Of a DNA stretch of 64,000 nucleotides, positions 1 to 64,000 are shown one piece after another. The DNA is from Elusimicrobiota bacterium (GTDB taxonomy: Bacteria > Elusimicrobiota > Elusimicrobia > UBA1565 > UBA9628). A model generated the notes under the pieces. That model saw only the letters and a program-made list of their open reading frames with translations. It did no database searches and was not told the origin of the DNA. How positions within the stretch are numbered: the first letter of the stretch is position 1; each line of letters begins with the position of its first letter. The stretch lies in contig JAPLKL010000051.1 of NCBI GenBank assembly GCA_026388095.1, positions 73,713 through 137,712 on the forward strand. The letters are read 5' to 3'. A program made the position numbers and the translations under genes.

Positions 1-68
1 AGCTCAACGCCGCCAAGCTCCTCCCGGGCATCGCGAGCCACCCGGAAGTCTCCGCCGGCCTCGGCTCC

Positions 69-1709
69 TTGCGCCTGGCCGTCCTGGGGTCGAGCACCAC
101 GACGCAGCTCCTGCCGCTGCTGCGCCTGCATGCCTTCTGGGAAGGACTGCGCCTGGACATCTACGACGCGCCGTTCGGGGCTTATCAGCAGGAGATCCTC
201 GACCCGGGCTCAGGGCTCTACCGGTTCCAGCCGCAGGCCGCCCTGCTCTACGTCAACTACCGGGATGTCCGGCCCGGCGCGGCGGAAGACGAGGCGGCGC
301 GCTGGGCCTCGCTTTGGGACGCCCTGCGCCAGCGCGCCGCCTGCTCGGTCATCATGAACAACTTCGACCTGCCGGTGGAGCGGCCCTGGGGGAACCTGGA
401 GGGTGCGCGGGGCGACGCGGGCATCGGCCGGCTGCGCCGCCTCAACGCGCTCCTGGCTCAGCGCGCCGGTCAGGGTGTCCTGCTGCTGGACCAGGAACAC
501 CTTTCCGCTTGCGTAGGCAAGGAGCGCTGGCACGACCCGCGCTTCTGGCTGCATTCCCGGCAAGCCGTCGCGCTAGACGCCCTGCCCCGCTACGCCGCCG
601 AGGCGGCGGCCCTGCTCAAGGCCGTCGCGGGCAGGTCGCGCAAGGCCCTGGCCGTGGACCTCGACAACACCCTCTGGGGCGGCATCGTGGGCGACGACGG
701 CGCCGCCGGCCTCGAGCTGGGCGAGACGCCCCGAGGCGAGGCCTTCATCGAGTTCCAGCGCTACCTCAAGGCCCTGCGCGAGCGCGGGGTGCTGCTGGCC
801 GTCTGCTCCAAGAACGACCCCGGCCGGGCCCGGGAGCCCTTCCAGTCCAGGCCGGAGATGGCCCTGCGCCTGGAGGACTTCGCCGCCTTCGAAGCCAGTT
901 GGGGCGACAAGGTCGCGGGCCTGCGCGCCGTGGCCCGCGCCCTCAACGTCGGGCTCGACGCCCTGGCTTTCGCGGACGACAATCCCGCGGAGCGGGAGCT
1001 GGTCAAGCGCTGCCTGCCGGAGGTCGCCGTGGTGGACCTGCCCGAGGACCCCTCCGACTGGGTCCGCCGCCTGGACGCCCTGCGCCTCTTCGAGCCGGCC
1101 GCGGTCTCGGCCGAGGATTCCCTGCGCACCGGGCATTTCCAGGCTGAAGCCCGGCGCGCCCAGGTCCGAGAGCAGGCCCCGGACATGCCCGCGTTCCTGC
1201 GCGACCTGCAAATGGTCGCCCGGACCGGGCCCTTCGCGCCCGCCGACCTGGAGCGCATCGCCCAGCTCATCAACAAGACCAACCAGTTCAACCTCACCAC
1301 CAGACGCTACACCGAGGCGCAGGTGCGCGCCTTCATGCAGGACCCCTCCTGCTGGACCTTGGCGGTCCGCTTGAGCGACCGGTTCGGCGATTACGGCCTC
1401 ATCTCCGCGGCCATCGCGCGGCGCCGCGGCGCCGCCCTGGACCTGGATACCTGGTTGATGAGCTGCCGGGTCTTCGGCCGCGGCGTGGAGGATCTCGTGT
1501 TCAATCTCCTCCTTGCAGAGGCCCGGGAGCGCGGAGCCGAGGCCATCCTCGCCGACTACGCGCCCACGCCCAAGAACGACCCGGTCCGGGACCTTCTGCC
1601 CGGCCTCGGTTTCCGCAAGACGCAGGACGGCCGGTGGCGGCTGCAGGTCAGCGAGGCCAAGCCGCGGGAGGTGACGATCCAGCATGGATCCGCAAGCCCT
1701 GCACCTTGA
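69..1709 (+). CDS. FkbH-like HAD-superfamily phosphatase/glyceryl-ACP loader; may be 5'-truncated (frame is open to window start, listed start is TTG)
   Basis: DLDNTLWGG (DxDxT HAD motif), CSKND, FkbH-type C-terminal region (NKTNQFNLTTRRY); followed directly by an ACP gene. Confidence 0.7.
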   Translation: MRLAVLGSSTTTQLLPLLRLHAFWEGLRLDIYDAPFGAYQQEILDPGSGLYRFQPQAALLYVNYRDVRPGAAEDEAARWASLWDALRQRAACSVIMNNFDLPVERPWGNLEGARGDAGIGRLRRLNALLAQRAGQGVLLLDQEHLSACVGKERWHDPRFWLHSRQAVALDALPRYAAEAAALLKAVAGRSRKALAVDLDNTLWGGIVGDDGAAGLELGETPRGEAFIEFQRYLKALRERGVLLAVCSKNDPGRAREPFQSRPEMALRLEDFAAFEASWGDKVAGLRAVARALNVGLDALAFADDNPAERELVKRCLPEVAVVDLPEDPSDWVRRLDALRLFEPAAVSAEDSLRTGHFQAEARRAQVREQAPDMPAFLRDLQMVARTGPFAPADLERIAQLINKTNQFNLTTRRYTEAQVRAFMQDPSCWTLAVRLSDRFGDYGLISAAIARRRGAALDLDTWLMSCRVFGRGVEDLVFNLLLAEARERGAEAILADYAPTPKNDPVRDLLPGLGFRKTQDGRWRLQVSEAKPREVTIQHGSASPAP

Positions 1710-1938
1710 GGTCCAGGCCGTCTTCCGCCGGGTCTTCGACCGCGAGGACCTCATCCTGCGCGACGACACCGCCGCCCGGGACATACCGGACTGGGATTCC
1801 CTGGCCCAGATCAACCTGGTGGTAGGCGCCGAGGAGGCCTTCGGCGTGCGCTTCCAGACCGCGGAGATACGGGCCCTCAAGAACGTCGGCGGATTCAAGC
1901 AGCTCATCGCCGGAAAGCTGGCGGCCCAGGGGCGCTGA
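1684..1938 (+). CDS. acyl carrier protein
   Basis: 84 aa, DWDSLAQINLV with conserved Ser of the DSL phosphopantetheine motif; overlaps the FkbH 3' end (translational coupling). Confidence 0.7.
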   Translation: MDPQALHLEVQAVFRRVFDREDLILRDDTAARDIPDWDSLAQINLVVGAEEAFGVRFQTAEIRALKNVGGFKQLIAGKLAAQGR

Positions 1939-2855
1939 TGCGGGTCCTGGTCACGGGCAGCGCCGGCTTCCTGGGCCGGGCCCTGGTCGAACGCCTGCGC
2001 CGCCGCGCAGGCCTGCGCCTGTTCCTGACCGACATCCTGCCGGCGCCCCGCTCCCGGACCTGCGACCTGCTCGACCGCGACGCGGCCCGGGGACTGGTCC
2101 GGGACTGCCGGCCGCGGCTCGTCTTCCACATGGCGGGGATGACCCGGCCCGGGCCCTGGCAGGACCTCTGGGACGCCCACGTGACCACCACCGTCAACCT
2201 GCTCGACGCGCTGCTGCGGCTGCCCCGGGCGCAACGGCCCCGGGTCGTGGTCGCCGGGTCCTCCGCCGAGTACGGCGCGGCGCGCCGTCTGCCGGTGACC
2301 GAGTCCGCGCCCCCCCGGCCGGTCTCGGTCTACGGCGCCACGAAGCTCTCCCAGACTTTGGCCGCGCTCTCCTTCCGCCATCACGGCCTCGTGGTCGCCG
2401 TGGCCAGGATGTTCAACGTGATGGGGCCGGGGATGCCCGAGCACCTGGCTCTGGGCAGCTTCGCCAGGCAGATCGCCTCGGCCGAGGCGGCCGGCGGACC
2501 GGCCCGGGTCATGGTCGGCGACCTCGGCACGCGCCGGGACTATATCGACGTGCGCGATGCCGCCGCCGCCCTGGAAGCGCTGTCCTCACCTCAGGTGCCT
2601 GGCGGGGTGTTCAATGTCTGCTCCGGACGATCCCGGACCATGCGCGAGCTTCTGTCGCGGCTGACCGCGATGTCCGCCTGTCCGGTCGGCGTGTCGGTGG
2701 ATCGCGCGCGCCTGCGCCCGTCCGACGTGCGGGAATTCTACGGCGACTCCCGCAGACTTCGGCGCGCCACGGGCTGGAAGCCGCTCATCCCGCCCGCGCA
2801 AAGCCTGCGGGACACTTTGGACTGGCATCGGTGCCGCCTGGCGGCGCGGACATGA
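1938..2855 (+). CDS. NAD-dependent epimerase/dehydratase family SDR
   Basis: N-terminal VTGSAGFLG Rossmann motif, YGATK catalytic YxxxK. Confidence 0.75.
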   Translation: MRVLVTGSAGFLGRALVERLRRRAGLRLFLTDILPAPRSRTCDLLDRDAARGLVRDCRPRLVFHMAGMTRPGPWQDLWDAHVTTTVNLLDALLRLPRAQRPRVVVAGSSAEYGAARRLPVTESAPPRPVSVYGATKLSQTLAALSFRHHGLVVAVARMFNVMGPGMPEHLALGSFARQIASAEAAGGPARVMVGDLGTRRDYIDVRDAAAALEALSSPQVPGGVFNVCSGRSRTMRELLSRLTAMSACPVGVSVDRARLRPSDVREFYGDSRRLRRATGWKPLIPPAQSLRDTLDWHRCRLAART

Positions 2856-3823
2856 CGAGCATCCGCCCCGGCCTTCCCGAGGATGGTCCCGGCATGCGGG
2901 AGCTCTTCGCGCTCTGCCATGAGCGGGAGCTCCCCGCGGACCTCTGGGACTGGCGCTACCGCGGCGGCCCGGAGGGCGGCGCGCTCATCGATGTGGCGGT
3001 CGACGACGGCCGCGTGGTGGGCCACCTCGCCGCTTTGCCCGTCCGGCTGGAGCGCGGGGAGCGGACGCTCGCGGCCGCTTTATGGGTCGACCTCATGGTC
3101 CATCCCGCCCACCGCAACCTCGACGTGTTCCTGGAGATGGCCGAGGCCAACCGGGCCCACTGCGCCGCCGCGGGCCGCGAGCTGCTCTTCGCCTTCCCCA
3201 ACGACCGCAGCTTCCCTCTGCTCAAGCGCATGCTCGATTGGCATGCGGTGGAGGACGTCGCGGCCCTGGAAGCGCCCCTGTCCGGCCTGGCCCAGCCCGG
3301 CCCGCCGGCCTCGGGCTGGCAAGTGGCTACGGGCTTGGAGCCGGCCCCGGAATTCGACGCGTTCTGGGAGGAGGTGCGGCCGCGCGAGGCCTGGGCCGTC
3401 CGGCGCGGCCAGGCCCGGCTGGCCTGGCGCTATCTGGCCAAGCCCCGAGCCGGCTACGGGTTCTGGACGGCGCGGGACGAGACCGGCCGGCTGCGCGGCT
3501 GGCTCGCCGCCAAGGTCTTCGCCGGAGCGCCGGGCCCCGTGGGCGACATCCTCGATTTCTGGGTCGCGGCCGGCGCCGAGCCGGCCCTCTGCGGGCTCTG
3601 GGGAGCCGCACTCGGTCATTTCCGGAAGCACGCCGTGCTCACGGTCTCGGCTTGGGCCTTGCGCGGCACGCCGTGGTTCACCCGCTACCAGGAGCTGGGG
3701 CTGGGGCCCTGCGGCCCCATCACGCATTTCGCCGGCCGTCGGACCTCGTCCGGCGGCGCTGCGGCGTTCCCCGGACTCGGCCGCGATTGGCACATAGCCA
3801 AAGGAGACTCCGATGTCTTTTAA
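2852..3823 (+). CDS. GNAT/FemAB-like acyltransferase (putative)
   Basis: ATGA start/stop overlap with upstream gene; acyl-CoA N-acyltransferase-like fold features; weak family call. Confidence 0.45.
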   Translation: MTSIRPGLPEDGPGMRELFALCHERELPADLWDWRYRGGPEGGALIDVAVDDGRVVGHLAALPVRLERGERTLAAALWVDLMVHPAHRNLDVFLEMAEANRAHCAAAGRELLFAFPNDRSFPLLKRMLDWHAVEDVAALEAPLSGLAQPGPPASGWQVATGLEPAPEFDAFWEEVRPREAWAVRRGQARLAWRYLAKPRAGYGFWTARDETGRLRGWLAAKVFAGAPGPVGDILDFWVAAGAEPALCGLWGAALGHFRKHAVLTVSAWALRGTPWFTRYQELGLGPCGPITHFAGRRTSSGGAAAFPGLGRDWHIAKGDSDVF

Positions 3824-4448
3824 CGTCCTGGCCGTTTCCGCCCATTTCGACGACGCCGAGATCGGCTGTGGGGGGACGCTCGCCCGGCATGTGCGCGCCG
3901 GCGACCGGACCTACCTCTACGTGGCCACCCGTTCCGACTACGCCGACCTCGACCAGCGTCCCATCCGCTCCGCGCGGACCGCCCTGCGGGAGGGGACCCG
4001 GGCGGCCCGGGCCATCGGCGCGCGCCTCATCACCGGGGATTTCCCGACCTTCGGGCTGCGCTATGACGACGCCCTCATCTGCGCGGTGCGCCGGATCATC
4101 GAGGAGAAGCGCATCGACACCCTTTATCTGCCCTGGACGGGCGACGCCCACCAGGACCACCGCGCTTTAGCGCGCGCCGCCATCACGGCCGGGCGCCACT
4201 GCCCGCGGCTGCTCATGTACCGCATCAACTACTACGACACCGAGGAGACCTTCGAGCCCCGCCACTACGTGGACATCTCGGCGACGATGGCGGCCAAGTC
4301 GCGCGCTTTGCGCGCGCACGCCTCGGAGCATCGCCGCACCGGCGGCCGCTGGCTGGAGTTCATCACCAAGGAGGACCGCACCACGGGCATCAAGCTGGGA
4401 GTCCGCTACGCCGAGGCCTTCCATGTGGTGCGCTATCTGATCCCTTGA
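3813..4448 (+). CDS. PIG-L/LmbE family N-acetylglucosaminyl deacetylase
   Basis: AHFDDAEIGCGG and HQDH zinc-binding motifs; strong AAAGGAG RBS 8 nt upstream. Confidence 0.8.
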   Translation: MSFNVLAVSAHFDDAEIGCGGTLARHVRAGDRTYLYVATRSDYADLDQRPIRSARTALREGTRAARAIGARLITGDFPTFGLRYDDALICAVRRIIEEKRIDTLYLPWTGDAHQDHRALARAAITAGRHCPRLLMYRINYYDTEETFEPRHYVDISATMAAKSRALRAHASEHRRTGGRWLEFITKEDRTTGIKLGVRYAEAFHVVRYLIP

Positions 4449-5575
4449 ACCCGGAGGACGCGGCGCCCCAGATCGTCATCCTGAGCTCCATCGAATGGGG
4501 AGCGGCCTGGCAGCGCCATCAGATGTTCGCGGCGCAGTTCGCCGCGGCCGGCCATGAAGTCTTCTTCGTCGAGAACACGGGCTTCCGCAACCCAGGCCCG
4601 CGGGACCTGGGCCGCCTTTGGAGCCGCCTGGCCGGGCCGGCCGGCGGCGCCAGCAACCCCCGCCCGGCCGGGGTGAGCATCGTCTCCCCCCTCGTCCTGC
4701 CGCCCACCTCGGGGGCCTTCCGCCGGGCCAACGCCGCGGTCTTCATACCGCGCCTGCTGGCCCAGTTGTGCCGGCTCGGCCTGCGGCCGCGGCCGGTGGT
4801 CATCGCCTATTTCGCCACGGAGACCACCTTGGAACTGCTGCGGCGGCTGGATGCGTCCGTGGTGGTCTATGACTGCGCCTCCAACTTCCGCGCCCACCCC
4901 CGGGTTCCCGCCGATTTCCCGCGCCAGGAGGCCGAGTTGCTGCGCCTGGCGGGCCTGGTGGTCTGCGACTCGGACTTCCTCTTGCGCCAGAAGCAGGCCG
5001 AGCACCCCCGGGTGGTCCAGATCCACCAGGGCGTCAGCGAGGATTTCCTCGAGGCGAAGCCGCCGCGTCCGGATTTCCGCCGCTTCTGCTACTACGGGAC
5101 CTGGGTCCCGGACCTGGATCCGGCCTTCTTGATCGCCCTGGCAGAAGCGGGCTTCGAGGTGACGGTCAGCGGCTTCTGCAAAGGACAGCCGCCCGACTGG
5201 CCCCCATCCATCCGGCGCTTGCCCCCCGCGCCCCTGGAAGGACTGGTCAAGCGGCTGGAGGAGTTCGACGTTTTCCTGCTCCCCCACAAGCTCACCCAGT
5301 TCCATCTGGGCGTCATCCCGGCCAAGATCTACGAGATCATGGCCATGGGCCGCCCCGTGCTGGCCACCCCTTTGCCATCCCTGGCGCCCCTGAAGCGGCT
5401 CGTCCACATCGCCGATTCCCCGGCCGACTGGGTGCGCGTCGCCCGGGACCTTCCCAGGACCGAGACCGCGGCCCTGCGGGAGGAGCGCATCGCCCTGGCC
5501 AAAGAGCATACCCATGCCAAGGAATTCCGGCGCTTCCAAGAGGCGGTCCGAGGGGCTTGGGAGCGAAATAGATAA
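4445..5575 (+). CDS. glycosyltransferase (GT4-like C-terminal domain)
   Basis: C-terminal E(x7)E-type region EIMAMGRPVLATP; codon bias favours + strand over antisense ORF 4433..5578. Confidence 0.6.
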   Translation: MNPEDAAPQIVILSSIEWGAAWQRHQMFAAQFAAAGHEVFFVENTGFRNPGPRDLGRLWSRLAGPAGGASNPRPAGVSIVSPLVLPPTSGAFRRANAAVFIPRLLAQLCRLGLRPRPVVIAYFATETTLELLRRLDASVVVYDCASNFRAHPRVPADFPRQEAELLRLAGLVVCDSDFLLRQKQAEHPRVVQIHQGVSEDFLEAKPPRPDFRRFCYYGTWVPDLDPAFLIALAEAGFEVTVSGFCKGQPPDWPPSIRRLPPAPLEGLVKRLEEFDVFLLPHKLTQFHLGVIPAKIYEIMAMGRPVLATPLPSLAPLKRLVHIADSPADWVRVARDLPRTETAALREERIALAKEHTHAKEFRRFQEAVRGAWERNR

Positions 5576-5589
5576 CAAAAGTCATCGTA

Positions 5590-5628
5590 TTGTAAGCGGG
5601 GTGCTCTGACCGACTGAGCTCGGGGCAA
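5590..5628 (-). other. truncated tRNA-Val(TAC)-like 5' half (pseudo-tRNA / recombination scar)
   Basis: minus strand reads GA-GCTC-AGTCGGTCA-GAGC-A-CCCCG-CTTACAA: D-arm, anticodon stem 5' half and anticodon loop with TAC; homology stops exactly after the anticodon loop; no T-arm. Confidence 0.4.
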
Positions 5629-5707
5629 CTACGCTGATTTCACAAAGAAAAACCGGGGCATTGCTCGACCTCCCAAAAATGGATAGGTGCCCATCTGGGT
5701 GTCCACG

Positions 5708-6535
5708 CTACAGGTTGGCGATGAGCCTTTCCATGACAAGCCGCGCCGCCGCTCCAGCATCATAGCGCACAGCCGCAGCCAGTAACGGGCTCAAGTCGTC
5801 ATTGAATTGGCGCAAGGCGACTTTGGCCGTCAGGTTTTTCTCGAACTCACTGCGGCTCACCTTGCTGCCTTCGGCTGCCATGTACTTGCGGAAGGTCTCC
5901 ACAATCCGCCTCGGATCGCTTCCCTTCATGCCCAGACCCCGCCACAAGTCGAACAGATCCCGCCCCTTGCGACGCTGATAAAGCGCGCGCAGCTTGGTGG
6001 CCAAGAGCTCATCAAGAGTGCAGGTTCGCACCTCCGCCCGTCCTTCAAACCATGGCGATTGGATGGCGAATGGATGGCCGATAGCTCCGAACACAGTGAA
6101 GTGCTCCCGGGTATTGATCTCGATCTTAAGCCGAAGCGGGACCACGGGCGCTATCTCGGATTCCATGCGATAGCGCAACGTCACATTATCCGGGCCGCTT
6201 TCCCGGCGGGGCACCCCCAGGATGGGATCGAGCCGGGAACGGATGGCGTTGAGCACCGGGCCGATGGGACCGGCGGAAACCTGCACGAGGTCGATGTCTT
6301 CGGAGTATCGTTGAGGCGACGTGACGAACAGCTTGTGCAGCGCTGTCCCTCCGCGCAGGAGGAGCGCCGGGGCCAGAACTGGGTCTTGGAATATCTCGAT
6401 GAGCGCTCGGCACAGGATCAAGTCCTGCTCGACTTGCGCATCCTGCGGCCAGGGGGCGACATTGCGCCAATGAGTGATTGCGGCCTGGGGAATCATGCTT
6501 CCGGCTCCGGCCGGGCGTTGATCAGGACATGCCAC
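5708..6535 (-). CDS. abiEii: AbiEii/AbiGii-family nucleotidyltransferase toxin (type IV TA / abortive infection)
   Basis: GGTALHKLF ... RYSEDIDLV nucleotidyltransferase motifs characteristic of DUF1814/AbiEii; overlaps upstream AbiEi gene by ~40 nt. Confidence 0.8.
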   Translation of the reverse strand: MACPDQRPAGAGSMIPQAAITHWRNVAPWPQDAQVEQDLILCRALIEIFQDPVLAPALLLRGGTALHKLFVTSPQRYSEDIDLVQVSAGPIGPVLNAIRSRLDPILGVPRRESGPDNVTLRYRMESEIAPVVPLRLKIEINTREHFTVFGAIGHPFAIQSPWFEGRAEVRTCTLDELLATKLRALYQRRKGRDLFDLWRGLGMKGSDPRRIVETFRKYMAAEGSKVSRSEFEKNLTAKVALRQFNDDLSPLLAAAVRYDAGAAARLVMERLIANL

Positions 6536-7293
6536 TTCCGGCTTTCAGTTGCCCCAGCAATTGGAGCTGTCGGATCAAGGGGACGCGGCGGAGCATCTTT
6601 GACCATGTTGAGGAACCCTTTGGACAGATCATGCCGCCGGAGCATATCCAGGAGGTATCCTAGCCGCTGGGCCACAATGTCGTCTCCATACCGCTTCACC
6701 GTATCTCCGAGCTTGCCGGGGTCCAGTTTCTCGGCTAATTCCGAGATGATCGTGACCACGTTATCCAGTCCTCCAGAGGCCTTGCAGTAGCGGACGAGGT
6801 CCCAGGCCGTGGTCTCTGGAGTGGATGCCATCAGGATGCCGGTCGGGGTCTTGACCTCTTGTGTCTGCGAACGATCGAAGGGACCCTTGCCGTGGAAGCG
6901 GATCAAGACGTTGCCCGCCCGAACGGGGCGGAGGGCGCGCTCAGGAATCATGACTTGAAATTCCTGGGGCCGGTGATGGGCAGCTCCGTGCAACTGCGCT
7001 GCGGAGAGAAGCCCCACATAGTATGGCCGAGCCATGTCTTTCATGAGTTCGTGGATGAACCACTCCGGCGGCAAGATGCCGGCAGAGCGATGCTGCGGGT
7101 CCACGATCACATAGAATCCGGATCTGGGCATGACGAGGCACCCTGCCTTGACCAGGCGATGCAGGGACATGTAAACAGCCGCCGGCGATGTGCCCAATCT
7201 TCTGTCGGCTTCTTCGCGAGCGAAGGTGTAGCGGCCCTGCCCAAGAAGTTCTTCAATAAACCCGCCGGCCAGAATCGGAGAAGTCCGTTCCAT
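6493..7293 (-). CDS. abiEi: AbiEi-family antitoxin/transcriptional regulator
   Basis: N-terminal wHTH (PAAVYMSLHRLVKAGCL), C-terminal AbiEi-like domain; positioned directly upstream of AbiEii on the same strand. Confidence 0.75.
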   Translation of the reverse strand: MERTSPILAGGFIEELLGQGRYTFAREEADRRLGTSPAAVYMSLHRLVKAGCLVMPRSGFYVIVDPQHRSAGILPPEWFIHELMKDMARPYYVGLLSAAQLHGAAHHRPQEFQVMIPERALRPVRAGNVLIRFHGKGPFDRSQTQEVKTPTGILMASTPETTAWDLVRYCKASGGLDNVVTIISELAEKLDPGKLGDTVKRYGDDIVAQRLGYLLDMLRRHDLSKGFLNMVKDAPPRPLDPTAPIAGATESRKWHVLINARPEPEA

Positions 7294-7298
7294 GTCTG

Positions 7299-7333
7299 TT
7301 GCAAATTATAACGAAGTTCGTTAGATTCTGCAA
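7299..7333 (-). promoter_or_regulatory. abiE promoter (-35 TTGCAG / 17 nt / -10 TATAAT on minus strand) with interrupted palindrome TTGCA-N5-TAACGAAGTTCGTTA-N5-TGCAA in the spacer
   Basis: read directly; -10 ends ~14 nt before the AbiEi ATG (near-leaderless); palindrome is a candidate AbiEi autoregulatory operator. Confidence 0.45.
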
Positions 7334-7406
7334 CCTGTTTTATTGCCCGAAGTCTCGCTGTCCTGCTGCGGAATACTTAGCCGCGAGTTCTCGATTCGCG
7401 CAAGCC

Positions 7407-8045
7407 TCAGGGGCGGGCCACAAAATCGAACCCATCGCGGCCCAAGCGGCTCATGAGCTTCTGGATGACCCCGCGAGCATCGTCGTCCGGTCCAGAGATG
7501 TATCGGGGCTTCCCATCCGGCCCGCCGAAAATGATGTCCTGTTGGTGGGTCAGTTCCTCCGTCCCCAGGACGTGGCGGGACAAATTAAAATCGGGATGGG
7601 GGTCGAATCCCAGCCTCCCGGCATATTCGATCGCCCCGAAGATGATCTCCTTGGCGTGATTGATCCCGATTGGTTTAGGCGCCTGCTCCGGAAAACTTTT
7701 GGCCAGGAAGTCCCCCTCGAATCTTGCGACCGGCAAATCCGCGTTGCAGAAGGTGTTCTTTAGTCCCGAACAGAAAACATCCACCAAGTAGAGCCCCAGG
7801 ATGAGGTTGCCGTTTGGCTGGCGCCGGGTGACCGCGATCGTTGCGAGGCCCGAGTCCCTCCAGTTGGGATTGATAAGGCAGGCATCGACGGGGTACTCGT
7901 CGGAGGACTTGATGAGGTGCTTCTTCTCAGCCTTGGACCAGGCAACCGCCGTGACAGGTGCCTGTGCCTCTTCTTTAGGCAGGCAGCATTTCTTATATTT
8001 CCTGCCGCTACCGCAGGGACAAGGATCGTTTCTCCCGGCGCTCAT
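7407..8045 (-). CDS. SEC-C metal-binding motif protein of unknown function
   Basis: N-terminal DPCPCGSGRKYKKCC (SecA C-terminal-type zinc motif) followed by ~190 aa uncharacterised domain; GGAAGGG RBS. Confidence 0.6.
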   Translation of the reverse strand: MSAGRNDPCPCGSGRKYKKCCLPKEEAQAPVTAVAWSKAEKKHLIKSSDEYPVDACLINPNWRDSGLATIAVTRRQPNGNLILGLYLVDVFCSGLKNTFCNADLPVARFEGDFLAKSFPEQAPKPIGINHAKEIIFGAIEYAGRLGFDPHPDFNLSRHVLGTEELTHQQDIIFGGPDGKPRYISGPDDDARGVIQKLMSRLGRDGFDFVARP

Positions 8046-8080
8046 GCCGGGATACCCTTCCGCGTCATTCGCCGCCCCCC

Positions 8081-8971
8081 TCAGTGCAGCATCTCGGGAT
8101 TCCGCAGGACCACAACACCCGACTTACCGCAGTCGGGACAGCACCAATGGACCTCCGAAGGCTTCCTGAGGACGTTGATGATCCCGAGGCACCATCTCCT
8201 TGAAGGCCCGGCCATGCAAGGCACCATGGAAGGCAACTCGTCATCGATCGGCATGTCAGCGGCCGAGGCGATGATCGCGTGGAAAAAGCGGGCCATCTCC
8301 TTCGTGCGCCTTGGGGCCGCGGGATCGGCCAACGCCCCATCGAAATGCTCGGGCTTGGTAATGAAGGCCGGCGCCTCCCTCGGCGAAGGCGTGGGCCCGC
8401 CTACCGAACGGCCAGGCGCAGCGGCAGCAGCAGCGGCGCCGGGACCCGAAACGGAAGGACTGGGCACAAGCGGAACCGCGTTCTTTATCTCCTGGTACAA
8501 ATACCAACCGACCCCTTTCGATCCAAGAACCCGCTCTTCGGTCGGCGGACTGACCAGGACGTCCCTGAGGCTCTTATACCGGAGCCTGACGAGAGCTTTC
8601 ACCGCTCGTGATGAAAGTCCTCCCCATTCTCTCCGAAGGAACTTGTTCCTCTCCATCTTCCGACTGATGTTCCAAATATTCGACGAGCTGCAGCGCAGTT
8701 CCTTGGCGATCTCCGCCTGCGTCCTACCCTGAGCCAAGCGAGTCTTCACCAAGCCATAGAGTTCAGCATGGACCGCCTCGTCAATATCCACCCAGGCCAG
8801 GTGCGGGAAGCGGCGCTGAATGACCCCATACCCACCGCCCGTCTTAAATTGACGGAGGATCTCGCGGATAGGAATGCCCTTGACCAAAAGAGACTCTGGT
8901 CCGGACGCGGAGTCAGTCATTTCTTCCGGCATTATACCAAAGCGCCTTCTCACGAGCCCAAAGGACGCCAT
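8081..8971 (-). CDS. HTH-domain protein with C-terminal zinc ribbon, unknown function (start uncertain: 8971, 8932 or 8920)
   Basis: sigma-70 region-4-like HTH (TQAEIAKELRCSSSNIWNISRKM), poly-Ala linker, C-terminal CCPDCGKSG. Confidence 0.5.
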   Translation of the reverse strand: MASFGLVRRRFGIMPEEMTDSASGPESLLVKGIPIREILRQFKTGGGYGVIQRRFPHLAWVDIDEAVHAELYGLVKTRLAQGRTQAEIAKELRCSSSNIWNISRKMERNKFLRREWGGLSSRAVKALVRLRYKSLRDVLVSPPTEERVLGSKGVGWYLYQEIKNAVPLVPSPSVSGPGAAAAAAAPGRSVGGPTPSPREAPAFITKPEHFDGALADPAAPRRTKEMARFFHAIIASAADMPIDDELPSMVPCMAGPSRRWCLGIINVLRKPSEVHWCCPDCGKSGVVVLRNPEMLH

Positions 8972-9021
8972 CCCGCAAGCGGCGCCATTTGATATTCTGT
9001 CTGCGTCAGGACTCGAGACCC

Positions 9022-9594
9022 ATGACTACTAAAGGCTCGAAAGGCTGGTCGGCCATCCGCCGGCAGTTGATCAATCGGACCACGAGAGAGCTGCTGGCTC
9101 TAGTGAAGGACCTCTATGAGGTCTCGGCAGCAAACCGCGATTTCCTGCAAGCTCGCTTCCGGGGTGAAACGGCCGCCGGCCCGGCGCTGGAGCAATACCG
9201 CCGCACGATAGTGGAACAGTTTTTTCCCCAGCACGGCTTTGGCAAGCTCAAGCTCGCCGACGCCCGCAAAGCCATCCGCGACTATCGCAAAGCCACGGGC
9301 AACCCTGAAGGCACAATCGATCTTCTCCTCACCTATGTGGAGAATGGGACTGAGTTCACGAAGGAGTTCGGCGACATCAACGAAGCCTACTACAACAGTC
9401 TGGACTCCGCCCTCGATGAACTGGCGCGCCTGCTGCTCCAGTCCGGCCCCGCGCTCTATGCCCGGTTCCGGAATCGTGCCCTGCGCGTCAAGGAGCTGGC
9501 CAGGGACATCGGCTGGGGCTATGGGGACTCCGTCGCGGACCAAGTCGCGCGACTCGAAACGAGGTTCGGTCATGTCCAAATCCAAAGCTCATAA
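9022..9594 (+). CDS. hypothetical protein
   Basis: ATG with AGGA RBS 10 nt upstream; divergent from 8081..8971; no recognisable motif. Confidence 0.45.
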   Translation: MTTKGSKGWSAIRRQLINRTTRELLALVKDLYEVSAANRDFLQARFRGETAAGPALEQYRRTIVEQFFPQHGFGKLKLADARKAIRDYRKATGNPEGTIDLLLTYVENGTEFTKEFGDINEAYYNSLDSALDELARLLLQSGPALYARFRNRALRVKELARDIGWGYGDSVADQVARLETRFGHVQIQSS

Positions 9595-9826
9595 ATACTG
9601 GAACAAATTCCGCGGCTGGGCCCGACACTTCGGGGCCATCCGGGCCGAGGAGCCGCAAGCCTTCAGTTGGTGACGGGGATATTCTCGGACTGGTTCCTCA
9701 TGGACCGCAAGCTGACCCTGGTCAAAGGCCAGGTCGTGTCCCTGAGCGGGCAGGCCCAGCGGTACCCGCTCACCGAGGATTGGGACGCCGTCGCGCCCGA
9801 GGCCATCGGCTTCTGATTATGGTACA

Positions 9827-9845
9827 ATGTTCAATATTCGAACAT
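9827..9845. promoter_or_regulatory. palindromic operator candidate ATGTTCAATATTCGAACAT next to TGGTACAAT extended -10
   Basis: 6-bp arms ATGTTC/GAACAT, AT-rich in a 65% GC background, 10 nt upstream of the wHTH regulator start; the motif recurs at 34031 and 28692. Confidence 0.4.
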
Positions 9846-9854
9846 AGTTCCCAA

Positions 9855-10415
9855 ATGCCCACCCACGACGACACCCTGGCGGAAAAAGAATTCCTCCTCA
9901 TCCAGGAATTATCCCGCAAGCCCAACAGCACCCAGCGCGACCTCTCCCAGAACCTGGGGCTCTCCTTGGGAACGACGAACCTCCTCATCCGCAGGCTGGC
10001 GCGCAAGGGCATCATCAAGGTCACCCAGCTCGACTGGAAGCGCACCCAGTACCTGCTGACCCTCAAGGGCGCGGTGGAGAAGATGCGCAAGGCCTACCAC
10101 TACACCCGCTACACCTTGCGCATCTTCCGCCAGATCCAGGATAACATCAACACGGTCCTCACCCGGGAACACCGCGCCGGCCGCAGGGATTTCGTCCTCG
10201 TGGCCCGCGACGAGATATTGGAGCTCGTCCGAGAGACGGCGGCGGACCTGTCCCTGGCCGACGCGACCTTCACTTTCGTGCCCGCCTTCGACGAGGTCCC
10301 TGCGCGGGCGGACTTGGTCCTTACCGCGACCTTGGAGCCGGCTCCGAGACCCGTCAACGGCCGCCGCTACATGAGCCTGGTGGACTTCGACGACATAGAT
10401 TTCCGCATCCCTTGA
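9855..10415 (+). CDS. winged-HTH (MarR-like) transcriptional regulator
   Basis: N-terminal wHTH EKEFLLIQELSRKPNSTQRDLSQNLGLSLGTTNLLIRRLARKGII. Confidence 0.55.
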   Translation: MPTHDDTLAEKEFLLIQELSRKPNSTQRDLSQNLGLSLGTTNLLIRRLARKGIIKVTQLDWKRTQYLLTLKGAVEKMRKAYHYTRYTLRIFRQIQDNINTVLTREHRAGRRDFVLVARDEILELVRETAADLSLADATFTFVPAFDEVPARADLVLTATLEPAPRPVNGRRYMSLVDFDDIDFRIP

Positions 10416-10419
10416 CCCC

Positions 10420-11406
10420 ATGAAACGCAGACCTCGCACCCTCGCCGTGGCCACGGAGATCCGCCGCGTCATCGCCTTGGAGGCGCAGGCCCTCAAGGCT
10501 TTGCACGCCTCGGTGGACGGCTCCTACCAGAAGGCCGTGGAGCTCATGGCCCGCTGCCGCGGCAAGGTCATCCTCACGGGCGTGGGCAAATCCGGACTCA
10601 TCGCCCAGAAAGTGGCCGCGACGCTGGCCTCCACCGGAACCCCGGCCATCAACCTCGACCCGGCCGAGGCCAAGCACGGGGGCATCGGCCTCATCCAGCG
10701 CCAGGACCTGGTTTTGGCCATCGGCAAGTCCGGCGAGTCCGACGAGCTCAACGACCTGCTGCCCCGCCTGCGCGCCATCGGCACCAAGCTCATCGCCATC
10801 ACGGCCGAGCCGCGCTCGACCTTGGCGCGCGCCGCGACCGTGGTCCTGATCACGCCCATAGCCCAGGAGGCCTGCCCCCTCAACCTCACCCCGACCTGCA
10901 GCACCACGGCCGCCTTGGCCGTGGGCGACGCTCTGGCCGTGGCGCTCATGAAGCAGCGCAACTTCCAAGCCGAGCAGTTCGCGCGCAACCACCCGGCCGG
11001 CCAGTTGGGCAAGCGCCTGACCTTGACCGTGGCCGACGTCATGCGCTCGGGCAGGAGCAACCCCACCATCGGGGAAGACGCCAGCGTCAGCCGCATGCTC
11101 GTCGAGCTCACCCGCCAGCACGCCGGGGCGGTCTCGGTCGTGGACCGCAAGGGCCGGCTCAAGGGTCTGATCACGGACCGCGACATCCGGCGGGTGCTGG
11201 AGCTCGGACGCAACATCCAGGGGCTCTCGATCGCGCAGATCATGAACCCGAAGCCTACCAGCATCCGCCCCGAGGCCATGGCCTCGCGCGCGGTCGAGAT
11301 CATGGAACTGCGCAAGCGGCCCTTCAACGTCCTGCCCGTGGTGGACGGCCGCGGCCGCAGCGTGGGCATGATCCAGATCCACGACCTGCGCGCGCGCGGG
11401 CTCTAG
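10420..11406 (+). CDS. KpsF/GutQ-family arabinose-5-phosphate isomerase (SIS + tandem CBS)
   Basis: SIS motif VILTGVGKSG, C-terminal CBS pair. Confidence 0.85.
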   Translation: MKRRPRTLAVATEIRRVIALEAQALKALHASVDGSYQKAVELMARCRGKVILTGVGKSGLIAQKVAATLASTGTPAINLDPAEAKHGGIGLIQRQDLVLAIGKSGESDELNDLLPRLRAIGTKLIAITAEPRSTLARAATVVLITPIAQEACPLNLTPTCSTTAALAVGDALAVALMKQRNFQAEQFARNHPAGQLGKRLTLTVADVMRSGRSNPTIGEDASVSRMLVELTRQHAGAVSVVDRKGRLKGLITDRDIRRVLELGRNIQGLSIAQIMNPKPTSIRPEAMASRAVEIMELRKRPFNVLPVVDGRGRSVGMIQIHDLRARGL

Positions 11407-11457
11407 GGCCTGGCCCTGCGCCTCTATGGCGATACCTTTCCCAGCGGGAGACAGAGC

Positions 11458-12339
11458 ATGAAGGGGATCATACTGGCCGGCGGAGCGGGCACTCGGCTCT
11501 ACCCATGCACCAAGGTCGTGAGCAAGCAGATGATGCCGGTCTACGACAAGCCCATGATCTACTATCCGCTCAGCGTCCTGATGCTGGCCGGCATCCGCGA
11601 GGCGCTGATCATCAGCACGCCTCACGATCTGCCCTTCTTCCGCGAGCTCCTGGGAGACGGGACGCGCCTCGGGATGCGCTTCGCCTACGCCGAGCAGCCT
11701 CGCCCCGAGGGCCTGGCCCAGGCCTTCCTCATCGGCAAGGACTTCCTGGCCGGAGAGCCGGCCGGCCTGATCCTGGGCGACAACATCCTTTACGGCCATG
11801 GCATGACCGAGATGCTGCAGAAGGCGGCGCAGACCAGCCACGGCGGCCTCATCTTCGCGTATCAGGTGAAAGACCCGGAACGCTATGGCGTCGTGGAGTT
11901 CGACGCCCACGGCAAAGCCATCTCGCTGGCCGAAAAGCCCAAACGGCCCAAGAGCCACTACGCGGTCCCCGGCCTGTATTTCTACGGGCCCGAGGTTTGC
12001 GCCGAGGCGGCCAAGCTCAAGCCCAGCCCCCGCAACGAGTTGGAGATCACCGATCTCAACACCGCCTTCCTAAAGCGCGGGGAACTGCAGGTCCTGAAGA
12101 TGGGCCGGGGCATCGCCTGGCTCGATACCGGGACGCACCAGAGCCTCATGGACGCGGCGAGCTTCGTCCAGACGGTCCAGGACCGCCAAGGGCTCATGGT
12201 GGCCTGCCTTGAAGAGATCGCCTTGATGGCCGGCTGGATCGGGCTGGATGAGGTCAAGGCCGAGGCGGAAAGGATGGGCAAGAGCCCCTACTCCAGCTAT
12301 CTGCGGCATCTGCTGGCGCCAGACAGCGAAATTCAGTGA
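11458..12339 (+). CDS. rmlA: glucose-1-phosphate thymidylyltransferase
   Basis: [36 protein letters not shown] signature motifs. Confidence 0.9.
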
Positions 12340-13529
12340 TCGGACAAGGGCTGACCGCGGCTCTGACGGTCCTGGCCTTCATCCTGCCGATCTCCATCGC
12401 GGGGACCAACATGGCCCTGTTCCTCATCGGACTGCTCCTATTGGCGGGCATCGCGAGCAGAACTCCTCTGGAATGGCGCCGCGCCTGCGTCCCGGCTTTC
12501 TGGTGTCTCTGCATCTACTGCGCCGTGGCCGTGGTGACGTCCTTGACGGGAGTCTTGTCGAAGAACAGCCTGCACGATCTTCACAAGGATCTTCACAAGT
12601 TCGGCGTCTTTCTCGGCCTCCTGGTCGCCTTGCGCGCGGCCCCCGCGCGCCGCTTGCCGGGCGCGCTGGCTTTGGGCTTCACTTTCATAGCCGGCTTCGG
12701 GATCGCGCAGTTCTGCCTGGACGCCCACCGGGCGCTCCAGGCCTACGGCACGCTCAGCGCCGGGATCCGAGCTCACGCCTTCGTGCATCCCGTGACGTAT
12801 GGGGAGATCCTGGCGCTGGGGCTGTTGGGAGCGCTCTCGGCGGTGGGCGCGACCGGGAGCACGCAGACGCAGCGCCGGCCGGCTCTCGCTTTCCTGGCCC
12901 TGGGAGCGGCGGCTTTGATCCTGAACCAGACCCGCGGCGCTTTGCTGGGCGTGGCGGCCGGCTTCGCCGCCTTATGCGCGGCCGAGCCGTCCTTCCGGCG
13001 CTGGCTCAAGTGGGGCGTCGCGGCCGCGGTGCTGGGAGCCATCCTGATGGAGCTTCTTCCCACCGGCAGGTCTCTCATGGCTTCTGTGGCGCATCACGGG
13101 ACCGCGGTCGGCGGGAACCCTCAGCTCCATCGCTTCATCTTGTGGGACGTGGCTTGGCGCATCTTCAAAGACCATCCTTGGCTGGGGGTGGGCCCCGCCA
13201 ATTACGCCACCGTGTTCGCCGAATACCACCAGGGGATGTTCGAAGGTCAGAGCGTCTGGGGCTCCGCGCACAATCTCTTCCTGCATCAGTCGGCGGAACG
13301 GGGGCTCCTGGGGCTGGCGGCCTTGGCCGCCTTGTGGACCGCTTTTCTGGCCGGGGCTTGGAAGCGGGCCCGCGCTTTGCCCGATGCCTGGAACCTGTGG
13401 GCCTTGGCCGCCACGGCCGCGTTCTTCGTCATGAACTTCACCGAGACCGCGTTCCAGATCGAGCAGGTCACGACCCTCTTCCTCCTCATCTGGGCGCGCG
13501 CGGAAGCCCGACACCATGCCCAGACCTGA
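12336..13529 (+). CDS. Wzy_C-domain membrane protein (O-antigen ligase/polymerase family)
   Basis: polytopic; [18 protein letters not shown] Wzy_C motif; GTGA start/stop overlap. Confidence 0.7.
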
Positions 13530-14742
13530 GCCGCTGGTCCTGGCCCGCTGGGCGATGCGGTTCTGCCTCTGCTGTTTCTGCTTTCTGGTCACCTGGACCA
13601 TCGCGGGCGCCAACGTGGCCTGGGGCGTCCTCTTGGCGAGCCTCGTCGCCTTCGCCGCTCTCGGCGGGACCGTGGCCCTGGGAGCGCACCGCAGCGCCAT
13701 CGAGATACCCCTCTGGGTCTTCCTGGGAGCCGCCATCCTCGCCTGCGCCCTGGGGGTGGACCCGGCGCACAGCTTCCGGTCCATCAACAAGGACGTCCAT
13801 AAAGTCTTCATCTACACTTTGTTCTCCATCGCGCTGGCCACGGAATTGGCGCCGCAGGGCCTGGCCTGCATGGCGGCGGGCTTCGCCGTGGCCGGCGGCG
13901 TCGGGATCCGCCAGGGGATAGGCTATCTCGCGACGCACCAGTACTGGTACCGGGCCCACGCTTTGGTCCACCCGGTGACCTTCGGCGAGCAGATGGCCGT
14001 GGCCACGCTCGGCGCGGTCTCCTTTCTGGCCCTGCCTGAAGGCATCCTGAAGACGTCCTGGCAGCGCTGGCTGGCCCGCCTGGTGCTGGTCGTGACCGCG
14101 GCGGCCCTGGTCTTAAGCGAGACCCGCGCCGCTCTGCTCGGGCTCCTGGCGGGCCTGGCGGTGATCTCATTCTTCATCCGCCGCCTGCGCCTGCCCCTGG
14201 GCCTGGCCCTCCTTGTCGTGGCGCTGGCCATGCCGTTCATGGAACGTGCTCGCTACGGCCGCGCCCTGATGACGGACGTGCTGCTGGCTCAGCACCAGGG
14301 GACTATCCAGGCCGGCGGCCAATTGGAGCGCCTGCTGCTCTGGCGCGTGGCCTGGTCCATGGGCAAGGACCACTTCTGGACCGGAGTCGGGATCGGGAAC
14401 TTCCGCGCCATGCTGCCGCATTATCTCAGCGCCAAGTTCTCGGATGGGACGAACAGCTGGGGCACGGCCCACAACCTCTATCTGCACACCTTCGCGGAGA
14501 GAGGCGTTCTCGGGCTCTGCGCGCTCGTCTGGCTGCTGGGGGCGCTCTGGCTGCGCGCCTGGCAGCGAACGCGCCAGGAGGCGAGCCCCTGGAACCTTTG
14601 GGCCCTGGGCACGGCCACGGCTTTTCTGGTCATGAACATGACCGAAGAGGCCCTGCAGGTCGAGATCGTCTGGATGCTCGTCTTCTTCGTCTGGGTCTGG
14701 GCTGAGGCGCGCCACCGTCAAAGGGAAGGCTCATGGTCCTGA
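13516..14742 (+). CDS. Wzy_C-domain membrane protein, paralog of the previous
   Basis: GTAHNLYLHTFAERGVLG; tandem paralog. Confidence 0.7.
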   Translation: MPRPEPLVLARWAMRFCLCCFCFLVTWTIAGANVAWGVLLASLVAFAALGGTVALGAHRSAIEIPLWVFLGAAILACALGVDPAHSFRSINKDVHKVFIYTLFSIALATELAPQGLACMAAGFAVAGGVGIRQGIGYLATHQYWYRAHALVHPVTFGEQMAVATLGAVSFLALPEGILKTSWQRWLARLVLVVTAAALVLSETRAALLGLLAGLAVISFFIRRLRLPLGLALLVVALAMPFMERARYGRALMTDVLLAQHQGTIQAGGQLERLLLWRVAWSMGKDHFWTGVGIGNFRAMLPHYLSAKFSDGTNSWGTAHNLYLHTFAERGVLGLCALVWLLGALWLRAWQRTRQEASPWNLWALGTATAFLVMNMTEEALQVEIVWMLVFFVWVWAEARHRQREGSWS

Positions 14743-16007
14743 AGGGCGAAGCGAGCGTGACCCGCCGCCTGCGGCGCAATTCCTTCTGGAAGATTGTGGG
14801 CGACGGAAGCCGCGGCCTTCTGGCGGTGTTCCTGCTCCTGGTCGCGCGCCACTACGGGCCGGCCGCATTCGGCGTGTTCTCCTTGCTCTATGCCGCCGCC
14901 ATCTTCTTCTCCCTCCTGGCCGATCTCGGCCTCAATCTCCTGACCACCCGGCAGATCGCGGCCCACAAGTCGGATCCCGGGGCGTATCTGCAGACCTTTT
15001 TCACCTGCAAGCTCATCATCCTTCCCCTCTGGGTCATCCTGCCGGTCCTCGTCTGCAGACTGTGCCCCTATCCGGGGATATCCATCTCCTTGGTCGCGCT
15101 CTTGGCGGCGTCGTTCGCCATGCGCAATCTCCTGGAATTCTTCGGCGCAATATTCAGCGGCTTCGAGCAGATCCAATATGAAGCCGTCCTGAAGCTGGCC
15201 GCGCACACGCTCTTGCTCGGCCTCGGCATCTGGTTCATGTCCCGAGACCTCTCCATCACCTGGATCGGCGCCGCCATGCTGGGCGGCTACCTTGCGGCCG
15301 CGGTCTGCGGCGCCGTCTGGTGCCAAAGCAAATGGCGGATCCTCCCGCTGGTTTTCCACACCGAGGGACTTGCCATATTGTATGCCGAGGCTCTGCCGCT
15401 GATCTTGATGGGGGCTGGCCTGGCGGCGCTGACCAAATGGAACACGCTGATGCTCGGCTTCTTCGGCGTGGCGGCGGCGCAGATCGGCTGGTTCAGCGCC
15501 TCGGAGAAGGTCATCGCGGCTTTGGAGGTGCTGCCCATGCTGGTCACCGCGGCCAGCTACCCGGTGCTCTCCGACCTGCACAAGAACGACCCCGCCGGCT
15601 TCGCATCCGCCAAGGCCCGCCTGCTCAAGACGTTCCTCGGCATCGGCCTGCTGGCGGGGGCGGCCATCACGCTGTCAAGCGGGCCGATGATCCGCATCCT
15701 CTACGGCGCATCTTACGCCGGCGCCCGCCCGGCATTGTGCCTTCTGGCCTTCGGGCTGACGGCGGCGTTCCCGAACTGCATGCTGCTCAATATCCTGGTG
15801 GCTTCCGGCCGCTCCGCGGACGGCGCGCGCGCCGCCTTGATCGCCTGCGGCGCGAACATCCTGCTGACTTTGGTGCTGATCCCGGCCTGGGGCATCAACG
15901 GCTCGGCCTTGGCCTCGACCTTGGCGCAGGTGGTCCTGTTCGCCGCGGGCTATGCCTTCGCGGCCAAAGCCCGGACCCGGCCCGCCGCGGTGGGCACCCC
16001 CGCATAA
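14733..16007 (+). CDS. wzx: Wzx-type oligosaccharide flippase (polysaccharide biosynthesis protein family)
   Basis: ~12 TM MOP/MATE-like topology, N-terminal RRLRRNSFWKIVGDG. Confidence 0.7.
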   Translation: MVLKGEASVTRRLRRNSFWKIVGDGSRGLLAVFLLLVARHYGPAAFGVFSLLYAAAIFFSLLADLGLNLLTTRQIAAHKSDPGAYLQTFFTCKLIILPLWVILPVLVCRLCPYPGISISLVALLAASFAMRNLLEFFGAIFSGFEQIQYEAVLKLAAHTLLLGLGIWFMSRDLSITWIGAAMLGGYLAAAVCGAVWCQSKWRILPLVFHTEGLAILYAEALPLILMGAGLAALTKWNTLMLGFFGVAAAQIGWFSASEKVIAALEVLPMLVTAASYPVLSDLHKNDPAGFASAKARLLKTFLGIGLLAGAAITLSSGPMIRILYGASYAGARPALCLLAFGLTAAFPNCMLLNILVASGRSADGARAALIACGANILLTLVLIPAWGINGSALASTLAQVVLFAAGYAFAAKARTRPAAVGTPA

Positions 16008-16075
16008 CCCCGCGGTTCTCCAAGCCGGTTTTTCGCGGGACTCCGCATGGGACAGTTTGAAAGGCGATTTTATGC

Positions 16076-16109
16076 TATATTGATATTTGATTACTAATCG
16101 CTCAATATA
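16076..16109. promoter_or_regulatory. 8-bp perfect inverted repeat TATATTGA-N18-TCAATATA with TGcTATATT extended -10
   Basis: read directly in the AT-rich 110-bp spacer before the ATPase gene. Confidence 0.3.
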
Positions 16110-16121
16110 CAAGGTAGAGTC

Positions 16122-17273
16122 ATGCACATCAGACGAAGCGCTCTTCTACAGGATCTTCACCGCAGCGTGAAGGATCATCCGGTCACGGCCATTCTGGGGC
16201 CCCGCCAGTGCGGCAAGACCACGCTGGCTCGCGAATTGAACCGTCAGATCAAGGGGGCGTTCTTCGACCTCGAGAACCGTCAGGACCTAGCCCGCTTGCA
16301 GGACCCGATCCGTGTCTTGGGAGACCTCAGAGGCCTGATCATCTTGGACGAGGTCCAGAAGCAGCCTGGCCTCTTGGAGACCTTGCGGGTCTTGGCTGAC
16401 CGCCGGCCGCGGCGGGCGTCCTTCCTTATCCTCGGGAGCGCTTCGCCCGATCTTCTCCGGCATTCTTCGGAGTCCCTGGCCGGGCGGGTCCACTTCGTCG
16501 ACATGGGGGGATTCGACTTGGCCGAAGCGCCCCATATCGACCGGCTCTGGCTGCGGGGGGGCTTCCCGCCCTCCTACCTGGCCGCAAGCCTCGCCAAGAG
16601 CTTCGCTTGGCGGGAGGACTTCCTGCAGACTTTCCTGGAGCGCGATATCCCGCAGTGGGGCATCCGCGTGCCGGCTGCTACGCTCAGGCGCTTCTGGGGG
16701 ATGCTCGCCCACTACCACGGACAGACCTGGAACGCTTCCGAGATTGCATCCTCGTTGGGGACGGCCCATACCACCACGCAGCATTACCTCGAAATCCTGA
16801 CCGGCGCCTTCATGGTCAGGCAGTTGCCGCCTTGGCACGAGAACCTGGGCAAGCGACTGGTCAAAGCGCCCAAGGTGTATATCCGGGATTCGGGGCTCTT
16901 CCATTCACTCATGAGCCTCGAAACCAAGGAAAGTCTTTACGCTCACCCGAAATTCGGGGCATCCTGGGAAGGCTTTGCCCTGGAGCAGCTGGTCCGGCGA
17001 GTCCCTGACCGGCATGCCTATTTCTGGGGGACCCACGCCGGAGCGGAATTGGACCTGCTGCTCATCCGCGACGGTAAACGCTGGGGGTTTGAATTCAAAG
17101 TGAGCGAGGCGCCGAGCCTCACGAAATCGATGCGCATCTCCTTGAAGGATCTGAACCTCCAGCGTCTCTGGGCGGTCTATCCTGGGGCACACCGGTTTCC
17201 GATGGCTGATCGTATCGAGGCGATCCCTCTAGCTCAGGCCCTGCAGCTAGACGTGGTGAAGATGAATCATTAG
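16122..17273 (+). CDS. AAA-family ATPase with DUF4143-type C-terminal domain
   Basis: Walker A GPRQCGKTT, Walker B IILDEVQ; inserted inside the glycan operon after an AT-rich spacer. Confidence 0.75.
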   Translation: MHIRRSALLQDLHRSVKDHPVTAILGPRQCGKTTLARELNRQIKGAFFDLENRQDLARLQDPIRVLGDLRGLIILDEVQKQPGLLETLRVLADRRPRRASFLILGSASPDLLRHSSESLAGRVHFVDMGGFDLAEAPHIDRLWLRGGFPPSYLAASLAKSFAWREDFLQTFLERDIPQWGIRVPAATLRRFWGMLAHYHGQTWNASEIASSLGTAHTTTQHYLEILTGAFMVRQLPPWHENLGKRLVKAPKVYIRDSGLFHSLMSLETKESLYAHPKFGASWEGFALEQLVRRVPDRHAYFWGTHAGAELDLLLIRDGKRWGFEFKVSEAPSLTKSMRISLKDLNLQRLWAVYPGAHRFPMADRIEAIPLAQALQLDVVKMNH

Positions 17274-17275
17274 CG

Positions 17276-18067
17276 ATGCGGCTCTCCATCATCATCGTCC
17301 ACCACAACGCGCATGCCTATTTGAGGTCATGCCTGCGTTCCGTCCAAAAGGCCGGGGCGGGGCTTTCCGTGGAGACCATCGTGGTCGACAACGCCTCGCA
17401 GGACATGGCCGCGCTGACGCAAGAACACCCGCAGGCGCTTTGGGTTTTGAACAAGGACAACGTGGGCTGGGGAGCCGCGATCAACCAAGGCGCGGCGAAA
17501 AGCCGTGGCGACCTCCTGGTCTTCCTGAATCCGGACGCCGAGCTTTTGCCGGATTCTCTGAAGGAACTGCATGCCTTCTGCTCGGGGAAGACGGCGGAGC
17601 GACTGGGACCGGTCGGAGGCAAGCTCCTGTTTTCAGACGGCAGGCTCCAGCCCTCCTGCGGCCCTTTCCCACGCCTGCTCAGAATGCTTTGGCGCCGTCT
17701 ATTGCCGCCGGCAAAGAGGAAATACCACCTCCGCCAGCCTGATAGCGCCAGCCCGGTGGATTGGGTCACAGGCGCCTTCATGGCCGTCCGGCGATCTGTT
17801 TTCGAGGAATTGGGAGGCTTCGACAGCGGCTTTTTCCTTTATTATGAGGACGTGGACTTATGCATCCGGGCCGGGCAAAATGGCTATCCCGCCTATTTTC
17901 TCCCAGGGGCTGTCGCCTATCATCACCATCCCCATGCCGTGCGCGCCAAGCCGGATCCGCGACTCAGGCGCATCATCCAGGATTCAAGGTCGCGCTACTT
18001 TGAGAAGCACCGTCCGGCCTGGGAGCAGTGGGGCCTGAAACAACTACAACGCTTGGAGAACGATTGA
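17276..18067 (+). CDS. GT2 glycosyltransferase (rhamnosyltransferase-like)
   Basis: IIIVHHN ... VVDNAS ... YYEDVDL GT-A motifs. Confidence 0.8.
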   Translation: MRLSIIIVHHNAHAYLRSCLRSVQKAGAGLSVETIVVDNASQDMAALTQEHPQALWVLNKDNVGWGAAINQGAAKSRGDLLVFLNPDAELLPDSLKELHAFCSGKTAERLGPVGGKLLFSDGRLQPSCGPFPRLLRMLWRRLLPPAKRKYHLRQPDSASPVDWVTGAFMAVRRSVFEELGGFDSGFFLYYEDVDLCIRAGQNGYPAYFLPGAVAYHHHPHAVRAKPDPRLRRIIQDSRSRYFEKHRPAWEQWGLKQLQRLEND

Positions 18068-18119
18068 TAAGGCCTTTCCATAGGATGTGAGCCTTGGGAG
18101 CCATCAAGAGTTAAGCGCC

Positions 18120-19595
18120 ATGTCACGACTTCTCTTTGTCTACTCACAAGACCAGATATATTCATCACAGCATCCGATCGAGTTCTTTGAATACGTGCCA
18201 CTCGGGATCTCTTACATCAGCGCGCTCCTCAGGCAGCACGGTTGCGCCACCGACCTGGCCGTACTCTCCCCCTCAGCTCCCAGAAAGAGCCGGAACATTC
18301 TTGAGCGCAAGATTGCAGCCTTTGGCCCGGACATAATTGGATACTCTGCCGTCAGTACCCAGTTTCCCTTCCTCTCATCGGTCGCTGCTGAAGTCCATGC
18401 CCGGCGCCCGACGCTGTTTCAGATCATAGGCGGAGTTCACGCCACACTCGCGCCGGAAGAGGCTATCAAAGGGCCCTTCGACGCTCTCTGCGTCGGCGAG
18501 GGCGAACTCCCCCTCCTCGAATTGACGAAAACCCTGGCAGCAAAGTCCCCGCTAGCGCCCATTCCGAACCTCTGGATCAAGCACAATGGCGGCATCCTCG
18601 AATCTGCACCTCGGCCATTTCTGGACGATCTGGATAGCCTGCCATTCCCGGATCGAAGCATCTGGACCCAATGGATTCATGTCCCGACCTCGCCGCGGTG
18701 GTCCATCCTCCTCGGCCGCGGTTGTCCTTTCGAATGCACGTACTGCAGCAATCACGCCTTGAAACGCCTGGCGCCCGGCCCCTACGTTCGATTCCGCTCA
18801 CCAGAGAATATCCTGCGCGAGCTCGATGCGCTGACTGCTCAGTATCCGGCAATGCGGGAATTCTATCTGGAAGTCGAGACCATAGGACTGCGCAAGGACT
18901 GGGCGCTGGCGCTCTGCGCAGCATTGGCGGATTCCAACGCGAAACGGCCCGCCCCCTTGGCGTTCTCGGCGAATCTCCGGATATCCCCCGGCTGCGATTT
19001 CGTGGGACTCTTCGCCGCCATGAGGAAAGCCAACTTCACTCAGGTGAACATCGGCCTGGAATCCGGCAGCGAGCGTGTCCGCCGCCAGATCCTGCACCGC
19101 ATCTACTCGAACCAAGACGTGCTAAGAACCGTCGCGCAAGCGCGCGATGCCGGCCTGCGGATATCCCTGTTCAACATGGTCGGATTGCCTGGGGAGACAC
19201 CAGCCGACTTCCAGGAGACAGTGGCGGTCAACCGCGCTTGCCGCCCCGACAACCACAGCACGTCGATCTTCTACCCTTATCCGGGGACTCGCCTGCATGA
19301 GCTTTGCGCTGAGCGCGGACTCCTGCCGCCCGCGGGCCTGCGTGGCGACGTAGAGCGCTGCGCCCCGTGTCTGCAGTTGCCGGAATTCCCCCCGCGCGAG
19401 GTCCGCCGGGCCTTTGTCTGGTTCGATTATCATGTCTACAAGGGGATCCGGCCGATGCACCGCATCCTACCGCGGGTCGCCGGCGCATGGCTGCGTGCCC
19501 ATCCAAGGCTCATGAGCCTAGCCCGTCGCATCGTGCGCAATACGACCGTTGCCCGCGCGATCCGATTGGTGCCGCGATTGCGCAGCTATTTCTAG
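18120..19595 (+). CDS. B12-binding domain radical SAM enzyme (class B rSAM, probable methyltransferase)
   Basis: N-terminal cobalamin-binding domain, CPFECTYC CxxxCxxC motif. Confidence 0.8.
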   Translation: MSRLLFVYSQDQIYSSQHPIEFFEYVPLGISYISALLRQHGCATDLAVLSPSAPRKSRNILERKIAAFGPDIIGYSAVSTQFPFLSSVAAEVHARRPTLFQIIGGVHATLAPEEAIKGPFDALCVGEGELPLLELTKTLAAKSPLAPIPNLWIKHNGGILESAPRPFLDDLDSLPFPDRSIWTQWIHVPTSPRWSILLGRGCPFECTYCSNHALKRLAPGPYVRFRSPENILRELDALTAQYPAMREFYLEVETIGLRKDWALALCAALADSNAKRPAPLAFSANLRISPGCDFVGLFAAMRKANFTQVNIGLESGSERVRRQILHRIYSNQDVLRTVAQARDAGLRISLFNMVGLPGETPADFQETVAVNRACRPDNHSTSIFYPYPGTRLHELCAERGLLPPAGLRGDVERCAPCLQLPEFPPREVRRAFVWFDYHVYKGIRPMHRILPRVAGAWLRAHPRLMSLARRIVRNTTVARAIRLVPRLRSYF

Positions 19596-19601
19596 GGGCC
19601 G

Positions 19602-20573
19602 TTACCTTTTGGCGAGGTAATCCGAGACCATGGATTCTATTCCTTGGTCCAAAGTCTTAGGGGGCGCCCAGCCCATCGTCTTGCGGAACTTCTTGCTATC
19701 GACGAGCAGGGAATCGGAGAGTCGCTTCAATGCTCGCCCGAGGTGAGGAAAGATCGCCCCGGCCAGGCTTAGGCACGGTCTTGGGACCATCCACAGGTTC
19801 GCCTGCTTCCCCATCGCGCGCGCGATCTTCCGAATGAGGTCCGGGGTGGAAACATCCATGCCGTCGCTGATGACAAACGTCTGATTGGCCACTGCGGGCG
19901 CCGTAGCGCAAAGCGTCAAAGCTGCGACAAGGTTTTCCATCCCGATGAAGCTGCGCGAGTTGCGGATGGCGCCCAAAGGCAGTATGCGTCCACTCTGAAC
20001 CGCATCCAGAAGTCTTTGCATATTACCCTTGACCGGCCCCGGACCATACACCAGCGGCGGGCGCAGGACGACTGCTTCCATGCCCGTGTTTCGGCAGGTA
20101 TACCGTAGAGCCTGTTCCGCCTCCCATTTGCTCAATGCGTAAGGCTCGGCCGGCCGCGGCGGAGATCCCTCATCGAATGGGACCGAGTCGGGAGTGGAGA
20201 GTCCGCAGATGCCGATAGTGCTCAGAAACACAAAGCGTTTCACGCCGGCCTGAACCGCGGCCTTGGCGAGGGTTTGAGTGCCCATGACGTTGACCCGGCG
20301 GAATTCCAGCAACGGATCCAGAACTGTCTCGCGGAGCACATGGGCTCGTGCGGCGAGATGGATGACCACATCGACGTCCCGCAAAGCGGCATGCCAATCA
20401 GTCTGGGGACCGATATCAGAGACTTCAATCAATTCCTCTGGCGCCGCTCCTCCCCGCCCGGGCGTCGCCAGATTGCGAACAGTTCCGCGCACGACATGGC
20501 CGCCCGCCGAAAGGGCGCAGCACAGATTGTGCCCGACAAAGCCATTGGCGCCGGTGATCAGGGCACGTTGCAT
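19602..20573 (-). CDS. NAD-dependent epimerase/dehydratase SDR
   Basis: ITGANGFVG, YALSK YxxxK. Confidence 0.75.
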   Translation of the reverse strand: MQRALITGANGFVGHNLCCALSAGGHVVRGTVRNLATPGRGGAAPEELIEVSDIGPQTDWHAALRDVDVVIHLAARAHVLRETVLDPLLEFRRVNVMGTQTLAKAAVQAGVKRFVFLSTIGICGLSTPDSVPFDEGSPPRPAEPYALSKWEAEQALRYTCRNTGMEAVVLRPPLVYGPGPVKGNMQRLLDAVQSGRILPLGAIRNSRSFIGMENLVAALTLCATAPAVANQTFVISDGMDVSTPDLIRKIARAMGKQANLWMVPRPCLSLAGAIFPHLGRALKRLSDSLLVDSKKFRKTMGWAPPKTLDQGIESMVSDYLAKR

Positions 20574-20706
20574 GGGATCATTAGGAGCCCCGACCCGACT
20601 CGCAAGACGATGCTCGTATGATTGCTAAACCGTTGAAAGCATATTGGGGCAACACAGTGATTAATATATTACTCTATATGGAGTTTTCAGATGTCCGCCA
20701 AGGAGC

Positions 20707-21621
20707 ATGATCCGCATGCGCGCACCTCTCTTCTCGGTCGTCATCCCAGCCTACAACGCAGCCGCTTTCATTGAGAAGACCCTCGACTCTGTCCGGGCCC
20801 AGACCCTGCAGGACTATGAGATCATAGTCGTGGACGATGGCTCCCGCGACGACACGAAGGGGGTCGTCGACCGCTGGCTCGCCCGCCATAGCCAACCCGG
20901 CCGCTGTATCAGGCAGGAGAACAAGAAGATCGCCGGCGCCCGCAACACGGGGATCCGCGCCGCTGCCGCTGATCACATCGCCCTCCTCGACCACGACGAC
21001 CTCTGGTACCCGGAGAAGTTGGCGGCCGTGGCCGCGGCTTTTCGAGCGGACCCCGATACCGTCCTCGTATGCCACGACATGAACATCGTCCAGGACGGCC
21101 GCCGCCCAAGAACGGCGCGCATGGGTCCGGCGGCGCCGCGGATGTATGAGCGGCTGCTTTTTGAGGGCAACGCCCTGGCCCCTTCGACTTCCGTTTTCCG
21201 CAAGGACAAAGCCCTGGAGATCGGGGGCTTCCGCGAAAACCCGGAATTCGACACCTCGGAAGACTATGATTTCTGGATGCGCCTATCCCGCATCGGCAGT
21301 TTTCACTTCATCGACCAGGTCCTCACCGAATACCATGAGGTCGAGAACTCCGCCTCGAGCCGCGTAGAATACCACCTCGGCAACGCCGAGGCTGTCCTTC
21401 GTGACCATTTCGCCTCCTATTTCCGAGGAGACCCTGGAATCAGAGGCCGCTTTCTCATGCGGCGCCGCATGGCCACACTGTACCGGGCCTGGGTCGTCGC
21501 GCTGGGCGCGGCCGGAGCCTCGCGGGAGAAACAGCGGGAATATGTGCGCAGGATGATCGTGACATATCCTTTTTCCCCGAGGAATCTGGCGCGCCTCTGC
21601 CTCTGGCTCATCGGCCGCTGA
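20707..21621 (+). CDS. GT2 glycosyltransferase
   Basis: FSVVIPAYNAA ... VVDDGS ... DHDD; AAGGAG RBS. Confidence 0.8.
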   Translation: MIRMRAPLFSVVIPAYNAAAFIEKTLDSVRAQTLQDYEIIVVDDGSRDDTKGVVDRWLARHSQPGRCIRQENKKIAGARNTGIRAAAADHIALLDHDDLWYPEKLAAVAAAFRADPDTVLVCHDMNIVQDGRRPRTARMGPAAPRMYERLLFEGNALAPSTSVFRKDKALEIGGFRENPEFDTSEDYDFWMRLSRIGSFHFIDQVLTEYHEVENSASSRVEYHLGNAEAVLRDHFASYFRGDPGIRGRFLMRRRMATLYRAWVVALGAAGASREKQREYVRRMIVTYPFSPRNLARLCLWLIGR

Positions 21622-21651
21622 TCACGCTAGGGGCCGCGGCTCGCCGGGGAT

Positions 21652-23583
21652 CTAGAGTGGTCTCTTCTTGGTCGCGGCGACGGCCGAGAGCTTGTTGTCC
21701 AGCTCCTGCAGAGCCAACAGGATCACCACGAGCCGGCGGTCATGGGCGAAAGATATCCTGTCGAAGAGGCGCAGGACCAATCGTCGGACCCGGGTCCCGA
21801 GGTCGCGCCAGGGAGGGCCAGGCGGCGGCAACAGGGGCTTCTGGGTGGAACGGACCATGGCGGACCAGCGCTGCAGGTGCGCCGCGAGGGACCGGTCCAG
21901 AACGAACTGGTCGAGGGCGCCCCGGTCAGGCGCCAGCTCCTTCCAGGCGGGTCCGGCGGCCTCTTGGGCGCACAGGAAGCTCTCCGCGGCCCGGCCGACC
22001 TCTCCCGGCTCTCCTCCGAGGCGAGTCCGGAGCTCCAGGATCTCGCGCGCCAGCTCCAGCGTCTTGAGTTCGCTGCGGAAAGACTCTTCCAACAGGCCCA
22101 ACGCGGCCCCCTCGTCGCCTAGGGCGCGGTGATACCGGCCTAGGAGCAGGTTCCGGTTGAGGGTCTTGGTGATCCCGAACAGGTTGGCGTAGCCCAGAGC
22201 CTCCGCCTCGGCGCAGAAGGCCTCGAACTTGCGCAGCCGGTCGGGGAAGGTGTTGCGGCCGTCTTTGGACGACCAGAACAGCTCTCCCAGAGAGACGTCC
22301 ACGCCGAAGCGGTCCGGGTCGGCCATGACCGCGCTGCCCTCGGGGAAATAGCAGAAGTTGAGTGCCGGGTTTATGAGCAGGCGCCGGCGGTGCCGGCGCA
22401 GCTTCCGGATGAAGGACAGCTGCTCCTGGAAGTCGGCTTCGGTCTCTCCGGGCAGACCGAACATCATGTTGAGGCCGACCGTGATACCGGCTTTGGCTCC
22501 GCTGACCACCACAGCCTCGAAATCAGCGTCGAGGCAGGCATTTTTTCCCACGCTGCGCAGGAGCGTCTTGGCCGGAGTCTCCAGGCCGTAGCCGATGAGG
22601 GAGCAGCCGGCGCGCTTGAGCTTGCGATGGAGACGGTCATCCATCTCGCGGCGGATGACCGCGTTTTCAAGGTCGAATCCCACCTTCAGGCCGCTGGCTA
22701 TGAGCAGGTCGCAGAAGGATTCCAGCTCCCGGATGTTGCCGTTGGAGACCGAATCGTGTATCCGGAAGAATTCAGTGCGCGGGTGGAGCTGGAGTTGGTG
22801 ACGGATCTCGGCCAGCACTCGCGCGCCGGTGCGGCAGCGGAATTTCGGGAAGAACTGATTCTCGGTGCAGTAGCAGCAGTGGTTGATGCAGCCGCGTGAG
22901 AAGTAAGTGGGCAGGACGTTGTGGCCCGCGTAGAGGTCCAGCTCGAAGTCGGAGAAGTCGGGGAAGGGCAGGGAATCCAGCGGGCTGATGAGCTCCCGGG
23001 ACGGGCCGGCCACGGGTTTGCCGTCCTCTCCCCGCTGAGCCACGCCGGCGATTGGGCGGGGCTCGCCGGCATCGGCCGCGAGCCATTCGGTCAGCGCGGC
23101 CTCGCCTTCGCCGAAGACCACCGCATCCGCCAGTCCCTCGCGCAGGAGTTCCCTCCAAGCCCGCGTGTAAGGCGCCACCTGGGGACCGCCGAAGACCAAT
23201 CTGATCTCGGGAGCGACCTGCCGGAATTTGGCGGCCAGCAGACGGGCGGCCAGCAATGAAGAGCAGTGCGTCGATAGTCCTACGGCCCGGGGGTTCTGGG
23301 CGAGTATCGACTGCACGGAGGCGAGCAGCTCGTCCGCGTAATAGGCGAACATCCCTTCCATGAAGGAGGGGCTTTCCCAGGAGTTGTAGCCGTTGGCCGG
23401 AGCCCAGGTATCCGAGTAGGAGCTGCCGCGAAGGTTGTAGAGGATGATATTGAGGTCGAAGGTCCGGGCGCGCAGGCCCTGCCCTGTCAGATAGCTCTTG
23501 AGTTGGGCCAGGCCCAGGGGCGGATTCTGATTGGCCCAGCCGGGGGGCTGCACGAGGGCGATGTCGAGTCCGGGCTGATTCAC
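21652..23583 (-). CDS. B12-binding radical SAM enzyme with C-terminal helical/TPR-like extension (GTG start after GGAGG RBS)
   Basis: CINHCCYC CxxxCxxC; GTG start overlaps the upstream stop (GTGA); the listed 740-aa ORF has an implausible Pro/Ala-rich N-terminus. Confidence 0.75.
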   Translation of the reverse strand: MNQPGLDIALVQPPGWANQNPPLGLAQLKSYLTGQGLRARTFDLNIILYNLRGSSYSDTWAPANGYNSWESPSFMEGMFAYYADELLASVQSILAQNPRAVGLSTHCSSLLAARLLAAKFRQVAPEIRLVFGGPQVAPYTRAWRELLREGLADAVVFGEGEAALTEWLAADAGEPRPIAGVAQRGEDGKPVAGPSRELISPLDSLPFPDFSDFELDLYAGHNVLPTYFSRGCINHCCYCTENQFFPKFRCRTGARVLAEIRHQLQLHPRTEFFRIHDSVSNGNIRELESFCDLLIASGLKVGFDLENAVIRREMDDRLHRKLKRAGCSLIGYGLETPAKTLLRSVGKNACLDADFEAVVVSGAKAGITVGLNMMFGLPGETEADFQEQLSFIRKLRRHRRRLLINPALNFCYFPEGSAVMADPDRFGVDVSLGELFWSSKDGRNTFPDRLRKFEAFCAEAEALGYANLFGITKTLNRNLLLGRYHRALGDEGAALGLLEESFRSELKTLELAREILELRTRLGGEPGEVGRAAESFLCAQEAAGPAWKELAPDRGALDQFVLDRSLAAHLQRWSAMVRSTQKPLLPPPGPPWRDLGTRVRRLVLRLFDRISFAHDRRLVVILLALQELDNKLSAVAATKKRPL

Positions 23584-24542
23584 TGCGCACCTCCGCGGCG
23601 GAGCTTCAAGGCCAGGCGCAGGGGCAGGCGCAGGGCCCAGAGCAGCAGGGCCGACGGGAAGCCCGGGACCCGGAGCAACGGCGCCGCGACGCCTTTGCGG
23701 GCGGTGGCGCGCAGGACGCGGACCCCGACCCGCGGCAGCAGTTCGAGCTGCAGGTCCACGAGGGTCAGGCCGTGGCGCGCCAGGAGCCCAGCCAGCGAAC
23801 GACGGCTGAAGAAGACGTGATGGGTCAGGTCCACGGGCAGGTTGCTGCCCCTGTGGCGACGGAAGAAATACCAATCGAAGCAGGCCTCCATGTCATCAGG
23901 TATCTCGATGAAGAGGAAGCCCCCGTCGGCGACGAGCCGGGCGCAGTCGGCCACCACGGCGTTGGGATCCAGGCAGTGCTCCAGGACGTTGCAGAGGATG
24001 ACCAGGTCGGCCTGGTCCCCGTCCGGGACCTGATGCGCGTAGCGCCGCTCTTTGATGATGGCGGGGTGACGGACCGGAGCCGCGATGGGGTCGTAGACTC
24101 GGCACGCCCGCCCGGCCGCGGCCAGTTCCACGAGGCGGAACCCATCGCGGCCGCCGATGTCGAAGACCTGGCGGATGGGACGGCCCCAGCGGGTCTCGAG
24201 ACCCTGCGTGTAATCCGCCAGGTGTCGCGCGCATGCGGACAGGAACTCCTCGTCAGCGTAGACGAGTTCCGGGGAGTCCTTGAAGCGGCTTTCCAGAGCG
24301 TGGTAGGACTCATCATAGATGCGGCCGAGCTCGGCCTCGTCGAAGAAAAGGGCGCGGTAACCGGCGTGGCAGCCGCGGCAGAGCGCCAGGACTTCTTTCG
24401 GCCTCTCTTGGCGACCGATCTTGAGGAGGTATTCCTCATAGGAGGCCTTCATGAGGCCCGCGGCGCGGGCGAGGGCTACGGATTGCCGGATCTCCAGCAG
24501 CGGCGTTTCCGCGCAGACCGGACAGCGGGAGGAGTATCTCAT
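23580..24542 (-). CDS. class I SAM-dependent methyltransferase with N-terminal zinc ribbon
   Basis: CPVC...CRGC, VFDIGGRDG SAM motif I. Confidence 0.65.
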   Translation of the reverse strand: MRYSSRCPVCAETPLLEIRQSVALARAAGLMKASYEEYLLKIGRQERPKEVLALCRGCHAGYRALFFDEAELGRIYDESYHALESRFKDSPELVYADEEFLSACARHLADYTQGLETRWGRPIRQVFDIGGRDGFRLVELAAAGRACRVYDPIAAPVRHPAIIKERRYAHQVPDGDQADLVILCNVLEHCLDPNAVVADCARLVADGGFLFIEIPDDMEACFDWYFFRRHRGSNLPVDLTHHVFFSRRSLAGLLARHGLTLVDLQLELLPRVGVRVLRATARKGVAAPLLRVPGFPSALLLWALRLPLRLALKLRRGGAQ

Positions 24543-25393
24543 GCCGCGGGAGGGCCTCCCGGCGCGGTCTTGCGCAGACAGGCGAGATAGTCGCTATGGC
24601 GCACCAGAGCGGTCCCCGCTCCGGTGAGGAAGCAGAACAAAGGGTAAAGGGCTCGCCCTGCCATGCTTATAGCCTTGCGCAGGACCTTGCGCGGCGCGGA
24701 ATCGTGGTTCCACCGGCTGAGCAGGATATCATACTCGTGGCCGGCGCTGTCGCAAAGCAGGTCCGGCAGGCGCCAAGAGCGGGAGCAATAGCGGGCCCAC
24801 GCCATCTCGAATCCCCAGCGTCCAGCCAGGCGCGCCAGGAGCAGAGGGTCGATCCAGCAGGTATGCTCCGGGTTCACCAAGAAGGAGCGCTTCCAGGCTA
24901 CGTAATGGAATTCGCCCGCGAAGAAGGGGTTGGGGGTGGAGATGAGCAGGATGCCGCCGTCCGCCAGAAGGCGGTGGCAGTTAGCGAAGAAAGCTTCCAA
25001 GTTCCCCAGGTGCTCGACGAGGTCCCCGGCCACGACGACGTCGAAGACCTCCGTGATGGGGAGGGGGCGGGTGACGTCCCCGCAGATCATGTCATAGCCT
25101 TGCGCCCGCAGTTTCTCCACTTCACCGGCCAGATAGTCCACTCCCAGGACGCGCGCGGCCACGTCGCGGATCCGCCGGTGCAGCCAGAGAGGGTCCGAGA
25201 CTGAGCAGCTCGCGTCGTGGCGCACGCAGCCCAGATCCAGGACTCGGCGCCCGCGGCAGAGCTGGGCGATGGCGTCCTCCCTATCAACGGGCCGGCTGCG
25301 GCGCATAGCCTGGGAGAAGGCGAAGCGGTCCTTGCAGGGAAGAGCCTCGGCCGGTCCGTCGCCACGGCCCAAGTCGACGCTCTCCTTACCCAT
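24539..25393 (-). CDS. class I SAM-dependent methyltransferase (alternative start 25426)
   Basis: VLDLGC motif I, VVAGDLVEH; the long listed ORF overlaps the epimerase gene in another frame, so an internal ATGGGTAA start/stop overlap was chosen. Confidence 0.6.
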   Translation of the reverse strand: MGKESVDLGRGDGPAEALPCKDRFAFSQAMRRSRPVDREDAIAQLCRGRRVLDLGCVRHDASCSVSDPLWLHRRIRDVAARVLGVDYLAGEVEKLRAQGYDMICGDVTRPLPITEVFDVVVAGDLVEHLGNLEAFFANCHRLLADGGILLISTPNPFFAGEFHYVAWKRSFLVNPEHTCWIDPLLLARLAGRWGFEMAWARYCSRSWRLPDLLCDSAGHEYDILLSRWNHDSAPRKVLRKAISMAGRALYPLFCFLTGAGTALVRHSDYLACLRKTAPGGPPAA

Positions 25394-26417
25394 GGCGTGC
25401 TGCCGCGGGCTTAGCCGAGAAACCATAGCGCTCGGCATGGGCTCTGTAGTGCTTGACGGTCCGGGCGATGCCTTCCTCGATGGGGACCAGGGGTTCCCAG
25501 GAGAGCTCCCGGCGTATCTTGCCGATGTTGGTGACGTAGTCGCCTGTCTCGACGAAATAACGGTCCTTCGGCCACGGAACGAACTGAACTTCCCCCTGCC
25601 CGACCGCGCGGACCACCAGTTCGGCCATGTCCTTGAAGGCGAGCCCTTTCCCCGAGCCGAGGTTGAAGACGTCGAAATGGATGTCCTTGGCTGCCGCGCC
25701 CACGAGCATGGCCCTGGCCAAGTCCTCCACGTAGATATAGTCCCTTTGCTGAAGGCCTTCACCGTAGACGGTGAGGGGTCGGCCTTCCAGGGCCAGACGG
25801 ATGAACCAGTTGAGTATCCCGTATTTGCCGTGCTTCATCTGCTGGCGGGGGCCGTAAGGATTGGCTATCCGGAAGATGACGGCGTCTAGGCCATGTGCCC
25901 GCTGATAGAAATGATAGTACTTTTCTCCGTTGAGCTTATGCACCCCGTAGATGCTCAGGCAGTTGTACGGGTGGTTCTCGTCGACGGGATTGTACTCGAT
26001 GTCTCCATAGACGAAGCGTGAGCTGGGAAAGATCAGTCGCGCCTTGGGGTTGTGCAGGCGGCAGGCTTCGAGCACCGTAAGATGCCCCCGGCAATTGACG
26101 TCCAGATCATAAAAGGGATCGACGTTGCTGTCGACATAGCTCACCTGGGCGGCCAGATTGAAGATGATGTCCTTGCCCTTGACTGCCTCGGACATCAGGG
26201 GCAGTTCGCGGATATCCCCATATACGAGGCGCACACGATCCTGGATGCCCTCCAGGTTGAAAGGGTTCGCCCCGAACAGGGGGGACATGGTATCGAGGAT
26301 CGTCACCTGCGCGCCGGCCTCCACCGCATAGTGCGCGATCGTGCTGCCTATCATCCCGGTCCCGCCGGTGATGAGGATGTTGGCTCCCGCCAAGGCGCGT
26401 AAGTCATTTTTGGGCAT
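25386..26417 (-). CDS. NAD-dependent epimerase/dehydratase (UDP-sugar 4-epimerase/decarboxylase-like)
   Basis: ILITGGTGMIG, YGVHK. Confidence 0.8.
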   Translation of the reverse strand: MPKNDLRALAGANILITGGTGMIGSTIAHYAVEAGAQVTILDTMSPLFGANPFNLEGIQDRVRLVYGDIRELPLMSEAVKGKDIIFNLAAQVSYVDSNVDPFYDLDVNCRGHLTVLEACRLHNPKARLIFPSSRFVYGDIEYNPVDENHPYNCLSIYGVHKLNGEKYYHFYQRAHGLDAVIFRIANPYGPRQQMKHGKYGILNWFIRLALEGRPLTVYGEGLQQRDYIYVEDLARAMLVGAAAKDIHFDVFNLGSGKGLAFKDMAELVVRAVGQGEVQFVPWPKDRYFVETGDYVTNIGKIRRELSWEPLVPIEEGIARTVKHYRAHAERYGFSAKPAAARHG

Positions 26418-27690
26418 GAGTCCCTCCGATTCCCGGCTCTTCCGTCAGGACTGCTTGGTACAATTCCTGATAACGTCGGGCGGCGAACTCGGCCCGGAAA
26501 TGCTGCTCGAAACGCTCTTTCCCCGCTCGTCCCATGGCTTGGCTGCGGTCGGGGGATGAGAGCAAAGACGCGATGGCGGACGCCAGGCTCTGAGGATCTC
26601 CGGGCGGCACCAGCAGGCCGGTTCGTCCGTCCTCGACCTCCTCGACGATGCCTGCCACGGCCGACGCGACTACCGGTTTGCCCATTGCCATGGCATCCAG
26701 GACGATCAAGGGCATGTCTTCATGGCTGAGCGACGGCAGGACGAGCAGGTCGGCGGCATTGAGGATATGATCGGCGTCGTTCCGATACCCCAGGAATAGG
26801 AAATTGGCGCTCAAGCCGCACCTACGCGCCAGGGATTCGATGGCGCCCCGTTCCGGACCGTCCCCAATGAGGATGAGGCGCCACTCCGGCGGGAGCCTCC
26901 CGGCCTTTGCCAAGAGGTCGGCGGCCTCCACCAAGACGCGATGGCCCTTGCGCGGCTCGAAGAAGGCGGTCATGACCAGGACTGTCTGTCCGGGCGAGAG
27001 TCCAAGTTCCCGGCGGACCTCGGCGGTGGGTCTAAGCCCCTCCGGCCGGCGGATGCCGTTGGAAATGGTCAGGGTTCGGTCGGCCGGGAAGCCTCGGTGC
27101 ACGAGTGCCTGCTTGGCAGCTTGCGAGGCCGTGACAAAGCGGCGGCAGGAACGCATGATGAGCCGGTCGACCCAGAGTTCCGGCCATTCCCAAGGCAGCC
27201 GCAAGGGGCGGGTGATGTTGTTGACCGTGAGGACGACGGCAGGGACGCGGGCCCAGGCGGCGGCGATAGCAGCCGCTCGGCAGCTCAGCGCCCCGGGGTA
27301 TCCCCCGTTGTTGATGTGTACGAGGCGAGGCTTGCCGCGCGCGAACAGCTGGTAAAGCCGGAGGGTCTCCCAAGAGAGCAGAGGCCAATCGAGAAGACGG
27401 TAAAGGAGCTTGAAAAAAAGCCGGGCCGGCGCGAGAGGGAACGCTCGGTTCGCCGCCGCGAACCAGGCATCCCGATCCGGGAAGCGCACCGGCGTTTTGG
27501 CGAGGGGGACGCGCAACCGCCGCGCCAAGCCGCAGTCGAAGCGCTGGCTGCTGCGATAGATCAGCCGGCAATCAAATTCCTCCCGCAGATGCCCCTCTTG
27601 CAGGAAGTCGACCAGGAAGATATCGGCGCCCCCGAAGACCTGGCAGTCAGTGTAGAGCCAGAGCGTCGGTTTGACGGCGCGGTCAGGCAT
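26404..27690 (-). CDS. GT4 glycosyltransferase
   Basis: EPRKG, LILIGDGPER, C-terminal EDMPLIVLDAMAMGKPVVAS. Confidence 0.8.
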   Translation of the reverse strand: MPDRAVKPTLWLYTDCQVFGGADIFLVDFLQEGHLREEFDCRLIYRSSQRFDCGLARRLRVPLAKTPVRFPDRDAWFAAANRAFPLAPARLFFKLLYRLLDWPLLSWETLRLYQLFARGKPRLVHINNGGYPGALSCRAAAIAAAWARVPAVVLTVNNITRPLRLPWEWPELWVDRLIMRSCRRFVTASQAAKQALVHRGFPADRTLTISNGIRRPEGLRPTAEVRRELGLSPGQTVLVMTAFFEPRKGHRVLVEAADLLAKAGRLPPEWRLILIGDGPERGAIESLARRCGLSANFLFLGYRNDADHILNAADLLVLPSLSHEDMPLIVLDAMAMGKPVVASAVAGIVEEVEDGRTGLLVPPGDPQSLASAIASLLSSPDRSQAMGRAGKERFEQHFRAEFAARRYQELYQAVLTEEPGIGGTHAQK

Positions 27691-27726
27691 CGCTTCCCCT
27701 GCTTTCGTAGGCGAAGTTGAGCGGGC

Positions 27727-28635
27727 TCATGTCTTCACGCTCATGGATGCTCGCATCTGCCGCAGGCCATCATCGACGGCGAGCGGGGCAACCCCAAGCT
27801 CGCGTTCCATGCGCTGTGTCACAAAAGCCGTGTTCGGCGGCCGGGGCGCGATGTCCGGGAAAAAAGAGCTGTCCACCGGTCTAATGAGCGAGGCGTCGAG
27901 GCTGAAAGCCTTTGCGATCTTCCGGGCGAAATCGTAGCGGCTCACTGTGTCCTTGCCGGCCAGATGGAAGATGCCTCCCGGCCGATTGTTTATCACGGCC
28001 CAGAGGGCCCGGCCACACTGCCGGTTGTACAGCGGGTTCTCGTAGACATCGGTCACGATATGCACCGCTTCCCCGCGCATGAGCTTGTCGAATATCCAGG
28101 TCACGGTGTTGGGCCGGCTCACGATATGGTTCCAGCCGTACATGAGGATGGGGCGCACGATGCAGTAGTCGGTCAGGGTCTCGCGGACCAAGCGCTCGCA
28201 TTCGACCTTGAGCAGGCCGTACTTGTTGACCGGGGAGACGGGGTCGGACTCCTTGTATGGAGGATTCTTGCCGTCGAAGACCGCGTTGGTGGAGACGTAA
28301 GCCAGATAGGTCCCGGATTTACGGCAGGCCGAAGTCACGTTGAGGGTGCCGACGATGTTGGATTCGAGGCTCTCCGCGTAGTGCTTCTCCACATAATCCA
28401 CGCTGGCGATGCCGGCCGCGTGGATGACCGCGTCGAAACAGTGCTTGACGAAGAGCCGGTCCACGGCGCGCTTGTCGCGGATGTCGAGTACCAGGCACTT
28501 TGCGTGCGAGTCCTTGACCTCGTAGGCGCGCTGGTGCAGGCTCAGGATCCGCCACCCCGCAGGCATGGTTTCCTCCATGCCTTTGCCCAGGAGTCCGGTA
28601 CCCCCGGTGATAAGGATAGTCTTCTTTTGGCTCAT
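27727..28635 (-). CDS. RmlD-like sugar-nucleotide reductase (SDR)
   Basis: ILITGGTGLLG, VNKYGLLK YxxxK, ~300 aa. Confidence 0.6.
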   Translation of the reverse strand: MSQKKTILITGGTGLLGKGMEETMPAGWRILSLHQRAYEVKDSHAKCLVLDIRDKRAVDRLFVKHCFDAVIHAAGIASVDYVEKHYAESLESNIVGTLNVTSACRKSGTYLAYVSTNAVFDGKNPPYKESDPVSPVNKYGLLKVECERLVRETLTDYCIVRPILMYGWNHIVSRPNTVTWIFDKLMRGEAVHIVTDVYENPLYNRQCGRALWAVINNRPGGIFHLAGKDTVSRYDFARKIAKAFSLDASLIRPVDSSFFPDIAPRPPNTAFVTQRMERELGVAPLAVDDGLRQMRASMSVKT

Positions 28636-28805
28636 GGGTTTGCGGCCGCGCCATAGGGGCACGGCCCCCTAAATATGATGTTTAAGTATTGAACAAGATA
28701 CAAGTTCTTGGTCCAAAAGTGTGACGTTTCGCAGCGATTCAAAATTCCCGCCACCAGAATGAAAGAAATTGCCTTTAAGGAAGGTCAGAATCATATAATA
28801 TCCGC

Positions 28806-29876
28806 ATGTTGAACGATTATCCTCGCAGCAAGAAGCACGGCTTGACCAAACCCATCTCGCTCTCCCCCGGCGATTTTGCCTGCCTGCGCGGCCGCACCGT
28901 CCTAGTCACCGGAGGCACCGGCTCTTTCGGGAAGCGGTTCGTGGAGACCGCGCTCCGGCATAGCCGCTTGCGCAAGCTCATCGTCTTTAGCCGCGATGAG
29001 CTCAAGCAGTCCGAGATGGCGGCCCGCTTCACGGACAAACGGCTGCGCTTCTTCATAGGGGACGTCAGGGACCTCCAGCGCCTGCAGCGCGCCTTCCACG
29101 GCGTGGATTTCGTGGTGCATGCCGCAGCCCTCAAGCAGGTCCCCACCCTGGAATATAATCCGTTTGAAGCGGTTCTCACCAACATCGTGGGGTCTGAAAA
29201 CATCATCAACGCGGCCATCGACCAGAAAGTGCGCCGGGTCGTTGCCCTATCCACCGACAAAGCGGCTAACCCCGTCAACCTCTACGGCGCCACCAAGCTC
29301 TGCTCCGAGAAGCTCTTCATATCCGGCAACTCCTATGCCGGATCCACGGGGACCCTCTTTTCAGTGGTCCGCTACGGCAACGTGGTGGGCAGCCGCGGCA
29401 GCGTCGTCCCGCTGTTTCTCTCGCTGCGCCGGCAAGGAGTCCTGCCCGTCACGGACGCGCGCATGACCCGCTTCTGGATCACGCTGGACCAAGGGATACA
29501 CCTCGTGCTCCGGGCGCTGGCCCGCATGCATGGCGGCGAGGTCTTCGTGCCGAAGATCCCCAGCATGCGCATCATGGACCTCGCCAAGGCCATCGCCCCG
29601 GAGTGCCGTACGCGCGTGGTCGGAGTGCGCCCCGGCGAGAAGATCCACGAGATACTGATTACCGAAGACGAGGCCGCCCGCTCCCTTGACCTGGGTGACA
29701 TATTCGTGGTAAAACCCAACTTCCATTGGTGGGGTCCGGACAACTGGCGGGAAGGCACTGCCGTGCCGGCGGGCTTCCGCTACACCAGCGACGCCAACGA
29801 CCGATGGCTGACCCCGCCGGAGATCCGCGCCCTGACCCTCCCTGCGGATGGGGACCGCGAACCCGCCCCCGCATAA
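28806..29876 (+). CDS. pseB: UDP-N-acetylglucosamine 4,6-dehydratase (inverting; PseB/FlaA1/CapD soluble type)
   Basis: VLVTGGTGSFGK, STDKAANPVNLYGATK, ~350 aa soluble. Confidence 0.75.
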   Translation: MLNDYPRSKKHGLTKPISLSPGDFACLRGRTVLVTGGTGSFGKRFVETALRHSRLRKLIVFSRDELKQSEMAARFTDKRLRFFIGDVRDLQRLQRAFHGVDFVVHAAALKQVPTLEYNPFEAVLTNIVGSENIINAAIDQKVRRVVALSTDKAANPVNLYGATKLCSEKLFISGNSYAGSTGTLFSVVRYGNVVGSRGSVVPLFLSLRRQGVLPVTDARMTRFWITLDQGIHLVLRALARMHGGEVFVPKIPSMRIMDLAKAIAPECRTRVVGVRPGEKIHEILITEDEAARSLDLGDIFVVKPNFHWWGPDNWREGTAVPAGFRYTSDANDRWLTPPEIRALTLPADGDREPAPA

Positions 29877-29928
29877 GCATCCGCATCCAGATCATCGACG
29901 GTATTTCTTCCATCCAGTCGGCCGCCTC

Positions 29929-31152
29929 TCAAGATCCAGGGGCATCGGCTGCCTTTTCCAATACTTTTCGACTATCTCCAAGTATGAATCCTAGTAATAC
30001 ATAAAACGCGATCCCGAAGGGAAGGTATCTTATGGATTCATTGAACAGACCATAGGCGAGGGTCGCTATCAAGCCTATCGCGATAATCGTGCGCATTCTT
30101 CCGGAGATTGTGAGAGGATCCGATTTCGCGGCTACATAAAATGGCGCGAAGATCTGGAATGCGAATAGCAGCAACCCGACAAACCCTCTGCGAACAAAAA
30201 CATCAAAATACTCGCTATGTGCAGACATGTTGGCGTATGTCACTCCGTCGACAATGAGCGGTCTCATGGTGTGGCCGATGCCGACCTCACCCTGTCCGAA
30301 TATTGGGACCAACCAGTCGTTCTTGGACATGGCATAGATTTCATTGTAGATGGCCAACCTTACATTGGCCGAATGGTCTCGGCGAATCCCAGCTTGGTCT
30401 CCGCGGATTGCAGAACTGACTATTCCTGTCACTCTTCCCGGATTAATAACAAATAACCCGCAATATTTCGCCATTGATAAAAAAAGCCCGCCAATCAAAT
30501 AAAAAGATAGGACCTGCAAACGTATTTTTTTACTCTTTTCGAAATATAGTAATAAAACAAGAAATACCATTAAACAGAGATATGCCGAGCGCGTCGTGGA
30601 GAGGATGAGAAGACAAATCGATATCAGCCCAAGAGCGTTCGCTGCCAATACGCGCGCTCGGCTCTGCCGCGGCTCCATAAAACAAATAGCGATGACGGCC
30701 GTGGCGAATATGAGCAATGAATTTCGCTGGGTTATTGCCACTCTTATGTTATCGTGGAATACTTCCGATACTCCCCGCAGCTCCGAGAACATGTAGAGCC
30801 ATGAGCCCATGAAGAAGCCATTCATGAAGAATATGGAGGTTTCCTGATTCTCCGAAGATGCGCGGCCGATAAAGTATGAAACCAGGAAAAAGAGCGTCAC
30901 GGCTACAGAGACGACGCGATCGTGGGTAAAGCCGGAACCCAGAATCTCGTGGATGATGGCATTCAACAAGCAATAGCCGAAATACACAATGATCACATAG
31001 TCGAATCTATTTAGTTTCAACCGAAGCCGGGATAAGAGGAAAACCAACAGAATGGGATAAAAAACAACCGGAAGCACCGGAAAATACGAATTCTGGAACC
31101 CAATGTATATTGGGATCAGTGGGATAAGGCCAGAAATGAACGCTGAAATCAA
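29929..31152 (-). CDS. Wzy-type O-unit polymerase (low-GC)
   Basis: ~10-12 TM, SAHSEYFDVFVRRGFVGL Wzy_C motif, AT-rich codon usage atypical for the locus. Confidence 0.6.
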   Translation of the reverse strand: MISAFISGLIPLIPIYIGFQNSYFPVLPVVFYPILLVFLLSRLRLKLNRFDYVIIVYFGYCLLNAIIHEILGSGFTHDRVVSVAVTLFFLVSYFIGRASSENQETSIFFMNGFFMGSWLYMFSELRGVSEVFHDNIRVAITQRNSLLIFATAVIAICFMEPRQSRARVLAANALGLISICLLILSTTRSAYLCLMVFLVLLLYFEKSKKIRLQVLSFYLIGGLFLSMAKYCGLFVINPGRVTGIVSSAIRGDQAGIRRDHSANVRLAIYNEIYAMSKNDWLVPIFGQGEVGIGHTMRPLIVDGVTYANMSAHSEYFDVFVRRGFVGLLLFAFQIFAPFYVAAKSDPLTISGRMRTIIAIGLIATLAYGLFNESIRYLPFGIAFYVLLGFILGDSRKVLEKAADAPGS

Positions 31153-31207
31153 TGGCAGGATACTTGTGCTCGACTCTTGGAGCAGAATGTTTTACAGGGC
31201 AATGGGT

Positions 31208-32029
31208 TCAAAACACCGAAAGCGGTCTTGGACTAGTAGCTATGTTCTCAAGCTTGACTCTATCAACGATCTCGGTATTCTCGCGGAAGTTCGGCTCCAT
31301 GCCAGTCAGGTCCCTGTAGGTCATGGAATCCATCGTTTCACTGCCGCCATCCAACGTAACAGTGACAAGATCGATGTTCCGCTTGGCATAATTTATGAAC
31401 TCCCGGCAAAAGTATTTGTTTCTGTCATCAATGGCACCCACCCCTTTTTCATAAAAATGCCCCCCTTTTGACGGGGAATGGGTGTAGTCCTGGCCCACAA
31501 GATAGGCCTTCTTGAACCCCAGATAGATCGCCAAAGAGATCTGGAATGTGAATGAGCCCCGATGCGAGTCTTCACGATCCCTGAATGGGTTCTTCTCTTC
31601 AAAGGGAGGCTTATAGAAACGGCTGACGAAAATGGCGTTCGAAAAGCGAGCCACTGGATAATTTGAAAAATTAATGAAAAAAGTCTTTCTAGGATTCTGA
31701 ATGATGAACTTGCGATATTCGATGGGAAGAATATGCCTGACGATCCGCCGCTTACCGTCTTCCATCCGATAGGGGCAGACCGGCCAAAACCAGAAAGGCT
31801 CGACGAGGGCGCAATACGGGGAATTAAGCGCACTGATCTCCTTATGATAGATCACAAAACTCCCCACGATCGAGGGCCGATCGGCGAACTGGCGCAGATC
31901 CATCCACTTCAAAGAAACGCCATCGCCAAAAATATAGCACTCCTGCCCCGCATGCCTCTGATAAAGCCCATCAAGTTTGGAGAGCTGCCCATGCATGACG
32001 CGAGTGAGCAGTTTCTTAAATAAGTCCAT
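31208..32029 (-). CDS. GT42/Cst-like (sialyltransferase-like, possibly Maf/DUF115-like) nonulosonate transferase candidate
   Basis: CYIFGDGVSLK resembles Cst-II IIAGNGPSLK; LVGQDYTH resembles LSGIDFYQ; low GC. Confidence 0.45.
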   Translation of the reverse strand: MDLFKKLLTRVMHGQLSKLDGLYQRHAGQECYIFGDGVSLKWMDLRQFADRPSIVGSFVIYHKEISALNSPYCALVEPFWFWPVCPYRMEDGKRRIVRHILPIEYRKFIIQNPRKTFFINFSNYPVARFSNAIFVSRFYKPPFEEKNPFRDREDSHRGSFTFQISLAIYLGFKKAYLVGQDYTHSPSKGGHFYEKGVGAIDDRNKYFCREFINYAKRNIDLVTVTLDGGSETMDSMTYRDLTGMEPNFRENTEIVDRVKLENIATSPRPLSVF

Positions 32030-32059
32030 CTATTTGTTTCCCTTAAGTTGGCCGGGGCA

Positions 32060-33877
32060 TCATGCTTCCGAACTCTTTAAGTCCTTGGCGCCGAATCCGC
32101 TCTTCAAGAAATGCTCATAAGAGCCTTGCGCGATGATCCGCCCACGCTCCAACTGGAAAATCGTATCGCAATTCTGCAGGGTGGAGAACCGGTGCGCGAT
32201 GATCAGGACAGTCAGGTCTTTGTTGAGATTCTCTATGGCATCAATCACCGCCTTCTCGGTGACGCTGTCCAGAGCGCTGGTGGCTTCGTCGAAAATCAGC
32301 ACGGTCGCCTGCTTGTACAGCGCCCTGGCGATGCCGATGCGCTGACGCTGCCCGCCGCTGAGGCGGATGCCGCGTTCGCCTACCAATGCGTCATATCCCC
32401 CGGGCCGGCCTTCGATGAATGCCGAGATCTGCGCTTGAGCGGCGGCATCCCTGACGCGAGCCTTATCCACTTCTTGCGGCGGCACGCCGAAGGCTATGTT
32501 CTCGGCGATGCTGGTGTCAGCCAGGAAGATGCTTTGCGGCACGTGGGCGATGGCGCTCTGCCAGGCCCGCCGGAGCTCTTCGCCTATCAGTTGCCCGTCT
32601 ACCAAAATCCTCCCCTGCGTAGGCTCAAGCAAGGACATCAGCAAGTCCAGAGCAGTGCTCTTGCCGCTGCCGGTGCTGCCGACAAAGCCGACCCGCGCTC
32701 CTTTGCGTATAGTCAGATTGATTCCGTCCAGCACCCAAGGGCCGTCTTCGCCATAACGGAAGCGCACATTATCGAAACTGATGGCTTCATGGAAGTCCAG
32801 CGGCGCAGGCGCCGGCAAATACGCGTCTTTCGGCAGCGGCTGATCGAGCAGATCAAGCACATCGCTCATTGAAGAATGGGCCCCGGCGACTGCAGACCAA
32901 TTGCCGTACAACTGCTGCAATAGCGGGAGCAGGCGCTGCGCCCCAAGCGCCATCGCCGCCATCACCGGCAGGGCTCCCCCCATCCCCCCCGGCCTGCGGC
33001 TCAAGACATAGGACAAGACAGATATCAGCACCATGCCCAAAGCTTCTATGGCGTAGCGGGGGAATTGATTCATGTAGACATTCTCGCCGGTGGCCCGCTG
33101 CAGCTGTTGGATGGCTTTCCGGTAGACATCACAGTAAACTGCCTGGGCGCCGTCCAGAAGCACATCACGAATAGCGCCAAGCCCTTCCTGCAATGCTTTG
33201 ACCACCTGCGTCTGTTCTTGCGCGATGCACCGGCTGTTGCGCGCCAGCCGGTGGCGTATCTGCCAGGCGATGACGCCATACCCCGCGCCGAACATGACGA
33301 CCGCCGCGGTAGCGATCAATGGGTCGATAGCGAACAATGTCAACAGGATTGCCGCGAACAGCACCCCTGAGGTGACTATGCTCACTAAAGACAGCAGCAC
33401 GGACGTAGCGGTCGCGACCTTCTGCGTGATCCCGCTGATGATCTCGCTGCTGTTGCGGGCCACATGCACGCGATAGGGTTGATAAAGCGTCCGCCGGTAG
33501 ACCTCGAGGCTGAGGTCCGCGCCGGTAGCGTTTGCCAGCCGGATACTCACCCATAACACCACCAGACGTAGTCCCGCGGCGAAGACAGCCGCCGCTGCGA
33601 ATGCCACGGTCAGCGGCAGCACCAAGTCCGCCGCAGCAGTGATTCCCAACGCCTTGGCGGCGCCAGAGATCACAGGGGAGTTGAACACTTTTTCCGGCTG
33701 AGTGAGGATGCCTATGAATGGCAGCACCGCCCCGAGACTGACGACCTCGGCGAATGCGTCGGCTAAAGTCAAACCCAGCATCAGCAGGAACTGCGACCGC
33801 CGGCGACTGCTGATGTGTTCAAAAAGACGGACTAGCAACCCGGGGAGGCTTGTCGTGGGGACTTGATAATCCATCAT
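32060..33877 (-). CDS. fused TMD-NBD ABC exporter (MsbA/PglK-like)
   Basis: six N-terminal TM helices; Walker A GSTGSGKST, signature LSGGQRQR, Walker B LIFDEATSALD. Confidence 0.85.
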   Translation of the reverse strand: MMDYQVPTTSLPGLLVRLFEHISSRRRSQFLLMLGLTLADAFAEVVSLGAVLPFIGILTQPEKVFNSPVISGAAKALGITAAADLVLPLTVAFAAAAVFAAGLRLVVLWVSIRLANATGADLSLEVYRRTLYQPYRVHVARNSSEIISGITQKVATATSVLLSLVSIVTSGVLFAAILLTLFAIDPLIATAAVVMFGAGYGVIAWQIRHRLARNSRCIAQEQTQVVKALQEGLGAIRDVLLDGAQAVYCDVYRKAIQQLQRATGENVYMNQFPRYAIEALGMVLISVLSYVLSRRPGGMGGALPVMAAMALGAQRLLPLLQQLYGNWSAVAGAHSSMSDVLDLLDQPLPKDAYLPAPAPLDFHEAISFDNVRFRYGEDGPWVLDGINLTIRKGARVGFVGSTGSGKSTALDLLMSLLEPTQGRILVDGQLIGEELRRAWQSAIAHVPQSIFLADTSIAENIAFGVPPQEVDKARVRDAAAQAQISAFIEGRPGGYDALVGERGIRLSGGQRQRIGIARALYKQATVLIFDEATSALDSVTEKAVIDAIENLNKDLTVLIIAHRFSTLQNCDTIFQLERGRIIAQGSYEHFLKSGFGAKDLKSSEA

Positions 33878-34030
33878 CAGCTGCTACGCGCTCACGGTCG
33901 TTCTGACCGCTGTGAGCAACCCATGTACACCGCTCAGGGGCTCCGGACGCAGGGATACGTTGATGGCCACGATCTTCAGCATACCAGGCGAAAGTCGATA
34001 GGTAGACAATGGTACCTTATTTGAGTAGAA

Positions 34031-34047
34031 TGTTCAATAAATGAACA
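34031..34047. promoter_or_regulatory. perfect palindrome TGTTCA-ATAAA-TGAACA in the divergent promoter region
   Basis: read directly; preceded by GGTAC and TAGAAT; same half-site as 9829 and 28692. Confidence 0.4.
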
Positions 34048-34066
34048 CAGGGGCGGCCCATCACCG

Positions 34067-35926
34067 GTGCGACCGCTCGCTGACCGCCAGATGAAGAACG
34101 CCCTGATACTGCACTCCGTGGCGGAGGCAGAATTCTGCCTCGAGAATGGCCTCATCAAGGAAGACCTTTTATTCACCACTCACCCGAGCGTGTCCATCCA
34201 CCTCCAGGAACTCCATGGGATTGAGTGCCGGTGCCTGAGCCACTTCTTGACGGACTCGGATATCCGCAGCCAAGTCGAGCAGTGTTCGGATATGACCGAT
34301 CGGATGTTGGTCTCTTTGGACGAGAAGGCGGCGCCCTTTCTGAATGGCAGGTTTGGATTACGGATGAGATACTTCATGCCGCTCTACTCCTTTCTCGGGA
34401 GATATCATCTCTTGAGTCAGACCTGCATCCGATTGGCGCTCGCAAGGATGGTCGAACAACATGGCGTGGGCACGATACGCTTCGGCAATCCCCGGCTCGA
34501 TAGCTTCTTGAGGACGACCTGCGATTTGCAGGGCCTGATTGCCGGGCTGTTCCCGAGCATCGAGATCGAGGTCATAGACTATCCGGCCCAGGCCGGTTTC
34601 CCCGCCCATCTCCAGCGAGCCCTACGACTGCTCCGGAAGGCACGCCGCTGGGGGACCGTAAAAGAGGCTCTCGCGGCCCGCATGGAGATACTCCTTTGCT
34701 CCTGGAGATGCCGGCGCCCGGTCAAGGAAAGGAAGAACATACTCCTGTTCGAGCCGCTCTACCATCTAGGCTTCCTGCGCGAGTCCCTGAGCGGTTACAA
34801 TCTGATTTACTATCGGGACGCCGAAAGCCCCTACCCCGAGGGACTGCGCGGGAGCATCCCCGAACCCAGGCTGGACTGGAACCCTGCTGAGCTGGAGGCG
34901 CTGTTGCCGAGGACCGCGGACCGGGAATTGGAGACCGCGGCGTTGTCCGCCATCCGGGAGGATTTCACGGGACGCATCGCGCAGTGTTTGAGAACCGTCC
35001 TGTTCCTCAAGGAAGTCAACGCCCGCTATCCGATTTCTCTCGGAATATGGGGGAATAGCATGGGCTTCCAAAAGTACCTGGTCTTCGAGTACCTTCGCTC
35101 CTCGGGGATCAAGGTGCTCGGAACCCAGCACGGGAACTGCTACGTCGACCAGATCTCTCCCTGGAATTTCGCATGTGATTTCGATAGATGCAGCCATTTC
35201 ATCAGTTGGGGCTTCACAGAGGACGATCTCGCGCGGGCCTACCCGCGGGCAGAACCTCGCCCGAAGATCTTCCCGCTCGGACGAGCCCTGCCGGCGAAGA
35301 GGGCCGCCGCCAAGCGCCGCATCGACATCGTCTTCCCGCTGACCTTCACCCAGCCCATGCTCGCCGGCGGCTGCGCGACGAGTCGGCCGGACGCCTTGGC
35401 GGACAATCAGGTCCGAATCCTTGAGTACCTGAACTCCCTGGAAGGCTTAAGCATATACGTCAAGCCCTTCCCCTTCCCGAACCCCGGCAACTGCGCGATA
35501 TTGCCCGTGCTCAAGAGGCTGCCCAACCTGCGGGTCATCGACGACATCAGTTTCACGCGATTCCTCGAAGAGTATTCTCCGCGGATCGTGATCGTCGAGT
35601 TCCCTGCCTCGCCCCTATACGACGTCCGGCACCTGGACGCCGAGATCTTTCTGATGCCCGACGCGATGAACCCCTTCGAGACCCAAGCCCTCTCGGAATT
35701 GAAGGAACGCGTCCACTATTGCGAAAGCGTAGAGGAGCTGGCCTCCCAACTCGGCCTCTTCCTCAAGGGCCGGCTGGAGCCGCGGCAGGACCCGACCTTC
35801 TTCGACCACTACATGCGCCAGGGCGACCCCCGGAAAGCCATCCTGGGGCTCATCGACTCTCTCGCGGGCCGACCCGGCGGCGAGATTATGGGAACAAAGA
35901 CCTGCTCATTTCGGTCTGGCAAATAG
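34067..35926 (+). CDS. large hypothetical protein (619 aa; start may be 34091)
   Basis: long ORF with locus-typical codon usage; no recognisable motif. Confidence 0.5.
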   Translation: MRPLADRQMKNALILHSVAEAEFCLENGLIKEDLLFTTHPSVSIHLQELHGIECRCLSHFLTDSDIRSQVEQCSDMTDRMLVSLDEKAAPFLNGRFGLRMRYFMPLYSFLGRYHLLSQTCIRLALARMVEQHGVGTIRFGNPRLDSFLRTTCDLQGLIAGLFPSIEIEVIDYPAQAGFPAHLQRALRLLRKARRWGTVKEALAARMEILLCSWRCRRPVKERKNILLFEPLYHLGFLRESLSGYNLIYYRDAESPYPEGLRGSIPEPRLDWNPAELEALLPRTADRELETAALSAIREDFTGRIAQCLRTVLFLKEVNARYPISLGIWGNSMGFQKYLVFEYLRSSGIKVLGTQHGNCYVDQISPWNFACDFDRCSHFISWGFTEDDLARAYPRAEPRPKIFPLGRALPAKRAAAKRRIDIVFPLTFTQPMLAGGCATSRPDALADNQVRILEYLNSLEGLSIYVKPFPFPNPGNCAILPVLKRLPNLRVIDDISFTRFLEEYSPRIVIVEFPASPLYDVRHLDAEIFLMPDAMNPFETQALSELKERVHYCESVEELASQLGLFLKGRLEPRQDPTFFDHYMRQGDPRKAILGLIDSLAGRPGGEIMGTKTCSFRSGK

Positions 35927-36658
35927 CTGCATACATTTTGTGAAAAATCTTGAATAGATTTTGAACCTATTCGTCGCTATCCCATTCTCAGCGCAGGCTC
36001 TCAGCATCTCCCGATTCGATACCATATTGCTGTAAAAACTTCGGGTGCTCACGCCCCCGGTGCGCATCTTGATGATCACTTCAGGCAAGTAGTGATATCT
36101 GATGCCGTGTTTGACCAGAAGCCGGGCCATTAGATCGAAATCGGCCGCAATCTTGTAGTCGGTTTTGAAGAGGCCCCACTTCAGGTAGCACTCTCTTCTT
36201 ACAAAAAACGTAGGATGGGGTGGCGTCCAACCAGCGGCGAATTTGTCCAGAGTGAAGTCGGCGCCGCTGTAGTATCTGACGATTTTATCAGGCTTGTCCG
36301 GCCGGACATACACGAGGTCAGCGAAGAGCGCGTCTATCGCTAAAGTGTCAAAGGCTGCCGCCACTTTCTCGATGACGCGGTCGTCGACATAGAAATCGTC
36401 CGAGTTCAGTATCCCTACGACGTCACCGGTAGCCAGGGCTATCCCCTTGTTCATTGCGTCATAAATCCCCTTATCCGGTTCGGACACAATACGAGCGCCG
36501 CGAGCAGATCTATTGATCAGTTCCAAGGTCCCATCAGTTGAGCCGCCGTCTATGATGATATACTCCAGGTCAGACCAGGTTTGGCCCAGAACGCTCTTGA
36601 TGCAATCTTCGATGGTATGAACATTGTTATAAACCACCGTGATTATTGAGATCTTCAT
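35906..36658 (-). CDS. GT2 glycosyltransferase
   Basis: MKISIITVVYNN ... IIDGGSTDGT ... NSDD; ATGA overlap with upstream GT4. Confidence 0.75.
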   Translation of the reverse strand: MKISIITVVYNNVHTIEDCIKSVLGQTWSDLEYIIIDGGSTDGTLELINRSARGARIVSEPDKGIYDAMNKGIALATGDVVGILNSDDFYVDDRVIEKVAAAFDTLAIDALFADLVYVRPDKPDKIVRYYSGADFTLDKFAAGWTPPHPTFFVRRECYLKWGLFKTDYKIAADFDLMARLLVKHGIRYHYLPEVIIKMRTGGVSTRSFYSNMVSNREMLRACAENGIATNRFKIYSRFFTKCMQLFARPK

Positions 36659-37782
36659 GCGATCGCCTGGCTCAGGATTTGGACGGTTTTTTCGGCCGCC
36701 ACATCCCAGGAGAATTGTCCTGCCCGCACCAGCGTCCGCCGCCGAATCTCGTCTTTTTCTTCTGAGCTGCGCTGCAAGACGAGTTCGATTGCCGCCGCCA
36801 GGCCACAGGAATCCCCCGGCTTGTAGCAAACGGCTTGGCCACCGAAAATCTCCGGCAAAGGGGGATTGTCCGCGGCGATGCACTGGCAGCCATGGGCCAA
36901 CGCCTCCAGAGCGATGTTGGGACAGGCTTCGACCTTGCTGGTCATGACGAAGGCCGAACAATGCGCATAACACCACGCCATCCCTGCGCTGTCCAGGTCG
37001 CCGGCCCAGCACACGCTGGATCCTAATCTGCTCTCATGCGCGCGACGTCGGAGATCTGCGAAATACGGCATCATCTCCTTTCTCGCCGATCCTCCGATTA
37101 CAAGCTTGACGGGCTGCGCAGTGCGTACAGCGAGCTCTTCAAGCGCCCCCAGCAAATCCTCCAGGCCTCGATAACGCTCGATTGACCCAGCTGTAAATAT
37201 GAAATGTCCCGGCTGACACTGAGCAAGGACCGGCGGCTGCACAGCTGTTTCCTGCGAAGATCTCGCGCCGAAATAAACAACGGAGATCTTATCCGGAGCG
37301 ATCTCCCACCGGTCCACCATATATTCTTTGACAAAATGCGATACTGCAATCACCTTGTCCGCCTTTCTTGCCGCTAGTTTCGTTTCAAGATACTGAGCCG
37401 CCCGCCGCAGTCTTTCCCAGGGCCCGATTCCGCGCATGGGTACAAGCGGCCCCATGTTCTGGACCATGGTCACAGATGGGACGTCCCCGAACTTCACCCA
37501 TCTGGAGGCAGGCACAAACAGGACATCCGGAGAAAATTGCCGCAGACTTTTCTCAAGCGCCGAGTTGGGGGCATGCCATCCGGCCCGGAACGTCCCGCAA
37601 TCCGCGAAACTCACTTTTTGCAGCGGCGGGAACCATTTCGGCACTTGCAAGGAGGCTGGAGATGCACAGAGTACGGAGTCCACACTGGCATGGCCAGCCA
37701 AACGAGGCAGCATGTTGACCAGATATTTGCGATACCCTCCACACATGCCGCCACCGGTCAGGTTGATGAGGGCAATCCGCAT
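36655..37782 (-). CDS. GT4 glycosyltransferase
   Basis: N-terminal MRIALINLTGGG, C-terminal EACPNIALEALAHGCQCIAAD. Confidence 0.75.
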   Translation of the reverse strand: MRIALINLTGGGMCGGYRKYLVNMLPRLAGHASVDSVLCASPASLQVPKWFPPLQKVSFADCGTFRAGWHAPNSALEKSLRQFSPDVLFVPASRWVKFGDVPSVTMVQNMGPLVPMRGIGPWERLRRAAQYLETKLAARKADKVIAVSHFVKEYMVDRWEIAPDKISVVYFGARSSQETAVQPPVLAQCQPGHFIFTAGSIERYRGLEDLLGALEELAVRTAQPVKLVIGGSARKEMMPYFADLRRRAHESRLGSSVCWAGDLDSAGMAWCYAHCSAFVMTSKVEACPNIALEALAHGCQCIAADNPPLPEIFGGQAVCYKPGDSCGLAAAIELVLQRSSEEKDEIRRRTLVRAGQFSWDVAAEKTVQILSQAIA

Positions 37783-37859
37783 TGGTGGAATTCTGGCGCG
37801 GGCTTAGTTCGGGCGCTCTTGCCCCGCGCGGGGCAAGAGCGATTCGCCAGCTGGGGCTG

Positions 37860-38873
<1,014 letters not shown>

Positions 38874-39009
38874 CTATTGTATCAAATGTATATCCCAGGA
38901 CAGCACGGCGGCCGACAAGTCTCCGGCGACGATGACTCCAGCGCAAATGACAAACGGTTGGTCTCTCGGGATTGCGGACTGATTGCAGCAACACCGCCGC
39001 ATTCATCGA

Positions 39010-40401
39010 CTACTTGCGCTCTTGGAGCTTGGCGGTCGCGGGCTTTTGGAAGGTTACCGTTTTGAAAACCGACTCAAGCTTAAGCCCCTGCCTTTTGGCC
39101 AACGCCTCCAATTTCCTGGTCACAGTTTCAACGAACTCCACATCGGACATGTTGGTCAGGTTCACATGGAAATCCTGCCGGTCGCCGATCCTCGATAGAT
39201 ATTCCACTTCGTCGGCTATCCGGCCGGCCTTCTTCGCCCATTCATAGATTGGGGTCCCAGGCTGAGGCAGCAGGAACCCCACACTGGGATAGATATCGCA
39301 CTCTTCACAGATATCGAGGGTGAGTTGGATGGTCTCCGGGGTTTCCTGGGGATACCCGAAAATGACGCTGGCAAGGGGGACGACATCCCCCTTCCATAGC
39401 ACCTTTGCCTGCTCGATGAACTGGTCGACGCTCATCTTCTTTCCCATCGCAGCCAGGATCTCCGGGCTCCCGTTTTCCAGGGCAAACCCGATATGATTGC
39501 AGCCGGATTCCTTCATGGCTCTTATCAAATCCAAATGCTCTGCACGGAACAACCCCGCCCGGGCGTCCGCCCCCCATTGAATCTTGAAATCCAGGGCCTT
39601 TATCGCCTTCACCCTGGATTCAACACTCTTTAAGGTGGGGAACGTCAATTCATCCCAAAATGCGACGAAGTCACACCGGTACCTGTCGTGCAGTCTTTTG
39701 ATTTCCCCGACAATGGCCGGCTCCGAATACCTTCGGTATTTCTGACCCAGAAAAACGTGGTAGCAGAAGGTGCATTGAAAAGGGCACCCGCGCGCCGAAT
39801 TCAACGGAAAAGACACCACCTTGTCCCCGGAGAAGGAATTGGAATTGACATCGGAGTATCGGGCGTATTTCTCTAGGTTGAATATATCCCAGTCAGGAAA
39901 TCCGATGGTGTCCAAATCCGGGATGATGGCGCGCTTGCCCGTGAAATTGATCTTGCCGTCCTTCTTGAAAGCAATCCCCTTGACCTCAGAGATAGGCATG
40001 CGCCGTTCCAGAGCTCTCAACAAATCCACAATCGTGATATCGGCCTCGCCCAAAACCGCAATATCCACCTCCGTGTTCGTCAACAGCAGCTCCGGGATCG
40101 AGGTCGCTGCGGAATTGCCGCAGATGATGGTCGCATCAGGCCGGATCCGCCTTATCATCCGCGAGATCTGATCGACGTATCTGTACCCGGTGACGATGCA
40201 CCCGAATGCGTACACATCGTAATCCTCTCGACCCAACATGGCCTCCAACCCGTCCACGGAGATGTTGTCGACAGCCATGTCAAACAGGCCGAACTCAAGA
40301 CCTTGCTTTTTGACGGCGGTAAGGACATATCCCAGCCCGACCGGCAAGTGCTGCCTCTTGGCCTCAGGCCTTAACGCGATGTTGATGAAGGCGATCTTCA
40401 T
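39010..40401 (-). CDS. B12-binding radical SAM enzyme (third copy)
   Basis: CPFQCTFC CxxxCxxC, N-terminal cobalamin-binding-like domain; GAGGAA RBS before internal ATG. Confidence 0.8.
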   Translation of the reverse strand: MKIAFINIALRPEAKRQHLPVGLGYVLTAVKKQGLEFGLFDMAVDNISVDGLEAMLGREDYDVYAFGCIVTGYRYVDQISRMIRRIRPDATIICGNSAATSIPELLLTNTEVDIAVLGEADITIVDLLRALERRMPISEVKGIAFKKDGKINFTGKRAIIPDLDTIGFPDWDIFNLEKYARYSDVNSNSFSGDKVVSFPLNSARGCPFQCTFCYHVFLGQKYRRYSEPAIVGEIKRLHDRYRCDFVAFWDELTFPTLKSVESRVKAIKALDFKIQWGADARAGLFRAEHLDLIRAMKESGCNHIGFALENGSPEILAAMGKKMSVDQFIEQAKVLWKGDVVPLASVIFGYPQETPETIQLTLDICEECDIYPSVGFLLPQPGTPIYEWAKKAGRIADEVEYLSRIGDRQDFHVNLTNMSDVEFVETVTRKLEALAKRQGLKLESVFKTVTFQKPATAKLQERK

Positions 40402-40417
40402 TTTGTTCCTCAGGAGA

Positions 40418-41098
40418 TCAGCGCAGCACCCTGATGGCCTGGAAAGCTTCCGCGTAAACAGTCCCGGTCTTGAACCCCCAGGTGGACGCGCAAGCCTTGA
40501 TCCCATCCAAGGATCTCGGATGCGGGGGCTCCCTCAATTCAGCCGAGTATTCCCGCATGGCCGCGAGCTTCTGCTTCATGGTCGCCGCGATGTCGTAGAA
40601 AACCTCGGGACAGAATGTGCAGGGATAAGCCCACTCGGTCGAAGATTGGACCTCAAAGGAATACAGTTCCCTCACCGGTTCGCTCGCAATGGGCCTCGTG
40701 GCGGTAAGGACCGCCTCGTAGGTCACCCGATGGTCGATGTTCAAATCCCCCGCATGGTGCGTGAACAGCAACTGCGGTTCGACCTCGGCCTTGACCTTCT
40801 CTATGGCCTTCACAATGTCCAGCAATGGCACTGTATCGAAACGGTTGTCCGGGAAGTCGAACGAGAAGCCCCTCTTGATGCCCAGGATTCGATTCGCATT
40901 CAAGGTCTGCTTCTTCAAATCTGATATTTCCCGAATCCTCTTGCTTCTGTGCCTGCGTTCATCCCTTGAGGTCGCGCCTTCGCCGAGAATCAGGCAGAAG
41001 GCCTCGTGTCCTTCCTTGACCAAGCGCGCAATCGTCCCCCCGCACCCGAGGACCTGATCATCCGGATGCGCCGCCACGACAAGTATTCTTCTGCTCAC
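40418..41098 (-). CDS. PIG-L/LmbE family deacetylase (second copy)
   Basis: AAHPDDQVLGCGG, HHAGDLNIDH. Confidence 0.8.
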   Translation of the reverse strand: MSRRILVVAAHPDDQVLGCGGTIARLVKEGHEAFCLILGEGATSRDERRHRSKRIREISDLKKQTLNANRILGIKRGFSFDFPDNRFDTVPLLDIVKAIEKVKAEVEPQLLFTHHAGDLNIDHRVTYEAVLTATRPIASEPVRELYSFEVQSSTEWAYPCTFCPEVFYDIAATMKQKLAAMREYSAELREPPHPRSLDGIKACASTWGFKTGTVYAEAFQAIRVLR

Positions 41099-41766
41099 GC
41101 CGCCTCCTTCACTGCCACGAAATTCCAGCTCGCGAACACGTGCTCATCATGAGGGATTTCCTTCCTGACGACCTTGTGCTCCATGACCCGGATCCGAAAA
41201 CCGGAGAAAAGATCCACTATGTGTTTTTTATCGGAAAAATGGACGCAGCCTACGCCGGCGAATTGACCTTCCGCTATCCCGAAGCGTGTGTATTCGTCCT
41301 CCTGATGGGTCCCCTTCCGCGAGTCCGAATGCTGGGTCGAAAACCAATCGATCCCGATGAACTTCCCCCCTGGATTCAAGCGGGCGAGAATCATCTTCAA
41401 GGCGTTCTTGATCCCGGAAGTGGTCGCGTGGGTCAGCGACGAGCGGTCGACGATCAAATCGAACGAGCCCTCGAAAGGAATCTCCGCCGTAAAATCGCCC
41501 GTGACGATCCTGGCCTTGTAGTCGGGGAAGGCCTCCCAAAGTTTCCTGACAATGAATTCGCTACCTTCTATCGCGTAGTAGTCGACACCAAGATGCCGGA
41601 AGAAGGGGATATTGGCGCCCGCTCCACACCCCAACTCCAGGACCTTGAAGGAAGCGCCCTTGGGGGCAGCGTAGCGCCTCACGTAGGAAACCAAGTCCGA
41701 CCAAGGCCAGATGCTCATCTGGGTGTTCTCCCGATACCGGTCGTCCCACTCCTTCGAGAAACCCAT
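41095..41766 (-). CDS. class I SAM-dependent methyltransferase
   Basis: VLELGCGAGAN motif I. Confidence 0.7.
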   Translation of the reverse strand: MGFSKEWDDRYRENTQMSIWPWSDLVSYVRRYAAPKGASFKVLELGCGAGANIPFFRHLGVDYYAIEGSEFIVRKLWEAFPDYKARIVTGDFTAEIPFEGSFDLIVDRSSLTHATTSGIKNALKMILARLNPGGKFIGIDWFSTQHSDSRKGTHQEDEYTRFGIAEGQFAGVGCVHFSDKKHIVDLFSGFRIRVMEHKVVRKEIPHDEHVFASWNFVAVKEAA

Positions 41767-41779
41767 GTCCCCTTTCTCC

Positions 41780-42532
41780 CTATTCGATTACGCAATAACT
41801 TCGGCATGGCTCGAAGGGGAGCTTTTGCAGACGGAACTTATTGATTCCCAAGGTCGCGGCCAGCGCCTCCGTCTCTCCCGGCCACTGAGGGTTATTAAGT
41901 TCGTCGAAAGCGATGATACCGCCTTTGGGGATCATGGGAAGAATCATCTGGAGAGCCTTCTTCGTGGGCTCATGGATGTCGAGGTCAAAATAGGCCAGGG
42001 AGACCACGAGGTGGCGGTTCTCTTTGAGGAACCGAGGCAAGGTCTCGTTGATGTCTCCTTTTACGAAGGAGATCTTCTCGACGTGATTTAGGAAACGGTT
42101 CTTATCGAACAGGGCGACATTCTCCGCCAATTCTTGGTCAAATCCCTTGGTGGTGTAGAAATCGCCCTTCTTCGGGCCGGTCTTCGAGCCGTGAATTGCG
42201 TCTTTCTCGCTGACCTCTGGGAAGCCTTCGAAGGTGTCGAATCCAATGATCCTGCGTTGATAGTTATAGGGCTCCAGAATCGCACTGAGTTGCGCGAACG
42301 AGAAGGCCCCACCTCCTCGGAAGACACCAAATTCCAGGATAGAACCATGAACGTCGAGGACCTTCTGAAAAATCTCGTACTTGTAGAGGAAGGTCGCCAG
42401 AGCCTGGCGGCTCACGAACCGGGGGAAATTGGCCAGCTTGTCCGTGAGAGAACCACTCGCCCTGTTGAAAAAAACATCCATCCCTTTAGCGTAGTCCAGT
42501 TCCTGGCTTGTCCTGTTGATGGTTTTGTTCAT
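41780..42532 (-). CDS. TylF/MycF-family sugar O-methyltransferase
   Basis: GSILEFGVFRGGGAFSFA, IAFDEL, DLDIHE. Confidence 0.65.
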   Translation of the reverse strand: MNKTINRTSQELDYAKGMDVFFNRASGSLTDKLANFPRFVSRQALATFLYKYEIFQKVLDVHGSILEFGVFRGGGAFSFAQLSAILEPYNYQRRIIGFDTFEGFPEVSEKDAIHGSKTGPKKGDFYTTKGFDQELAENVALFDKNRFLNHVEKISFVKGDINETLPRFLKENRHLVVSLAYFDLDIHEPTKKALQMILPMIPKGGIIAFDELNNPQWPGETEALAATLGINKFRLQKLPFEPCRSYCVIE

Positions 42533-43269
42533 TGGCCCTCCCAGATGTCCGGCAATTCGCACTTGGCGATGTTCCCACTCATCAAGATATCAAAACTGCT
42601 GTCGCCGCAATTGAACAACAGGTCGATGATGCTCATATATGGGACGAAGTCGCCGTGCAGTTGAGGATAAACGGGGTGCTTGTAGTCTTGGAAGTAGATC
42701 TTGATGCCCGCAGGGGAGAACTCGTCCTCCTTAGCGTAATCCTTGCCAAGGATCCCGAAGATGTACAGGTCCGCGTGCATCTTTCTGCACATATCTAGGA
42801 CGAGGCCGGATTTATGGCCCTCGAAGTGGAGATCCGAAGCCTTGTGGAAATGGGCCTTGATTCCCAGCTCCTTTAGGAACCACTTCAGCATTGCCTCGTT
42901 TAAATCCGTCAGATATTTCCAGTCGGTCCTATAAACCTCCTCGAAGTAATCAGCGTACCTGCTGAAGTAGGGGGCCTTCTTGTAGTTCAGATGGATCGAC
43001 TTCCAGTGCTTTCTCCGCCAATCTGATGAATTGTCAATCTCAATTTCACGTATGGGCTTCTCTCGATGTCCGGTTGATAGGACCGGGACTGTGAGCCATA
43101 TCGGGCCACTCGCAGTCTTGATCTGGTTCCTGCTGTTCCAGTCCCTTTTCAGGTATTGGACATCATCAAAACTGCAGAATGCATCGCTGAGGGCAATCTT
43201 GTGGAACAACCCGAGCCAAGGCAGATAGACCGGCTGATGGGCAGTAAGAATCATGTCAGTTCTTTCCAA
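42529..43269 (-). CDS. WbqC-family protein (start may be 43254)
   Basis: MILTAHQPVYLPWLGLFHKI N-terminal signature of the WbqC family. Confidence 0.6.
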   Translation of the reverse strand: MERTDMILTAHQPVYLPWLGLFHKIALSDAFCSFDDVQYLKRDWNSRNQIKTASGPIWLTVPVLSTGHREKPIREIEIDNSSDWRRKHWKSIHLNYKKAPYFSRYADYFEEVYRTDWKYLTDLNEAMLKWFLKELGIKAHFHKASDLHFEGHKSGLVLDMCRKMHADLYIFGILGKDYAKEDEFSPAGIKIYFQDYKHPVYPQLHGDFVPYMSIIDLLFNCGDSSFDILMSGNIAKCELPDIWEGQ

Positions 43270-44281
43270 TCGCCGCGATGACTCGCTCGACCGCCTCGTC
43301 CGGCAGTGACGGATAGATTGGCAAAGAGACCGTCATCCTGGTCAGTCCCAGAGCTTTAGGAAGCGAATCAGGCCGGCCAAGCAGTTCCCAGTCATTGATC
43401 GGCACGATGGCTCCGATGCCGACTTCCTCGAGGGATTTTAATGTCCTCTCAGGAGACTCGGTCTTCAGCACCGCTCGGTATCTGGCAGGAGACAGACGCT
43501 GGGGACCCCGAGATGGCACATCCAGCAGTTCCATCCCAGAACGCCTATACTTGTCGAAAATCCGGGCCCTTGCATCCAGAAATCCGGGGAGCCTGCTCAA
43601 CTGCACCCTTCCGATGGCCGCCTGCAAATCCGTCATCTGAAAATTGAACCGAGCCTTGGCATCTCGCCGGCAGTCGAATTGACGGTAGTCCCTGACGGCA
43701 TCGGCCAACGTGCGGGTCTTTGAAACAATCATCCCACCTTGTCCCCCGCTGGTGATGAGCTTGGTCGCATAGAATGAAAATATCCCGATTTCTCCGCGCA
43801 ATCCGACCGGCGCACCGTCCACGGATGCCCCTAAAGCCTGGGCGCAGTCTTCAATGACCGGAATTTTTACAACTGAGACATCCGCTGGCAAACCATACAT
43901 ATGCGCAATGATGGCGATGTCCGCGGTGATGGAGTTGATGGCTTTCACATCGATGTTGGGGGAACCATCGGCGATGTCTGCAATCACCTCATGCCCCCCC
44001 GCCATGGCCGTAGCATGCCGCAACGCCGAGCAGCAATAGGCGGGGAAGAGGATCTTCTTGCCCCGGGCATCCAGAACCCACAACGCCAAGAACAAAGCTG
44101 CGGTGCCGCTCGACAAGGCCACAGCATGCCCGGCCGGCAATCCCAGGAACGCGCAAAACTCATCCTCTAATGCCTCGACTTCCTTGCCCTGTGCCACCCA
44201 ACCGGACTCCAACACTCTGGCGGCAGCGCATGACTCTTCCGTGCCCAGGGTCGGCCTGTTATGAGGAATATCAATCATCAT
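43256..44281 (-). CDS. DegT/DnrJ/EryC1/StrS-family PLP-dependent sugar aminotransferase (PseC-like position)
   Basis: FSFYATKLITSGG with catalytic Lys. Confidence 0.85.
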   Translation of the reverse strand: MMIDIPHNRPTLGTEESCAAARVLESGWVAQGKEVEALEDEFCAFLGLPAGHAVALSSGTAALFLALWVLDARGKKILFPAYCCSALRHATAMAGGHEVIADIADGSPNIDVKAINSITADIAIIAHMYGLPADVSVVKIPVIEDCAQALGASVDGAPVGLRGEIGIFSFYATKLITSGGQGGMIVSKTRTLADAVRDYRQFDCRRDAKARFNFQMTDLQAAIGRVQLSRLPGFLDARARIFDKYRRSGMELLDVPSRGPQRLSPARYRAVLKTESPERTLKSLEEVGIGAIVPINDWELLGRPDSLPKALGLTRMTVSLPIYPSLPDEAVERVIAAIGKN

Positions 44282-44969
44282 GATGACTTGTGGGTTGCCC
44301 GGGATAGAATGTGATTTCTAGGTCGTCCGGAAATTCGGGACGCACTGCCGGCTCCGCACGGAGATTGAATGTGGTCTCGCCGCAGACCAGAAAGGCAGGA
44401 TGTCTTTTTTCGCATGCCCGCAGCAGCTTGATGACATCCCGCACTTTCATATCCGGGCGGAGCCTGTTGTCTGCTGGGGTCCTCCGGGGGCGGTAAGTGC
44501 CTCGGCCCGTCTGTTTCATCCCGGTGATGGGCCTACCGACGAATCGGTCAAGGATCGCCCTCATCAATCTGGCGGTAATCTCGATATCCCAAACTCTCAG
44601 GATGTCCGCTGTATAGCCGTCCTTCATACCGAACTTGGCTTTCACAACGATATCTCCGGCATCGATCTCATCCGATGCCAGCATCCCTGACACGGTGTAA
44701 TGCTCCAGTCCTTCCATGATTGTGTGGAAAATGGGCGCCCAACCCTTCCCGCTCGGAAGATCCGAGCTGTGGAACACGACGACGTTAGTGTTTTTGGTGA
44801 GGTTTGGGATCTTCTTCCGATAGCACCAGGGCACTATCAAGTCATACTCCGCCCGATTCTCCGGTAGAATATCCCCGATCGAAATGACCGCATCGCCCAG
44901 ATACCTCTTCAGCGTATCGCTAAAGGTGTATTCATCGAGCGTATTCAGCAATATAAAGACCTTTCTCAT
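44271..44969 (-). CDS. sugar N-formyltransferase (Fmt-like fold)
   Basis: HSSDLPSGKG matches the HxSLLPxxRG formyltransferase motif; ~232 aa; ATGA overlap with pseI-like gene. Confidence 0.7.
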   Translation of the reverse strand: MRKVFILLNTLDEYTFSDTLKRYLGDAVISIGDILPENRAEYDLIVPWCYRKKIPNLTKNTNVVVFHSSDLPSGKGWAPIFHTIMEGLEHYTVSGMLASDEIDAGDIVVKAKFGMKDGYTADILRVWDIEITARLMRAILDRFVGRPITGMKQTGRGTYRPRRTPADNRLRPDMKVRDVIKLLRACEKRHPAFLVCGETTFNLRAEPAVRPEFPDDLEITFYPGQPTSHHDD

Positions 44970-46012
44970 GCGCCGATGGGGCTCCCTTTTGCATAGACCC
45001 GTCTTGCACGTTTCCCAATCAGTGATTCGAAACGGTTCGGAAGAAGCCCCCTCCCTCCGGGAATCCGCCGCATCCCGATGTTCTCGTCGCAAAATGCCTC
45101 CCCCCCCGAGATATCCTTCAGGGCCACGACAATTCGTTGGAACTCTCGCTTATTGGCCCTTTCAGTTTTCGTGGGCTTGACGATGCCGTCTCCCAGCATC
45201 GAGAAGGAATCTCGGATCGCCTTGACCCACACGGCAAGGCCCTGCTGGTCCGCGGAGAACCAATGGTCGGGCCCGGGCAGGTCGTGGTCCAAGGTAAAAT
45301 GCTTCTCTAGGAAGCAGGCGCCCAGCGCGACGGCCAGGGAGGACGCCAGAGGACCTTGGGTGTGGTCAGAATAACCTATCAGGATCCTCGGGAAAGCCTT
45401 TGCCAGCGTCCGAATCCGTAGCAGGTTGGCGTCGCAAAGAGGCGTCGGATATTGTGATGTGCAAACCAAGAGTATCGTGGGACATCCCCTCATCGCCCCC
45501 ACCGCGTCCAAGGATTGCCGGACCTCCGCCATATCCGACATCCCGCAAGACAGGATGATAGGCAGGCCGGTTTTGGCATAGGTTTTGAGCAGCGGGATAT
45601 TCGTAAAATCGTCCGACCCGACCTTGATGGCTTTCACTCCGAGCCCCAGAAGAACACCGAGGTCAGAAGGATTCTGGGGTGTAGACAAGAACATGATGCC
45701 TGCCGCGTCGCATTCCCTCTTGAGCGCTTTCCATTGACCCACCGAGAATTCGTATCTCTTGAACATCTTTAACATGGACTCGGTGACCTTCCGGCCCTGA
45801 GAACGATAGGTAAACATCTGCCGAGGGTCGGCGACGAACTCCTCGGCCTTGAAGGTCTGGAACTTGATGGCATCGGCGCCCGCCTTCTTTGCTACCCAGA
45901 TCATTCGGAAGGCCTTTGCAAGCTCGCCGTTATGATTGATGCCGGCTTCGGCGACGACAAAGGGCATCCCATAATTGGCGATCATGAACCTGCCAATCTT
46001 GACGCCACTCAT
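44966..46012 (-). CDS. pseI: nonulosonic acid synthase (NeuB/PseI/LegI family)
   Basis: VAEAGINHNG, C-terminal SAF domain; contains a G8 homopolymer on the coding strand (45099-45106). Confidence 0.8.
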   Translation of the reverse strand: MSGVKIGRFMIANYGMPFVVAEAGINHNGELAKAFRMIWVAKKAGADAIKFQTFKAEEFVADPRQMFTYRSQGRKVTESMLKMFKRYEFSVGQWKALKRECDAAGIMFLSTPQNPSDLGVLLGLGVKAIKVGSDDFTNIPLLKTYAKTGLPIILSCGMSDMAEVRQSLDAVGAMRGCPTILLVCTSQYPTPLCDANLLRIRTLAKAFPRILIGYSDHTQGPLASSLAVALGACFLEKHFTLDHDLPGPDHWFSADQQGLAVWVKAIRDSFSMLGDGIVKPTKTERANKREFQRIVVALKDISGGEAFCDENIGMRRIPGGRGLLPNRFESLIGKRARRVYAKGSPIGA

Positions 46013-47025
46013 GACGGCAGCCCCTGGGCGCGCGTCCGCGCGAGAGACAGCAGTCGGTTGACCAACCGACGGGCACCTTCACCGTCCATGGACCCCCTCC
46101 CAATCCGATTTCTTTCCGATCTGCTCGTCTGGCTCTGCAAAAGTTGAAACCCGGTCAAAACGGACTTGGCTAAACCTGCATCTACGCAACGGCCCGCATA
46201 GAAGATGAACCCCGTCTTCTCCCAGCCCCGAACATTGTTGAGTTGGTTATCGGCCTCGGCGATAGCGATGGTCGGAAGCCCCACTCTGGCTAGTTCATAC
46301 AGAGTCTGTCCGCCGGATGAAATCGCCAGATCCGAGACAAGCATGAGTTCCCTCATCCCGTCCGCGTCAGGAGTGTGGTAGAACTCGGTGTTCGGGTCGC
46401 CAGCCCTCTCGATCTCGGATATGTTCTTGAACCACTTGCCGATGACGACTCTCTTGCGGGCATCCGGAGCGTGTTCCGCCAAGCATCCCAGGGTCATGGG
46501 CGTCAGACCGGCCGAATCCGACCCGCCAAAGGTGACCATGATGTTCCGGACCTGCTCCCTGGGGCGCAAGGGCGGGACTTCCCAGAACTCGTGGCGCAGG
46601 GGGAAATACCGGACTCCCAGCAGATACTCGACATCGCGGCGTTGCGGGTAATCCAGTCCCTCCGCTAGGATGGCCCCGTTGACCACCACGCCGGCGGGAT
46701 AGCTGAGACGCAGGCAATCATCAAGATAGACCGGTAGCCGCGCCATTCGCGAGACATCGGTATAGAAACCCGGGCCCGCCAGATAGGAATCAATCAAGGC
46801 GATATCCGCATCCTCAAGCGACTGCGCGAGTTGTTCCGGCCCATGCAGCCAATCCTGCACTCGGAAACCATCATCTTCCGCCATGCGGGACAACTCCTTA
46901 TCCCCATTGACTATCAGTTCCGGAGTCACTCCCTGCTCCGCGAAGGCCGCACGAATCGCCATGCAGCGACTGACATGCCCAAATCCGATGTCTCCTCCAC
47001 CCTCGGTGATGATGAGCACCTTCAT
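46009..47025 (-). CDS. pseG: PseG-like UDP-sugar hydrolase (MurG-like GT-B fold)
   Basis: MKVLIITEGGGDIGFGHVSRC (GxGHxxR), ~338 aa. Confidence 0.65.
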   Translation of the reverse strand: MKVLIITEGGGDIGFGHVSRCMAIRAAFAEQGVTPELIVNGDKELSRMAEDDGFRVQDWLHGPEQLAQSLEDADIALIDSYLAGPGFYTDVSRMARLPVYLDDCLRLSYPAGVVVNGAILAEGLDYPQRRDVEYLLGVRYFPLRHEFWEVPPLRPREQVRNIMVTFGGSDSAGLTPMTLGCLAEHAPDARKRVVIGKWFKNISEIERAGDPNTEFYHTPDADGMRELMLVSDLAISSGGQTLYELARVGLPTIAIAEADNQLNNVRGWEKTGFIFYAGRCVDAGLAKSVLTGFQLLQSQTSRSERNRIGRGSMDGEGARRLVNRLLSLARTRAQGLPS

Positions 47026-47027
47026 CT

Positions 47028-47858
47028 TTAGGGCCGGTGTCGCTTCAGGAGCCGAGCCGCCTCGGGGAAACCATACAGCTTAAGGAATCTTGCCGCCTCG
47101 CGGATTTCATGCCGGACGCTCTTTATGGCAATCTTTTGATAAGTCCCGGCGTTTATCGACGAAAGCCATGGATGCATCCCGAAAAGACGGACTATTTCCC
47201 GGGCGTCAAAGTATCTGTTTTTCGGATAAAGATAGTCATAGACCGCGCAAAGCAGAAGATAATCCTCCTCCGTATCCAGCGTAATCCTTATTCCCGGCCG
47301 GCGGAGCGTCTTGCCGGCCTTGACCACCCCTATTTTGAACCGTTCGGGGTGGCTTTCTTGCATATAGACCGTGACATGCTCTCTTTCACAATCCTTGCGT
47401 GCATTTCGGAAAGCGGTTTCCAACGCAACGGACGAACAAACTTCCACGTCCAACCCATGCGCAAAAAACTGATTATAGGTGTAATCGCATGAACCGCGTA
47501 TGTGCCGACTAATCACCGCGTCGATTATCTGCGGATCGATGCATGGACAATCCGAGGTTATCCGGACTATCACATCGAGCCCGTTTTCTTGGGCGGCCAA
47601 ATGGTATCTGCTCAGAACGTCATCCCGGCTGCCCCTGAAAAACCGCGCCCCTTCCTTTTGGGCTATCTTCACGATGGGATCATCTTCTTTCCCTTCAGTC
47701 GTTGCGATGATAATCGCATCCGCCTTCTTCGACTTCTTTGCCCGGCGAATGACCTGCTCCAATACAGTGATCCCGCTGCCGAACGGAAGGTCTTTGAGGA
47801 CTTTCCCCGGCAGCCTGGTGGAGGAAGTCCTTGCCTGTATGATAATTCCTGTCTTCAT
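47028..47858 (-). CDS. pseF: nonulosonate cytidylyltransferase (SpsF/PseF type)
   Basis: IIQARTSSTRLPGKVLK. Confidence 0.7.
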   Translation of the reverse strand: MKTGIIIQARTSSTRLPGKVLKDLPFGSGITVLEQVIRRAKKSKKADAIIIATTEGKEDDPIVKIAQKEGARFFRGSRDDVLSRYHLAAQENGLDVIVRITSDCPCIDPQIIDAVISRHIRGSCDYTYNQFFAHGLDVEVCSSVALETAFRNARKDCEREHVTVYMQESHPERFKIGVVKAGKTLRRPGIRITLDTEEDYLLLCAVYDYLYPKNRYFDAREIVRLFGMHPWLSSINAGTYQKIAIKSVRHEIREAARFLKLYGFPEAARLLKRHRP

Positions 47859-48071
47859 ATTGGTTGCTTGGTTGCAAGCCTTAGTATAGCGCTTTCAGTG
47901 GCGCCGGCCCTTGTTCGTGAGCACACTCATCCCTGATTCAGGGGCTCAATCCGGCGGCGTTTTTGTATTATAACCTTTGCTAGCCCCCCACAGGGGCTTG
48001 GGCAAGATGGTTGCCTGCGATAATTCCCTTCATATGTTTCGCGGGGTCCCGCTTCGTGGTCCTCAGCACAC

Positions 48072-49031
48072 ATGAACGAAAATAGCTTTTTCGAGAGAAA
48101 TACCAAAACCACGATCATCGGGTTTCTGGCTGTAGCAATCATCTGTTCCGTCGTTGCAACGGAGCTGATTTTGAGACGTTTCATGGGCCTTGGCAATCCA
48201 CCGTTATATGACTCATCGCCATTTTACGGATACAGGCTCTTGCCTAATCAGAAAATCAAGAGGTTCCATGGAGCCGAAATCAAGGTCAACAACCTGGGAT
48301 TGCGGGCACAAGCCGATTGGCAAGGAGATGTGAAGAACAAAGTCCTATTCTTGGGAGATTCTGTTGCCTATGGCGGGAGCTATATCGACAATTCGGAATT
48401 GTTTGCTGTTTTGGCGGTCGGCACAATAGCTGGTCATGTCGGTGGAGATGCGGGCGTCAATGGATGGGGCATTGAGAACATCCATGGCTTGGTGGTTGGA
48501 ACACATTTCACTCCTGCGAGTACATACGTGACAGTTGTGACTGAGGGCGATTTCTATCGCGGGTTGACGAGGATGAGCGGTTTGCCATTTTTCAACAAGA
48601 AACCGACATGCGCGCTAGAAGAAGTAATCCTATTCCTGACGAACGAAATTGATAATAATAGAAGATATGTTGAATGGCAATCCTTCGCAAGCCAGCATGA
48701 GCAAGAAGCTGTCGTTGAAAAAGCCGTCATTAAGCTCCAGGAAATGGATGAGTTTTTGAAGAAGAGGAAATCCAAGCATCTGATATTCATTTCCCCGAGT
48801 CGAGCCCAGGTGCTGCACGGCGATTCGAAAGAACCTTTGGTAAGACAAATGCTGGAAAAACATGGGATCAAAACGATTTATATATTGGACAAGCTTGCGA
48901 AAATGCCTGCTGTCCGACAGGCGGCCATCTTTTATGATTCGATTCATTTGACGAAGGAGGGCCATCGGGTCTGGGCGGATATCATAGGGCTGGAGTTGCG
49001 AGAAGTGCTTAACCCCCGGGGTTCTCCTTAG
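48072..49031 (+). CDS. SGNH/GDSL hydrolase with N-terminal TM anchor (lower GC)
   Basis: LFLGDSVAYGG (GDS block), DSIHLTKEGH (DxxH block). Confidence 0.7.
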   Translation: MNENSFFERNTKTTIIGFLAVAIICSVVATELILRRFMGLGNPPLYDSSPFYGYRLLPNQKIKRFHGAEIKVNNLGLRAQADWQGDVKNKVLFLGDSVAYGGSYIDNSELFAVLAVGTIAGHVGGDAGVNGWGIENIHGLVVGTHFTPASTYVTVVTEGDFYRGLTRMSGLPFFNKKPTCALEEVILFLTNEIDNNRRYVEWQSFASQHEQEAVVEKAVIKLQEMDEFLKKRKSKHLIFISPSRAQVLHGDSKEPLVRQMLEKHGIKTIYILDKLAKMPAVRQAAIFYDSIHLTKEGHRVWADIIGLELREVLNPRGSP

Positions 49032-49036
49032 CCCCG

Positions 49037-49999
49037 ATGCCTCCGACCATGACCTCCACCCTGCTTTTCAGTTTCGCGGCAGGCCTGGCTGGAGCGTGGT
49101 TCATGGCGCGCTATGGGTTCACACTGCGCTTGGCGGATGCCCCCAATCCGCGGAGCTCACACTCCTCCGCGGTTCCCAAGGGCGGGGGCATCGGCATACT
49201 GCTGGCATTCCTTGTCGTCAGTTGGATGGCACACGCCCCCGCGCGTTTCATGATCCCGGCAGCCGCGATCGCCCTGATCGGCCTTATCGGCGATAGGACG
49301 CATATCGACCCGAAGGTCCGCCTCGCAGCGCAATTCACTGCCGCGCTCTTCTCGTTGAGCGGCGCAGGGTTGAATCCCCTATCCACAGTTCTTGCGGCAA
49401 TCTTTGTGGTCGGGACGGCCAACTTTTTCAACTTCATGGACGGCATCAACGGCATCGCCGGGATAACAGGAATAGTGGGGTTCGGCCTGCTCGGGGCCTT
49501 TGTCCACCAGCGGGCGCCGGGTGACCCCCTGGCTGGGGTCGCTTTCGGATTGGCCGCCGCTTGCGCCGGATTCCTCCCATTCAACTTCCCCCGCGCCAAG
49601 GTATTCATGGGCGACGTCGGCAGCGTCCTGCTCGGGTATGTGTTCGGATATGCCGCCGTACGGTCGAGCGCGAGCCCCGCCGACTTCGCCTGCTTATGCG
49701 CCTTTCTGTTCATGTTCTATGCGGATGAGTTGACGACGATGCTGGTCCGTCTGAGGGCAGGAGAGGATCTGTTCGTGGCTCACCGCCGGCATTACTACCA
49801 ACTCCTGGCCAACGAGCGCGGGATCCCGCACTGGAGGGTCTCGGCAGGATACGGCCTGGTTCAACTCTGTGTGGGCGCCTGCGCCTGGTGGGCGATGCGT
49901 CACGGCATCTGGCACCTTCTGGGGTTCCTCTCTGCTGCCTTTGCCGTTTTCTGCGGATTCAGTTTCGGCCTTCGGCGACGCCTGCCGACAAAAACCTGA
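49037..49999 (+). CDS. polytopic polyprenyl-phosphate HexNAc-1-phosphate transferase (WecA/WbpL/MraY family)
   Basis: NFMDGINGIAG and VFMGDVGS motifs. Confidence 0.8.
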   Translation: MPPTMTSTLLFSFAAGLAGAWFMARYGFTLRLADAPNPRSSHSSAVPKGGGIGILLAFLVVSWMAHAPARFMIPAAAIALIGLIGDRTHIDPKVRLAAQFTAALFSLSGAGLNPLSTVLAAIFVVGTANFFNFMDGINGIAGITGIVGFGLLGAFVHQRAPGDPLAGVAFGLAAACAGFLPFNFPRAKVFMGDVGSVLLGYVFGYAAVRSSASPADFACLCAFLFMFYADELTTMLVRLRAGEDLFVAHRRHYYQLLANERGIPHWRVSAGYGLVQLCVGACAWWAMRHGIWHLLGFLSAAFAVFCGFSFGLRRRLPTKT

Positions 50000-50039
50000 G
50001 ATAGCCGGCCGGCCTCATCCCTTTGATACAATATGCGTC

Positions 50040-51905
50040 ATGCAGAAAAGGCTTGAGCCATACCGGCGCAGAGCCATCGAGCTAGCCGACGCGGCGGCTT
50101 TCGCGGCGTCGTACTACCTGGCCTTCCTTCTGCGGTTTGACTTCCAGATGCCCCCCGAGGAATGGCCCGGGTTTCTCCACACGGTATGGCTTGTGGTAGC
50201 GCTGCGAATCGCCGCTTTATTGTTTTTCGGCGCATACCAGGGACTCTGGAGATACGCCAGCATCGCCGACCTCACCACGCTGCTGAAAGCGGTAGGGGCC
50301 AGCCAGATCGTCATCATGGCTGCGGTGCTCTTGCTGCAGCACGCGCATTTCCCGCGCTCGGTCCTCTTCATAGACCCCCTCCTCGCGCTCATCCTGGTCG
50401 GTCTCATCAGGTTCGGCATCCGAGTCACCCGCGAGTGGCGCTACCAAGGCGACACGGCGGAGTTGCCGCGCATGCTCATATTCGGGGCCGGCGACCTCGG
50501 AGAGAGCATCGTGCGCGGCATCCAGCGGAACAGACGAAGGACTCACCACCTCGTCGGTTTCATAGACGATGACAGCGCCAAATGGCATCACCGCATTCAT
50601 GGCGTGAACATACTCGGCGGCCGGCACGACCTGCCGCGCGTCATCGAGAAGCACCGGGTGGACGAGGTCGTTGTGGCCGTGAACCACTCGCGCGGCCAGC
50701 TCATCAAGGAACTCATGGAGATATGCAAAGACCATGGGAGCCGGAAGGTGCAGTTCAAGACAGTCCCCACCATCGAAGAGACCCTGCGGTCCGATTCGGC
50801 GCGCCATCGCGGCATCCGCAAGATAGAACTTTCGGACCTGCTGCAACGCAAGTCGGTGCACACGGACCTGAACGCGGTCGGAAGGATACTGAAGGGAAAG
50901 ACCGTGCTGGTGACAGGCGCGGGCGGGACCATCGGCGCGGAACTCTCCCGCCAGATACTGCATTTTAGGCCGGCGAAGCTGCTGCTTCTGGAGAATCACA
51001 ACACCGCCCTGTTCTACATCGACCGCGAGCTCGCGGCCGTGAACTCTTCGACCGTGCGCCTGCCCATCGTAGGCGACGTGGGCGACGAAGCGTTGTTGGA
51101 GAACCTGTTTTCAGCGCACAAACCGCAGGTGGTGTTCCATGCCGCGGCACATAAACACGTGCCGCTCATGGAATCGAACCCCCAAGAAGCCGTAAAAAAC
51201 AACACTCTCAATACACACCTGCTGGCCGATAAAGCGGTCAAGCACGGTGTGGAGCGCTTTCTGTACGTCTCCACGGACAAGGCGGTAAGACCGGCCAACG
51301 TGATGGGCGTTTCCAAGCGCCTGGGCGAGATGGTCATCCGCGCTTTCGCGGGAAGCCCCGCCACCAAATTCATGTCAGTGCGCTTCGGCAACGTGCTGGG
51401 CAGTTCCGGCAGCGCCATCAATATCTTCAAGGAACAGATCGAGCATGGCGGCCCAGTGACCGTCACGCACCCGGAAGTGACGCGGTACTTCATGACCACC
51501 GAGGAAGCGGTCCAGCTCATCTTGCAGGCCTGCGCCTTGGGCGGCGGTGGTGAGATATTCGTGCTGAACATGGGCGAACCCGTGAAGGTCGTGGAGGTCG
51601 CGCGCAACCTCATCCTCCTCTCAGGTCTAGAACCGGACCGCGACATCAAGATTGTGTTCACCGGCCTGCGCCCGGGGGAGAAACTCTACGAGGAACTCTT
51701 CCGCGACGGCGACATCCGCAGGGACACCGGCCATCCCGACATCTTCGCCGCCCTCCCCGAGGAAGCGGACCTGGCGATCATACGCGGGAAAATCAAGGAA
51801 CTCGGAGAACTCTGCTGCCGGCCCGACACGGCTCCGCTTTTGGAGGCACTAAAACAGTTCGTGCCCTCTTACAAATCCGCCCCAGTTTCGCGTAGCGCGA
51901 AATGA
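50040..51905 (+). CDS. membrane-anchored UDP-GlcNAc 4,6-dehydratase (WbpM/PglF/CapD family)
   Basis: four N-terminal TM helices, VLVTGAGGTIG, YVSTDKAVRPANVMGVSKRLGE. Confidence 0.85.
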   Translation: MQKRLEPYRRRAIELADAAAFAASYYLAFLLRFDFQMPPEEWPGFLHTVWLVVALRIAALLFFGAYQGLWRYASIADLTTLLKAVGASQIVIMAAVLLLQHAHFPRSVLFIDPLLALILVGLIRFGIRVTREWRYQGDTAELPRMLIFGAGDLGESIVRGIQRNRRRTHHLVGFIDDDSAKWHHRIHGVNILGGRHDLPRVIEKHRVDEVVVAVNHSRGQLIKELMEICKDHGSRKVQFKTVPTIEETLRSDSARHRGIRKIELSDLLQRKSVHTDLNAVGRILKGKTVLVTGAGGTIGAELSRQILHFRPAKLLLLENHNTALFYIDRELAAVNSSTVRLPIVGDVGDEALLENLFSAHKPQVVFHAAAHKHVPLMESNPQEAVKNNTLNTHLLADKAVKHGVERFLYVSTDKAVRPANVMGVSKRLGEMVIRAFAGSPATKFMSVRFGNVLGSSGSAINIFKEQIEHGGPVTVTHPEVTRYFMTTEEAVQLILQACALGGGGEIFVLNMGEPVKVVEVARNLILLSGLEPDRDIKIVFTGLRPGEKLYEELFRDGDIRRDTGHPDIFAALPEEADLAIIRGKIKELGELCCRPDTAPLLEALKQFVPSYKSAPVSRSAK

Positions 51906-53224
51906 CCGGGCTGAAAAAGCTCATGCCTGCGTGCTCTCCTTTTTCCCTGTTCGTCGTCATGGTGGTATGGGGCTTGAATCTCGGTTACCCCATGCACCAC
52001 CTACAGGGTGTGCGCTGGACATTGTTCGGTTATTTTCTGCCCGCTTACTACATCCTCACCGTGCTGCCGATGGCGGGAGCCGCGGCATTGGCGCTGGCAT
52101 TCAAGCGTCAGTGGACCAAATGGGAGTTGTTTTGGTGGCTATTGCCCTTGGTTTGCTTGCCCGGGATTCTGCGCAGCGGCGATCCCTTGTGGTCCACTCG
52201 CCAATGCTTCAGCTGGATAGTGCGCGGGCTCATACCCGGCGGCGTGATATTCGCAGTCGCGTATCGAAGAAGAGCGGATCGCCTGCTTCTGTATTGGATC
52301 TACCCTGTGATCATCGCCGCCTCTTTGCTGGGATTGTCAGAAATTTTTTTGGACTACAACCCGCTCGGGACGGATGCCACCGTCCCTATAACTCAAACAG
52401 CTCAGCCTGACAACCCCTTTTATCGGCCTGATGAAGCACTTCGCGTGTCTCGCAGCCCCCTTGGCACCCAAGGCAACAGGATCCCCTATGCTTCCACTCT
52501 CGTCGCCTTCTTGCCGCTAGGACTCTGGCTTTTGAGATATAAGAGGCATTTCTTCTGGGCGCACCTCTGCGCCATAGCCCTGCTATCGTCCATCCTGCTC
52601 TTGGCCCAAGTGCGCTCGGCTTGGGTGGGAATGCTGGCGGCCATGATATTGATGCATGCCTTGGGCTTGACTCGAAATCCGAGGGGAACTATCAAGATCA
52701 TGGCCGGCATATTGCTATGTCTGGGCATTCTTATGGCTTGGCCAAGGACTCAGCATCTGCTTTTGGTTAGGCTCCAGTCCTTTCAACTCTCGGAAGAAAG
52801 CATACGGCAGCGTCTCGCGGTCCTCCAGACGGCCAAGGTCTTGCAGGATCGTTGGCTGCTGGGCGTAGGATTCGGACAGTTCCCCACGGCATGCAAACCT
52901 TATTTCCACAGCACGCTGCCTTGGAGGGGAACCCCTGACAACCAATATCTGCGATGGGCCATTGAAAATGGGATATTGAGCTTCGGGCTGCTGTTGGCTT
53001 TCTTTGCCGGATTGGTCCGCGCCGGATGGCAGAAGATCAAGTTGATGGATGATCCCCAAGAGGCGGATTTCTATAAATCTTTATTGGTCGGCTGGGCGAG
53101 CATCGCCGTCACATTCTTGTTCTTCGACGGATTCTACTGGGGCGCGTGCAACATGACCTTCTGGTGCTTCCTCGGCCTGTTCGCAACCTGCCTGAAGCCC
53201 CCGGCTGAAGGTGTCCCCGCTTGA
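51902..53224 (+). CDS. Wzy_C-domain protein (WaaL-type ligase or O-oligosaccharyltransferase candidate)
   Basis: TPDNQYLRWAIENGILS motif, polytopic. Confidence 0.65.
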   Translation: MTGLKKLMPACSPFSLFVVMVVWGLNLGYPMHHLQGVRWTLFGYFLPAYYILTVLPMAGAAALALAFKRQWTKWELFWWLLPLVCLPGILRSGDPLWSTRQCFSWIVRGLIPGGVIFAVAYRRRADRLLLYWIYPVIIAASLLGLSEIFLDYNPLGTDATVPITQTAQPDNPFYRPDEALRVSRSPLGTQGNRIPYASTLVAFLPLGLWLLRYKRHFFWAHLCAIALLSSILLLAQVRSAWVGMLAAMILMHALGLTRNPRGTIKIMAGILLCLGILMAWPRTQHLLLVRLQSFQLSEESIRQRLAVLQTAKVLQDRWLLGVGFGQFPTACKPYFHSTLPWRGTPDNQYLRWAIENGILSFGLLLAFFAGLVRAGWQKIKLMDDPQEADFYKSLLVGWASIAVTFLFFDGFYWGACNMTFWCFLGLFATCLKPPAEGVPA

Positions 53225-55491
53225 TTCCGAAGAAGATCGCCTTCGTCCATGACTGGCTGACCGGGATGCGCGGCGGCGAGAAGGTGCTGGAGGCCGCCTG
53301 CGAGCTGTTCCCGGACGCCGAGATCTACACCTTGATCCACCGGCCGGACCGGATCTCCGGGCTCATCAATTCCAAAGGCGTCCACGTCTCCTGGCTGAAC
53401 TCCTTGCCGGGCGTGCATCGCTATTACCGCTACCTCCTGCCCTTGATGCCTTCGGCCATCCGAGGCTTCGACCTGGGCGATTGCGACCTGGTCTTGTCCT
53501 TCAACCATTGCGTGGCCAAGGGCGTGCCCATGACCCGGCGCCCCGGGAAGAGGCGGCCGCTGCATATCTGCTATTGCCACACGCCGATGCGCTACGTCTA
53601 TGACGAATTCCACGCCTATTTCGCGGACGGCTCCCGGGCCTGGCTGAAGAGGGGCGCCGGCTGGCTGAGGCCGCATCTCATGCGCTGGGACAAGAAGACC
53701 AGCCGCGGCGTCGATCTCTTCATCGCCAACAGCGAGAACGTCCGCCAGCGCATCCAGAAGGCCTACACCCGGGATTCCGCCGTCATCCATCCGCCCGTGG
53801 ACACCGGCTTCTTCACCCCCTCACCTCCGGGCGGCGGCGCGGGTCCGCGGCCCTACTACCTGAGCGCGGGCGCCTTGGTGCCCTACAAACGCGTGGACCT
53901 GGCCATTGCCGCTTGCCGAAGGCTGAACGCTCCGCTCAAGATCGTCGGGGTCGGGACCGAGGAGCAGCGGCTAAGACGACTGGCCGCGGGGGCGCCGGTG
54001 GAGTTCCTGGGGTGGCAAAGCGGCGAGGCCTTGCGGGAGCTCTACCGGGATTGCGAGGCCCTGCTTTTCCCGCAGAATGAGGATTTCGGCATCACCCCGG
54101 TGGAAGCCATGGCCTGCGGCAGGCCCGTGATCGCCTACAAGAAAGGCGGCGCTTTGGAGACCGTGATAGAAGGCGTGACCGGGACTCTTTTCGACGCGCA
54201 GACTCCCAAGGCCCTGGCCGACGCCATGCAGCGCGCGCGACAGACGCGCTTTGAACCAGCCGCCATACGCTCCCATGCCCTCCAGTTCGACGTCAGGCAT
54301 TTCAAATCCCGTCTTGCCGGATTCGTGGAGCAAGCCTGGGAGAAACACGCTCAGGACCAGGCGGCGGTTGAGAAAAAGGTCCGGGTGCTGCAAGTCCTCG
54401 AATGCGGCGGGCCCGGCGGCACCGGCAACCAGGTCGCCGCCATCTGCAACGGACTGGATGCAGACCGGTTCGAGACGGTCTTGGTCTATTCCGTGCGGCC
54501 CGGCAACGAGCCGGAGCAGTACCGCGCCACGGCCGCCGGAGCGCGGTCCGCCTATCATGTGCCGGAGATGGTCCGCGAGATCTCACCCTGGAATGATGCT
54601 CGCGCGTTCCTAAGGCTGATACGCATCCTACGCAAGGAACGCCCGGACGTGGTCCATGCCCATTCCTCGAAAGCCGGGGTCCTGGCGCGCTTGGCGGCCT
54701 GGCTGTGCCGGGTGCCCAGGATATACTATTCCCCCCACGGCTACTCCTTCCTGCAGACCGACAGGTCGTCTTTGGCCCGCCTCTATTACTGGCTGCTCGA
54801 GTTCTTTGTCTCCGCCATCGGCGAGATCGTGGCCGTCTCACCGGGGGAAGCGCAGCTGGCCCGGAAGCTCTCCTGGGGAAAGCCGGTCCACACGGTCTGC
54901 GACCCATATCTGGGCCCCGCCGAGCCGCCTGCCCTCCGGGCCCATGAAGGCCTGGTGGTGGGCGCCTGCGGCCGCCTGACCGAGGCCCGCAATCCGGAAG
55001 CCTTCATCCGTCTGGCCGCCGAGCTCTGCCGGCGCGGGCCGGCTGTGCGCTGCGTCTGGATCGGCTCGGGGGAGCTGGAGGCGACGGCGCGCGGTCTCGT
55101 CCAGGGACTCGGCCTCGCGGCTCGTTTCGAGTTCACCGGCTGGCTCAAGCCCGGGGAGGTGCTGGAACGGCTGCGCGGGCTGGATGTCTTCGTCCACTAC
55201 TCCCGCTGGGAGGGGCTGCCCAATGCCGTCTTGGAAGCCATGGCGCTGGGCTTGCCGGCCGTGGTCTCGGACGTGCCCGGCAACCGGGACGCGGTCCAGG
55301 CGGGAGTGACGGGCTTCTTGGCCAAGGACGAGGCCGGGCTCCGGGACGCGGTGTCCCGGCTCCTCAAGGACCCGCAGTTGCGGCGCTGCCTCGGGCAAGC
55401 GGGCCGGGAGCGCATCCGCCGGGAATTCACGCCCGCCAAGGCCATCGCGCTGCTCCAAGGGTTGTACAGGCAGGATCCGACTCCAGGGTGA
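53221..55491 (+). CDS. fused tandem GT4 glycosyltransferase (two GT-B modules)
   Basis: two successive E(x7)E-type C-terminal motifs (FGITPVEAMACGRPVIA and EGLPNAVLEAMALGLPAVVS). Confidence 0.75.
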   Translation: MIPKKIAFVHDWLTGMRGGEKVLEAACELFPDAEIYTLIHRPDRISGLINSKGVHVSWLNSLPGVHRYYRYLLPLMPSAIRGFDLGDCDLVLSFNHCVAKGVPMTRRPGKRRPLHICYCHTPMRYVYDEFHAYFADGSRAWLKRGAGWLRPHLMRWDKKTSRGVDLFIANSENVRQRIQKAYTRDSAVIHPPVDTGFFTPSPPGGGAGPRPYYLSAGALVPYKRVDLAIAACRRLNAPLKIVGVGTEEQRLRRLAAGAPVEFLGWQSGEALRELYRDCEALLFPQNEDFGITPVEAMACGRPVIAYKKGGALETVIEGVTGTLFDAQTPKALADAMQRARQTRFEPAAIRSHALQFDVRHFKSRLAGFVEQAWEKHAQDQAAVEKKVRVLQVLECGGPGGTGNQVAAICNGLDADRFETVLVYSVRPGNEPEQYRATAAGARSAYHVPEMVREISPWNDARAFLRLIRILRKERPDVVHAHSSKAGVLARLAAWLCRVPRIYYSPHGYSFLQTDRSSLARLYYWLLEFFVSAIGEIVAVSPGEAQLARKLSWGKPVHTVCDPYLGPAEPPALRAHEGLVVGACGRLTEARNPEAFIRLAAELCRRGPAVRCVWIGSGELEATARGLVQGLGLAARFEFTGWLKPGEVLERLRGLDVFVHYSRWEGLPNAVLEAMALGLPAVVSDVPGNRDAVQAGVTGFLAKDEAGLRDAVSRLLKDPQLRRCLGQAGRERIRREFTPAKAIALLQGLYRQDPTPG
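55436..55475 (+). repeat. direct repeat copy A (3' end of GT4 gene)
   Basis: about 36/40 nt identical to 56805..56843; both encode AKAIALLQGLY. Confidence 0.6.
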
Positions 55492-56220
55492 TTGGGAAGC
55501 AGCCGTCAACGGCGCTGGAACGACTCGGCGCCTTGAGGCGACGGGCCTCTACGGCAGCACCTGCCGCGGGTTCAGGGAAGTCGGATATAATCTTTTAGCC
55601 GCTATTAACTGCCACAAATGCAGTCAACATCGCTTTTCATATACCATGAATGCAAATCTTATTACTTCGTAAAAAGTCCTGACCTCATGGTGCTGGACGC
55701 ATAAAGCGCCCGCTCGACTCGCAGAGTCGCGGGGAACCGACGGCCGAAGGCCGGCGGCAAGACCATTTCCACGGGTCCTGCCGGCGGTGTGGACATGTAC
55801 GATTCCGGGACACCGCCAAATTTTAGGCACATGGCATAAAACTGTGAATTCAAACGGCATCCTCGGCTGACTTATCCACCAACTTAGCCCAGGGACGAGT
55901 CGGTGGATAAGTCCGGAAATAGGAGCCCGTCGGGACGATGGCCGAGCGCGAGGATCTCAAACGAACGCGCGCCCGCAGGGCGCGCGGAACCGCCCCCGAA
56001 GGGGGCGGAGCCGTTGCCATTGTTGCGTAACGGGGCTTTTGCGGGCTTCGTGCCCGCGACTCCGACACGCTACAGCGCGTCGGAGTGCCAGGACGGATCA
56101 GCGGCCTTTCACAAAATTCTGTCAGGAGCCAAATTTTATTTGAGCAAAATATGAGCCGCGCATGAGTTCCCCCGGAGGTCCCTGCCTTATACTATTAGTA
56201 TGAAGACGGGAAGAGGGATT

Positions 56221-56658
56221 ATGAAAAAGGTGAATTTGAAGATCATGCTCGAACTCGCGGCCGCGTTTGTTTTCCTGGGTGTCCCGTCGCAAGCCGGCGA
56301 AAACTCAGTCATGACCTCGCAACTGGCGATAGCGGCAAAAGCGGGCGCATTCAGCACGCTGACCCCGGAATCGACTCTCGGCCGGTTCGAAGGCATCGAC
56401 TCTCCCCAAAAGGGCTGGCTCTCCAAGGCGCCCTCCGCGATCGCCCCGGTGTCTAAAACGCCGGAAGCCCTCCCGGCAGCGGGCGCGAACCTGAAGACCA
56501 AGGCCGCGGAGCCCGTGAAGTCGGTGGAGCCGCGCAAGCCGCGGGTCTCCAGGCTGCAGGAGCCGGGCGAAGCGCTGGGCGGCGGAGCGGCGAAGCGGAT
56601 CCGGGATGAGGCCCGGATGCTGGCGGAACAGGCGACAGAGATCGGAAGCGCGCAGTAA
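56221..56658 (+). CDS. small secreted low-complexity protein (signal peptide)
   Basis: MKKVNLKIMLELAAAFVFLGVPSQA signal peptide; AGAGGGA RBS; lies inside the repeat-flanked insert. Confidence 0.4.
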   Translation: MKKVNLKIMLELAAAFVFLGVPSQAGENSVMTSQLAIAAKAGAFSTLTPESTLGRFEGIDSPQKGWLSKAPSAIAPVSKTPEALPAAGANLKTKAAEPVKSVEPRKPRVSRLQEPGEALGGGAAKRIRDEARMLAEQATEIGSAQ

Positions 56659-56804
56659 GCCGATGACGGGCATGAGTCTATGAAGCGATTCCAGACCACC
56701 TGACAAAGCGCAGCCGCCGCGTCGAAGGCCCAGGGGACATGCCGCCCTGGGTTTTCCCATCCAGACTCATCAAGTCGCCTCTTCAGGGTGGAAATCCCTG
56801 GAGC

Positions 56805-56843
56805 AAGGCCATCGCCCTGCTCCAAGGGTTGTATAAGCAAAAT
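56805..56843 (+). repeat. direct repeat copy B (diverged duplicate of GT4 3' end, SKAIALLQGLYKQN*)
   Basis: see copy A; brackets a ~1.33 kb insert. Confidence 0.6.
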
Positions 56844-56859
56844 TGATATAATCGCGCGG

Positions 56860-58329
56860 ATGGCGATTCCAGCGCCGCACGCTGTGGCTCCGCCCCCCGA
56901 TCGCCGGCCGGCAAGCTCGATCCGCTTGCCGCTGTGGCTGCGCCACGGGTCGCGCACGGCCCTCCACCTGGCCCTGGACGCGGCGGCCGTGGCCGCCGCT
57001 TACCGCTTGGCGTATCTCTGGCGCTTCCGATCGGAGAGATGGGTCGCAGCTTTCCCCATCCCCGGGCGCGTGCCGGGCTGGGAGCTTTACGGCCAGATGC
57101 TCTACGCCGTAGTCCCGTTGTGGCTCATGATCTTCTGGTACTCCGCGCGGCTCTACGACGCCCCCTGGATCAGCGGCGCTGACCGATTCCTCAAGATCGT
57201 CAAGGGCTGCCTCCTGGCCACCGTGGCCACCATGGCGGCCACCTACGTCTACTCGCGGCTGGAGTACTCGCGGATGATGCTCGCCATGGTCCTGCCGCTC
57301 TCCGCGGGCCTGGTCTGCCTGAGCCAGGCCCTGGTGCTGTGGGTGGACGGCTGGGTCTCCCGGCGCGAGGCCGCTTTGCCCGCGCTCCTGGTGGGGAAGG
57401 GGGCCGTGGCGAAGATCGTCAAGGAGCGCATCCGCGACCGCCACCCGGGAGCCGAAATCCTGGAGCTTCCCGAACTGCCCCCAAAAGCCGAGCTGGAACG
57501 CCTCCTGGCCGGGCGCCCCTTCTACGAGCTCATCTTGTTCAATTCCTCCTTGGCCCACGGCCGCATCCTCGAGGCGGCCGAGCTCTGCGACGCGCACGGG
57601 ATCGCCTTCAAGATGCTCCCGGACCTCCTGGAGCTGCGCCTGGGCGAAGTGCAGATGGACCACAGCCTGGGGCTTCCGGCCTACCGCATCCAGCACGCCT
57701 CCCTGACCGCGGCCAACTTCGCGGCCAAGCGCGCCTTCGACCTGTTCTTCTGTCTCCTGGTCTTCTTGGTCGCGGGCCTGCCCTGGCTGCTGGCGGCCCT
57801 GCTCATCCGCTTGGATTCCAAGGGACCGGCGCTCTACAAGCAGAAGCGCTACGGCTACAAGAGCCGGATCTTCTACGCCTACAAGTTCCGCACCATGGTC
57901 CAGGACGCGGAATCAAGGGTCGCCGCGGTCAAGGCCGCCCATGGTCCGCAAGGCGCCTTCTTCAAGGCCAAGGACGACCCGCGCATCACGCTCGTCGGCA
58001 AGTGGCTGCGGCGCTTCTCCTTGGACGAGTTCCCGCAGTTCATCAACGTGCTCAAAGGCGAGATGAGCGTGGTCGGCCCCCGGCCTTTGGCCTTGACCAC
58101 GGGCGAGGTGGAGGCGCTTCAGCGGGACTTCGGCGAGACCGCGAAGAAGCGCATGAACGCCCTGCCCGGCATCACCGGGCTTTGGCAGGTCTCGGGGCGT
58201 TCCGACGTGGCCAGCGACCAGCGCTTCGCCCTGGACATGTTCTACATCGAGCATTGGTCTTTGGGCCTGGACCTGGAGATCATCCTCAAGACGATCCCGG
58301 CCATGATCATGGCCAAGGGGGCCTATTGA
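56860..58329 (+). CDS. WbaP/PglC-type polyprenyl glycosylphosphotransferase (sugar transferase)
   Basis: C-terminal PGITGLWQVSGR and MSVVGPRP motifs; N-terminal TM block. Confidence 0.8.
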   Translation: MAIPAPHAVAPPPDRRPASSIRLPLWLRHGSRTALHLALDAAAVAAAYRLAYLWRFRSERWVAAFPIPGRVPGWELYGQMLYAVVPLWLMIFWYSARLYDAPWISGADRFLKIVKGCLLATVATMAATYVYSRLEYSRMMLAMVLPLSAGLVCLSQALVLWVDGWVSRREAALPALLVGKGAVAKIVKERIRDRHPGAEILELPELPPKAELERLLAGRPFYELILFNSSLAHGRILEAAELCDAHGIAFKMLPDLLELRLGEVQMDHSLGLPAYRIQHASLTAANFAAKRAFDLFFCLLVFLVAGLPWLLAALLIRLDSKGPALYKQKRYGYKSRIFYAYKFRTMVQDAESRVAAVKAAHGPQGAFFKAKDDPRITLVGKWLRRFSLDEFPQFINVLKGEMSVVGPRPLALTTGEVEALQRDFGETAKKRMNALPGITGLWQVSGRSDVASDQRFALDMFYIEHWSLGLDLEIILKTIPAMIMAKGAY

Positions 58330-59462
58330 AACAGACGACCACGAATCCGATCCCGCTGTTGAGCCTCAAGGCCCAGCACGAGCGCTTGGCGCCCGAGCTG
58401 CGCCAAGCGGTGCTGAAGGTGGTGGACTCCGGGACCTTCATCATGGGTCCGGAGGTCAAGCAGTTCGAGACCGAGTTCGCCGCGGCCCTGGGCGCCCGCC
58501 ACGCCGTGGGCGTATCCAACGGCACCGACGCCCTGCACGTGGCCCTGGAAGCCGTGGGCGTGGGGCCGGGCGACGAGGTGCTCGTCCCCTCCTTCACCTT
58601 CATCGCCACGGCCACCGCGGTCTCGGCCCTGGGCGCCGCTCCCGTCTTCGTGGACATCGACCCGGTCACCATGACCATGAACCCCGCCGCCGCCGCCGCC
58701 GCCGCGGGCCCCAAGACCAAGGCCATGATCCCCGTGCACCTCTTCGGCTATCCGGCGGATATGGACGAGCTTTGCGCCCTGGCGGCGGAGAAGGGCCTCA
58801 AAGTCGTGGAGGACTGCGCCCAGGCGCACTTGACCACCTACAAGGGGCGCACGGTCGGGACCATCGGGGAGGCGGGGGCCTTCAGCTTCTACCCTTCCAA
58901 GAACCTGGGCGCGGCCGGCGACGCCGGCGCGGTGACGGTGGGAGACCCCGACCTGGCCGAAGCCGTGCGCCAGCTGCGCAACTGCGGCCGCGAGACGGGC
59001 GGGGCGGCCTACCGCCACGTCCGGGTGGGGCAGAACTGCCGCCTCGACGAGCTGCAGGCCGCGGTCCTGCGCGTGAAGCTCAAGTACCTGGCGGAGTGGA
59101 CCGCCAAGCGCCGGGCCGTGGCCCTGCGCTACATCCAGAACCTCCAGGGCCTGCCCATCTTCCTGCCCGATCCGGGCCGGACCGGCACCGCGCACACCTT
59201 CCACCTCTTCGTGGTGCGCTGCGACCGGCGCGACGAGCTGGCCAAGCACCTGACCGCGCGCGGCATCGGCAACGGCGTCTACTACCCGATCCCGGTCCAC
59301 CGCCAGCCCGCTTACCAAGAGGTCCTGATCCGTCCCACGGCCCTGCCCCACACCGAGGAGGCCTGCCGCACGGCGCTGGCCCTGCCCATGTATCCGGAGT
59401 TGGAGCCGGCGGCCGTGGACGCCGTGTGCCAGGCCGTCAAGGACTTCTTCAAGGGGACCTGA
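58326..59462 (+). CDS. DegT-family sugar aminotransferase (PglE/WbpE-like; TTG start overlapping the wbaP stop)
   Basis: AFSFYPSKNLGAAGDAG catalytic Lys; AAGGGGG RBS; contains a perfect (GCC)5 tract encoding AAAAAAA. Confidence 0.8.
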   Translation: MKQTTTNPIPLLSLKAQHERLAPELRQAVLKVVDSGTFIMGPEVKQFETEFAAALGARHAVGVSNGTDALHVALEAVGVGPGDEVLVPSFTFIATATAVSALGAAPVFVDIDPVTMTMNPAAAAAAAGPKTKAMIPVHLFGYPADMDELCALAAEKGLKVVEDCAQAHLTTYKGRTVGTIGEAGAFSFYPSKNLGAAGDAGAVTVGDPDLAEAVRQLRNCGRETGGAAYRHVRVGQNCRLDELQAAVLRVKLKYLAEWTAKRRAVALRYIQNLQGLPIFLPDPGRTGTAHTFHLFVVRCDRRDELAKHLTARGIGNGVYYPIPVHRQPAYQEVLIRPTALPHTEEACRTALALPMYPELEPAAVDAVCQAVKDFFKGT

Positions 59463-59466
59463 ATTC

Positions 59467-59530
59467 GGGGACACAATACCTAACTCCCGCGGATTCAGCC
59501 CGAAAGCCTCGAATTAAGTATTGTGTCCCC
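59467..59530. promoter_or_regulatory. 13-bp perfect inverted repeat GGGGACACAATAC / GTATTGTGTCCCC with ~38-nt loop
   Basis: read directly in the 75-bp spacer between the aminotransferase and GT4 genes. Confidence 0.3.
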
Positions 59531-59537
59531 AAACTCG

Positions 59538-60644
59538 ATGCCTAGGATACTCTTCGTCTCGACTTCGACCACCATAGGCGGGGCCGAGAAGACCCTGTTC
59601 ACCTTGGCCACCCGGCTCGACGCCGAGCGGTTCCAGGTGGCCGGCGTGGTCGGCCTCAAGGCTCCCGGCCATTACGCCCAACGCCTGGCGGCGCAGGGGG
59701 TCGCGACCCGCAGCCTGGGCCTGGTCGGCTGGCCCTCGCTGCGCGACGCCGACGCCCTGGCGCGGATCATCCGGGAGACCCGGCCCGACCTGGTGCAGGC
59801 CATCATGTACCAGGCCATCCAGCTCTGCCGCTTCGTCAAGCGGCGCGCCAAGGCGCCCTTCAAGCTGGTGAGCTCCCCGAGGGTCAACTACCGCACCCGG
59901 TCCTCCTGGTCTTTGCTCGTGGACCGCTGGCTCCGGGGCGCCGACGACCTGCTCATCGCCGAGTCCGAGGCTTCCCGCGATTTCCTCACCCGCAGGCTGG
60001 GCTACGCCGCGGACCGGGTCAAGACCGTGCACAACGGAGTCGAGCTCCCCGAGGCCCCGTCCGAGGCCGAGCGCAAGCGCGCCCGCCTGCAGCTGGGCCT
60101 GCGCGAGGACGAGACGCTCCTGCTGGCCATGGGCCGGCTCGACGATCAGAAAGGCCACGGCGTGCTCATCGACGCCGTGGCCGGGCTCAAGGACTCCCGC
60201 AAGCCGCGCTGCGCCATCATCGGCGACGGCCCGCTGCGCGACAGGCTGCTGGCCCAGGTCGAGCGCCTGGGCCTGCACCGGCTCGTGCAGCTGCCCGGCG
60301 AACGCGGCGACGTCCGCTCCTGGCTCTGCGCCAGCGACATCTTCGTGCTGCCCTCGCTTTGGGAGGGGCTGCCCAACGCCCTGCTGGAGGCCATGGCCCT
60401 GGGCCTGCCGGTGGCGGCTTCCCGCGTGGACGGGGTCCCCGAGGCGGTCACTGACGGGCAGGACGGGCTGCTGGTGGCGCCCGGCGACCCTAGGGCCTTG
60501 GCCAAGGCCCTGGTCTCGCTCATGGACGACCCGGGACTGCGCCGCCGCTTGGGCCAGGCCGCGCGGACCCGCGTGGCCGAAAGCTTCACCCTGCCCGCCA
60601 TGCTCGCCGGCTATGAGGCCGCATACCGGGATGTCCTGACCTAG
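59538..60644 (+). CDS. GT4 glycosyltransferase
   Basis: EGLPNALLEAMALGLPVAAS. Confidence 0.8.
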   Translation: MPRILFVSTSTTIGGAEKTLFTLATRLDAERFQVAGVVGLKAPGHYAQRLAAQGVATRSLGLVGWPSLRDADALARIIRETRPDLVQAIMYQAIQLCRFVKRRAKAPFKLVSSPRVNYRTRSSWSLLVDRWLRGADDLLIAESEASRDFLTRRLGYAADRVKTVHNGVELPEAPSEAERKRARLQLGLREDETLLLAMGRLDDQKGHGVLIDAVAGLKDSRKPRCAIIGDGPLRDRLLAQVERLGLHRLVQLPGERGDVRSWLCASDIFVLPSLWEGLPNALLEAMALGLPVAASRVDGVPEAVTDGQDGLLVAPGDPRALAKALVSLMDDPGLRRRLGQAARTRVAESFTLPAMLAGYEAAYRDVLT

Positions 60645-60732
60645 GATCCGCCTCGGAATCCCCCCCTAAGCACGGCGAATAGGAGTCACTCGCTTCGTTC
60701 CCAGAAGCCCAAAAAATATATACTGACGACCT

Positions 60733-62862
60733 ATGGTCGAGGTGCGGCCCAAGGCGCGTGTGCTGGCGCTGAGCTTGGCGGGCTTGGCGGTCTTCCTGGC
60801 GTGGGAGGCCTTGGCCTTGCGCTCCTATGTGCGCGTGGAGAGCCGGCCGCCGGCCTGGGACCAGGCGATCCATCTCGAGATCGCCCTGGACTATCGCAAT
60901 GCCATCCGGGCGGGCAATTGGTCCGAGGTCATCCACCTGGCCCCCAAGCCCGGGATGCCGCCTTTCCCGCCGCTCTATCAGCTCCTGCTCAAGACCGCTT
61001 ACGTCAGCTCCGACCCGGCCAATGCGTCCCTGTGGCTGAATTGGTTCTATCTCGCCATCCTTTGTGTCGCGCTGTTCGGGCTGGCTTGGCGGTTCCGCCC
61101 CGACGAGACGGCTCTGCTTTGCGTGGTGATCTTCGCCGGCTCGCCGGCGGTGCAGGACCTTCTGCATACCCAGCTCGTGGACCTGTCGCTGGTGGCCTGG
61201 GCCGCGGCGGCCTACTGGGCCTTCATGCGCAGCGAGGATTTCCAGCGCTGAGGCGGGTCCCTCGCCTTCGGGGCCCTCTTCGCCCTGGGCATGATGCACA
61301 AGTGGAGCTTCTTCAGCTATTTCCTGCCGATCTACTACCTCGCCCTCAAGGCTCTGGCCCGGCCGGAGAGCCGCCGCCAGGTCCTGGCCGCCGCCGGGGT
61401 CTCCTTGGCGATCTTCATGCCCTGGTATGCGGTCCATCTACCCATCATAATCCCGCGGCTGTTCCAGGCTTCGGCTGATTTCGCGGTCCCATTCTGGCGC
61501 GGGACCGCGGTGCTCAACTATCTTGGGCAGATGGCGGACGGCTTGGGGCCGCTGTTCCTCGTCCTCTCCTTGGTCGGGATCTGCGTCCCTCAGAAACGGC
61601 GGGACTGGGACCGCCGCTGGGTGCTGGCGGCCTGGTTCATATCGTCGTATGTATTCTGGACGATCGTGCCGAACCGGCAGCTGCGCTACCTGCTGCCCGG
61701 TCTGCCGGCCTTGGCCGTGGCGGGCATCGGCGCCTGGCCGTGGCCCAGGGCCGTGGTGTGGGGCCTGGCCGCGGTGCAGTTCTTCACCATGCTCAACTTC
61801 ACTTCCGGCTGGCTGCGGCCGATCTCCATCCCCGTGCCCATGCGCAGCGTGACGCTGTTCCCCAGCCAGCCCCCGTCGCGAGACGACTGGAAGATCGGGG
61901 AGATCCTTTCGGAAGCCGAGGCGCGCGCCGACCCGAGCCGGCCCATCGCCGATGTCACCTTGGTCGCCAACGACACCTTCTTCAATTGCGTGAACTTCAA
62001 CTGGCTGACCAAGCTCCGCGAGCTTGCGCACGTGCAGATCCGCGGGGTCAACAGCCGGCTGTGCGAATTCTCCCAGTTCCTGGTGCTCAAAGACGGCTAC
62101 CTGGGGCCCCCGAGCGTCATCGGCCCTCTGCCGAAAGCGTCCGAGACCGTCAAGGACCCCCAGGGCTGGTTCGGGCGGTTCTATGAGCCGGTCCGCCGCT
62201 GGCCGCTGCCCGACGGATCGACGGCGGTGCTCTACGAGCAGAGGCACCTGGCGCGGCCGCCCTTCCCGGGCCGGAGGTTCGTATCCCGGCACTACGCCGA
62301 CGGGGCGTTCGCGGCCGAGGACCTGGTCGTCGAGCTCGGGGCTTGGGACGCGCAGCGCGGCGTCTACCGGCGGGCCAAGGTCTCGGCCCGCGAGGTGCAC
62401 TTGCGCGGCCTGCGCCTCAACGACCTGCGCTTGGAGATGGAAGGACTGCTTTTCGTGCCCGTCTCCACAGGCAGCCTGAACGCTTTGGGGGAGCTGCGCT
62501 TCCTCAAGATGGACACCTTGCGCATCGAGAAGCTCCGAGTCGATGGCGCCGCGCTGCGGGCTTTCCTGGAGAACCGCGTCCCGGGCCTGCGCATCTCGGA
62601 GTTGGACCTGGATAAGACCCTGAAGCTGCGCGGGGCTTTCCGGGGCTTCCCGCTCTCCGCGGAAATCGCCGCGGAGATCCTCGGCTCGTCCGCCATCCAG
62701 ATCGGCCTTCGGGAGGTCCGGCTCGGAGCCGCGCCGGTGCCCGGATTCCTGCTGCGGCCTTTGCGCAGCTTCACGCAGCCTTTTGTGCCCACCCGGGATA
62801 TGCCTTTCTCCATCCGGGTCGCGGGGCTCACCGTCGCAGGCGGCTGGTTGTCGGTCCCCTGA
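60733..62862 (+). pseudogene. GT-C fold (GT39/GT83, ArnT/PMT-like) glycosyltransferase interrupted by one in-frame TGA at 61249-61251
   Basis: ORFs 60733..61251 and 61291..62862 share a frame and read ...SEDFQR*GGSLAFGALFALGMMHKW... across a hydrophobic segment; combined ~709 aa fits the GT-C family. Confidence 0.55.
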
Positions 62863-62956
62863 CAGCTTCCCTTCAGGTCACTGCGGCCGTCTATCGGCGC
62901 GGCCGTCGCTCTCGGCTCCTTATTCTCGATAGTGTTTTATCCCCCGCGAAAATGTC

Positions 62957-62985
62957 TTGACACTGTAACACGTCACAGATATACT
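62957..62985 (+). promoter_or_regulatory. consensus sigma-70 promoter TTGACA-17-TATACT
   Basis: read directly; ~35 nt upstream of GTG 63020. Confidence 0.5.
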
Positions 62986-63019
62986 CAGAACGCTCGAACG
63001 CAAGATTGGCCGATTCCGC

Positions 63020-64000
63020 GTGCCGCGTTCGGGCATCCACGCGCATGCCGAGGCGCGGGACCGGGACGACATCTTCTTGCGACTGCGACGACTGCGCCTC
63101 CTGGCCTTATGCGTATTGTTATTATCGCTCGCGCCGGCGCGCGATGCGGCATACGGCCAATTCTCCGCCCCCTGGGACCCGGATTTCTCCCAGCAGGCCA
63201 AGCCCTCGGCGCCTCCTCCGGAGGAAGCGGCTGAGGGCCGTCCGGCCTCTGCGGCGCCCGCGGCACCCGAGGCCGAAGCGGCCCCGGTCGTCGTCATCCC
63301 GGGAGCCGGGCCCTTCTTGCTCCTGGACCGGCCGGACCCCAAGCACATCCTGGAGCCGCTGGCGCCAGCGGCGGGCCAGGGCCCGCCGTCTACGGAGGGC
63401 GCCGTTGTTCCTCTCCGGCAGGGGACGGCCCATGAATTCCTTGACTTCGTGGATGGCCTCAAGCCCTTCGCCTATCGCCCGGAGCGCCTCACCCAGGCGC
63501 GCACCCGCATCGAGCAGGGTCTGGCTCCGAGCGAGCCCTCGCCGTTCCTGGGCTCGGAAGCCGAGGAGCTCGCGATCTCCACCGCGGCGTCGCTCCTGCC
63601 GCCCCCTCCGGAGCTGGAGATGCCGGCCCAGCAGATGAGCCTCTCCATCACGGGCCGCAAGATCATCGGGTTCAACTTCTCCGAAAAGCGCTACCTGCAT
63701 GACCAGAGCCAGACCGGCCGGCCCGCCAGCGCCAGCGTATGGGACATCCAGCAGCAGATGCAGCTGCGCATGCAGGGCAAGGTGGGGCCCAAGATCACCG
63801 TGAACGTGGACTACGACGACACCAAGACCAACCAGCAGGACATCTCCATCGTCTATCAGGGCGACCCCAACGAGGTGGTCCAGAACGTCTCCTTCGGCGA
63901 CATCGACCTCTCCTTGCCCCCCACGGAATTCGTCTCCTACAACAAGCAGCTCTTCGGCATCCGGGCGGATATCAAGTTCAAGGGCCTCAAAGCCTCCTTC
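63020..64000 (+). CDS. secreted protein, 3'-truncated at window end (start GTG 63020 or TTG 63077)
   Basis: open frame 2 to window end; RLRRLRLLALCVLLLSLAPA signal-like N-terminus, Pro/Ala-rich linker, then conserved-looking domain. Confidence 0.4.
   Translation, partial: MPRSGIHAHAEARDRDDIFLRLRRLRLLALCVLLLSLAPARDAAYGQFSAPWDPDFSQQAKPSAPPPEEAAEGRPASAAPAAPEAEAAPVVVIPGAGPFLLLDRPDPKHILEPLAPAAGQGPPSTEGAVVPLRQGTAHEFLDFVDGLKPFAYRPERLTQARTRIEQGLAPSEPSPFLGSEAEELAISTAASLLPPPPELEMPAQQMSLSITGRKIIGFNFSEKRYLHDQSQTGRPASASVWDIQQQMQLRMQGKVGPKITVNVDYDDTKTNQQDISIVYQGDPNEVVQNVSFGDIDLSLPPTEFVSYNKQLFGIRADIKFKGLKASF

What the first reader, a model, noticed from the sequence alone, without database searches (positions are those of the whole stretch)
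69..4448. FkbH-ACP-SDR-GNAT-PIG-L module: candidate glyceryl-ACP-derived N-acyl decoration
An FkbH-type HAD protein (DLDNTLWGG) immediately followed by a stand-alone ACP is the signature of glyceryl-ACP formation from 1,3-bisphosphoglycerate. Here it is coupled to an acyltransferase-like protein and a GlcNAc-type deacetylase inside a glycan locus, with several O-methyltransferases elsewhere in the locus. This suggests deacetylation and re-acylation of an amino sugar with a (possibly O-methylated) glyceroyl group, as known only from a few flagellin-glycan systems.
Basis: inference. Interest (0 to 1): 0.6.

Follow-up and report, generated by a model that had tools for sequence, protein, structure and literature searches.

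The report
ACP-based sugar N-acylation operon
This is the downstream part of an eight-gene operon in an Elusimicrobia bacterium that probably builds a three-carbon hydroxy-acid on a carrier protein and uses it to replace the acetyl group on an amino sugar of a surface glycan; the logic is known, but this gene combination has not been described in the papers I could search.

Summary
The window carries an FkbH-domain protein (TIGR01686, 295 bits against a cut-off of 147; all HAD motifs and the invariant Cys present), a dedicated ACP (WDSL serine), an extended SDR, a tandem GNAT, a PIG-L deacetylase and a glycosyltransferase. All six genes overlap start-to-stop, so they form one operon.

The window cuts the operon. 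In the same population and in relatives, FkbH is always preceded by a MaoC dehydratase and a FabG-like ketoreductase. The four-gene acyl cassette (MaoC, KR, FkbH, ACP) lies next to the GNAT/PIG-L pair in three different gene orders. In one relative it sits between the nucleotidyltransferase and the SDR of an otherwise conserved amino-sugar operon (LegB-like dehydratase, NTP-transferase, SDR, GNAT, PIG-L, GT).

The link between acyl-ACP supply and deacetylation/re-acylation is therefore well supported by synteny. The dehydratase and reductase argue that the final acyl group is lactoyl or pyruvoyl rather than (methylated) glyceroyl. The methyltransferases lie at least 18 kb away.

FkbH–ACP pairs are widespread in glycan loci. 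In other phyla they pair with hexapeptide-repeat or DltB-type transferases. I rate this a new variant of a known kind, of moderate interest.

The parts
1..1709 (+). FkbH-like HAD-IIIC phosphatase/acyl-S-enzyme, with its 5' end cut by the window edge. The ORF finder lists it from 69. The full protein, P0052, has 604 aa. It predictably loads a 1,3-bisphosphoglycerate-derived C3 acyl group onto the ACP.
   Evidence: TIGR01686 scores 294.8 bits against a cut-off of 146.65, and FkbH_N matches at 2.5e-10. PDB 3SLR (BF1531) matches at 1.1e-62 over the N-terminal and HAD domains. D255, D257, S305, K339, D361, D362 and C524 (P0052 numbering) are invariant across 14 homologues of 41-74% identity. The frame is open to position 1. 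L009 overlaps the window, and its gene starts 106 nt upstream.
1684..1938 (+). Dedicated acyl carrier protein of 84 aa, with the phosphopantetheine serine in GWDSL. Its start overlaps the end of FkbH by 26 nt.
   Evidence: PDB 2LML 'putative acyl carrier protein' matches at 1.9e-14, and other ACPs at about 1e-3. The WDS(L/V) motif is conserved in the small ORF that follows FkbH in L002, L010, L011, L014, L015, L017 and L018, and that follows the MaoC-SDR fusion in L012. In P0170 an ACP-like domain is fused to the N-terminus of FkbH.
1938..2855 (+). Extended SDR (NAD-dependent epimerase/dehydratase family). It is probably the 4-ketoreductase or epimerase of the NDP-6-deoxy-HexNAc branch.
   Evidence: Pfam Epimerase at 1.1e-35. 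The best NCBIfam hits are LegB and GalE, both far below their cut-offs. TGSAGFLG and YGATK are present. Orthologues of 47-55% identity sit directly upstream of GNAT in L002, L003, L005 and L006, preceded there by a LegB-like 4,6-dehydratase and an NTP-transferase.
2852..3823 (+). Tandem-GNAT acyltransferase of 323 aa (P0001) with an invariant C-terminus, KGDSDVF. It is the proposed N-acyltransferase that moves the ACP-borne acyl group onto the freed sugar amine.
   Evidence: Acetyltransf_9 at 39.6 bits against a cut-off of 25. The family has about 50 members, nearly all from Elusimicrobia. Invariant residues are listed. The AlphaFold2 model has pLDDT 93.1 and pTM 0.90. Foldseek top hits are the tandem GNAT of the clavulanate pathway (2WPW), Eis aminoglycoside acetyltransferases and N-myristoyltransferases.
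3813..4448 (+). PIG-L/LmbE-family metal-dependent de-N-acetylase. It always overlaps the end of the GNAT gene.
   Evidence: PF02585 at 71.3 bits against a cut-off of 28.2. BshB1 scores 72.6 bits, below its cut-off of 182.5. AHFDD at residue 10 and HQDH at residue 113. Orthologues of 60-75% identity are paired with GNAT in every related locus.
4445..5575 (+). GT-B-type glycosyltransferase, weakly GT1/GT4/TuaH-like. It is the last gene of the operon.
   Evidence: Weak Pfam hits to Glyco_trans_1_4 and 1_2, and TuaH at 6.9e-07. Orthologues of 59-67% identity follow PIG-L in L002, L003, L005 and L006, and lie convergent to the ACP in L015/L016.
9780..10415 (+). MarR/HTH_24 regulator. It is the orthologue of the regulator that heads the amino-sugar operon in relatives. 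Here a toxin-antitoxin insertion separates it from the module.
   Evidence: HTH_24 at 3.8e-10. It is 61% identical to the MarR-like gene directly upstream of the LegB-like dehydratase in L003.

Best explanation
The window holds the last six genes of an eight-gene operon from an Elusimicrobia bacterium: MaoC dehydratase, FabG-like ketoreductase, FkbH, ACP, extended SDR, tandem GNAT, PIG-L, glycosyltransferase. The operon makes an N-(C3-hydroxyacyl) 6-deoxy-hexosamine for a surface glycan.

Acyl branch:
1. FkbH takes 1,3-bisphosphoglycerate, forms a phosphoglyceryl-S-Cys intermediate, removes the phosphate with its HAD domain and passes glyceryl to the dedicated ACP. This mechanism is established for OzmB; here it is inferred from intact motifs.
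2. The MaoC dehydratase removes the 3-hydroxyl, giving enol-pyruvoyl and then pyruvoyl-ACP.
3. The ketoreductase reduces this to lactoyl-ACP. Steps 2 and 3 are inferred by analogy with 1,3-BPG-derived lactoyl/pyruvoyl starter units of polyketide pathways.

Sugar branch:
1. In relatives, an NTP-transferase and a LegB-like 4,6-dehydratase, followed by the SDR, make an NDP-2-acetamido-2,6-dideoxyhexose.
2. PIG-L removes the N-acetyl group, either before or after the glycosyltransferase installs the sugar.
3. The tandem GNAT re-acylates the free amine with the ACP-borne acyl group.

Shown here: gene content, intact catalytic motifs, operon structure and recurrent synteny. Inferred: the substrate of every enzyme, the identity of the acyl group, the order of steps, and ACP rather than CoA as the GNAT's donor.
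For: - Family membership and catalytic motifs of all six window proteins.
- All gene junctions overlap.
- Upstream DNA from the same sample (L009, 98.9% identical FkbH, overlapping the window) encodes MaoC (GDVNPLH motif) and an SDR whose best match is FabG.
- The cassette MaoC-KR-FkbH-ACP recurs in L002, L010, L011, L014 and L015/16.
- The GNAT/PIG-L pair is adjacent to the cassette in three gene orders: co-directional (window, L002), divergent (L011, L015/16, L004), and with GT convergent (L015).
- In L002 the cassette lies between the NTP-transferase and the SDR. In L003, L005 and L006 those two genes are directly adjacent: MarR, LegB-like dehydratase (447 bits, cut-off 475), NTP-transferase, SDR, GNAT, PIG-L, GT.
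- Fusions support the couplings: ACP-FkbH in P0170 and MaoC-SDR in Nitrospira L012.
- Other phyla pair FkbH-ACP with other glycan acyltransferases: hexapeptide-repeat in L012 and DltB-like MBOAT in L017/L018. This shows the pair is a general acyl-donor unit.
- The GNAT fold is closest to tandem GNATs, including Eis, which N-acylates amino sugars.
- Literature: the OzmB mechanism (PMC9057759); pyruvoyl- or lactoyl-ACP derived from 1,3-BPG in lankacidin (PMC6162330); a C. jejuni flagellin locus with the FkbH gene cj1302 and a Pse5(di-O-methylglyceroyl) glycan, for which prior de-N-acetylation was proposed (PMC7099621, PMC3068675).
Against: - No biochemical data exist for any protein of this clade.
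- L003, L005 and L006 keep SDR-GNAT-PIG-L-GT with no cassette within 10 kb. In L003's genome the cassette lies about 28 kb away, next to a NeuB/CMP-nonulosonate cluster. The GNAT may therefore not depend strictly on this ACP, and the cassette may serve another acceptor.
- L004 has MaoC-KR-ACP with an L-2-hydroxyglutarate-oxidase-like flavoprotein and no FkbH. I cannot explain how that ACP is loaded.
- The known relatives by fold (Eis, the clavulanate GNAT, NMT) use acyl-CoA, not acyl-ACP.
- The lactoyl assignment rests only on chemical logic. FabG-like enzymes normally reduce 3-oxo groups, not 2-oxo groups.
- The genes upstream of MaoC in the window's own genome were not recovered.
Confidence: 0.55

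Rival explanations
1. FkbH makes glyceryl-ACP, and the GNAT transfers the glyceroyl group as such, possibly O-methylated by methyltransferases of the locus, onto the deacetylated amino sugar. This is the C. jejuni 2,3-di-O-methylglyceroyl-pseudaminic acid model.
For: FkbH and the ACP are intact. C. jejuni has an FkbH gene in its flagellin glycosylation locus and a di-O-methylglyceroyl N-acyl group. Methyltransferases exist in the window. Some relatives have a methyltransferase near the cassette (L004, L010, L011).
Against: A MaoC dehydratase and a ketoreductase are co-transcribed with FkbH in all eight Elusimicrobia-clade cassette loci seen, and are fused to each other in Nitrospira. FkbH-ACP units without them also exist (L017, L018). 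They therefore look like an acyl-modifying add-on. The window's methyltransferases are at least 18 kb away, beyond a toxin-antitoxin insertion, and no methyltransferase is conserved next to the cassette.
Confidence: 0.2
2. There are two independent units that are merely neighbours. SDR-GNAT-PIG-L-GT is a self-contained amino-sugar block whose GNAT uses an acyl-CoA. The MaoC-KR-FkbH-ACP cassette supplies an acyl group to a different transferase and acceptor, for example a nonulosonic acid or an O-acylation.
For: The block occurs without the cassette in L003, L005 and L006. The cassette occurs without the block in L010, next to NeuB and a CMP-sugar synthetase, and in L014. Structural relatives of the GNAT use CoA thioesters.
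Against: Adjacency recurs in five independent loci and three gene orders, including an insertion inside the sugar operon with overlapping stop and start codons. A deacetylase and an acetyl-CoA-dependent acetyltransferase acting on the same amine would be futile. No other acyltransferase lies in the operon.
Confidence: 0.17
3. The genes make a small molecule rather than a glycan decoration. One option is a polyketide extender unit (hydroxy- or methoxymalonyl-ACP). The other is a mycothiol/bacillithiol-like glycoside made by GT, PIG-L and a tandem GNAT (MshA/MshB/MshD-like).
For: FkbH is best known from methoxymalonyl-ACP pathways. The GT + PIG-L + tandem GNAT trio mirrors the mycothiol enzymes (my own knowledge). 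The best NCBIfam hit of the PIG-L protein is BshB1.
Against: The window and related loci contain no PKS/NRPS, no FkbI/FkbK/FkbG-type genes and no cysteine ligase. BshB1 scores 72.6 bits against a cut-off of 182.5. The surroundings are Wzy-like, Wzx-like, RmlA, KpsF and many GT genes. Relatives couple the block to an NDP-sugar 4,6-dehydratase and a nucleotidyltransferase.
Confidence: 0.05

Closest known systems
OzmB/FkbH glyceryl-ACP formation in methoxymalonyl-ACP pathways (oxazolomycin, FK520, geldanamycin)
   Same: It shares the FkbH (TIGR01686) HAD plus C-terminal Cys domain and a dedicated ACP encoded next to it. The predicted chemistry is the same: 1,3-BPG to phosphoglyceryl-S-enzyme, then glyceryl-S-enzyme, then glyceryl-ACP.
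   Different: The window protein has 604 aa, with an extra N-terminal FkbH_N domain (as in BF1531, PDB 3SLR) and a leader. OzmB has 366 aa. There are no FkbK/FkbI/FkbG homologues and no PKS. The partners are a MaoC dehydratase, a FabG-like reductase and a GNAT. The context is a glycan locus.
Campylobacter jejuni NCTC 11168 flagellin glycosylation locus (cj1295-cj1304), which makes Pse5(2,3-di-O-methylglyceroyl)7Ac
   Same: An FkbH-domain gene (cj1302) lies in a glycan locus. A C3 hydroxy-acid serves as the N-acyl group of an amino sugar. The working model is removal of the N-acetyl group followed by re-acylation (PMC7099621, PMC3068675).
   Different: The proposed deacetylase there is an aminopeptidase-like protein (Cj1295), not a PIG-L enzyme. 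The acceptor is a nonulosonic acid. From my own recollection of the locus annotation, which I did not check here, it has a methyltransferase and FabH-like genes but no MaoC/KR pair, which fits retention of both oxygens.
1,3-BPG-derived lactoyl/pyruvoyl-ACP starter units of trans-AT polyketide pathways (lankacidin; the bryostatin BryA DH-KR-FkbH-ACP loading module)
   Same: An FkbH-type loader is combined with a dehydratase and a ketoreductase, so the C3 unit ends as lactoyl or pyruvoyl. In lankacidin it ends up as an amide (PMC6162330; BryA from my own knowledge).
   Different: Those are domains of megasynthases with PKS-type DH domains. Here the enzymes are discrete proteins, the dehydratase is MaoC-type, and the acyl group goes to a sugar amine, not to a ketosynthase or condensation domain.
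Deacetylate-then-acylate tailoring of GlcNAc in teicoplanin/A40926 (GT, then a PIG-L-family deacetylase, then an N-acyltransferase) and ACP-dependent N-acylation in butirosin (BtrI/BtrH, with the PIG-L-family BtrD in the cluster)
   Same: The logic is the same: a GT installs HexNAc, a PIG-L/LmbE-family enzyme frees the amine, and a dedicated acyltransferase adds an unusual acyl group. In butirosin the hydroxy-acid is built on, and delivered from, an ACP (my own knowledge).
   Different: Those are antibiotic pathways in actinomycetes and Bacillus. The acyl groups are fatty acyl-CoA or gamma-glutamylated AHBA-ACP. The transferases are not homologous to this tandem GNAT. No sequence comparison was made here.
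Dlt D-alanylation system (DltA-DltC-DltB-DltX-DltD)
   Same: In other phyla the same FkbH-ACP pair is followed by a DltB-like MBOAT (TIGR04091, 216 bits), a small ORF and a protein of about 350 aa. This is a carrier-protein-to-MBOAT route for decorating cell-envelope glycans.
   Different: The window has no MBOAT, and its transferase is a cytoplasmic tandem GNAT. In the Dlt-like loci FkbH stands in the place of the adenylating enzyme DltA.

Membership tests
FkbH family (TIGR01686; glyceryl transferase/phosphatase of the HAD-IIIC subfamily) | Profile score above the curated cut-off over the whole FkbH domain | tested here: met
   294.8 bits against 146.65, covering profile positions 3-321 of 323. 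HAD-IIIC scores 52 bits against 35.75.
FkbH family (TIGR01686; glyceryl transferase/phosphatase of the HAD-IIIC subfamily) | HAD phosphatase motifs: DxDxT nucleophile and acid, S/T of motif II, Lys of motif III, DD of motif IV | tested here: met
   DLDNT at 197, CSKN at 246, WGDK at 278 and DDNP at 303 of the window ORF. All are invariant in 14 homologues.
FkbH family (TIGR01686; glyceryl transferase/phosphatase of the HAD-IIIC subfamily) | Cysteine in the C-terminal domain that carries the (phospho)glyceryl thioester | tested here: inconclusive
   A single invariant Cys (W-L-M-S-C-R; C524 of P0052, C466 of the window ORF) is present. I could not align it to the experimentally mapped Cys of OzmB, because no OzmB sequence was available.
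FkbH family (TIGR01686; glyceryl transferase/phosphatase of the HAD-IIIC subfamily) | Use of 1,3-bisphosphoglycerate and transfer to a cognate ACP | not testable with these tools
   The only evidence is indirect. An ACP gene directly follows FkbH in 8 loci, and in Nitrospira (L012) it follows the MaoC-SDR fusion that lies after FkbH. One protein is an ACP-FkbH fusion.
Acyl carrier protein | Four-helix carrier fold family and a D-S-L phosphopantetheine attachment serine | tested here: met
   There is no Pfam PP-binding hit, and NCBIfam ACP scores 21.9 bits against a cut-off of 84. PDB ACP 2LML matches at 1.9e-14 and other ACPs at about 1e-3. The W-D-S-L serine is conserved across phyla.
GNAT superfamily, tandem-GNAT (Eis / clavulanate CBG / NMT-like) architecture | GNAT profile above cut-off and two GNAT domains in one chain | tested here: met
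   Acetyltransf_9 at 39.6 bits against 25. The AF2 model has pLDDT 93.1. Foldseek gives E about 3e-15 and TM 0.6-0.7 to 2WPW, 2HV2, 3N7Z, 6RFT and NMTs.
GNAT superfamily, tandem-GNAT (Eis / clavulanate CBG / NMT-like) architecture | Acyl-CoA as donor (the canonical R/Q-x-x-G-x-G/A pyrophosphate-binding loop) | tested here: inconclusive
   At the beta4-alpha3 junction the family reads H-R-N-L-x-L/V-F, with no glycines. This was read by eye, not aligned structurally, and it says nothing decisive about CoA versus ACP.
PIG-L / LmbE de-N-acetylases | Profile above cut-off and the metal-binding/catalytic motifs AHPDD-like and HxxH | tested here: met
   PF02585 at 71.3 bits against 28.2. AHFDD at residue 10 and HQDH at residue 113.
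Bacillithiol/mycothiol pathway (BshB/MshB with GT and MshD) | Equivalog-level match to BshB or MshB and presence of a cysteine-adding enzyme | tested here: not met
   BshB1 at 72.6 bits against 182.5, and MshB at 17.4 bits against 224. No ligase is present in the operon.
Methoxymalonyl-ACP pathway (FkbG/H/I/J/K) | 3-hydroxyacyl-CoA dehydrogenase (FkbK), acyl-CoA dehydrogenase (FkbI), O-methyltransferase (FkbG) and a PKS nearby | tested here: not met
   None is found among the annotated window genes or in the related cassettes. The partners are MaoC and a FabG-like SDR instead.
C. jejuni-type (di-O-methyl)glyceroyl N-acylation | Methyltransferase encoded with FkbH/ACP, and no enzymes that remove the glyceryl hydroxyls | tested here: not met
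   The nearest methyltransferases are at 23580..25762 and 41095..42562. A dehydratase and a reductase are co-transcribed with FkbH.

The most novel reading that the evidence does not exclude
FkbH plus its WDSL-type ACP may form a widespread, uncharacterised platform for decorating cell-envelope glycans. It would take a three-carbon acyl unit straight from glycolysis (1,3-BPG) and hand it to interchangeable transferases: a tandem GNAT in Elusimicrobia, a hexapeptide-repeat transferase in Nitrospira, and a DltB-type MBOAT (a 'Dlt system with FkbH in place of DltA') in Verrucomicrobiota and others. An optional MaoC/KR add-on would convert glyceryl to lactoyl. In this window the product would be an N-lactoyl-6-deoxyhexosamine, made by deacetylation and re-acylation.
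Probability: 0.35. Interest if true: 0.7.

Novelty: new variant of a known kind. Interest (0 to 1): 0.5.

Why it matters
Non-acetyl N-acyl groups on bacterial surface sugars shape recognition by antibodies and phages, yet the genes that supply them are mostly unknown. This operon offers a complete, testable gene set: loader, carrier, two acyl-modifying enzymes, deacetylase and transferase. Together they would install a glycolysis-derived C3 hydroxy-acid on an amino sugar. The set shows that the 'HAD-IIIC family phosphatase' annotated in thousands of glycan loci is probably an acyl-ACP loader. It also suggests a simple rule for predicting the acyl group: with MaoC/KR it is lactoyl or pyruvoyl, and without them it is glyceroyl. 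If confirmed, the rule would improve structure prediction from glycan loci in uncultured phyla and provide parts for glycoengineering.

Tried and rejected
- Looking up the exact window proteins to recover the 151-kb NCBI contig returned only short Logan contigs (L001 of 6.2 kb, L009 of 3.0 kb). The ACP sequence was not on record. The genes upstream of MaoC in the window's own genome therefore remain unseen.
- The genome-contig scan with the GNAT alignment gave 7 loci. L007 (Omnitrophota, 23% identity) and L008 (a 52-residue match) were too distant to use.
- A sequence search of the PDB with the GNAT found nothing, so only the fold search was informative.
- Literature searches for FkbH with polysaccharide, flagellin, O-antigen or MaoC, and for HAD-IIIC with ACP, gave only the C. 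jejuni cj1302 mention. I could not find BryA or Dorrestein 2006 in the held library, so those points rest on my own knowledge or on reviews.
- I considered and rejected a methoxymalonyl/PKS role, a thiol-cofactor pathway, and the SDR at 1938..2855 acting on the acyl-ACP. The SDR travels with the sugar genes in loci that lack the cassette.
- I did not model the FkbH structure, because coordinates cannot be inspected with these tools.

Full report
**1. What is in the window**

Positions 1..5575 carry six plus-strand genes whose stops and starts overlap: FkbH/ACP by 26 nt, then TGATG, ATGA, an 11-nt overlap, and TTGA. They form one operon.

- **FkbH (69..1709 as listed).** It is a bona fide FkbH-domain protein. 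TIGR01686 scores 294.8 bits (cut-off 146.65), and HAD-IIIC and Pfam FkbH_N also match. Its N-terminal and HAD parts match the solved but uncharacterised Bacteroides fragilis protein BF1531 (3SLR, 1.1e-62). The reading frame is open to position 1. The full-length protein (P0052, 604 aa) starts 106 nt before the window. The HAD motifs (DLDNT, CSKN, K, DDNP) and a single Cys in W-L-M-S-C-R are invariant in homologues down to 41% identity.
- **ACP (1684..1938).** It escapes Pfam but matches the solved ACP 2LML at 1.9e-14. It has the attachment serine in G-W-D-S-L.
- **Remaining genes.**
  - an extended SDR (1938..2855);
  - a tandem GNAT (2852..3823; model pLDDT 93; Foldseek hits to the clavulanate tandem GNAT, Eis and N-myristoyltransferases);
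  - a PIG-L deacetylase with its metal motifs (3813..4448);
  - a GT-B glycosyltransferase (4445..5575).

**2. Surroundings**

The source is an Elusimicrobia metagenome-assembled genome (names). Downstream of the operon lies an AbiEii/AbiEi toxin-antitoxin pair and other unrelated genes (5.7-9.7 kb, GC 0.60). After that comes a long glycan locus containing:
- a MarR-like regulator, KpsF/GutQ and RmlA;
- three Wzy_C-like proteins and a Wzx-like flippase;
- several GTs;
- three B12-radical-SAM enzymes;
- SAM methyltransferases;
- a second PIG-L gene.

The module has 71.6% GC against 61% for the rest of the window.

**3. The part the window does not show**

A contig from the same sample (L009) overlaps the window; window position 1 equals L009 position 1187. 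Directly upstream of FkbH it carries a FabG-like short-chain reductase (236 aa), and before that a MaoC-type dehydratase with the G-D-x-N-P-L-H hydratase motif.

The four-gene cassette MaoC-KR-FkbH-ACP recurs in every Elusimicrobia-type relative examined: L002, L010, L011, L014 and L015/16. In Nitrospira, MaoC and the SDR are fused, and a hexapeptide-repeat acyltransferase precedes FkbH. One homologue (P0170) has an ACP-like domain fused to FkbH.

**4. Is the cassette linked to GNAT/PIG-L?**

The GNAT family is small, about 50 sequences, nearly all from Elusimicrobia, and its gene always overlaps a PIG-L gene. The pair sits next to the cassette in three arrangements:
- co-directional, in the window and L002;
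- divergent, in L011, L015/16 and L004;
- with the conserved GT convergent to the ACP, in L015.

The most telling comparison is between two layouts:
- L003, L005 and L006 have MarR, LegB-like NDP-HexNAc 4,6-dehydratase (TIGR04180, 447 bits, cut-off 475), NTP-transferase, SDR, GNAT, PIG-L, GT.
- L002 has the same NTP-transferase, then MaoC-KR-FkbH-ACP, then SDR, GNAT, PIG-L, GT.

So the acyl cassette sits inside the sugar operon.

Against a strict link:
- L003, L005 and L006 lack the cassette within 10 kb.
- In L003's genome the cassette lies about 28 kb away, beside a NeuB/CMP-nonulosonate cluster.
- L004 has MaoC-KR-ACP with an L-2-hydroxyglutarate-oxidase-like flavoprotein instead of FkbH.

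**5. Most likely mechanism**

*Acyl branch.*
1. FkbH converts 1,3-bisphosphoglycerate via a phosphoglyceryl-S-enzyme into glyceryl-ACP. This is the OzmB mechanism as summarised in PMC9057759.
2. MaoC dehydrates the 3-hydroxyacyl thioester to enol-pyruvoyl and then pyruvoyl-ACP.
3. The ketoreductase gives lactoyl-ACP.

The precedent for lactoyl- or pyruvoyl-ACP from 1,3-BPG is lankacidin (PMC6162330). From my own knowledge, the BryA DH-KR-FkbH-ACP loading module is a second one. FkbH-ACP units without MaoC/KR exist (L017, L018). As I recall the C. jejuni locus, it also lacks them, and its product keeps both oxygens. This pattern fits MaoC/KR being the step that changes the acyl group.

*Sugar branch.* An NDP-2-acetamido-2,6-dideoxyhexose is made by the nucleotidyltransferase, the 4,6-dehydratase and the SDR. 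PIG-L removes the acetyl group. The tandem GNAT adds the ACP-borne acyl group. The GT installs the sugar. The order of these steps is unknown.

Only gene content, motifs and synteny are shown. All substrates and the ACP dependence of the GNAT are inferred. I put 0.55 on this overall picture. That breaks down to about 0.8 for 'FkbH loads this ACP with a C3 acyl group', about 0.65 for coupling to GNAT/PIG-L, and about 0.45 for lactoyl or pyruvoyl as the final group.

**6. Rivals**

The co-transcribed dehydratase and reductase and the distant methyltransferases weaken it.
- (b) Independent neighbouring units, with a CoA-dependent GNAT: 0.17. The cassette-less blocks support it. The insertion and the three gene orders weaken it.
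- (c) A small-molecule pathway, either a methoxymalonyl extender or a thiol-like glycoside: 0.05. There is no PKS, no FkbI/K/G and no ligase. BshB1 scores far below its cut-off. The context is a glycan locus.

**7. Comparison with known systems**

- The module works like OzmB/FkbH for loading.
- It works like lankacidin/bryostatin starter-unit formation for C3 processing.
- It works like teicoplanin (GT, PIG-L-type deacetylase, N-acyltransferase) and butirosin (ACP-borne hydroxy-acid transferred to an amine) for the tailoring logic.
- It resembles the C. jejuni flagellin locus (FkbH gene cj1302, di-O-methylglyceroyl-Pse, proposed de-N-acetylation) in its biological role.

The FkbH protein is a member of the FkbH family by profile and motifs. 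The operon does not belong to the methoxymalonyl, bacillithiol/mycothiol or C. jejuni-type pathways, because defining components were tested and found absent. The held literature contains no paper that mentions FkbH together with MaoC or O-antigen, and no description of FkbH in a polysaccharide locus apart from the C. jejuni mention.

**8. Verdict**

This is a new variant of a known kind: ACP-dependent replacement of an N-acetyl group on a surface sugar. It has a gene combination not described before, and its cassette extends beyond the window. Interest is moderate, 0.5. The broader reading, a widespread FkbH-ACP glycan-acylation platform with interchangeable GNAT, LbH and DltB-type transferases, would deserve more, about 0.7. 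It has roughly 0.35 probability on present evidence.

Noticed in passing
L017:8001-12578 and L018:8001-12659: In other phyla (Verrucomicrobiota and an unnamed 5.2-Mb genome), FkbH-ACP is followed by a DltB-like MBOAT (TIGR04091, 216 bits), a 51-57-aa ORF and a protein of about 350 aa. This looks like a Dlt-type system with FkbH in the place of DltA, which suggests extracytoplasmic O-acylation of an envelope polymer with a C3 acid.
   Followed up: partly
L012:9349-13882 (Nitrospira defluvii): The gene order is hexapeptide-repeat acyltransferase, FkbH, a single 547-aa MaoC-SDR fusion, then a 78-aa ACP. The fusion supports the idea that the dehydratase and reductase work together on the ACP-bound acyl group.
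   Followed up: partly
L004:7371-9956 (minus strand): A relative has MaoC-KR-ACP followed by an L-2-hydroxyglutarate-oxidase-like flavoprotein (NF008726, 316 bits, above the cut-off of 299). It has no FkbH within 20 kb, and the cassette is divergent from GNAT/PIG-L. How this ACP is loaded is unexplained.
   Followed up: partly
L010:386-9294: In the genome of L003 the MaoC-KR-FkbH-ACP cassette lies next to a nonulosonic-acid cluster (NeuB, PseB-like dehydratase, CMP-sugar synthetase, HisH/HisF-like amidotransferase pair, methyltransferase, a 489-aa acetyltransferase). This recalls the C. jejuni arrangement.
   Followed up: no
window 1-5575 versus the rest: The module has 71.6% GC, against 59.7% for the next 4 kb and 61.2% for the remaining 54 kb. 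Together with the toxin-antitoxin genes next to it, this may indicate horizontal acquisition.
   Followed up: no
window 5708-7293 (minus strand): An AbiEii toxin / AbiEi antitoxin pair lies directly after the operon. It is followed by a SEC-C-motif protein (7407-8045) and other unrelated ORFs, which separate the module from the MarR-like regulator and the rest of the glycan locus.
   Followed up: partly
window 40418-44281 (minus strand): A second PIG-L deacetylase (32% identical to the first) lies in a separate operon with a SAM methyltransferase, a TylF-like O-methyltransferase, a WbqC-family protein and a DegT-type aminotransferase. This is another amino-sugar tailoring unit.
   Followed up: no
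window 18087-19595 (+), 21652-23874 (-), 39010-40506 (-): The glycan locus holds three B12-binding radical SAM enzymes. Relatives also have them next to the cassette (L014). Their role in glycan modification, possibly C-methylation, is unknown.
   Followed up: no
window 12336-14742 (+) and 29929-31152 (-): There are three Wzy_C/O-antigen-ligase-like membrane proteins in one window. The third sits in a low-GC stretch (30-32 kb, GC 0.48).
   Followed up: no
P0170 (FkbH homologue, 704 aa): An N-terminal ACP-like domain (…HDSVNMLNLM…) is fused to a full FkbH protein. This fusion links carrier and loader.
   Followed up: partly

Follow-up and report, generated by a model that had tools for sequence, protein, structure and literature searches.

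AbiE is defined as a two-gene toxin–antitoxin (TA) system, and AbiEi, like MazE, autoregulates its own operon; for another TA family, the HicB antitoxin gene usually sits after the gene for the HicA toxin. A single gene can suffice in the case of Rugutis, an antiphage system of a lactococcal plasmid (pUCCL633_059) (PMC11381338, PMC13064643), for which an antiphage phenotype triggered by the phage large terminase has been shown (PMC12184496). The SEC-C-type C-terminus of YchJ contacts DNA through its basic residues (PMC13377102), and PRiA4_ORF3 (MM3350-like) is a passenger gene of ISAzba1-type transposons and of integrative elements, and travels as transposon cargo (PMC3942029).

Each of these systems has some bearing on a small low-GC islet in an Elusimicrobiota bacterium. 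The window, by which we mean the whole 64,000-nucleotide stretch of contig JAPLKL010000051.1 that was analyzed, contains a gene for a helix-turn-helix (HTH) protein and a gene for a SEC-C-motif protein, followed by an AbiE pair. A sequence-only reading of this DNA had proposed that the first two genes might form a novel two-gene defense or regulatory module. We think it likely, instead, that this region was assembled as a mosaic from accessory genes acquired independently of one another, and is not a dedicated two-gene system.

A clean 847-bp indel upstream of the SEC-C gene

The physical layout first described for the islet is present as claimed. Open reading frames (ORFs) of 296 aa (8971–8081) and 212 aa (8045–7407) lie in the same orientation on the minus strand, 35 nt apart, and downstream of them come AbiEi (7293–6493) and then AbiEii (6535–5708); the GC content of the islet genes is 0.59–0.61 vs 0.67–0.72 for the flanks. 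The elements to which we refer are as follows.

5708–7293 (−): AbiEi/AbiEii type IV toxin–antitoxin pair (Pfam and PADLOC), an adjacent, separate unit
7407–8045 (−): SEC-C-family gene, 212 aa, with an N-terminal SecA-type zinc knuckle and a core of ~165 aa without family assignment
8046–8080 (−): 35-nt spacer, the original 5′-UTR of the SEC-C gene, with a GGAAGGG Shine–Dalgarno-like element; contiguous with the promoter in the related genome L020
8081–8920 (−): gene for the HTH/alphaCTD-like/four-Cys protein, corrected to 279 aa (NCBI model P0121, 100% identity)
8081–8927 (−): ORF-bounded cassette of 847 bp, comprising 7 nt and the HTH gene up to and including the stop codon; missing in L020
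8931–8939 (−): TGgTATAAT, an extended −10-like element (putative promoter) at the upstream junction of the cassette, read from the sequence and conserved in L020; not called by a −35/−10 scan
9022–9594 (+): divergent DUF6155-like gene, 190 aa from the NCBI start, syntenic with the SEC-C gene in close relatives

Both upstream genes are real, because the SEC-C gene is under purifying selection (dN/dS 0.25 against its L020 ortholog) and homologs of the HTH protein are conserved at 37–47% identity. AbiEi and AbiEii were identified by Pfam and PADLOC with E-values down to 1e-103; the combination that defines AbiE, an AbiEi antitoxin with an AbiEii nucleotidyltransferase, is found in the genes at 5708–7293 only, and neither the HTH protein nor the SEC-C protein matches either family.

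Base-resolution comparison with L020, a genome from related Elusimicrobia, places one gene between the putative promoter of another gene and its coding region. The promoter region and the SEC-C gene are both present in L020 at 86–92% nucleotide identity, but exactly positions 8081–8927 are missing. In blastn, L020 5127–5963 aligns to window positions 9718–8928 and L020 5966–6649 to positions 8080–7397, where the block of homology stops, leaving AbiE outside; AbiE is a unit separate from the SEC-C gene block. The HTH gene amounts to a clean indel of 847 bp, for which, with two lineages compared, an insertion here and a deletion in the relatives both fit. No attC, inverted repeats, direct repeats, or target-site duplication were seen at the cassette junctions, and the cassette ends at the stop codon; given the absence of attC, inverted repeats, and target-site duplication, an integron cassette or a transposon was rejected as the origin of the indel. 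The locus thus documents an ORF-bounded cassette without recognizable recombination sites.

This comparison also moves the start of the HTH gene. The ORF that begins at 8971, which had been taken as the gene, does exist, but its first ~17 codons are flank or promoter sequence common to the relative without the gene. The true start is the ATG at 8920 inside the cassette (279 aa), as in the NCBI annotation.

The HTH and SEC-C genes are probably co-transcribed. The upstream region shared with L020 would end in the extended −10 promoter, and the cassette would have captured that promoter, so that a transcript of both genes would now begin with the HTH gene as its first cistron, almost without a leader. 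A promoter consensus scan returned 0 promoters, terminator-like sites occur at chance level, and neither the Rfam scan nor the tRNA scan found anything in the islet.

The divergent neighbor measures 201 aa as an ORF and 190 aa by the NCBI start. Its protein scores below threshold against PF19652 (E=0.26, 11.5 bits, cut-off 27), and a precomputed match to that family is listed for several homologs with ≥59% identity. The idea that the 201-aa ORF is what is truly conserved alongside the SEC-C gene was rejected, since the ORF is found only beside the closest orthologs.

A widespread solo-gene family with an unassigned core

The SEC-C protein consists of a short tag and a larger core.

7977–8033 (−): SEC-C motif, residues 5–23, DPCPCGSGRKYKKCC (Pfam PF02810, 41.3 bits)
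7416–7904 (−): conserved core domain, residues ~48–210, defined by alignment of family members

The motif, of pattern CxC-x8-C[CH], scores well above the Pfam gathering threshold of 20.4 bits, and its profile matches the zinc-knuckle peptides of SecA and YchJ in the PDB. Pfam found no match in the remaining ~190 aa, in agreement with the earlier description of an unassignable domain behind an N-terminal knuckle; the core also went without a Pfam match in 49 family members, among which the SEC-C motif alone recurs, including among weak matches. Comparison of the core with DUF7986, DUF6930/DUF7309/ST7, and PRiA4_ORF3 by hhalign gave no relationship. Structure prediction, which had been suggested as a check, yielded a confident AF2 model for the SEC-C protein (pLDDT 92.5), but Foldseek gave no significant match in the PDB or BFVD for either protein, the best E-values for the SEC-C model being 1.0 (PDB) and 0.2 (BFVD). 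The core is confidently predicted to adopt an alpha/beta fold that is unmatched in these two collections and has no Pfam model.

The gene is a member of a widespread solo-gene family. There are ~100 clear full-length homologs in at least 10 bacterial phyla and in archaea, and their distribution is patchy, consistent with horizontal transfer. Residues R74, D89, C92, G94, K96, G175, G178, and D188 of the core are conserved across the family alignment. The tag attached to the core varies: the N-terminus may carry a SEC-C knuckle, a K/R-rich tail, or an HTH, and in some members a SEC-C motif stands at the C-terminus instead; distant HTH-tagged members, found in Nostoc and Rhodococcus (HMM E-values of 1e-43 and 5e-38), keep the core residues of the family. 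In loci L034 and L046 the core is fused to an ST7-like module, the same one that is joined to SEC-C in locus L069, and in locus L031 PRiA4_ORF3 follows the family gene.

The surroundings of these genes are heterogeneous. Across ~50 contexts no neighbor recurs and no cluster is larger than two, and the 131 neighbors match 128 Pfam families, none more than twice, in a metabolic mix that includes housekeeping enzymes and a few TA families. PADLOC matches on the same 131 neighbors are likewise singular, each family being matched by one neighbor, and show no defense enrichment in counts made without matched controls; the strongest resemble one or two SNF2-type helicases. Some copies adjoin TA genes, and close orthologs of the SEC-C gene are flanked by HipBA, not AbiE. 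Such scattered contexts, housekeeping enzymes included, are largely the outcome that had been set beforehand as arguing against the proposed module. Pattern scans of IMG/VR returned no relative of the SEC-C family or the HTH family. A viral origin was rejected on these empty scans and on phage-record matches that cover the SEC-C motif only. The absence of the SEC-C family from IMG/VR is neutral with regard to a role in defense.

What might such a protein do? By analogy with Rugutis or PDC-S12/YecA, it could be a stand-alone antiphage protein of the abortive-infection type, an idea that we regard as unlikely. Its gross description matches that of Rugutis (PMC11381338, PMC12184496), antiphage activity of PDC-S12/YecA has been described in a preprint, and solo occurrence, patchy distribution consistent with horizontal transfer, and the copies beside TA genes would all suit such a role. 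Yet the protein measures 212 aa against 359 aa for Rugutis, with which it is compared by description only, its match to PDC-S12/YecA spans just the 20-residue motif, its neighborhoods are mostly non-defense, and the dN/dS of 0.25 carries no sign of an arms race. Alternatively, the protein may have a regulatory role of the housekeeping type, such as that of a transcription factor that senses redox state or metals with YchJ-like logic, and its place in the islet would then be incidental. The DNA binding and ROS sensing of the SEC-C-type region of YchJ, the existence of HTH-tagged members, the many homologs among metabolic genes, and purifying selection are consistent with this analogy, whereas the lack of an NTF2-like YchJ domain, the patchy distribution with no conserved synteny, and the position in a low-GC islet here make it improbable.

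The HTH protein, its neighbors, and the mosaic reading

Four segments can be distinguished in the HTH protein (residues in 296-aa numbering).

8660–8752 (−): helix-turn-helix, residues ~74–104, from sub-threshold Pfam matches recurring across homologs; a DUF433-like segment lies before it
8477–8659 (−): RNAP alphaCTD-like helix-hairpin-helix (HhH), residues ~105–165, from profile and homolog matches
8369–8458 (−): disordered linker including a poly-Ala run (pLDDT<50 over residues 172–201), variable in the alignment
8099–8368 (−): four-Cys domain, with a helical part and a zinc-ribbon-like hairpin; widespread as a mobile module and not covered by a Pfam model

Profile comparisons indicate three domains in this protein, namely an HTH, an HhH resembling the RNAP alphaCTD, and a four-Cys domain. 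The HTH is seen through many sub-threshold Pfam models only (HTH_7, E=8e-4; MarR; Sigma70_r4_2, E=0.04), so that an HTH does appear where one had been described, but its assignment to a sigma-region-4 type is no better supported than other HTH types. Support for the second segment comes from multi-alphaCTD repeat proteins, which the HTH-family profile retrieves at E-values of 1e-8 to 1e-11 and which themselves score 1e-46 to 1e-79 against the Pfam alphaCTD model. RNA_pol_A_CTD (PF03118) matches two HTH homologs (E=0.0011), the window protein itself falling below threshold, and three PDB alphaCTD entries match the HTH-protein profile weakly (E~0.7); Foldseek of the model against the PDB and BFVD found nothing significant and no alphaCTD match. 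RelE/ParE/colicin-E5 chains recurred among the weak Foldseek matches and were set aside (TM<0.3). The poly-Ala linker and the C-terminal CCPDCG ribbon noticed previously are both present, but the first cysteine of that string (C277) varies among homologs; the invariant residues are C252, C261, C278, and C281. The four-Cys domain has 260 representative cluster matches and is N-terminal in 84 of 125 domain matches, and its profile reaches the NEIL3 Fpg/Nei zinc finger marginally (E=0.04–0.08). Both proteins are indeed uncharacterized, and the SEC-C-family core and the four-Cys domain are two sizeable modules that lie outside current family libraries.

The HTH family is rare, and a metagenome scan for further loci re-found L005 only. 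We compared the contexts of this family (L001–L006 and L066–L068) with those of the SEC-C family (45 genome loci and L007–L015). A TA module lies within two genes of the HTH-family gene in 5/7 contexts, namely the window (AbiE), L001/2 (AbiEii, 27.9 bits), L003/4 (MazE-PIN), L066 (Phd), and L067 (HicA), and HTH-family genes are also found near integrases. Of the defense setting first suggested for the locus, a clustering with TA genes holds for the HTH family, but not for the SEC-C family with its heterogeneous neighbors.

It is plausible that the HTH protein is a regulator. A more specific proposal, which we consider doubtful, is that it is a TA component, either an antitoxin-like neutralizer or a regulator of the downstream TA operon (here AbiE, via the SEC-C gene). 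Besides the frequency of nearby TA modules, this proposal draws on L067, where the gene lies 22 nt downstream of that for the HicA toxin, in the usual place of HicB, and on L001/2 and L003/4, where it heads co-oriented TA operons. However, the HicB-like position directly after the toxin gene is seen in L067/L068 only and involves no homology to HicB, the TA partners fall into four unrelated types and vary in orientation (convergent in L066), which island co-residence fits better, and L005 and L006 are without a TA gene. Furthermore, AbiEi and MazE already autoregulate their own operons.

The same contexts bear on the proposed two-gene module of HTH/zinc and SEC-C proteins, possibly acting with AbiE. 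An SEC-C-family gene occurs in none of the seven HTH-family contexts and an HTH-family gene in none of the ~50 SEC-C-family contexts; unknown genes downstream of HTH homologs were tested as cryptic SEC-C-family members and rejected. Because the two families share no contexts, and because the HTH gene is missing from a genome that keeps the SEC-C gene, the two are not a conserved pair. Tight spacing, co-orientation, a likely common transcript, the low-GC islet shared with AbiE, and domain-level links between four-Cys and SEC-C-tagged proteins (L069, P0195) all speak for a functional module. Even so, we judge it very unlikely given that in a close relative the SEC-C gene is accompanied by neither the HTH gene nor AbiE and that SEC-C-family neighbors show no defense enrichment. 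Two genes that lie close together in the same orientation within a low-GC islet need not, on that ground alone, form a module.

Under the mosaic reading, the two proteins are most likely, as far as their sequences indicate, a regulator that has captured a promoter and a solo protein tethered to nucleic acid. The former would be a transcription regulator that binds DNA, of a kind typical for mobile-element and TA islands, with a zinc domain that may serve DNA or partner contact. The latter, unrelated to the HTH protein, would use its tag to tether the core to nucleic acid or the ribosome, and the core may either sense or act as an effector. The 35-nt spacing, co-orientation, and probable co-transcription count against the mosaic reading, and an interaction in this genome could occur; links between domains, seen in L069, P0195, L034/L046, and L031, count against it too.

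A broader pattern may lie behind these genes. In locus L069, an ST7+SEC-C protein, a DUF6155 homolog (E=4e-31), PRiA4_ORF3, and a four-Cys protein stand in a row; P0195 fuses a four-Cys domain to DUF1186+SEC-C; and PRiA4_ORF3 is the commonest fusion or neighbor partner of the four-Cys domain. There are weak indications, through links at the domain level, that SEC-C-tagged proteins, four-Cys, PRiA4_ORF3, ST7-like TPR, and DUF6155 are found together or fused to one another on elements that carry an integrase. It is conceivable, though we hold it quite unlikely, that the DUF6155-like, HTH/alphaCTD/four-Cys, and SEC-C genes are a minimal instance of a previously unrecognized, modular conflict or regulatory “guild” borne by mobile elements. 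With equally little confidence, its interchangeable parts might be given as four-Cys, PRiA4_ORF3, ST7-like TPR, DUF6155, the SEC-C/K-R/HTH-tagged core, and DUF6930/DUF7309/DUF7986/CcbP-like proteins. If this were true, the parts would fuse and co-localize beside integrases and TA genes, and sensors would be anchored on nucleic acid or ribosomes by SEC-C-type tags, as in Rugutis and PDC-S12. This web of co-occurring uncharacterized domains on integrative elements merits a systematic survey, and interest in one is raised by two unrelated SEC-C-tagged single proteins with reported antiphage phenotypes.

Comparison with known systems

The AbiE pair lies directly downstream of the two genes, and another HTH-family member precedes an AbiEii-type gene, but the HTH and SEC-C genes do not belong to the AbiE system, and in relatives they lack synteny with it. 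PRiA4_ORF3, which recurs beside relatives of these proteins, has no gene within the window. In reciprocal searches, the middle domain of the HTH protein (“WGGLSxRAV...KGIG”) and multi-alphaCTD proteins find each other; the domain resembles alphaCTD (PF03118)/HhH, here as a stand-alone domain between the HTH and the zinc domain and not as part of RpoA. The four-Cys domain is like the Fpg/Nei zinc finger of NEIL3 in having a beta-hairpin zinc ribbon that ends in a CxxC knuckle, with a marginal profile match, and is unlike it in that the first Cys pair is C-x8-C and no glycosylase domain is present.

With the SecA metal-binding domain, YchJ (UPF0225), and YecA/AscA (PDC-S12), the SEC-C protein has in common the CxC-x8-C[CH] zinc (or iron) knuckle and its flanking basic residues. 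This motif of ~20 residues is all that is held in common, and there is no SecA ATPase, NTF2-like YchJ, or UPF0149 YecA domain. The YchJ middle domain (PF17775) found no match in the SEC-C protein, YchJ-type proteins matching it through the motif only, and matches to the PDC-S12/YecA profiles of PADLOC and NCBIfam cover profile positions ~198–220 (the motif) only, which places the protein outside that family. Its motif is N-terminal, and homologs swap it for a K/R tail or an HTH.

In a search for relatives of Rugutis, no Lactococcus match was found among the PLSDB matches listed, and an Alkaliphilus match (H29) proved to be an unrelated 158-aa protein. Rugutis differs from the SEC-C protein in its length (359 vs 212 aa) and in being plasmid-borne in Firmicutes, and the two are likened by description only. 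In that description, both are the products of single genes and both have a SEC-C motif at the N-terminus and, behind it, a domain that is predicted with confidence but has no PDB match (PMC11381338, PMC13064643).

Islet layout and an indel spanning the HTH gene

The gene order, gene sizes, 35-nt gap and downstream AbiEi/AbiEii described in the sequence-only reading, which took the HTH and SEC-C genes for a possible novel two-gene defence or regulatory module, are borne out by the ORF map, Pfam and PADLOC. So is the low-GC islet, with GC of 0.59-0.61 in all five genes versus 0.67-0.72 in the flanking polysaccharide-biosynthesis genes. A second lower-GC stretch (0.56-0.61) lies at window 16000-19500; the window is otherwise at 0.65-0.72.

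Genes of the islet (window positions, ORF map)
9022-9594, + strand: divergent DUF6155-like gene, 201-aa ORF (190 aa by the NCBI start)
8971-8081, - strand: HTH ORF as first read, 296 aa
35 nt, - strand: gap between the HTH and SEC-C ORFs
8045-7407, - strand: SEC-C ORF, 212 aa
7293-6493, - strand: AbiEi, overlapping AbiEii; strong Pfam and PADLOC support
6535-5708, - strand: AbiEii; strong Pfam and PADLOC support

The HTH ORF exists as proposed, with its start corrected to the ATG at 8920; the database annotation of the protein (100% match) gives 279 aa. Another Elusimicrobia MAG (L020), which has a 91%-identical SEC-C ortholog, aligns to window 9718-8928 at 86% nucleotide identity and, two bases further, resumes at window 8080-7397 at 92%. 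Because these blocks meet two bases apart, window 8081-8927 is an indel of 847 bp, made up of 7 nt and the complete HTH reading frame, stop codon included, and is either an insertion in the window or a deletion in relatives. Its junctions show neither repeats nor an attC site, and no duplicated target. The shared block takes in the divergent 201-aa ORF and stops 10 nt beyond the stop codon of the SEC-C gene, which leaves AbiE outside as a separate acquisition; the SEC-C orthologs have HipBA as flanking genes in its place.

The shared left flank terminates in TTTGGTATAATGCC, whose end (window 8931-8939, - strand), TGgTATAAT, we read as an extended -10-like element (TGnTATAAT) and candidate promoter; a -35/-10 consensus scan did not call it. 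The element sits exactly at the upstream junction of the cassette and is conserved in L020, where ~40 nt separate it from the downstream SEC-C start. Its position in the window is 10 nt upstream of the HTH ATG at 8920, so that the 296-aa ORF would begin with ~17 codons of promoter or flank sequence and the HTH gene would be, judging by the position of the element, a nearly leaderless first cistron. The locus is a mosaic of three pieces: the AbiE pair, a divergent unit formed by the DUF6155-like and SEC-C-family genes, and a cassette with the HTH gene behind that unit's candidate promoter.

The HTH protein and its neighbourhoods

The HTH protein has three parts. An HTH follows a DUF433-like segment, and the sigma-region-4 type first ascribed to it has no better support than others, since Pfam gives only sub-threshold matches to HTHs of many types. 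Next comes a domain apparently related to RNA-polymerase alphaCTD: the family profile retrieves alphaCTD-repeat proteins (their own Pfam E-values, 1e-46 to 1e-79), two homologs match PF03118 (E=0.0011), and matches to three alphaCTD entries of the PDB reach E~0.7. Beyond the poly-Ala run, which is present as described within a disordered, non-conserved linker, lies a domain of ~95 aa in which four Cys are invariant; the zinc ribbon proposed in the sequence-only reading corresponds to this four-Cys domain, its match to the Fpg/Nei-type zinc finger of NEIL3 being marginal (E=0.04). This widespread module has no Pfam model, is N-terminal in 84 of 125 domain matches, and is found fused to PRiA4_ORF3, TPR or DUF1186 plus SEC-C. 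Word-indexed search returned six homologs of the HTH protein, and an exhaustive profile search ~10 full-length relatives among 260 matches.

Seven independent contexts of the HTH family, window included (L numbers denote loci from other genomes)
The window
L001/2: 148/176-aa gene, then AbiEii-type gene (27.9 bits)
L003/4: PF02594, then MazE, then PIN
L066: convergent Phd-type pair, then integrase homolog
L067 94-1332 and L068: 129-aa HicA-family toxin gene 22 nt upstream, convergent ST7-like gene downstream
L005: PRiA4_ORF3 upstream, CcbP-like gene downstream
L006: uncharacterised genes only

The HTH gene alone is common to the seven contexts, and a SEC-C-family gene is present in none of them (0/7). 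The two-gene module is not borne out: the pair is absent from the other contexts retrieved and the HTH gene is an indel relative to L020. A toxin-antitoxin (TA) module lies within two genes of the HTH gene in five of the seven, and in L067/L068 the HTH-family gene, after a HicA-family gene, occupies the usual position of HicB. As the TA modules belong to four unrelated types and differ in orientation, this adjacency fits co-residence in TA/mobile-element islands better than a specific partnership. In four assemblies (L001-L004) the HTH-family gene starts at 119-500, at most 500 nt from the contig end, possibly a sign that repeated or mobile sequence lies immediately upstream. Most likely the HTH protein is a putative regulator that binds DNA, of a type found travelling with TA modules and integrative elements.

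The SEC-C protein and its family

The N-terminal SEC-C knuckle is confirmed by Pfam (41.3 bits, residues 5-23 of 212); the protein outside the motif has no match in Pfam, NCBIfam, PADLOC or PHROGs. Its AlphaFold model is confident (pLDDT 92.5) and has no significant Foldseek match in PDB or BFVD, and among 49 family members no weak Pfam match recurs on the core. Purifying selection acts on the gene (dN/dS 0.25). We found ~100 clear full-length homologs at E<=1e-20, and 45 loci in species-representative genomes of Elusimicrobia, Planctomycetota, Chloroflexi, Eubacteriales, Nitrospirota, Betaproteobacteria, Geobacter, Acidobacteriota, Hydrogenedentota, Desantisbacteria and, among archaea, Thermoplasmatales; a pattern scan of IMG/VR returned none.

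Alignment of the family shows a conserved ~165-aa core, with R74, D89, C92, G94, K96, G175, G178 and D188 conserved family-wide. The appendages vary: some members have an N-terminal SEC-C knuckle, others a K/R-rich tail in its place, or a SEC-C motif at the C-terminus. In more remote members, encoded on plasmids of Nostoc and Rhodococcus (HMM E 1e-43 and 5e-38), an N-terminal HTH replaces the tag. In some members the core is also fused to DUF7986 or a CcbP-like domain; to an extra N-terminal domain of ~225-250 aa with no family assigned (L021 5224-6642, where the knuckle lies between this domain and the core, and L022 5326-6576); and, in Brocadiaceae proteins of 806-839 aa (L034 5437-7995, L046 5929-8448), to DUF6930, DUF7309 and ST7-like TPR.

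Individual homologs neighbour HipBA, PemK, HicB, DUF4160/DUF2442 or transposases, with no HTH-family gene beside them in the contexts retrieved. Clustering of neighbours at the 37 of 45 genome loci where the SEC-C-family gene could be called gave no recurring family beyond pairs; the 131 nearest neighbours match 128 Pfam families, each at most twice, from BrnA/CopG antitoxins to enzymes such as biotin carboxylase and TPP enzymes, and each PADLOC family is matched by one neighbour only. Because the neighbours are heterogeneous, with no recurring or repeated PADLOC family, the defence context proposed for the SEC-C protein in the sequence-only reading largely falls away.

Some individual loci have distinctive surroundings. 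In L013 1-14636 (also L014 and L015), duplicated cassettes of HTH_3+Peptidase_M78 (ImmA/IrrE-like, 387/377 aa), a 185-aa protein without assignment and DUF5128 surround the SEC-C-family gene, with PemK and HicB genes also present. In Thermoplasmatales (L035 178-1104, L041 1610-5618) it is preceded by genes for a SWIM zinc-finger protein and an SNF2-type helicase; these two are the probable source of the strong matches to ZorD/DpdE/DrmD models. On Rhodococcus plasmid pDK1 (L017 5796-7037), the HTH-tagged core-family gene is directly followed by a 'UPF0158 family protein' that weakly matches the PRiA4_ORF3 HMM (E=8e-5), with a VbhA/Fic pair nearby.

A possible guild and relation to known SEC-C proteins

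Sporadic cross-links, noticed post hoc, suggest that a number of uncharacterised domains travel together, in loose association, on mobile elements. The DUF6155-like family is large and highly conserved (>1200 matches, the top 120 at >=59% identity), and accompanies the SEC-C gene only in its closest relatives. A homolog of the window gene (E=4e-31) lies in L069 within a co-oriented array of HTH_17, an ST7-like+SEC-C protein, DUF6155-like, PRiA4_ORF3 and a stand-alone four-Cys protein, followed by an integrase on the opposite strand; the ST7-like module there shares 44% identity (E=5e-48) with the extension on the core in L046. PRiA4_ORF3 genes, known transposon passengers (PMC3942029), include one directly downstream of the SEC-C-family gene in L031. 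The database protein P0195 (522 aa) carries a four-Cys domain at its N-terminus, DUF1186, and a SEC-C motif at its C-terminus; here the domain types of the window's two genes are directly fused. In L070-L073 (e.g. L070 133-8054), a 101-aa stand-alone four-Cys protein is encoded within a long run of unannotated genes that all point the same way, with PIN_4 and DUF7380/EMARD_N proteins among the products.

There is no evidence of a new system here. The locus is of moderate interest for its two domain families outside current libraries, its unusual ORF-bounded indel and the possible guild. The SEC-C protein is most likely a solo protein unrelated to the HTH protein, whose tag would anchor a novel core on nucleic acid. 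Antiphage phenotypes have been reported for two single proteins that carry SEC-C tags, Rugutis and PDC-S12. The latter is YecA/AscA (preprint), and its authors caution that the effect is possibly indirect; in YchJ, basic residues of the SEC-C-type C-terminus bind DNA and a neighbouring Cys senses ROS (PMC13377102). PDC-S12/YecA and YchJ have nothing beyond the motif in common with the window protein. Rugutis, which has an N-terminal SEC-C motif, a fold absent from PDB and the phage large terminase as its trigger (PMC11381338, PMC12184496), is likened to it by description only.

Follow-up and report, generated by a model that had tools for sequence, protein, structure and literature searches.

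A TGTTCA-N5-TGAACA palindrome fused to -10-like elements and its probable winged-helix regulator in a surface-glycan locus of an uncultured Elusimicrobia bacterium

The window, i.e., the whole stretch of 64,000 nt that was analysed, came from an uncultured Elusimicrobia bacterium and carried a cell-surface sugar gene cluster. The gene assignments of an earlier note on this DNA held in the Pfam and family searches (Table 1). A winged-helix (wHTH) regulator gene was followed by five genes on the same strand with spacings from a 14-nt overlap to a 51-nt gap, and we infer that the six genes are co-transcribed. The surroundings were those of a surface-glycan locus, with kpsF-like, rmlA-like, Wzy, Wzx, glycosyltransferase, epimerase and pseB-like genes. 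On the minus strand, the rmlD-like gene was followed by genes for a GT4 glycosyltransferase, an epimerase, two methyltransferases and a B12-radical SAM protein (Pfam), and the predicted extent of this operon was judged from gene spacing. The gene opposite the ABC exporter, hypothetical in the earlier note, encoded a protein of the LIC12162 family. The function of this family is unknown, and its members occur in glycan loci.

Table 1. Genes, putative operators and promoter elements in the window.
Feature	Position	Strand	Remarks
Extended -10 TGGTACAAT (TGn + TACAAT), predicted regulator promoter	9820-9828	+	Last T is base 1 of putative operator 1
Putative operator 1, TGTTCAATATTCGAACA	9828-9844	unstranded	Perfect 5-bp arms; PWM score 32.2
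wHTH regulator, 186 aa	9855-10415	+	Long-form relative of TIGR04176 MarR_EPS
KpsF-like SIS+CBS	10420-11406	+	Pfam; downstream of regulator, same predicted operon
RmlA-like nucleotidyltransferase	11458-12339	+	Pfam; predicted regulator operon
Two Wzy_C proteins	12336-13529, 13516-14742	+	Pfam; predicted regulator operon
Wzx-like flippase	14733-16007	+	Pfam; last of the genes downstream of regulator (10420-16007) in predicted regulator operon
rmlD-like gene	27727-28635	-	Pfam; head of predicted operon 21652-28635
-10-like hexamer TATGAT	28674-28679	+	Fused to putative operator 2; faces pseB-like gene
Putative operator 2, TGTTTAAGTATTGAACA	28679-28695	unstranded	Divergent rmlD-like/pseB-like intergenic region; one arm mismatch; PWM score 22.3 on - strand
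-10-like hexamer TATCTT	28695-28700	-	Fused to other end of putative operator 2; faces rmlD-like operon
PseB/FlaA1-like UDP-sugar 4,6-dehydratase (Polysacc_synt_2)	28806-29876	+	Pfam, E=6.6e-98; predicted target
ABC exporter	32060-33877	-	Assignment confirmed
Sigma-70-type promoter TAGACA-17 nt-TAGAAT	34003-34031	+	Promoter scan, 10/12 matches; last T of -10 is base 1 of putative operator 3
Putative operator 3, TGTTCAATAAATGAACA	34031-34047	unstranded	Perfect 6-bp arms; PWM score 26.4
LIC12162-family protein (PF27859), 611 aa	34091-35926	+	Predicted target

Three 17-bp sites of the form TGTTC-N7-GAACA, each with at most one mismatch, were found in the intergenic DNA of the window. The first, given in the earlier note as ATGTTCAATATTCGAACAT (9827-9845), was recovered 9 nt 5' of the ATG at 9855, and the perfect palindrome of the third site was likewise confirmed. 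For the divergent rmlD-like/pseB-like region, the note had listed only the string TATTGAACA at 28692-28700. The string is present, although its true position is 28687-28695, 5 nt away, and the full 17-bp palindrome of which it is the end had been missed. A further partial match, TCAATATA (16102-16109), had been placed upstream of a DUF4143 ATPase gene. This string exists; it was rejected as a site because the best 17-mer of that intergenic region has four arm mismatches. Intergenic DNA amounted to 6,284 nt, in which 0.10 sites with up to one mismatch would be expected, and none of 2000 shuffles reached the observed three; exact sites numbered two against 0.0045 expected. In the whole window, five matches stood against 0.81 expected, and two of them (14622 and 40404) were GC-rich, lay in coding DNA and had no AT-rich core. 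No site was found in the other promoter regions of the glycan locus (at 16.0, 20.6, 38.9, 40.5-41.1 and 47.9 kb); therefore, the locus would be only partly under the control of the proposed regulator.

Each palindrome in the window was fused to a -10-like hexamer TAnnnT, the last T of which was the first T of the palindrome. The palindrome thus overlaps the core promoter, as judged from the promoter consensus. No recognisable -35 element was returned by the promoter scan at sites 1 and 2. Of 41 sites, 34 had the hexamer in register with the palindrome, whereas the background was 1.3% per strand; TGn was also present in 20. Moreover, a match of at least 5/6 to TTGACA at a distance of 16-18 nt occurred in 20% of the Elusimicrobia sites (1% of controls) and, among the matches listed, in 33% of the metagenome sites (2% of controls). 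The fused hexamer is regarded as a real -10 element. Within the protein-selected set, fused hexamers on both strands were seen only at site 2. GGTAC was rejected as a part of the motif: at site 1, where TGGTACAAT is an extended -10 (TGnTAnAAT), the letters are its TGn part, and before site 3 they fall within the spacer of the TAGACA-17-TAGAAT promoter. For a repressor regulon, a constant register with the -10 element is unusual; it might reflect another way of acting on the promoter.

The conservation of the site was evaluated at 23 Elusimicrobia loci that had been chosen by protein similarity to the regulator alone. The fused module lay directly upstream of the orthologous wHTH gene in 22 of them, and the upstream edge of the site was 19-83 nt before the start of protein similarity; in the remaining locus (L021), the palindrome headed a two-gene operon. 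The palindrome is hence located in the regulator's own promoter and kept among orthologues. It was also present at four of five further, distant homologues selected by protein, and homologues with 35-38% identity in Planctomycetota and Binatia carried double degenerate sites. Additional sites in the related loci preceded glycan genes. The downstream genes encoded pseB-like (BLASTP) and B12-radical SAM proteins and, according to identities read from the sequences, DegT-like aminotransferase, NeuB-like and N-acetyl-sugar amidotransferase-like proteins; a pseB orthologue with 68% identity (locus L009, BLASTP) carried the fused site as well. For the LIC12162-family gene, homologues at three loci of other lineages (L146-L148) yielded no operator, and its prediction as a target is therefore based on the site in the window. 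The 611-aa protein had no homology to the proteins of about 590 aa encoded downstream of sites in L009 and L010.

Metagenomes were scanned by motif alone. The pattern contained the -10 element and both arms, so the at least 125 sites obtained are a biased sample, and all counts refer to the matches listed. A downstream open reading frame was present at 93 of these sites, and in 48 of the 93 the first one encoded a homologue of the regulator (E values from 4e-5 to 3e-53). Somewhere in the locus, a family member was encoded in 68 of 120 cases, and the contig GC content ranged from 21% to 70%. Most of the other Pfam-matched reading frames in this list were sugar-nucleotide or glycan enzymes (Polysacc_synt_2, NTP_transferase, GT2, CTP_transf_3 and others). 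The earlier note had ascribed control of several operons to a single regulator, with the neighbouring wHTH protein as a plausible candidate. This view is strongly supported by the protein-selected loci, the distant homologues, these listed reading frames and the additional sites before glycan genes in related loci. The predicted pairing of regulator and site recurs in several bacterial phyla.

In the AF2 model of the regulator (pLDDT 84), an N-terminal wHTH domain (residues ~4-68) was followed by a long helix of 38 residues (70-107) and a small C-terminal alpha/beta domain (112-174). The wHTH domain was of the MarR/HTH_24 type, with Pfam scores of 39.9 bits for HTH_24 (cutoff 21.9) and 24.7 bits for MarR (cutoff 24.6). 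Foldseek also returned MarR-family matches, with full-length TM-scores to MarR structures of only 0.34-0.42. The best family match was TIGR04176 (E=5.8e-15); its 55.2 bits were under the curated cutoff of 88 bits, and other long forms scored 47-63 bits. The short homologues (~100 aa), with scores of 127-133 bits, are classed as true TIGR04176 "MarR family EPS-associated" regulators. A segment SLGxxN...L..KG.IK was common to long and short forms, which would fit the invariant GTTCA half-site. The C-terminal domain of about 80 residues comprised only about four strands and one helix; domain and fold searches gave no Pfam match, no significant fold match (best E=0.27) and no assignable ligand site. 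The idea that it corresponds to the N-terminal nucleotide-sugar domain of NeuD/PglD found no support, and the nucleotide-binding glycine motif was absent from the Elusimicrobia proteins.

Members of TIGR04176 (~100-105 aa) resemble the regulator in being located in polysaccharide loci, and the genes of bona fide members were immediately preceded by the same TAnAAT-fused TGTTCA-N5-TGAACA operator candidate. The regulator differs from them in its length of 186 aa and its extra domain. Furthermore, short-form promoters usually had two operators 23 bp apart, whereas long-form promoters had one. No published operator or functional study was found in the literature for TIGR04176, "EPS-associated MarR" or a TGTTCA/TGAACA operator. 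Canonical MarR repressors (FabT 6jbx, PcaV, MepR, SlyA and AdcR) share the wHTH fold and weak sequence similarity with the regulator, and members of that family usually autoregulate through a palindrome of 16-20 bp that overlaps the promoter. However, these proteins have about 140-150 aa and carry the wHTH between N- and C-terminal dimerisation helices, an architecture that the present protein does not have. The order of an N-terminal wHTH and an alpha/beta domain is reminiscent of Rex and CggR, which combine a wHTH with a Rossmann-type sensor; the weak Foldseek matches included CggR and wHTH-containing O-methyltransferases, but no significant similarity was obtained for the C-terminal domain.

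The adjacent wHTH regulator very probably binds the palindrome TGTTCA-N5-TGAACA. The explanation that we prefer, with a probability of roughly 0.7, is that the wHTH protein is an autoregulated repressor and that the palindrome is its operator at the regulator, pseB-like/rmlD-like and LIC12162 promoters. The protein would bind as a dimer, with one recognition helix on each GTTCA half-site; the centres of the half-sites lie 11 bp apart, i.e., one helical turn. Base 1 of the operator would also be the final T (-7) of the -10 hexamer, and the bound protein would thus cover about -7 to +10 and block RNA polymerase. The regulator would thereby repress its own predicted six-gene operon (regulator, kpsF-like, rmlA-like, two Wzy-like and wzx-like genes), the pseB-like gene and the LIC12162-family gene. 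The divergent rmlD-like gene is a possible target via the minus-strand hexamer, and its operon would probably be repressed too. All predicted targets have surface-glycan functions.

The same regulator could instead act at the same site as an activator or in a dual role, e.g., by recruiting or stabilising RNA polymerase at extended -10 promoters without a -35 element. The lack of a -35 at sites 1 and 2 is in line with this possibility, as is the fixed register with the -10, a feature seen more in activators or MerR-like factors that depend on exact geometry than in repressors. Nevertheless, we consider activation unlikely: the site overlaps the -10 and extends downstream over the predicted start, where bound proteins normally occlude the polymerase, and many promoters of the family have a full TTGACA-17-TAnAAT, which should need no activator. 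In short-form promoters, moreover, the second operator fills the spacer between -35 and -10, which is the classic layout of repression.

Another DNA-binding protein, LexA-like or a global factor, might recognise the arms, with the wHTH gene being just one target. GTTC/GAAC arms occur in several LexA boxes, and the sites of TnrA/GlnR also span 17 bp (TGTNA-N7-TNACA), with the same TGT-N11-ACA geometry. These likenesses are of sequence only and concern unrelated protein families, and the link of the wHTH protein to the site is itself sequence-based. However, the site accompanies the wHTH gene in Elusimicrobia, Deltaproteobacteria, Planctomycetota, Binatia and low-GC marine contigs, and the genes downstream of it are glycan and wHTH genes rather than SOS or nitrogen genes. 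Sites before lexA, recA or DNA-repair genes were not seen; no DNA-repair gene was among the inspected downstream genes, and most of the assignable ones were glycan genes. Autoregulation is the most economical reading, and a different binding protein is quite improbable.

That the palindrome works at the RNA level, as a 5'-leader hairpin that affects stability, attenuation or translation, is more improbable still. The 21-mers can fold into hairpins of 6-7 bp, with a z-score of -5.6 at site 1, but the folding is weak (-2.8 to -4.7 kcal/mol). Across 29 distinct sites, the pairs G2/C16, T3/A15 and T4/A14 never varied and showed no compensatory change, inner pairs often failed, and Rfam searches gave no family match. 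In addition, the -10 ends on base 1 of the palindrome; the start would therefore lie inside it and the RNA would not have the left arm, and divergent promoters use the site on both strands. Chance likeness between AT-rich promoter regions, which might be considered since the sites stand out as AT-rich islands against a GC-rich genome, is effectively refuted by the shuffled intergenic DNA and by the conservation across dozens of loci.

As an autoregulated wHTH repressor, the proposed protein would follow a textbook mechanism, and the surprise is therefore moderate; the regulator family, however, is uncharacterised. The results provide a concrete candidate operator and a first predicted regulon for a family that heads surface-polysaccharide loci, and, for Elusimicrobia, whose promoters are essentially uncharacterised, they indicate where promoters and transcription start regions probably lie. 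They could shed light on the switching of O-antigen, capsule and nonulosonic-acid loci. For synthetic biology, a small repressor together with its compact -10-fused operator would offer a simple orthogonal part. A wider reading is offered tentatively, at somewhat less than even odds: TAnnnT-TGTTCA-N5-TGAACA may be a portable cassette of promoter and operator that belongs to an old family, one spanning phyla and including TIGR04176 and the long forms. The half-site of the repressor would share the -7 T of the -10 element, and in many members the right arm (ATGAACA/TTGAACA) would also contain the start codon, the autoregulated mRNA being leaderless. The family would then be a general on/off switch carried by horizontally exchanged surface-glycan loci, from marine bacterioplankton with 21% GC to Elusimicrobia with 70% GC, and the long form might detect a pathway metabolite with its C-terminal domain. 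The rfb loci of Leptospira begin with an uncharacterised "MarR" gene (PMC9736851, PMC10958091). The short form comprised at least 8000 clusters at 90% identity, which by their sources come mostly from marine metagenomes, and the long-form relatives formed 885 clusters at 50% identity (E<=1e-10).

The three sites shared the form TGTTC-N7-GAACA, more fully TGTTCA-N5-TGAACA, and all strings quoted in the earlier note were present in the window sequence. One of them, TATTGAACA, had been placed at 28692-28700 and actually lay at 28687-28695; the half-motif reported there belonged to a full-length 17-bp palindrome, TGTTTAAGTATTGAACA, in which one arm position was mismatched (site 2). A partial match that had been proposed upstream of the DUF4143 ATPase carried four arm mismatches and was not a site, and the intergenic regions across the window held no site besides sites 1-3 (see table). 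With at most one mismatch, TGTTC-N7-GAACA matched five times in the whole window against 0.81 expected, and two of these matches (14622 and 40404) were GC-rich, coding and without the AT-rich core. The intergenic window DNA (6,284 nt) contained three sites against 0.10 expected, a number reached in 0 of 2000 shuffles, and two exact sites against 0.0045 expected.

Positions of the putative operators, with their -10-like hexamers, and of genes and regions around them in the window
Feature	Position	Strand	Detail
Divergent gene 1	8081-8971	-	only a sub-threshold HTH_7 match; Cys-rich end CCPDCGKSG
Divergent gene 2	8989-9594	+	
Surface-glycan locus	~9.8-48 kb		KpsF-like, RmlA-like, Wzy-like, Wzx-like, GT2 and GT4 glycosyltransferases, several epimerases/dehydratases, pseB-like, rmlD-like, ABC exporter, methyltransferases
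Site 1	9828-9844	+	TACAAT, with TGn TGGTACAAT
wHTH regulator gene	9855-10415	+	
DUF4143/AAA_14 ATPase gene	16008-17273		preceding spacer 46% GC
B12-binding radical-SAM protein	18087-19595		
B12-binding radical-SAM protein	21652-23874		
Site 2	28679-28695	+	TATGAT
Low-GC island	30001-32000		Wzy-like gene and 273-aa hypothetical gene (no Pfam match)
Site 3	34031-34047	+	TAGAAT
Site-3 target	34091-35926		PF27859 'LIC12162'
B12-binding radical-SAM protein	39010-40506		
Low-GC island	48001-49000		one 319-aa gene

The association between palindrome and regulator was evaluated in loci selected by protein similarity. From an alignment of 22 regulator orthologues (63-81% identity), 25 loci were fetched from GTDB genomes. 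The palindrome lay directly upstream of the regulator gene in 22 of the 23 Elusimicrobia loci, with its upstream edge 19-83 nt before the onset of protein similarity; in locus L021, it preceded a radical-SAM gene that lies before the regulator in a two-gene operon. The loci from Planctomycetota (L024) and Binatia (L025), with homologues at 35-38% identity, had two degenerate palindrome copies each. A search of all representative proteins for long-form relatives gave 2404 matches at E<=1e-3 and 885 at E<=1e-10, and five loci of distant relatives (L149-L153), from seven chosen, were inspected at the DNA level. TTGAC(G/A)-17-(TATTGT, TAGAAT or TATTAC) was fused to the palindrome in L149, L151 and L152, the palindrome faced divergent SLBB/Wzz export genes in L150 (a Deltaproteobacteria MAG), and no palindrome was found at L153. 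A single Elusimicrobia MAG (JACQWX01) encoded two regulator paralogues (L022 and L023), which shared 47% and 42% identity with the window protein. Both had a fused operator of their own, and L022 had two.

A metagenome collection scanned with TANAATGTTCAWNNNNTGAACA yielded at least 120 loci and at least 125 sites, and the contig GC of the matches listed ranged from 21 to 70%. Of the 125 sites listed, 93 were followed within 300 nt by an ORF of 60 aa or more, and in 48 of these 93 the ORF was a homologue of the window regulator (E 4e-5 to 3e-53). A family member was encoded anywhere in the locus in 68 of the 120 loci listed, many of which were very short. Among the loci listed, 31 downstream ORFs of 90 aa or longer were not regulators; in a Pfam search of these, most matches were to glycan enzymes (Polysacc_synt_2, Epimerase, NTP_transferase, GFO_IDH_MocA, asparagine synthase-type amidotransferases, CmcI methyltransferase, GT2, polysaccharide deacetylase and CTP_transf_3), with one NusG paralogue besides. 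The predicted pairing of regulator and operator is well founded and widely conserved.

The homologues among the matches listed fell into two size classes. Those of ~100-109 aa were genuine members of TIGR04176, the 'MarR family EPS-associated transcriptional regulator' family (127-133 bits against a cutoff of 88), whereas those of ~175-207 aa scored 47-63 bits and the window protein likewise scored 55 bits, below the curated cutoff. The window derives from an Elusimicrobia MAG, and its wHTH protein matched, at 100% identity, a protein that NCBI lists under 'MAG: Elusimicrobia bacterium' and that is encoded on a 151-kb contig. Its AF2 model (pLDDT 84) comprised a wHTH (residues ~4-68), a long helix (70-107) and a small beta-alpha-beta-beta-beta domain (112-174), which differs from the canonical MarR architecture. 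PDB sequence and fold searches returned MarR-family wHTH matches only (among them FabT, PcaV, MepR and SlyA). The C-terminal domain had no Pfam match, and its best fold match, to fragments of Rossmann-like methyltransferases, was not significant (E=0.27); the domain may serve in oligomerisation or ligand sensing. The segment SLGxxN...L..KG.IK was common to short and long forms; we take it to be the recognition-helix region, and its sharing fits the invariant GTTCA half-site.

At sites 1-3, the first T of the palindrome was the final base of a + strand -10-like hexamer, and all three fused hexamers faced + strand genes. At site 2, TATCTT on the - strand was also fused and faced the rmlD-like operon. 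The promoter scan returned a full promoter at site 3, TAGACA-17-TAGAAT, ending exactly at base 34031, and no -35 at sites 1 and 2. The fusion was then surveyed in 438 kb (the window and the 25 protein-selected loci) with the palindrome arms only as the query. TAnnnT occurred in the exact window register at 34 of 41 palindromes (background, 1.3% per strand), and TGn was additionally present at 20 of the 34. A TTGACA match of at least 5/6 at 16-18 nt was found at 20% of the survey sites versus 1% of controls, and at 33% of the metagenome sites listed versus 2% of controls. Judged by the TAnnnT register and the TGn and TTGACA enrichment, the fused hexamer is predicted to function as a genuine -10. 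An operator in this position would cover roughly -7 to +10 and contain the transcription start, which is predicted near 9835 (site 1), 28686 on the + strand and 28688 on the - strand (site 2), and 34038 (site 3). Such a rigid fusion of operator to -10 is unusual.

The window protein is predicted to be an autoregulated repressor that would occlude the -10/start region (probability about 0.7), following the same pattern as ordinary MarR-type autoregulation. Repression is favoured because the operator lies downstream of and overlaps the -10, because many family promoters carry a full consensus promoter, and because 18 of 24 short-form promoters, as opposed to 3 of 24 long-form promoters (among the matches listed), have a second operator that occupies the spacer between -35 and -10 at a distance of 23 bp from the first. 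The same three features argue against an activator, or a dual role at the same site; the fixed register of the palindrome with the -10, and sites 1 and 2 having no -35, point towards that reading, which is less probable than repression. It is also unlikely that the palindrome acts as an RNA hairpin, since its arms were invariant across 29 distinct sites with zero compensatory changes, folded hairpins were weak, there was no Rfam match, the predicted transcription start falls inside the palindrome and both strands use the site. Binding by another protein, LexA for instance, is also unlikely, since the predicted targets are glycan genes and the palindrome accompanies the wHTH gene in different phyla. 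The regulatory logic of the proposed repressor is classical, and the regulatory conclusions are drawn from sequence. In the literature search, no paper was found giving an operator or function for TIGR04176, and papers on the Leptospira rfb locus mention only an uncharacterised 'MarR' at the locus start (PMC9736851, PMC10958091).

Short-form promoters with two operators 23 bp apart were seen in L027, L045, L048, L052, L053, L073, L090, L129 and L133. The -35 (TTGAC or TTTAC) was fused to the second palindrome, which filled the 17-nt spacer, and the -10 was fused to the first. In L133 and the Elusimicrobia locus L022, back-to-back divergent promoters had their own fused operator each. The predicted start codon of many family members fell within the right operator arm (ATGAACA or TTGAACA, encoding Met-Asn) or just a few nt past it (L051, L049, L052, L090, L102, L110, L133, L151, L152 and window 9844-9855). 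The gap from the 17-bp palindrome to the ATG was only 10 nt in the window, and no Shine-Dalgarno sequence was found in it. Taken with the predicted transcription start, this start-codon position implies that the autoregulated mRNAs of many family members are leaderless or nearly so.

Extra sites in the protein-selected loci preceded a pseB orthologue (68% identity to the window gene), DegT-type aminotransferases, a NeuB-like synthase, B12-radical SAM genes, an N-acetyl-sugar amidotransferase and an epimerase; except for pseB, these identities were read from the sequences without a Pfam test. Because the extra sites precede glycan genes including a pseB orthologue, site 2, before the pseB-like gene, is supported as a conserved predicted target. 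The site-3 target belongs to PF27859, whose name denotes a Leptospira rfb-locus protein. Because the operator was absent at three homologous loci from other lineages (L146, L147 and L148), this predicted target draws solely on the quality of the window site. The homologues in these loci adjoin B12-binding radical-SAM genes. The NCBI start of the site-3 target (P0241) was probably mis-called, since the annotated 492 aa are exceeded by the 611-aa ORF from the ATG at 34091 and by the homologues (~590-620 aa).

The window contains a single large surface-glycan locus. No family was assigned to either gene of the divergent pair just upstream of the regulator. The series of + strand glycan genes is broken, between the Wzx-like gene and a GT2 gene, by the DUF4143/AAA_14 ATPase gene, which may be an inserted or defence-type gene. 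Three B12-binding radical-SAM proteins and at least five methyltransferase-domain genes in the locus suggest heavily C- or O-methylated sugars. The two islands of 47-48% GC within the 60-70% GC contig look like horizontally acquired glycan genes.
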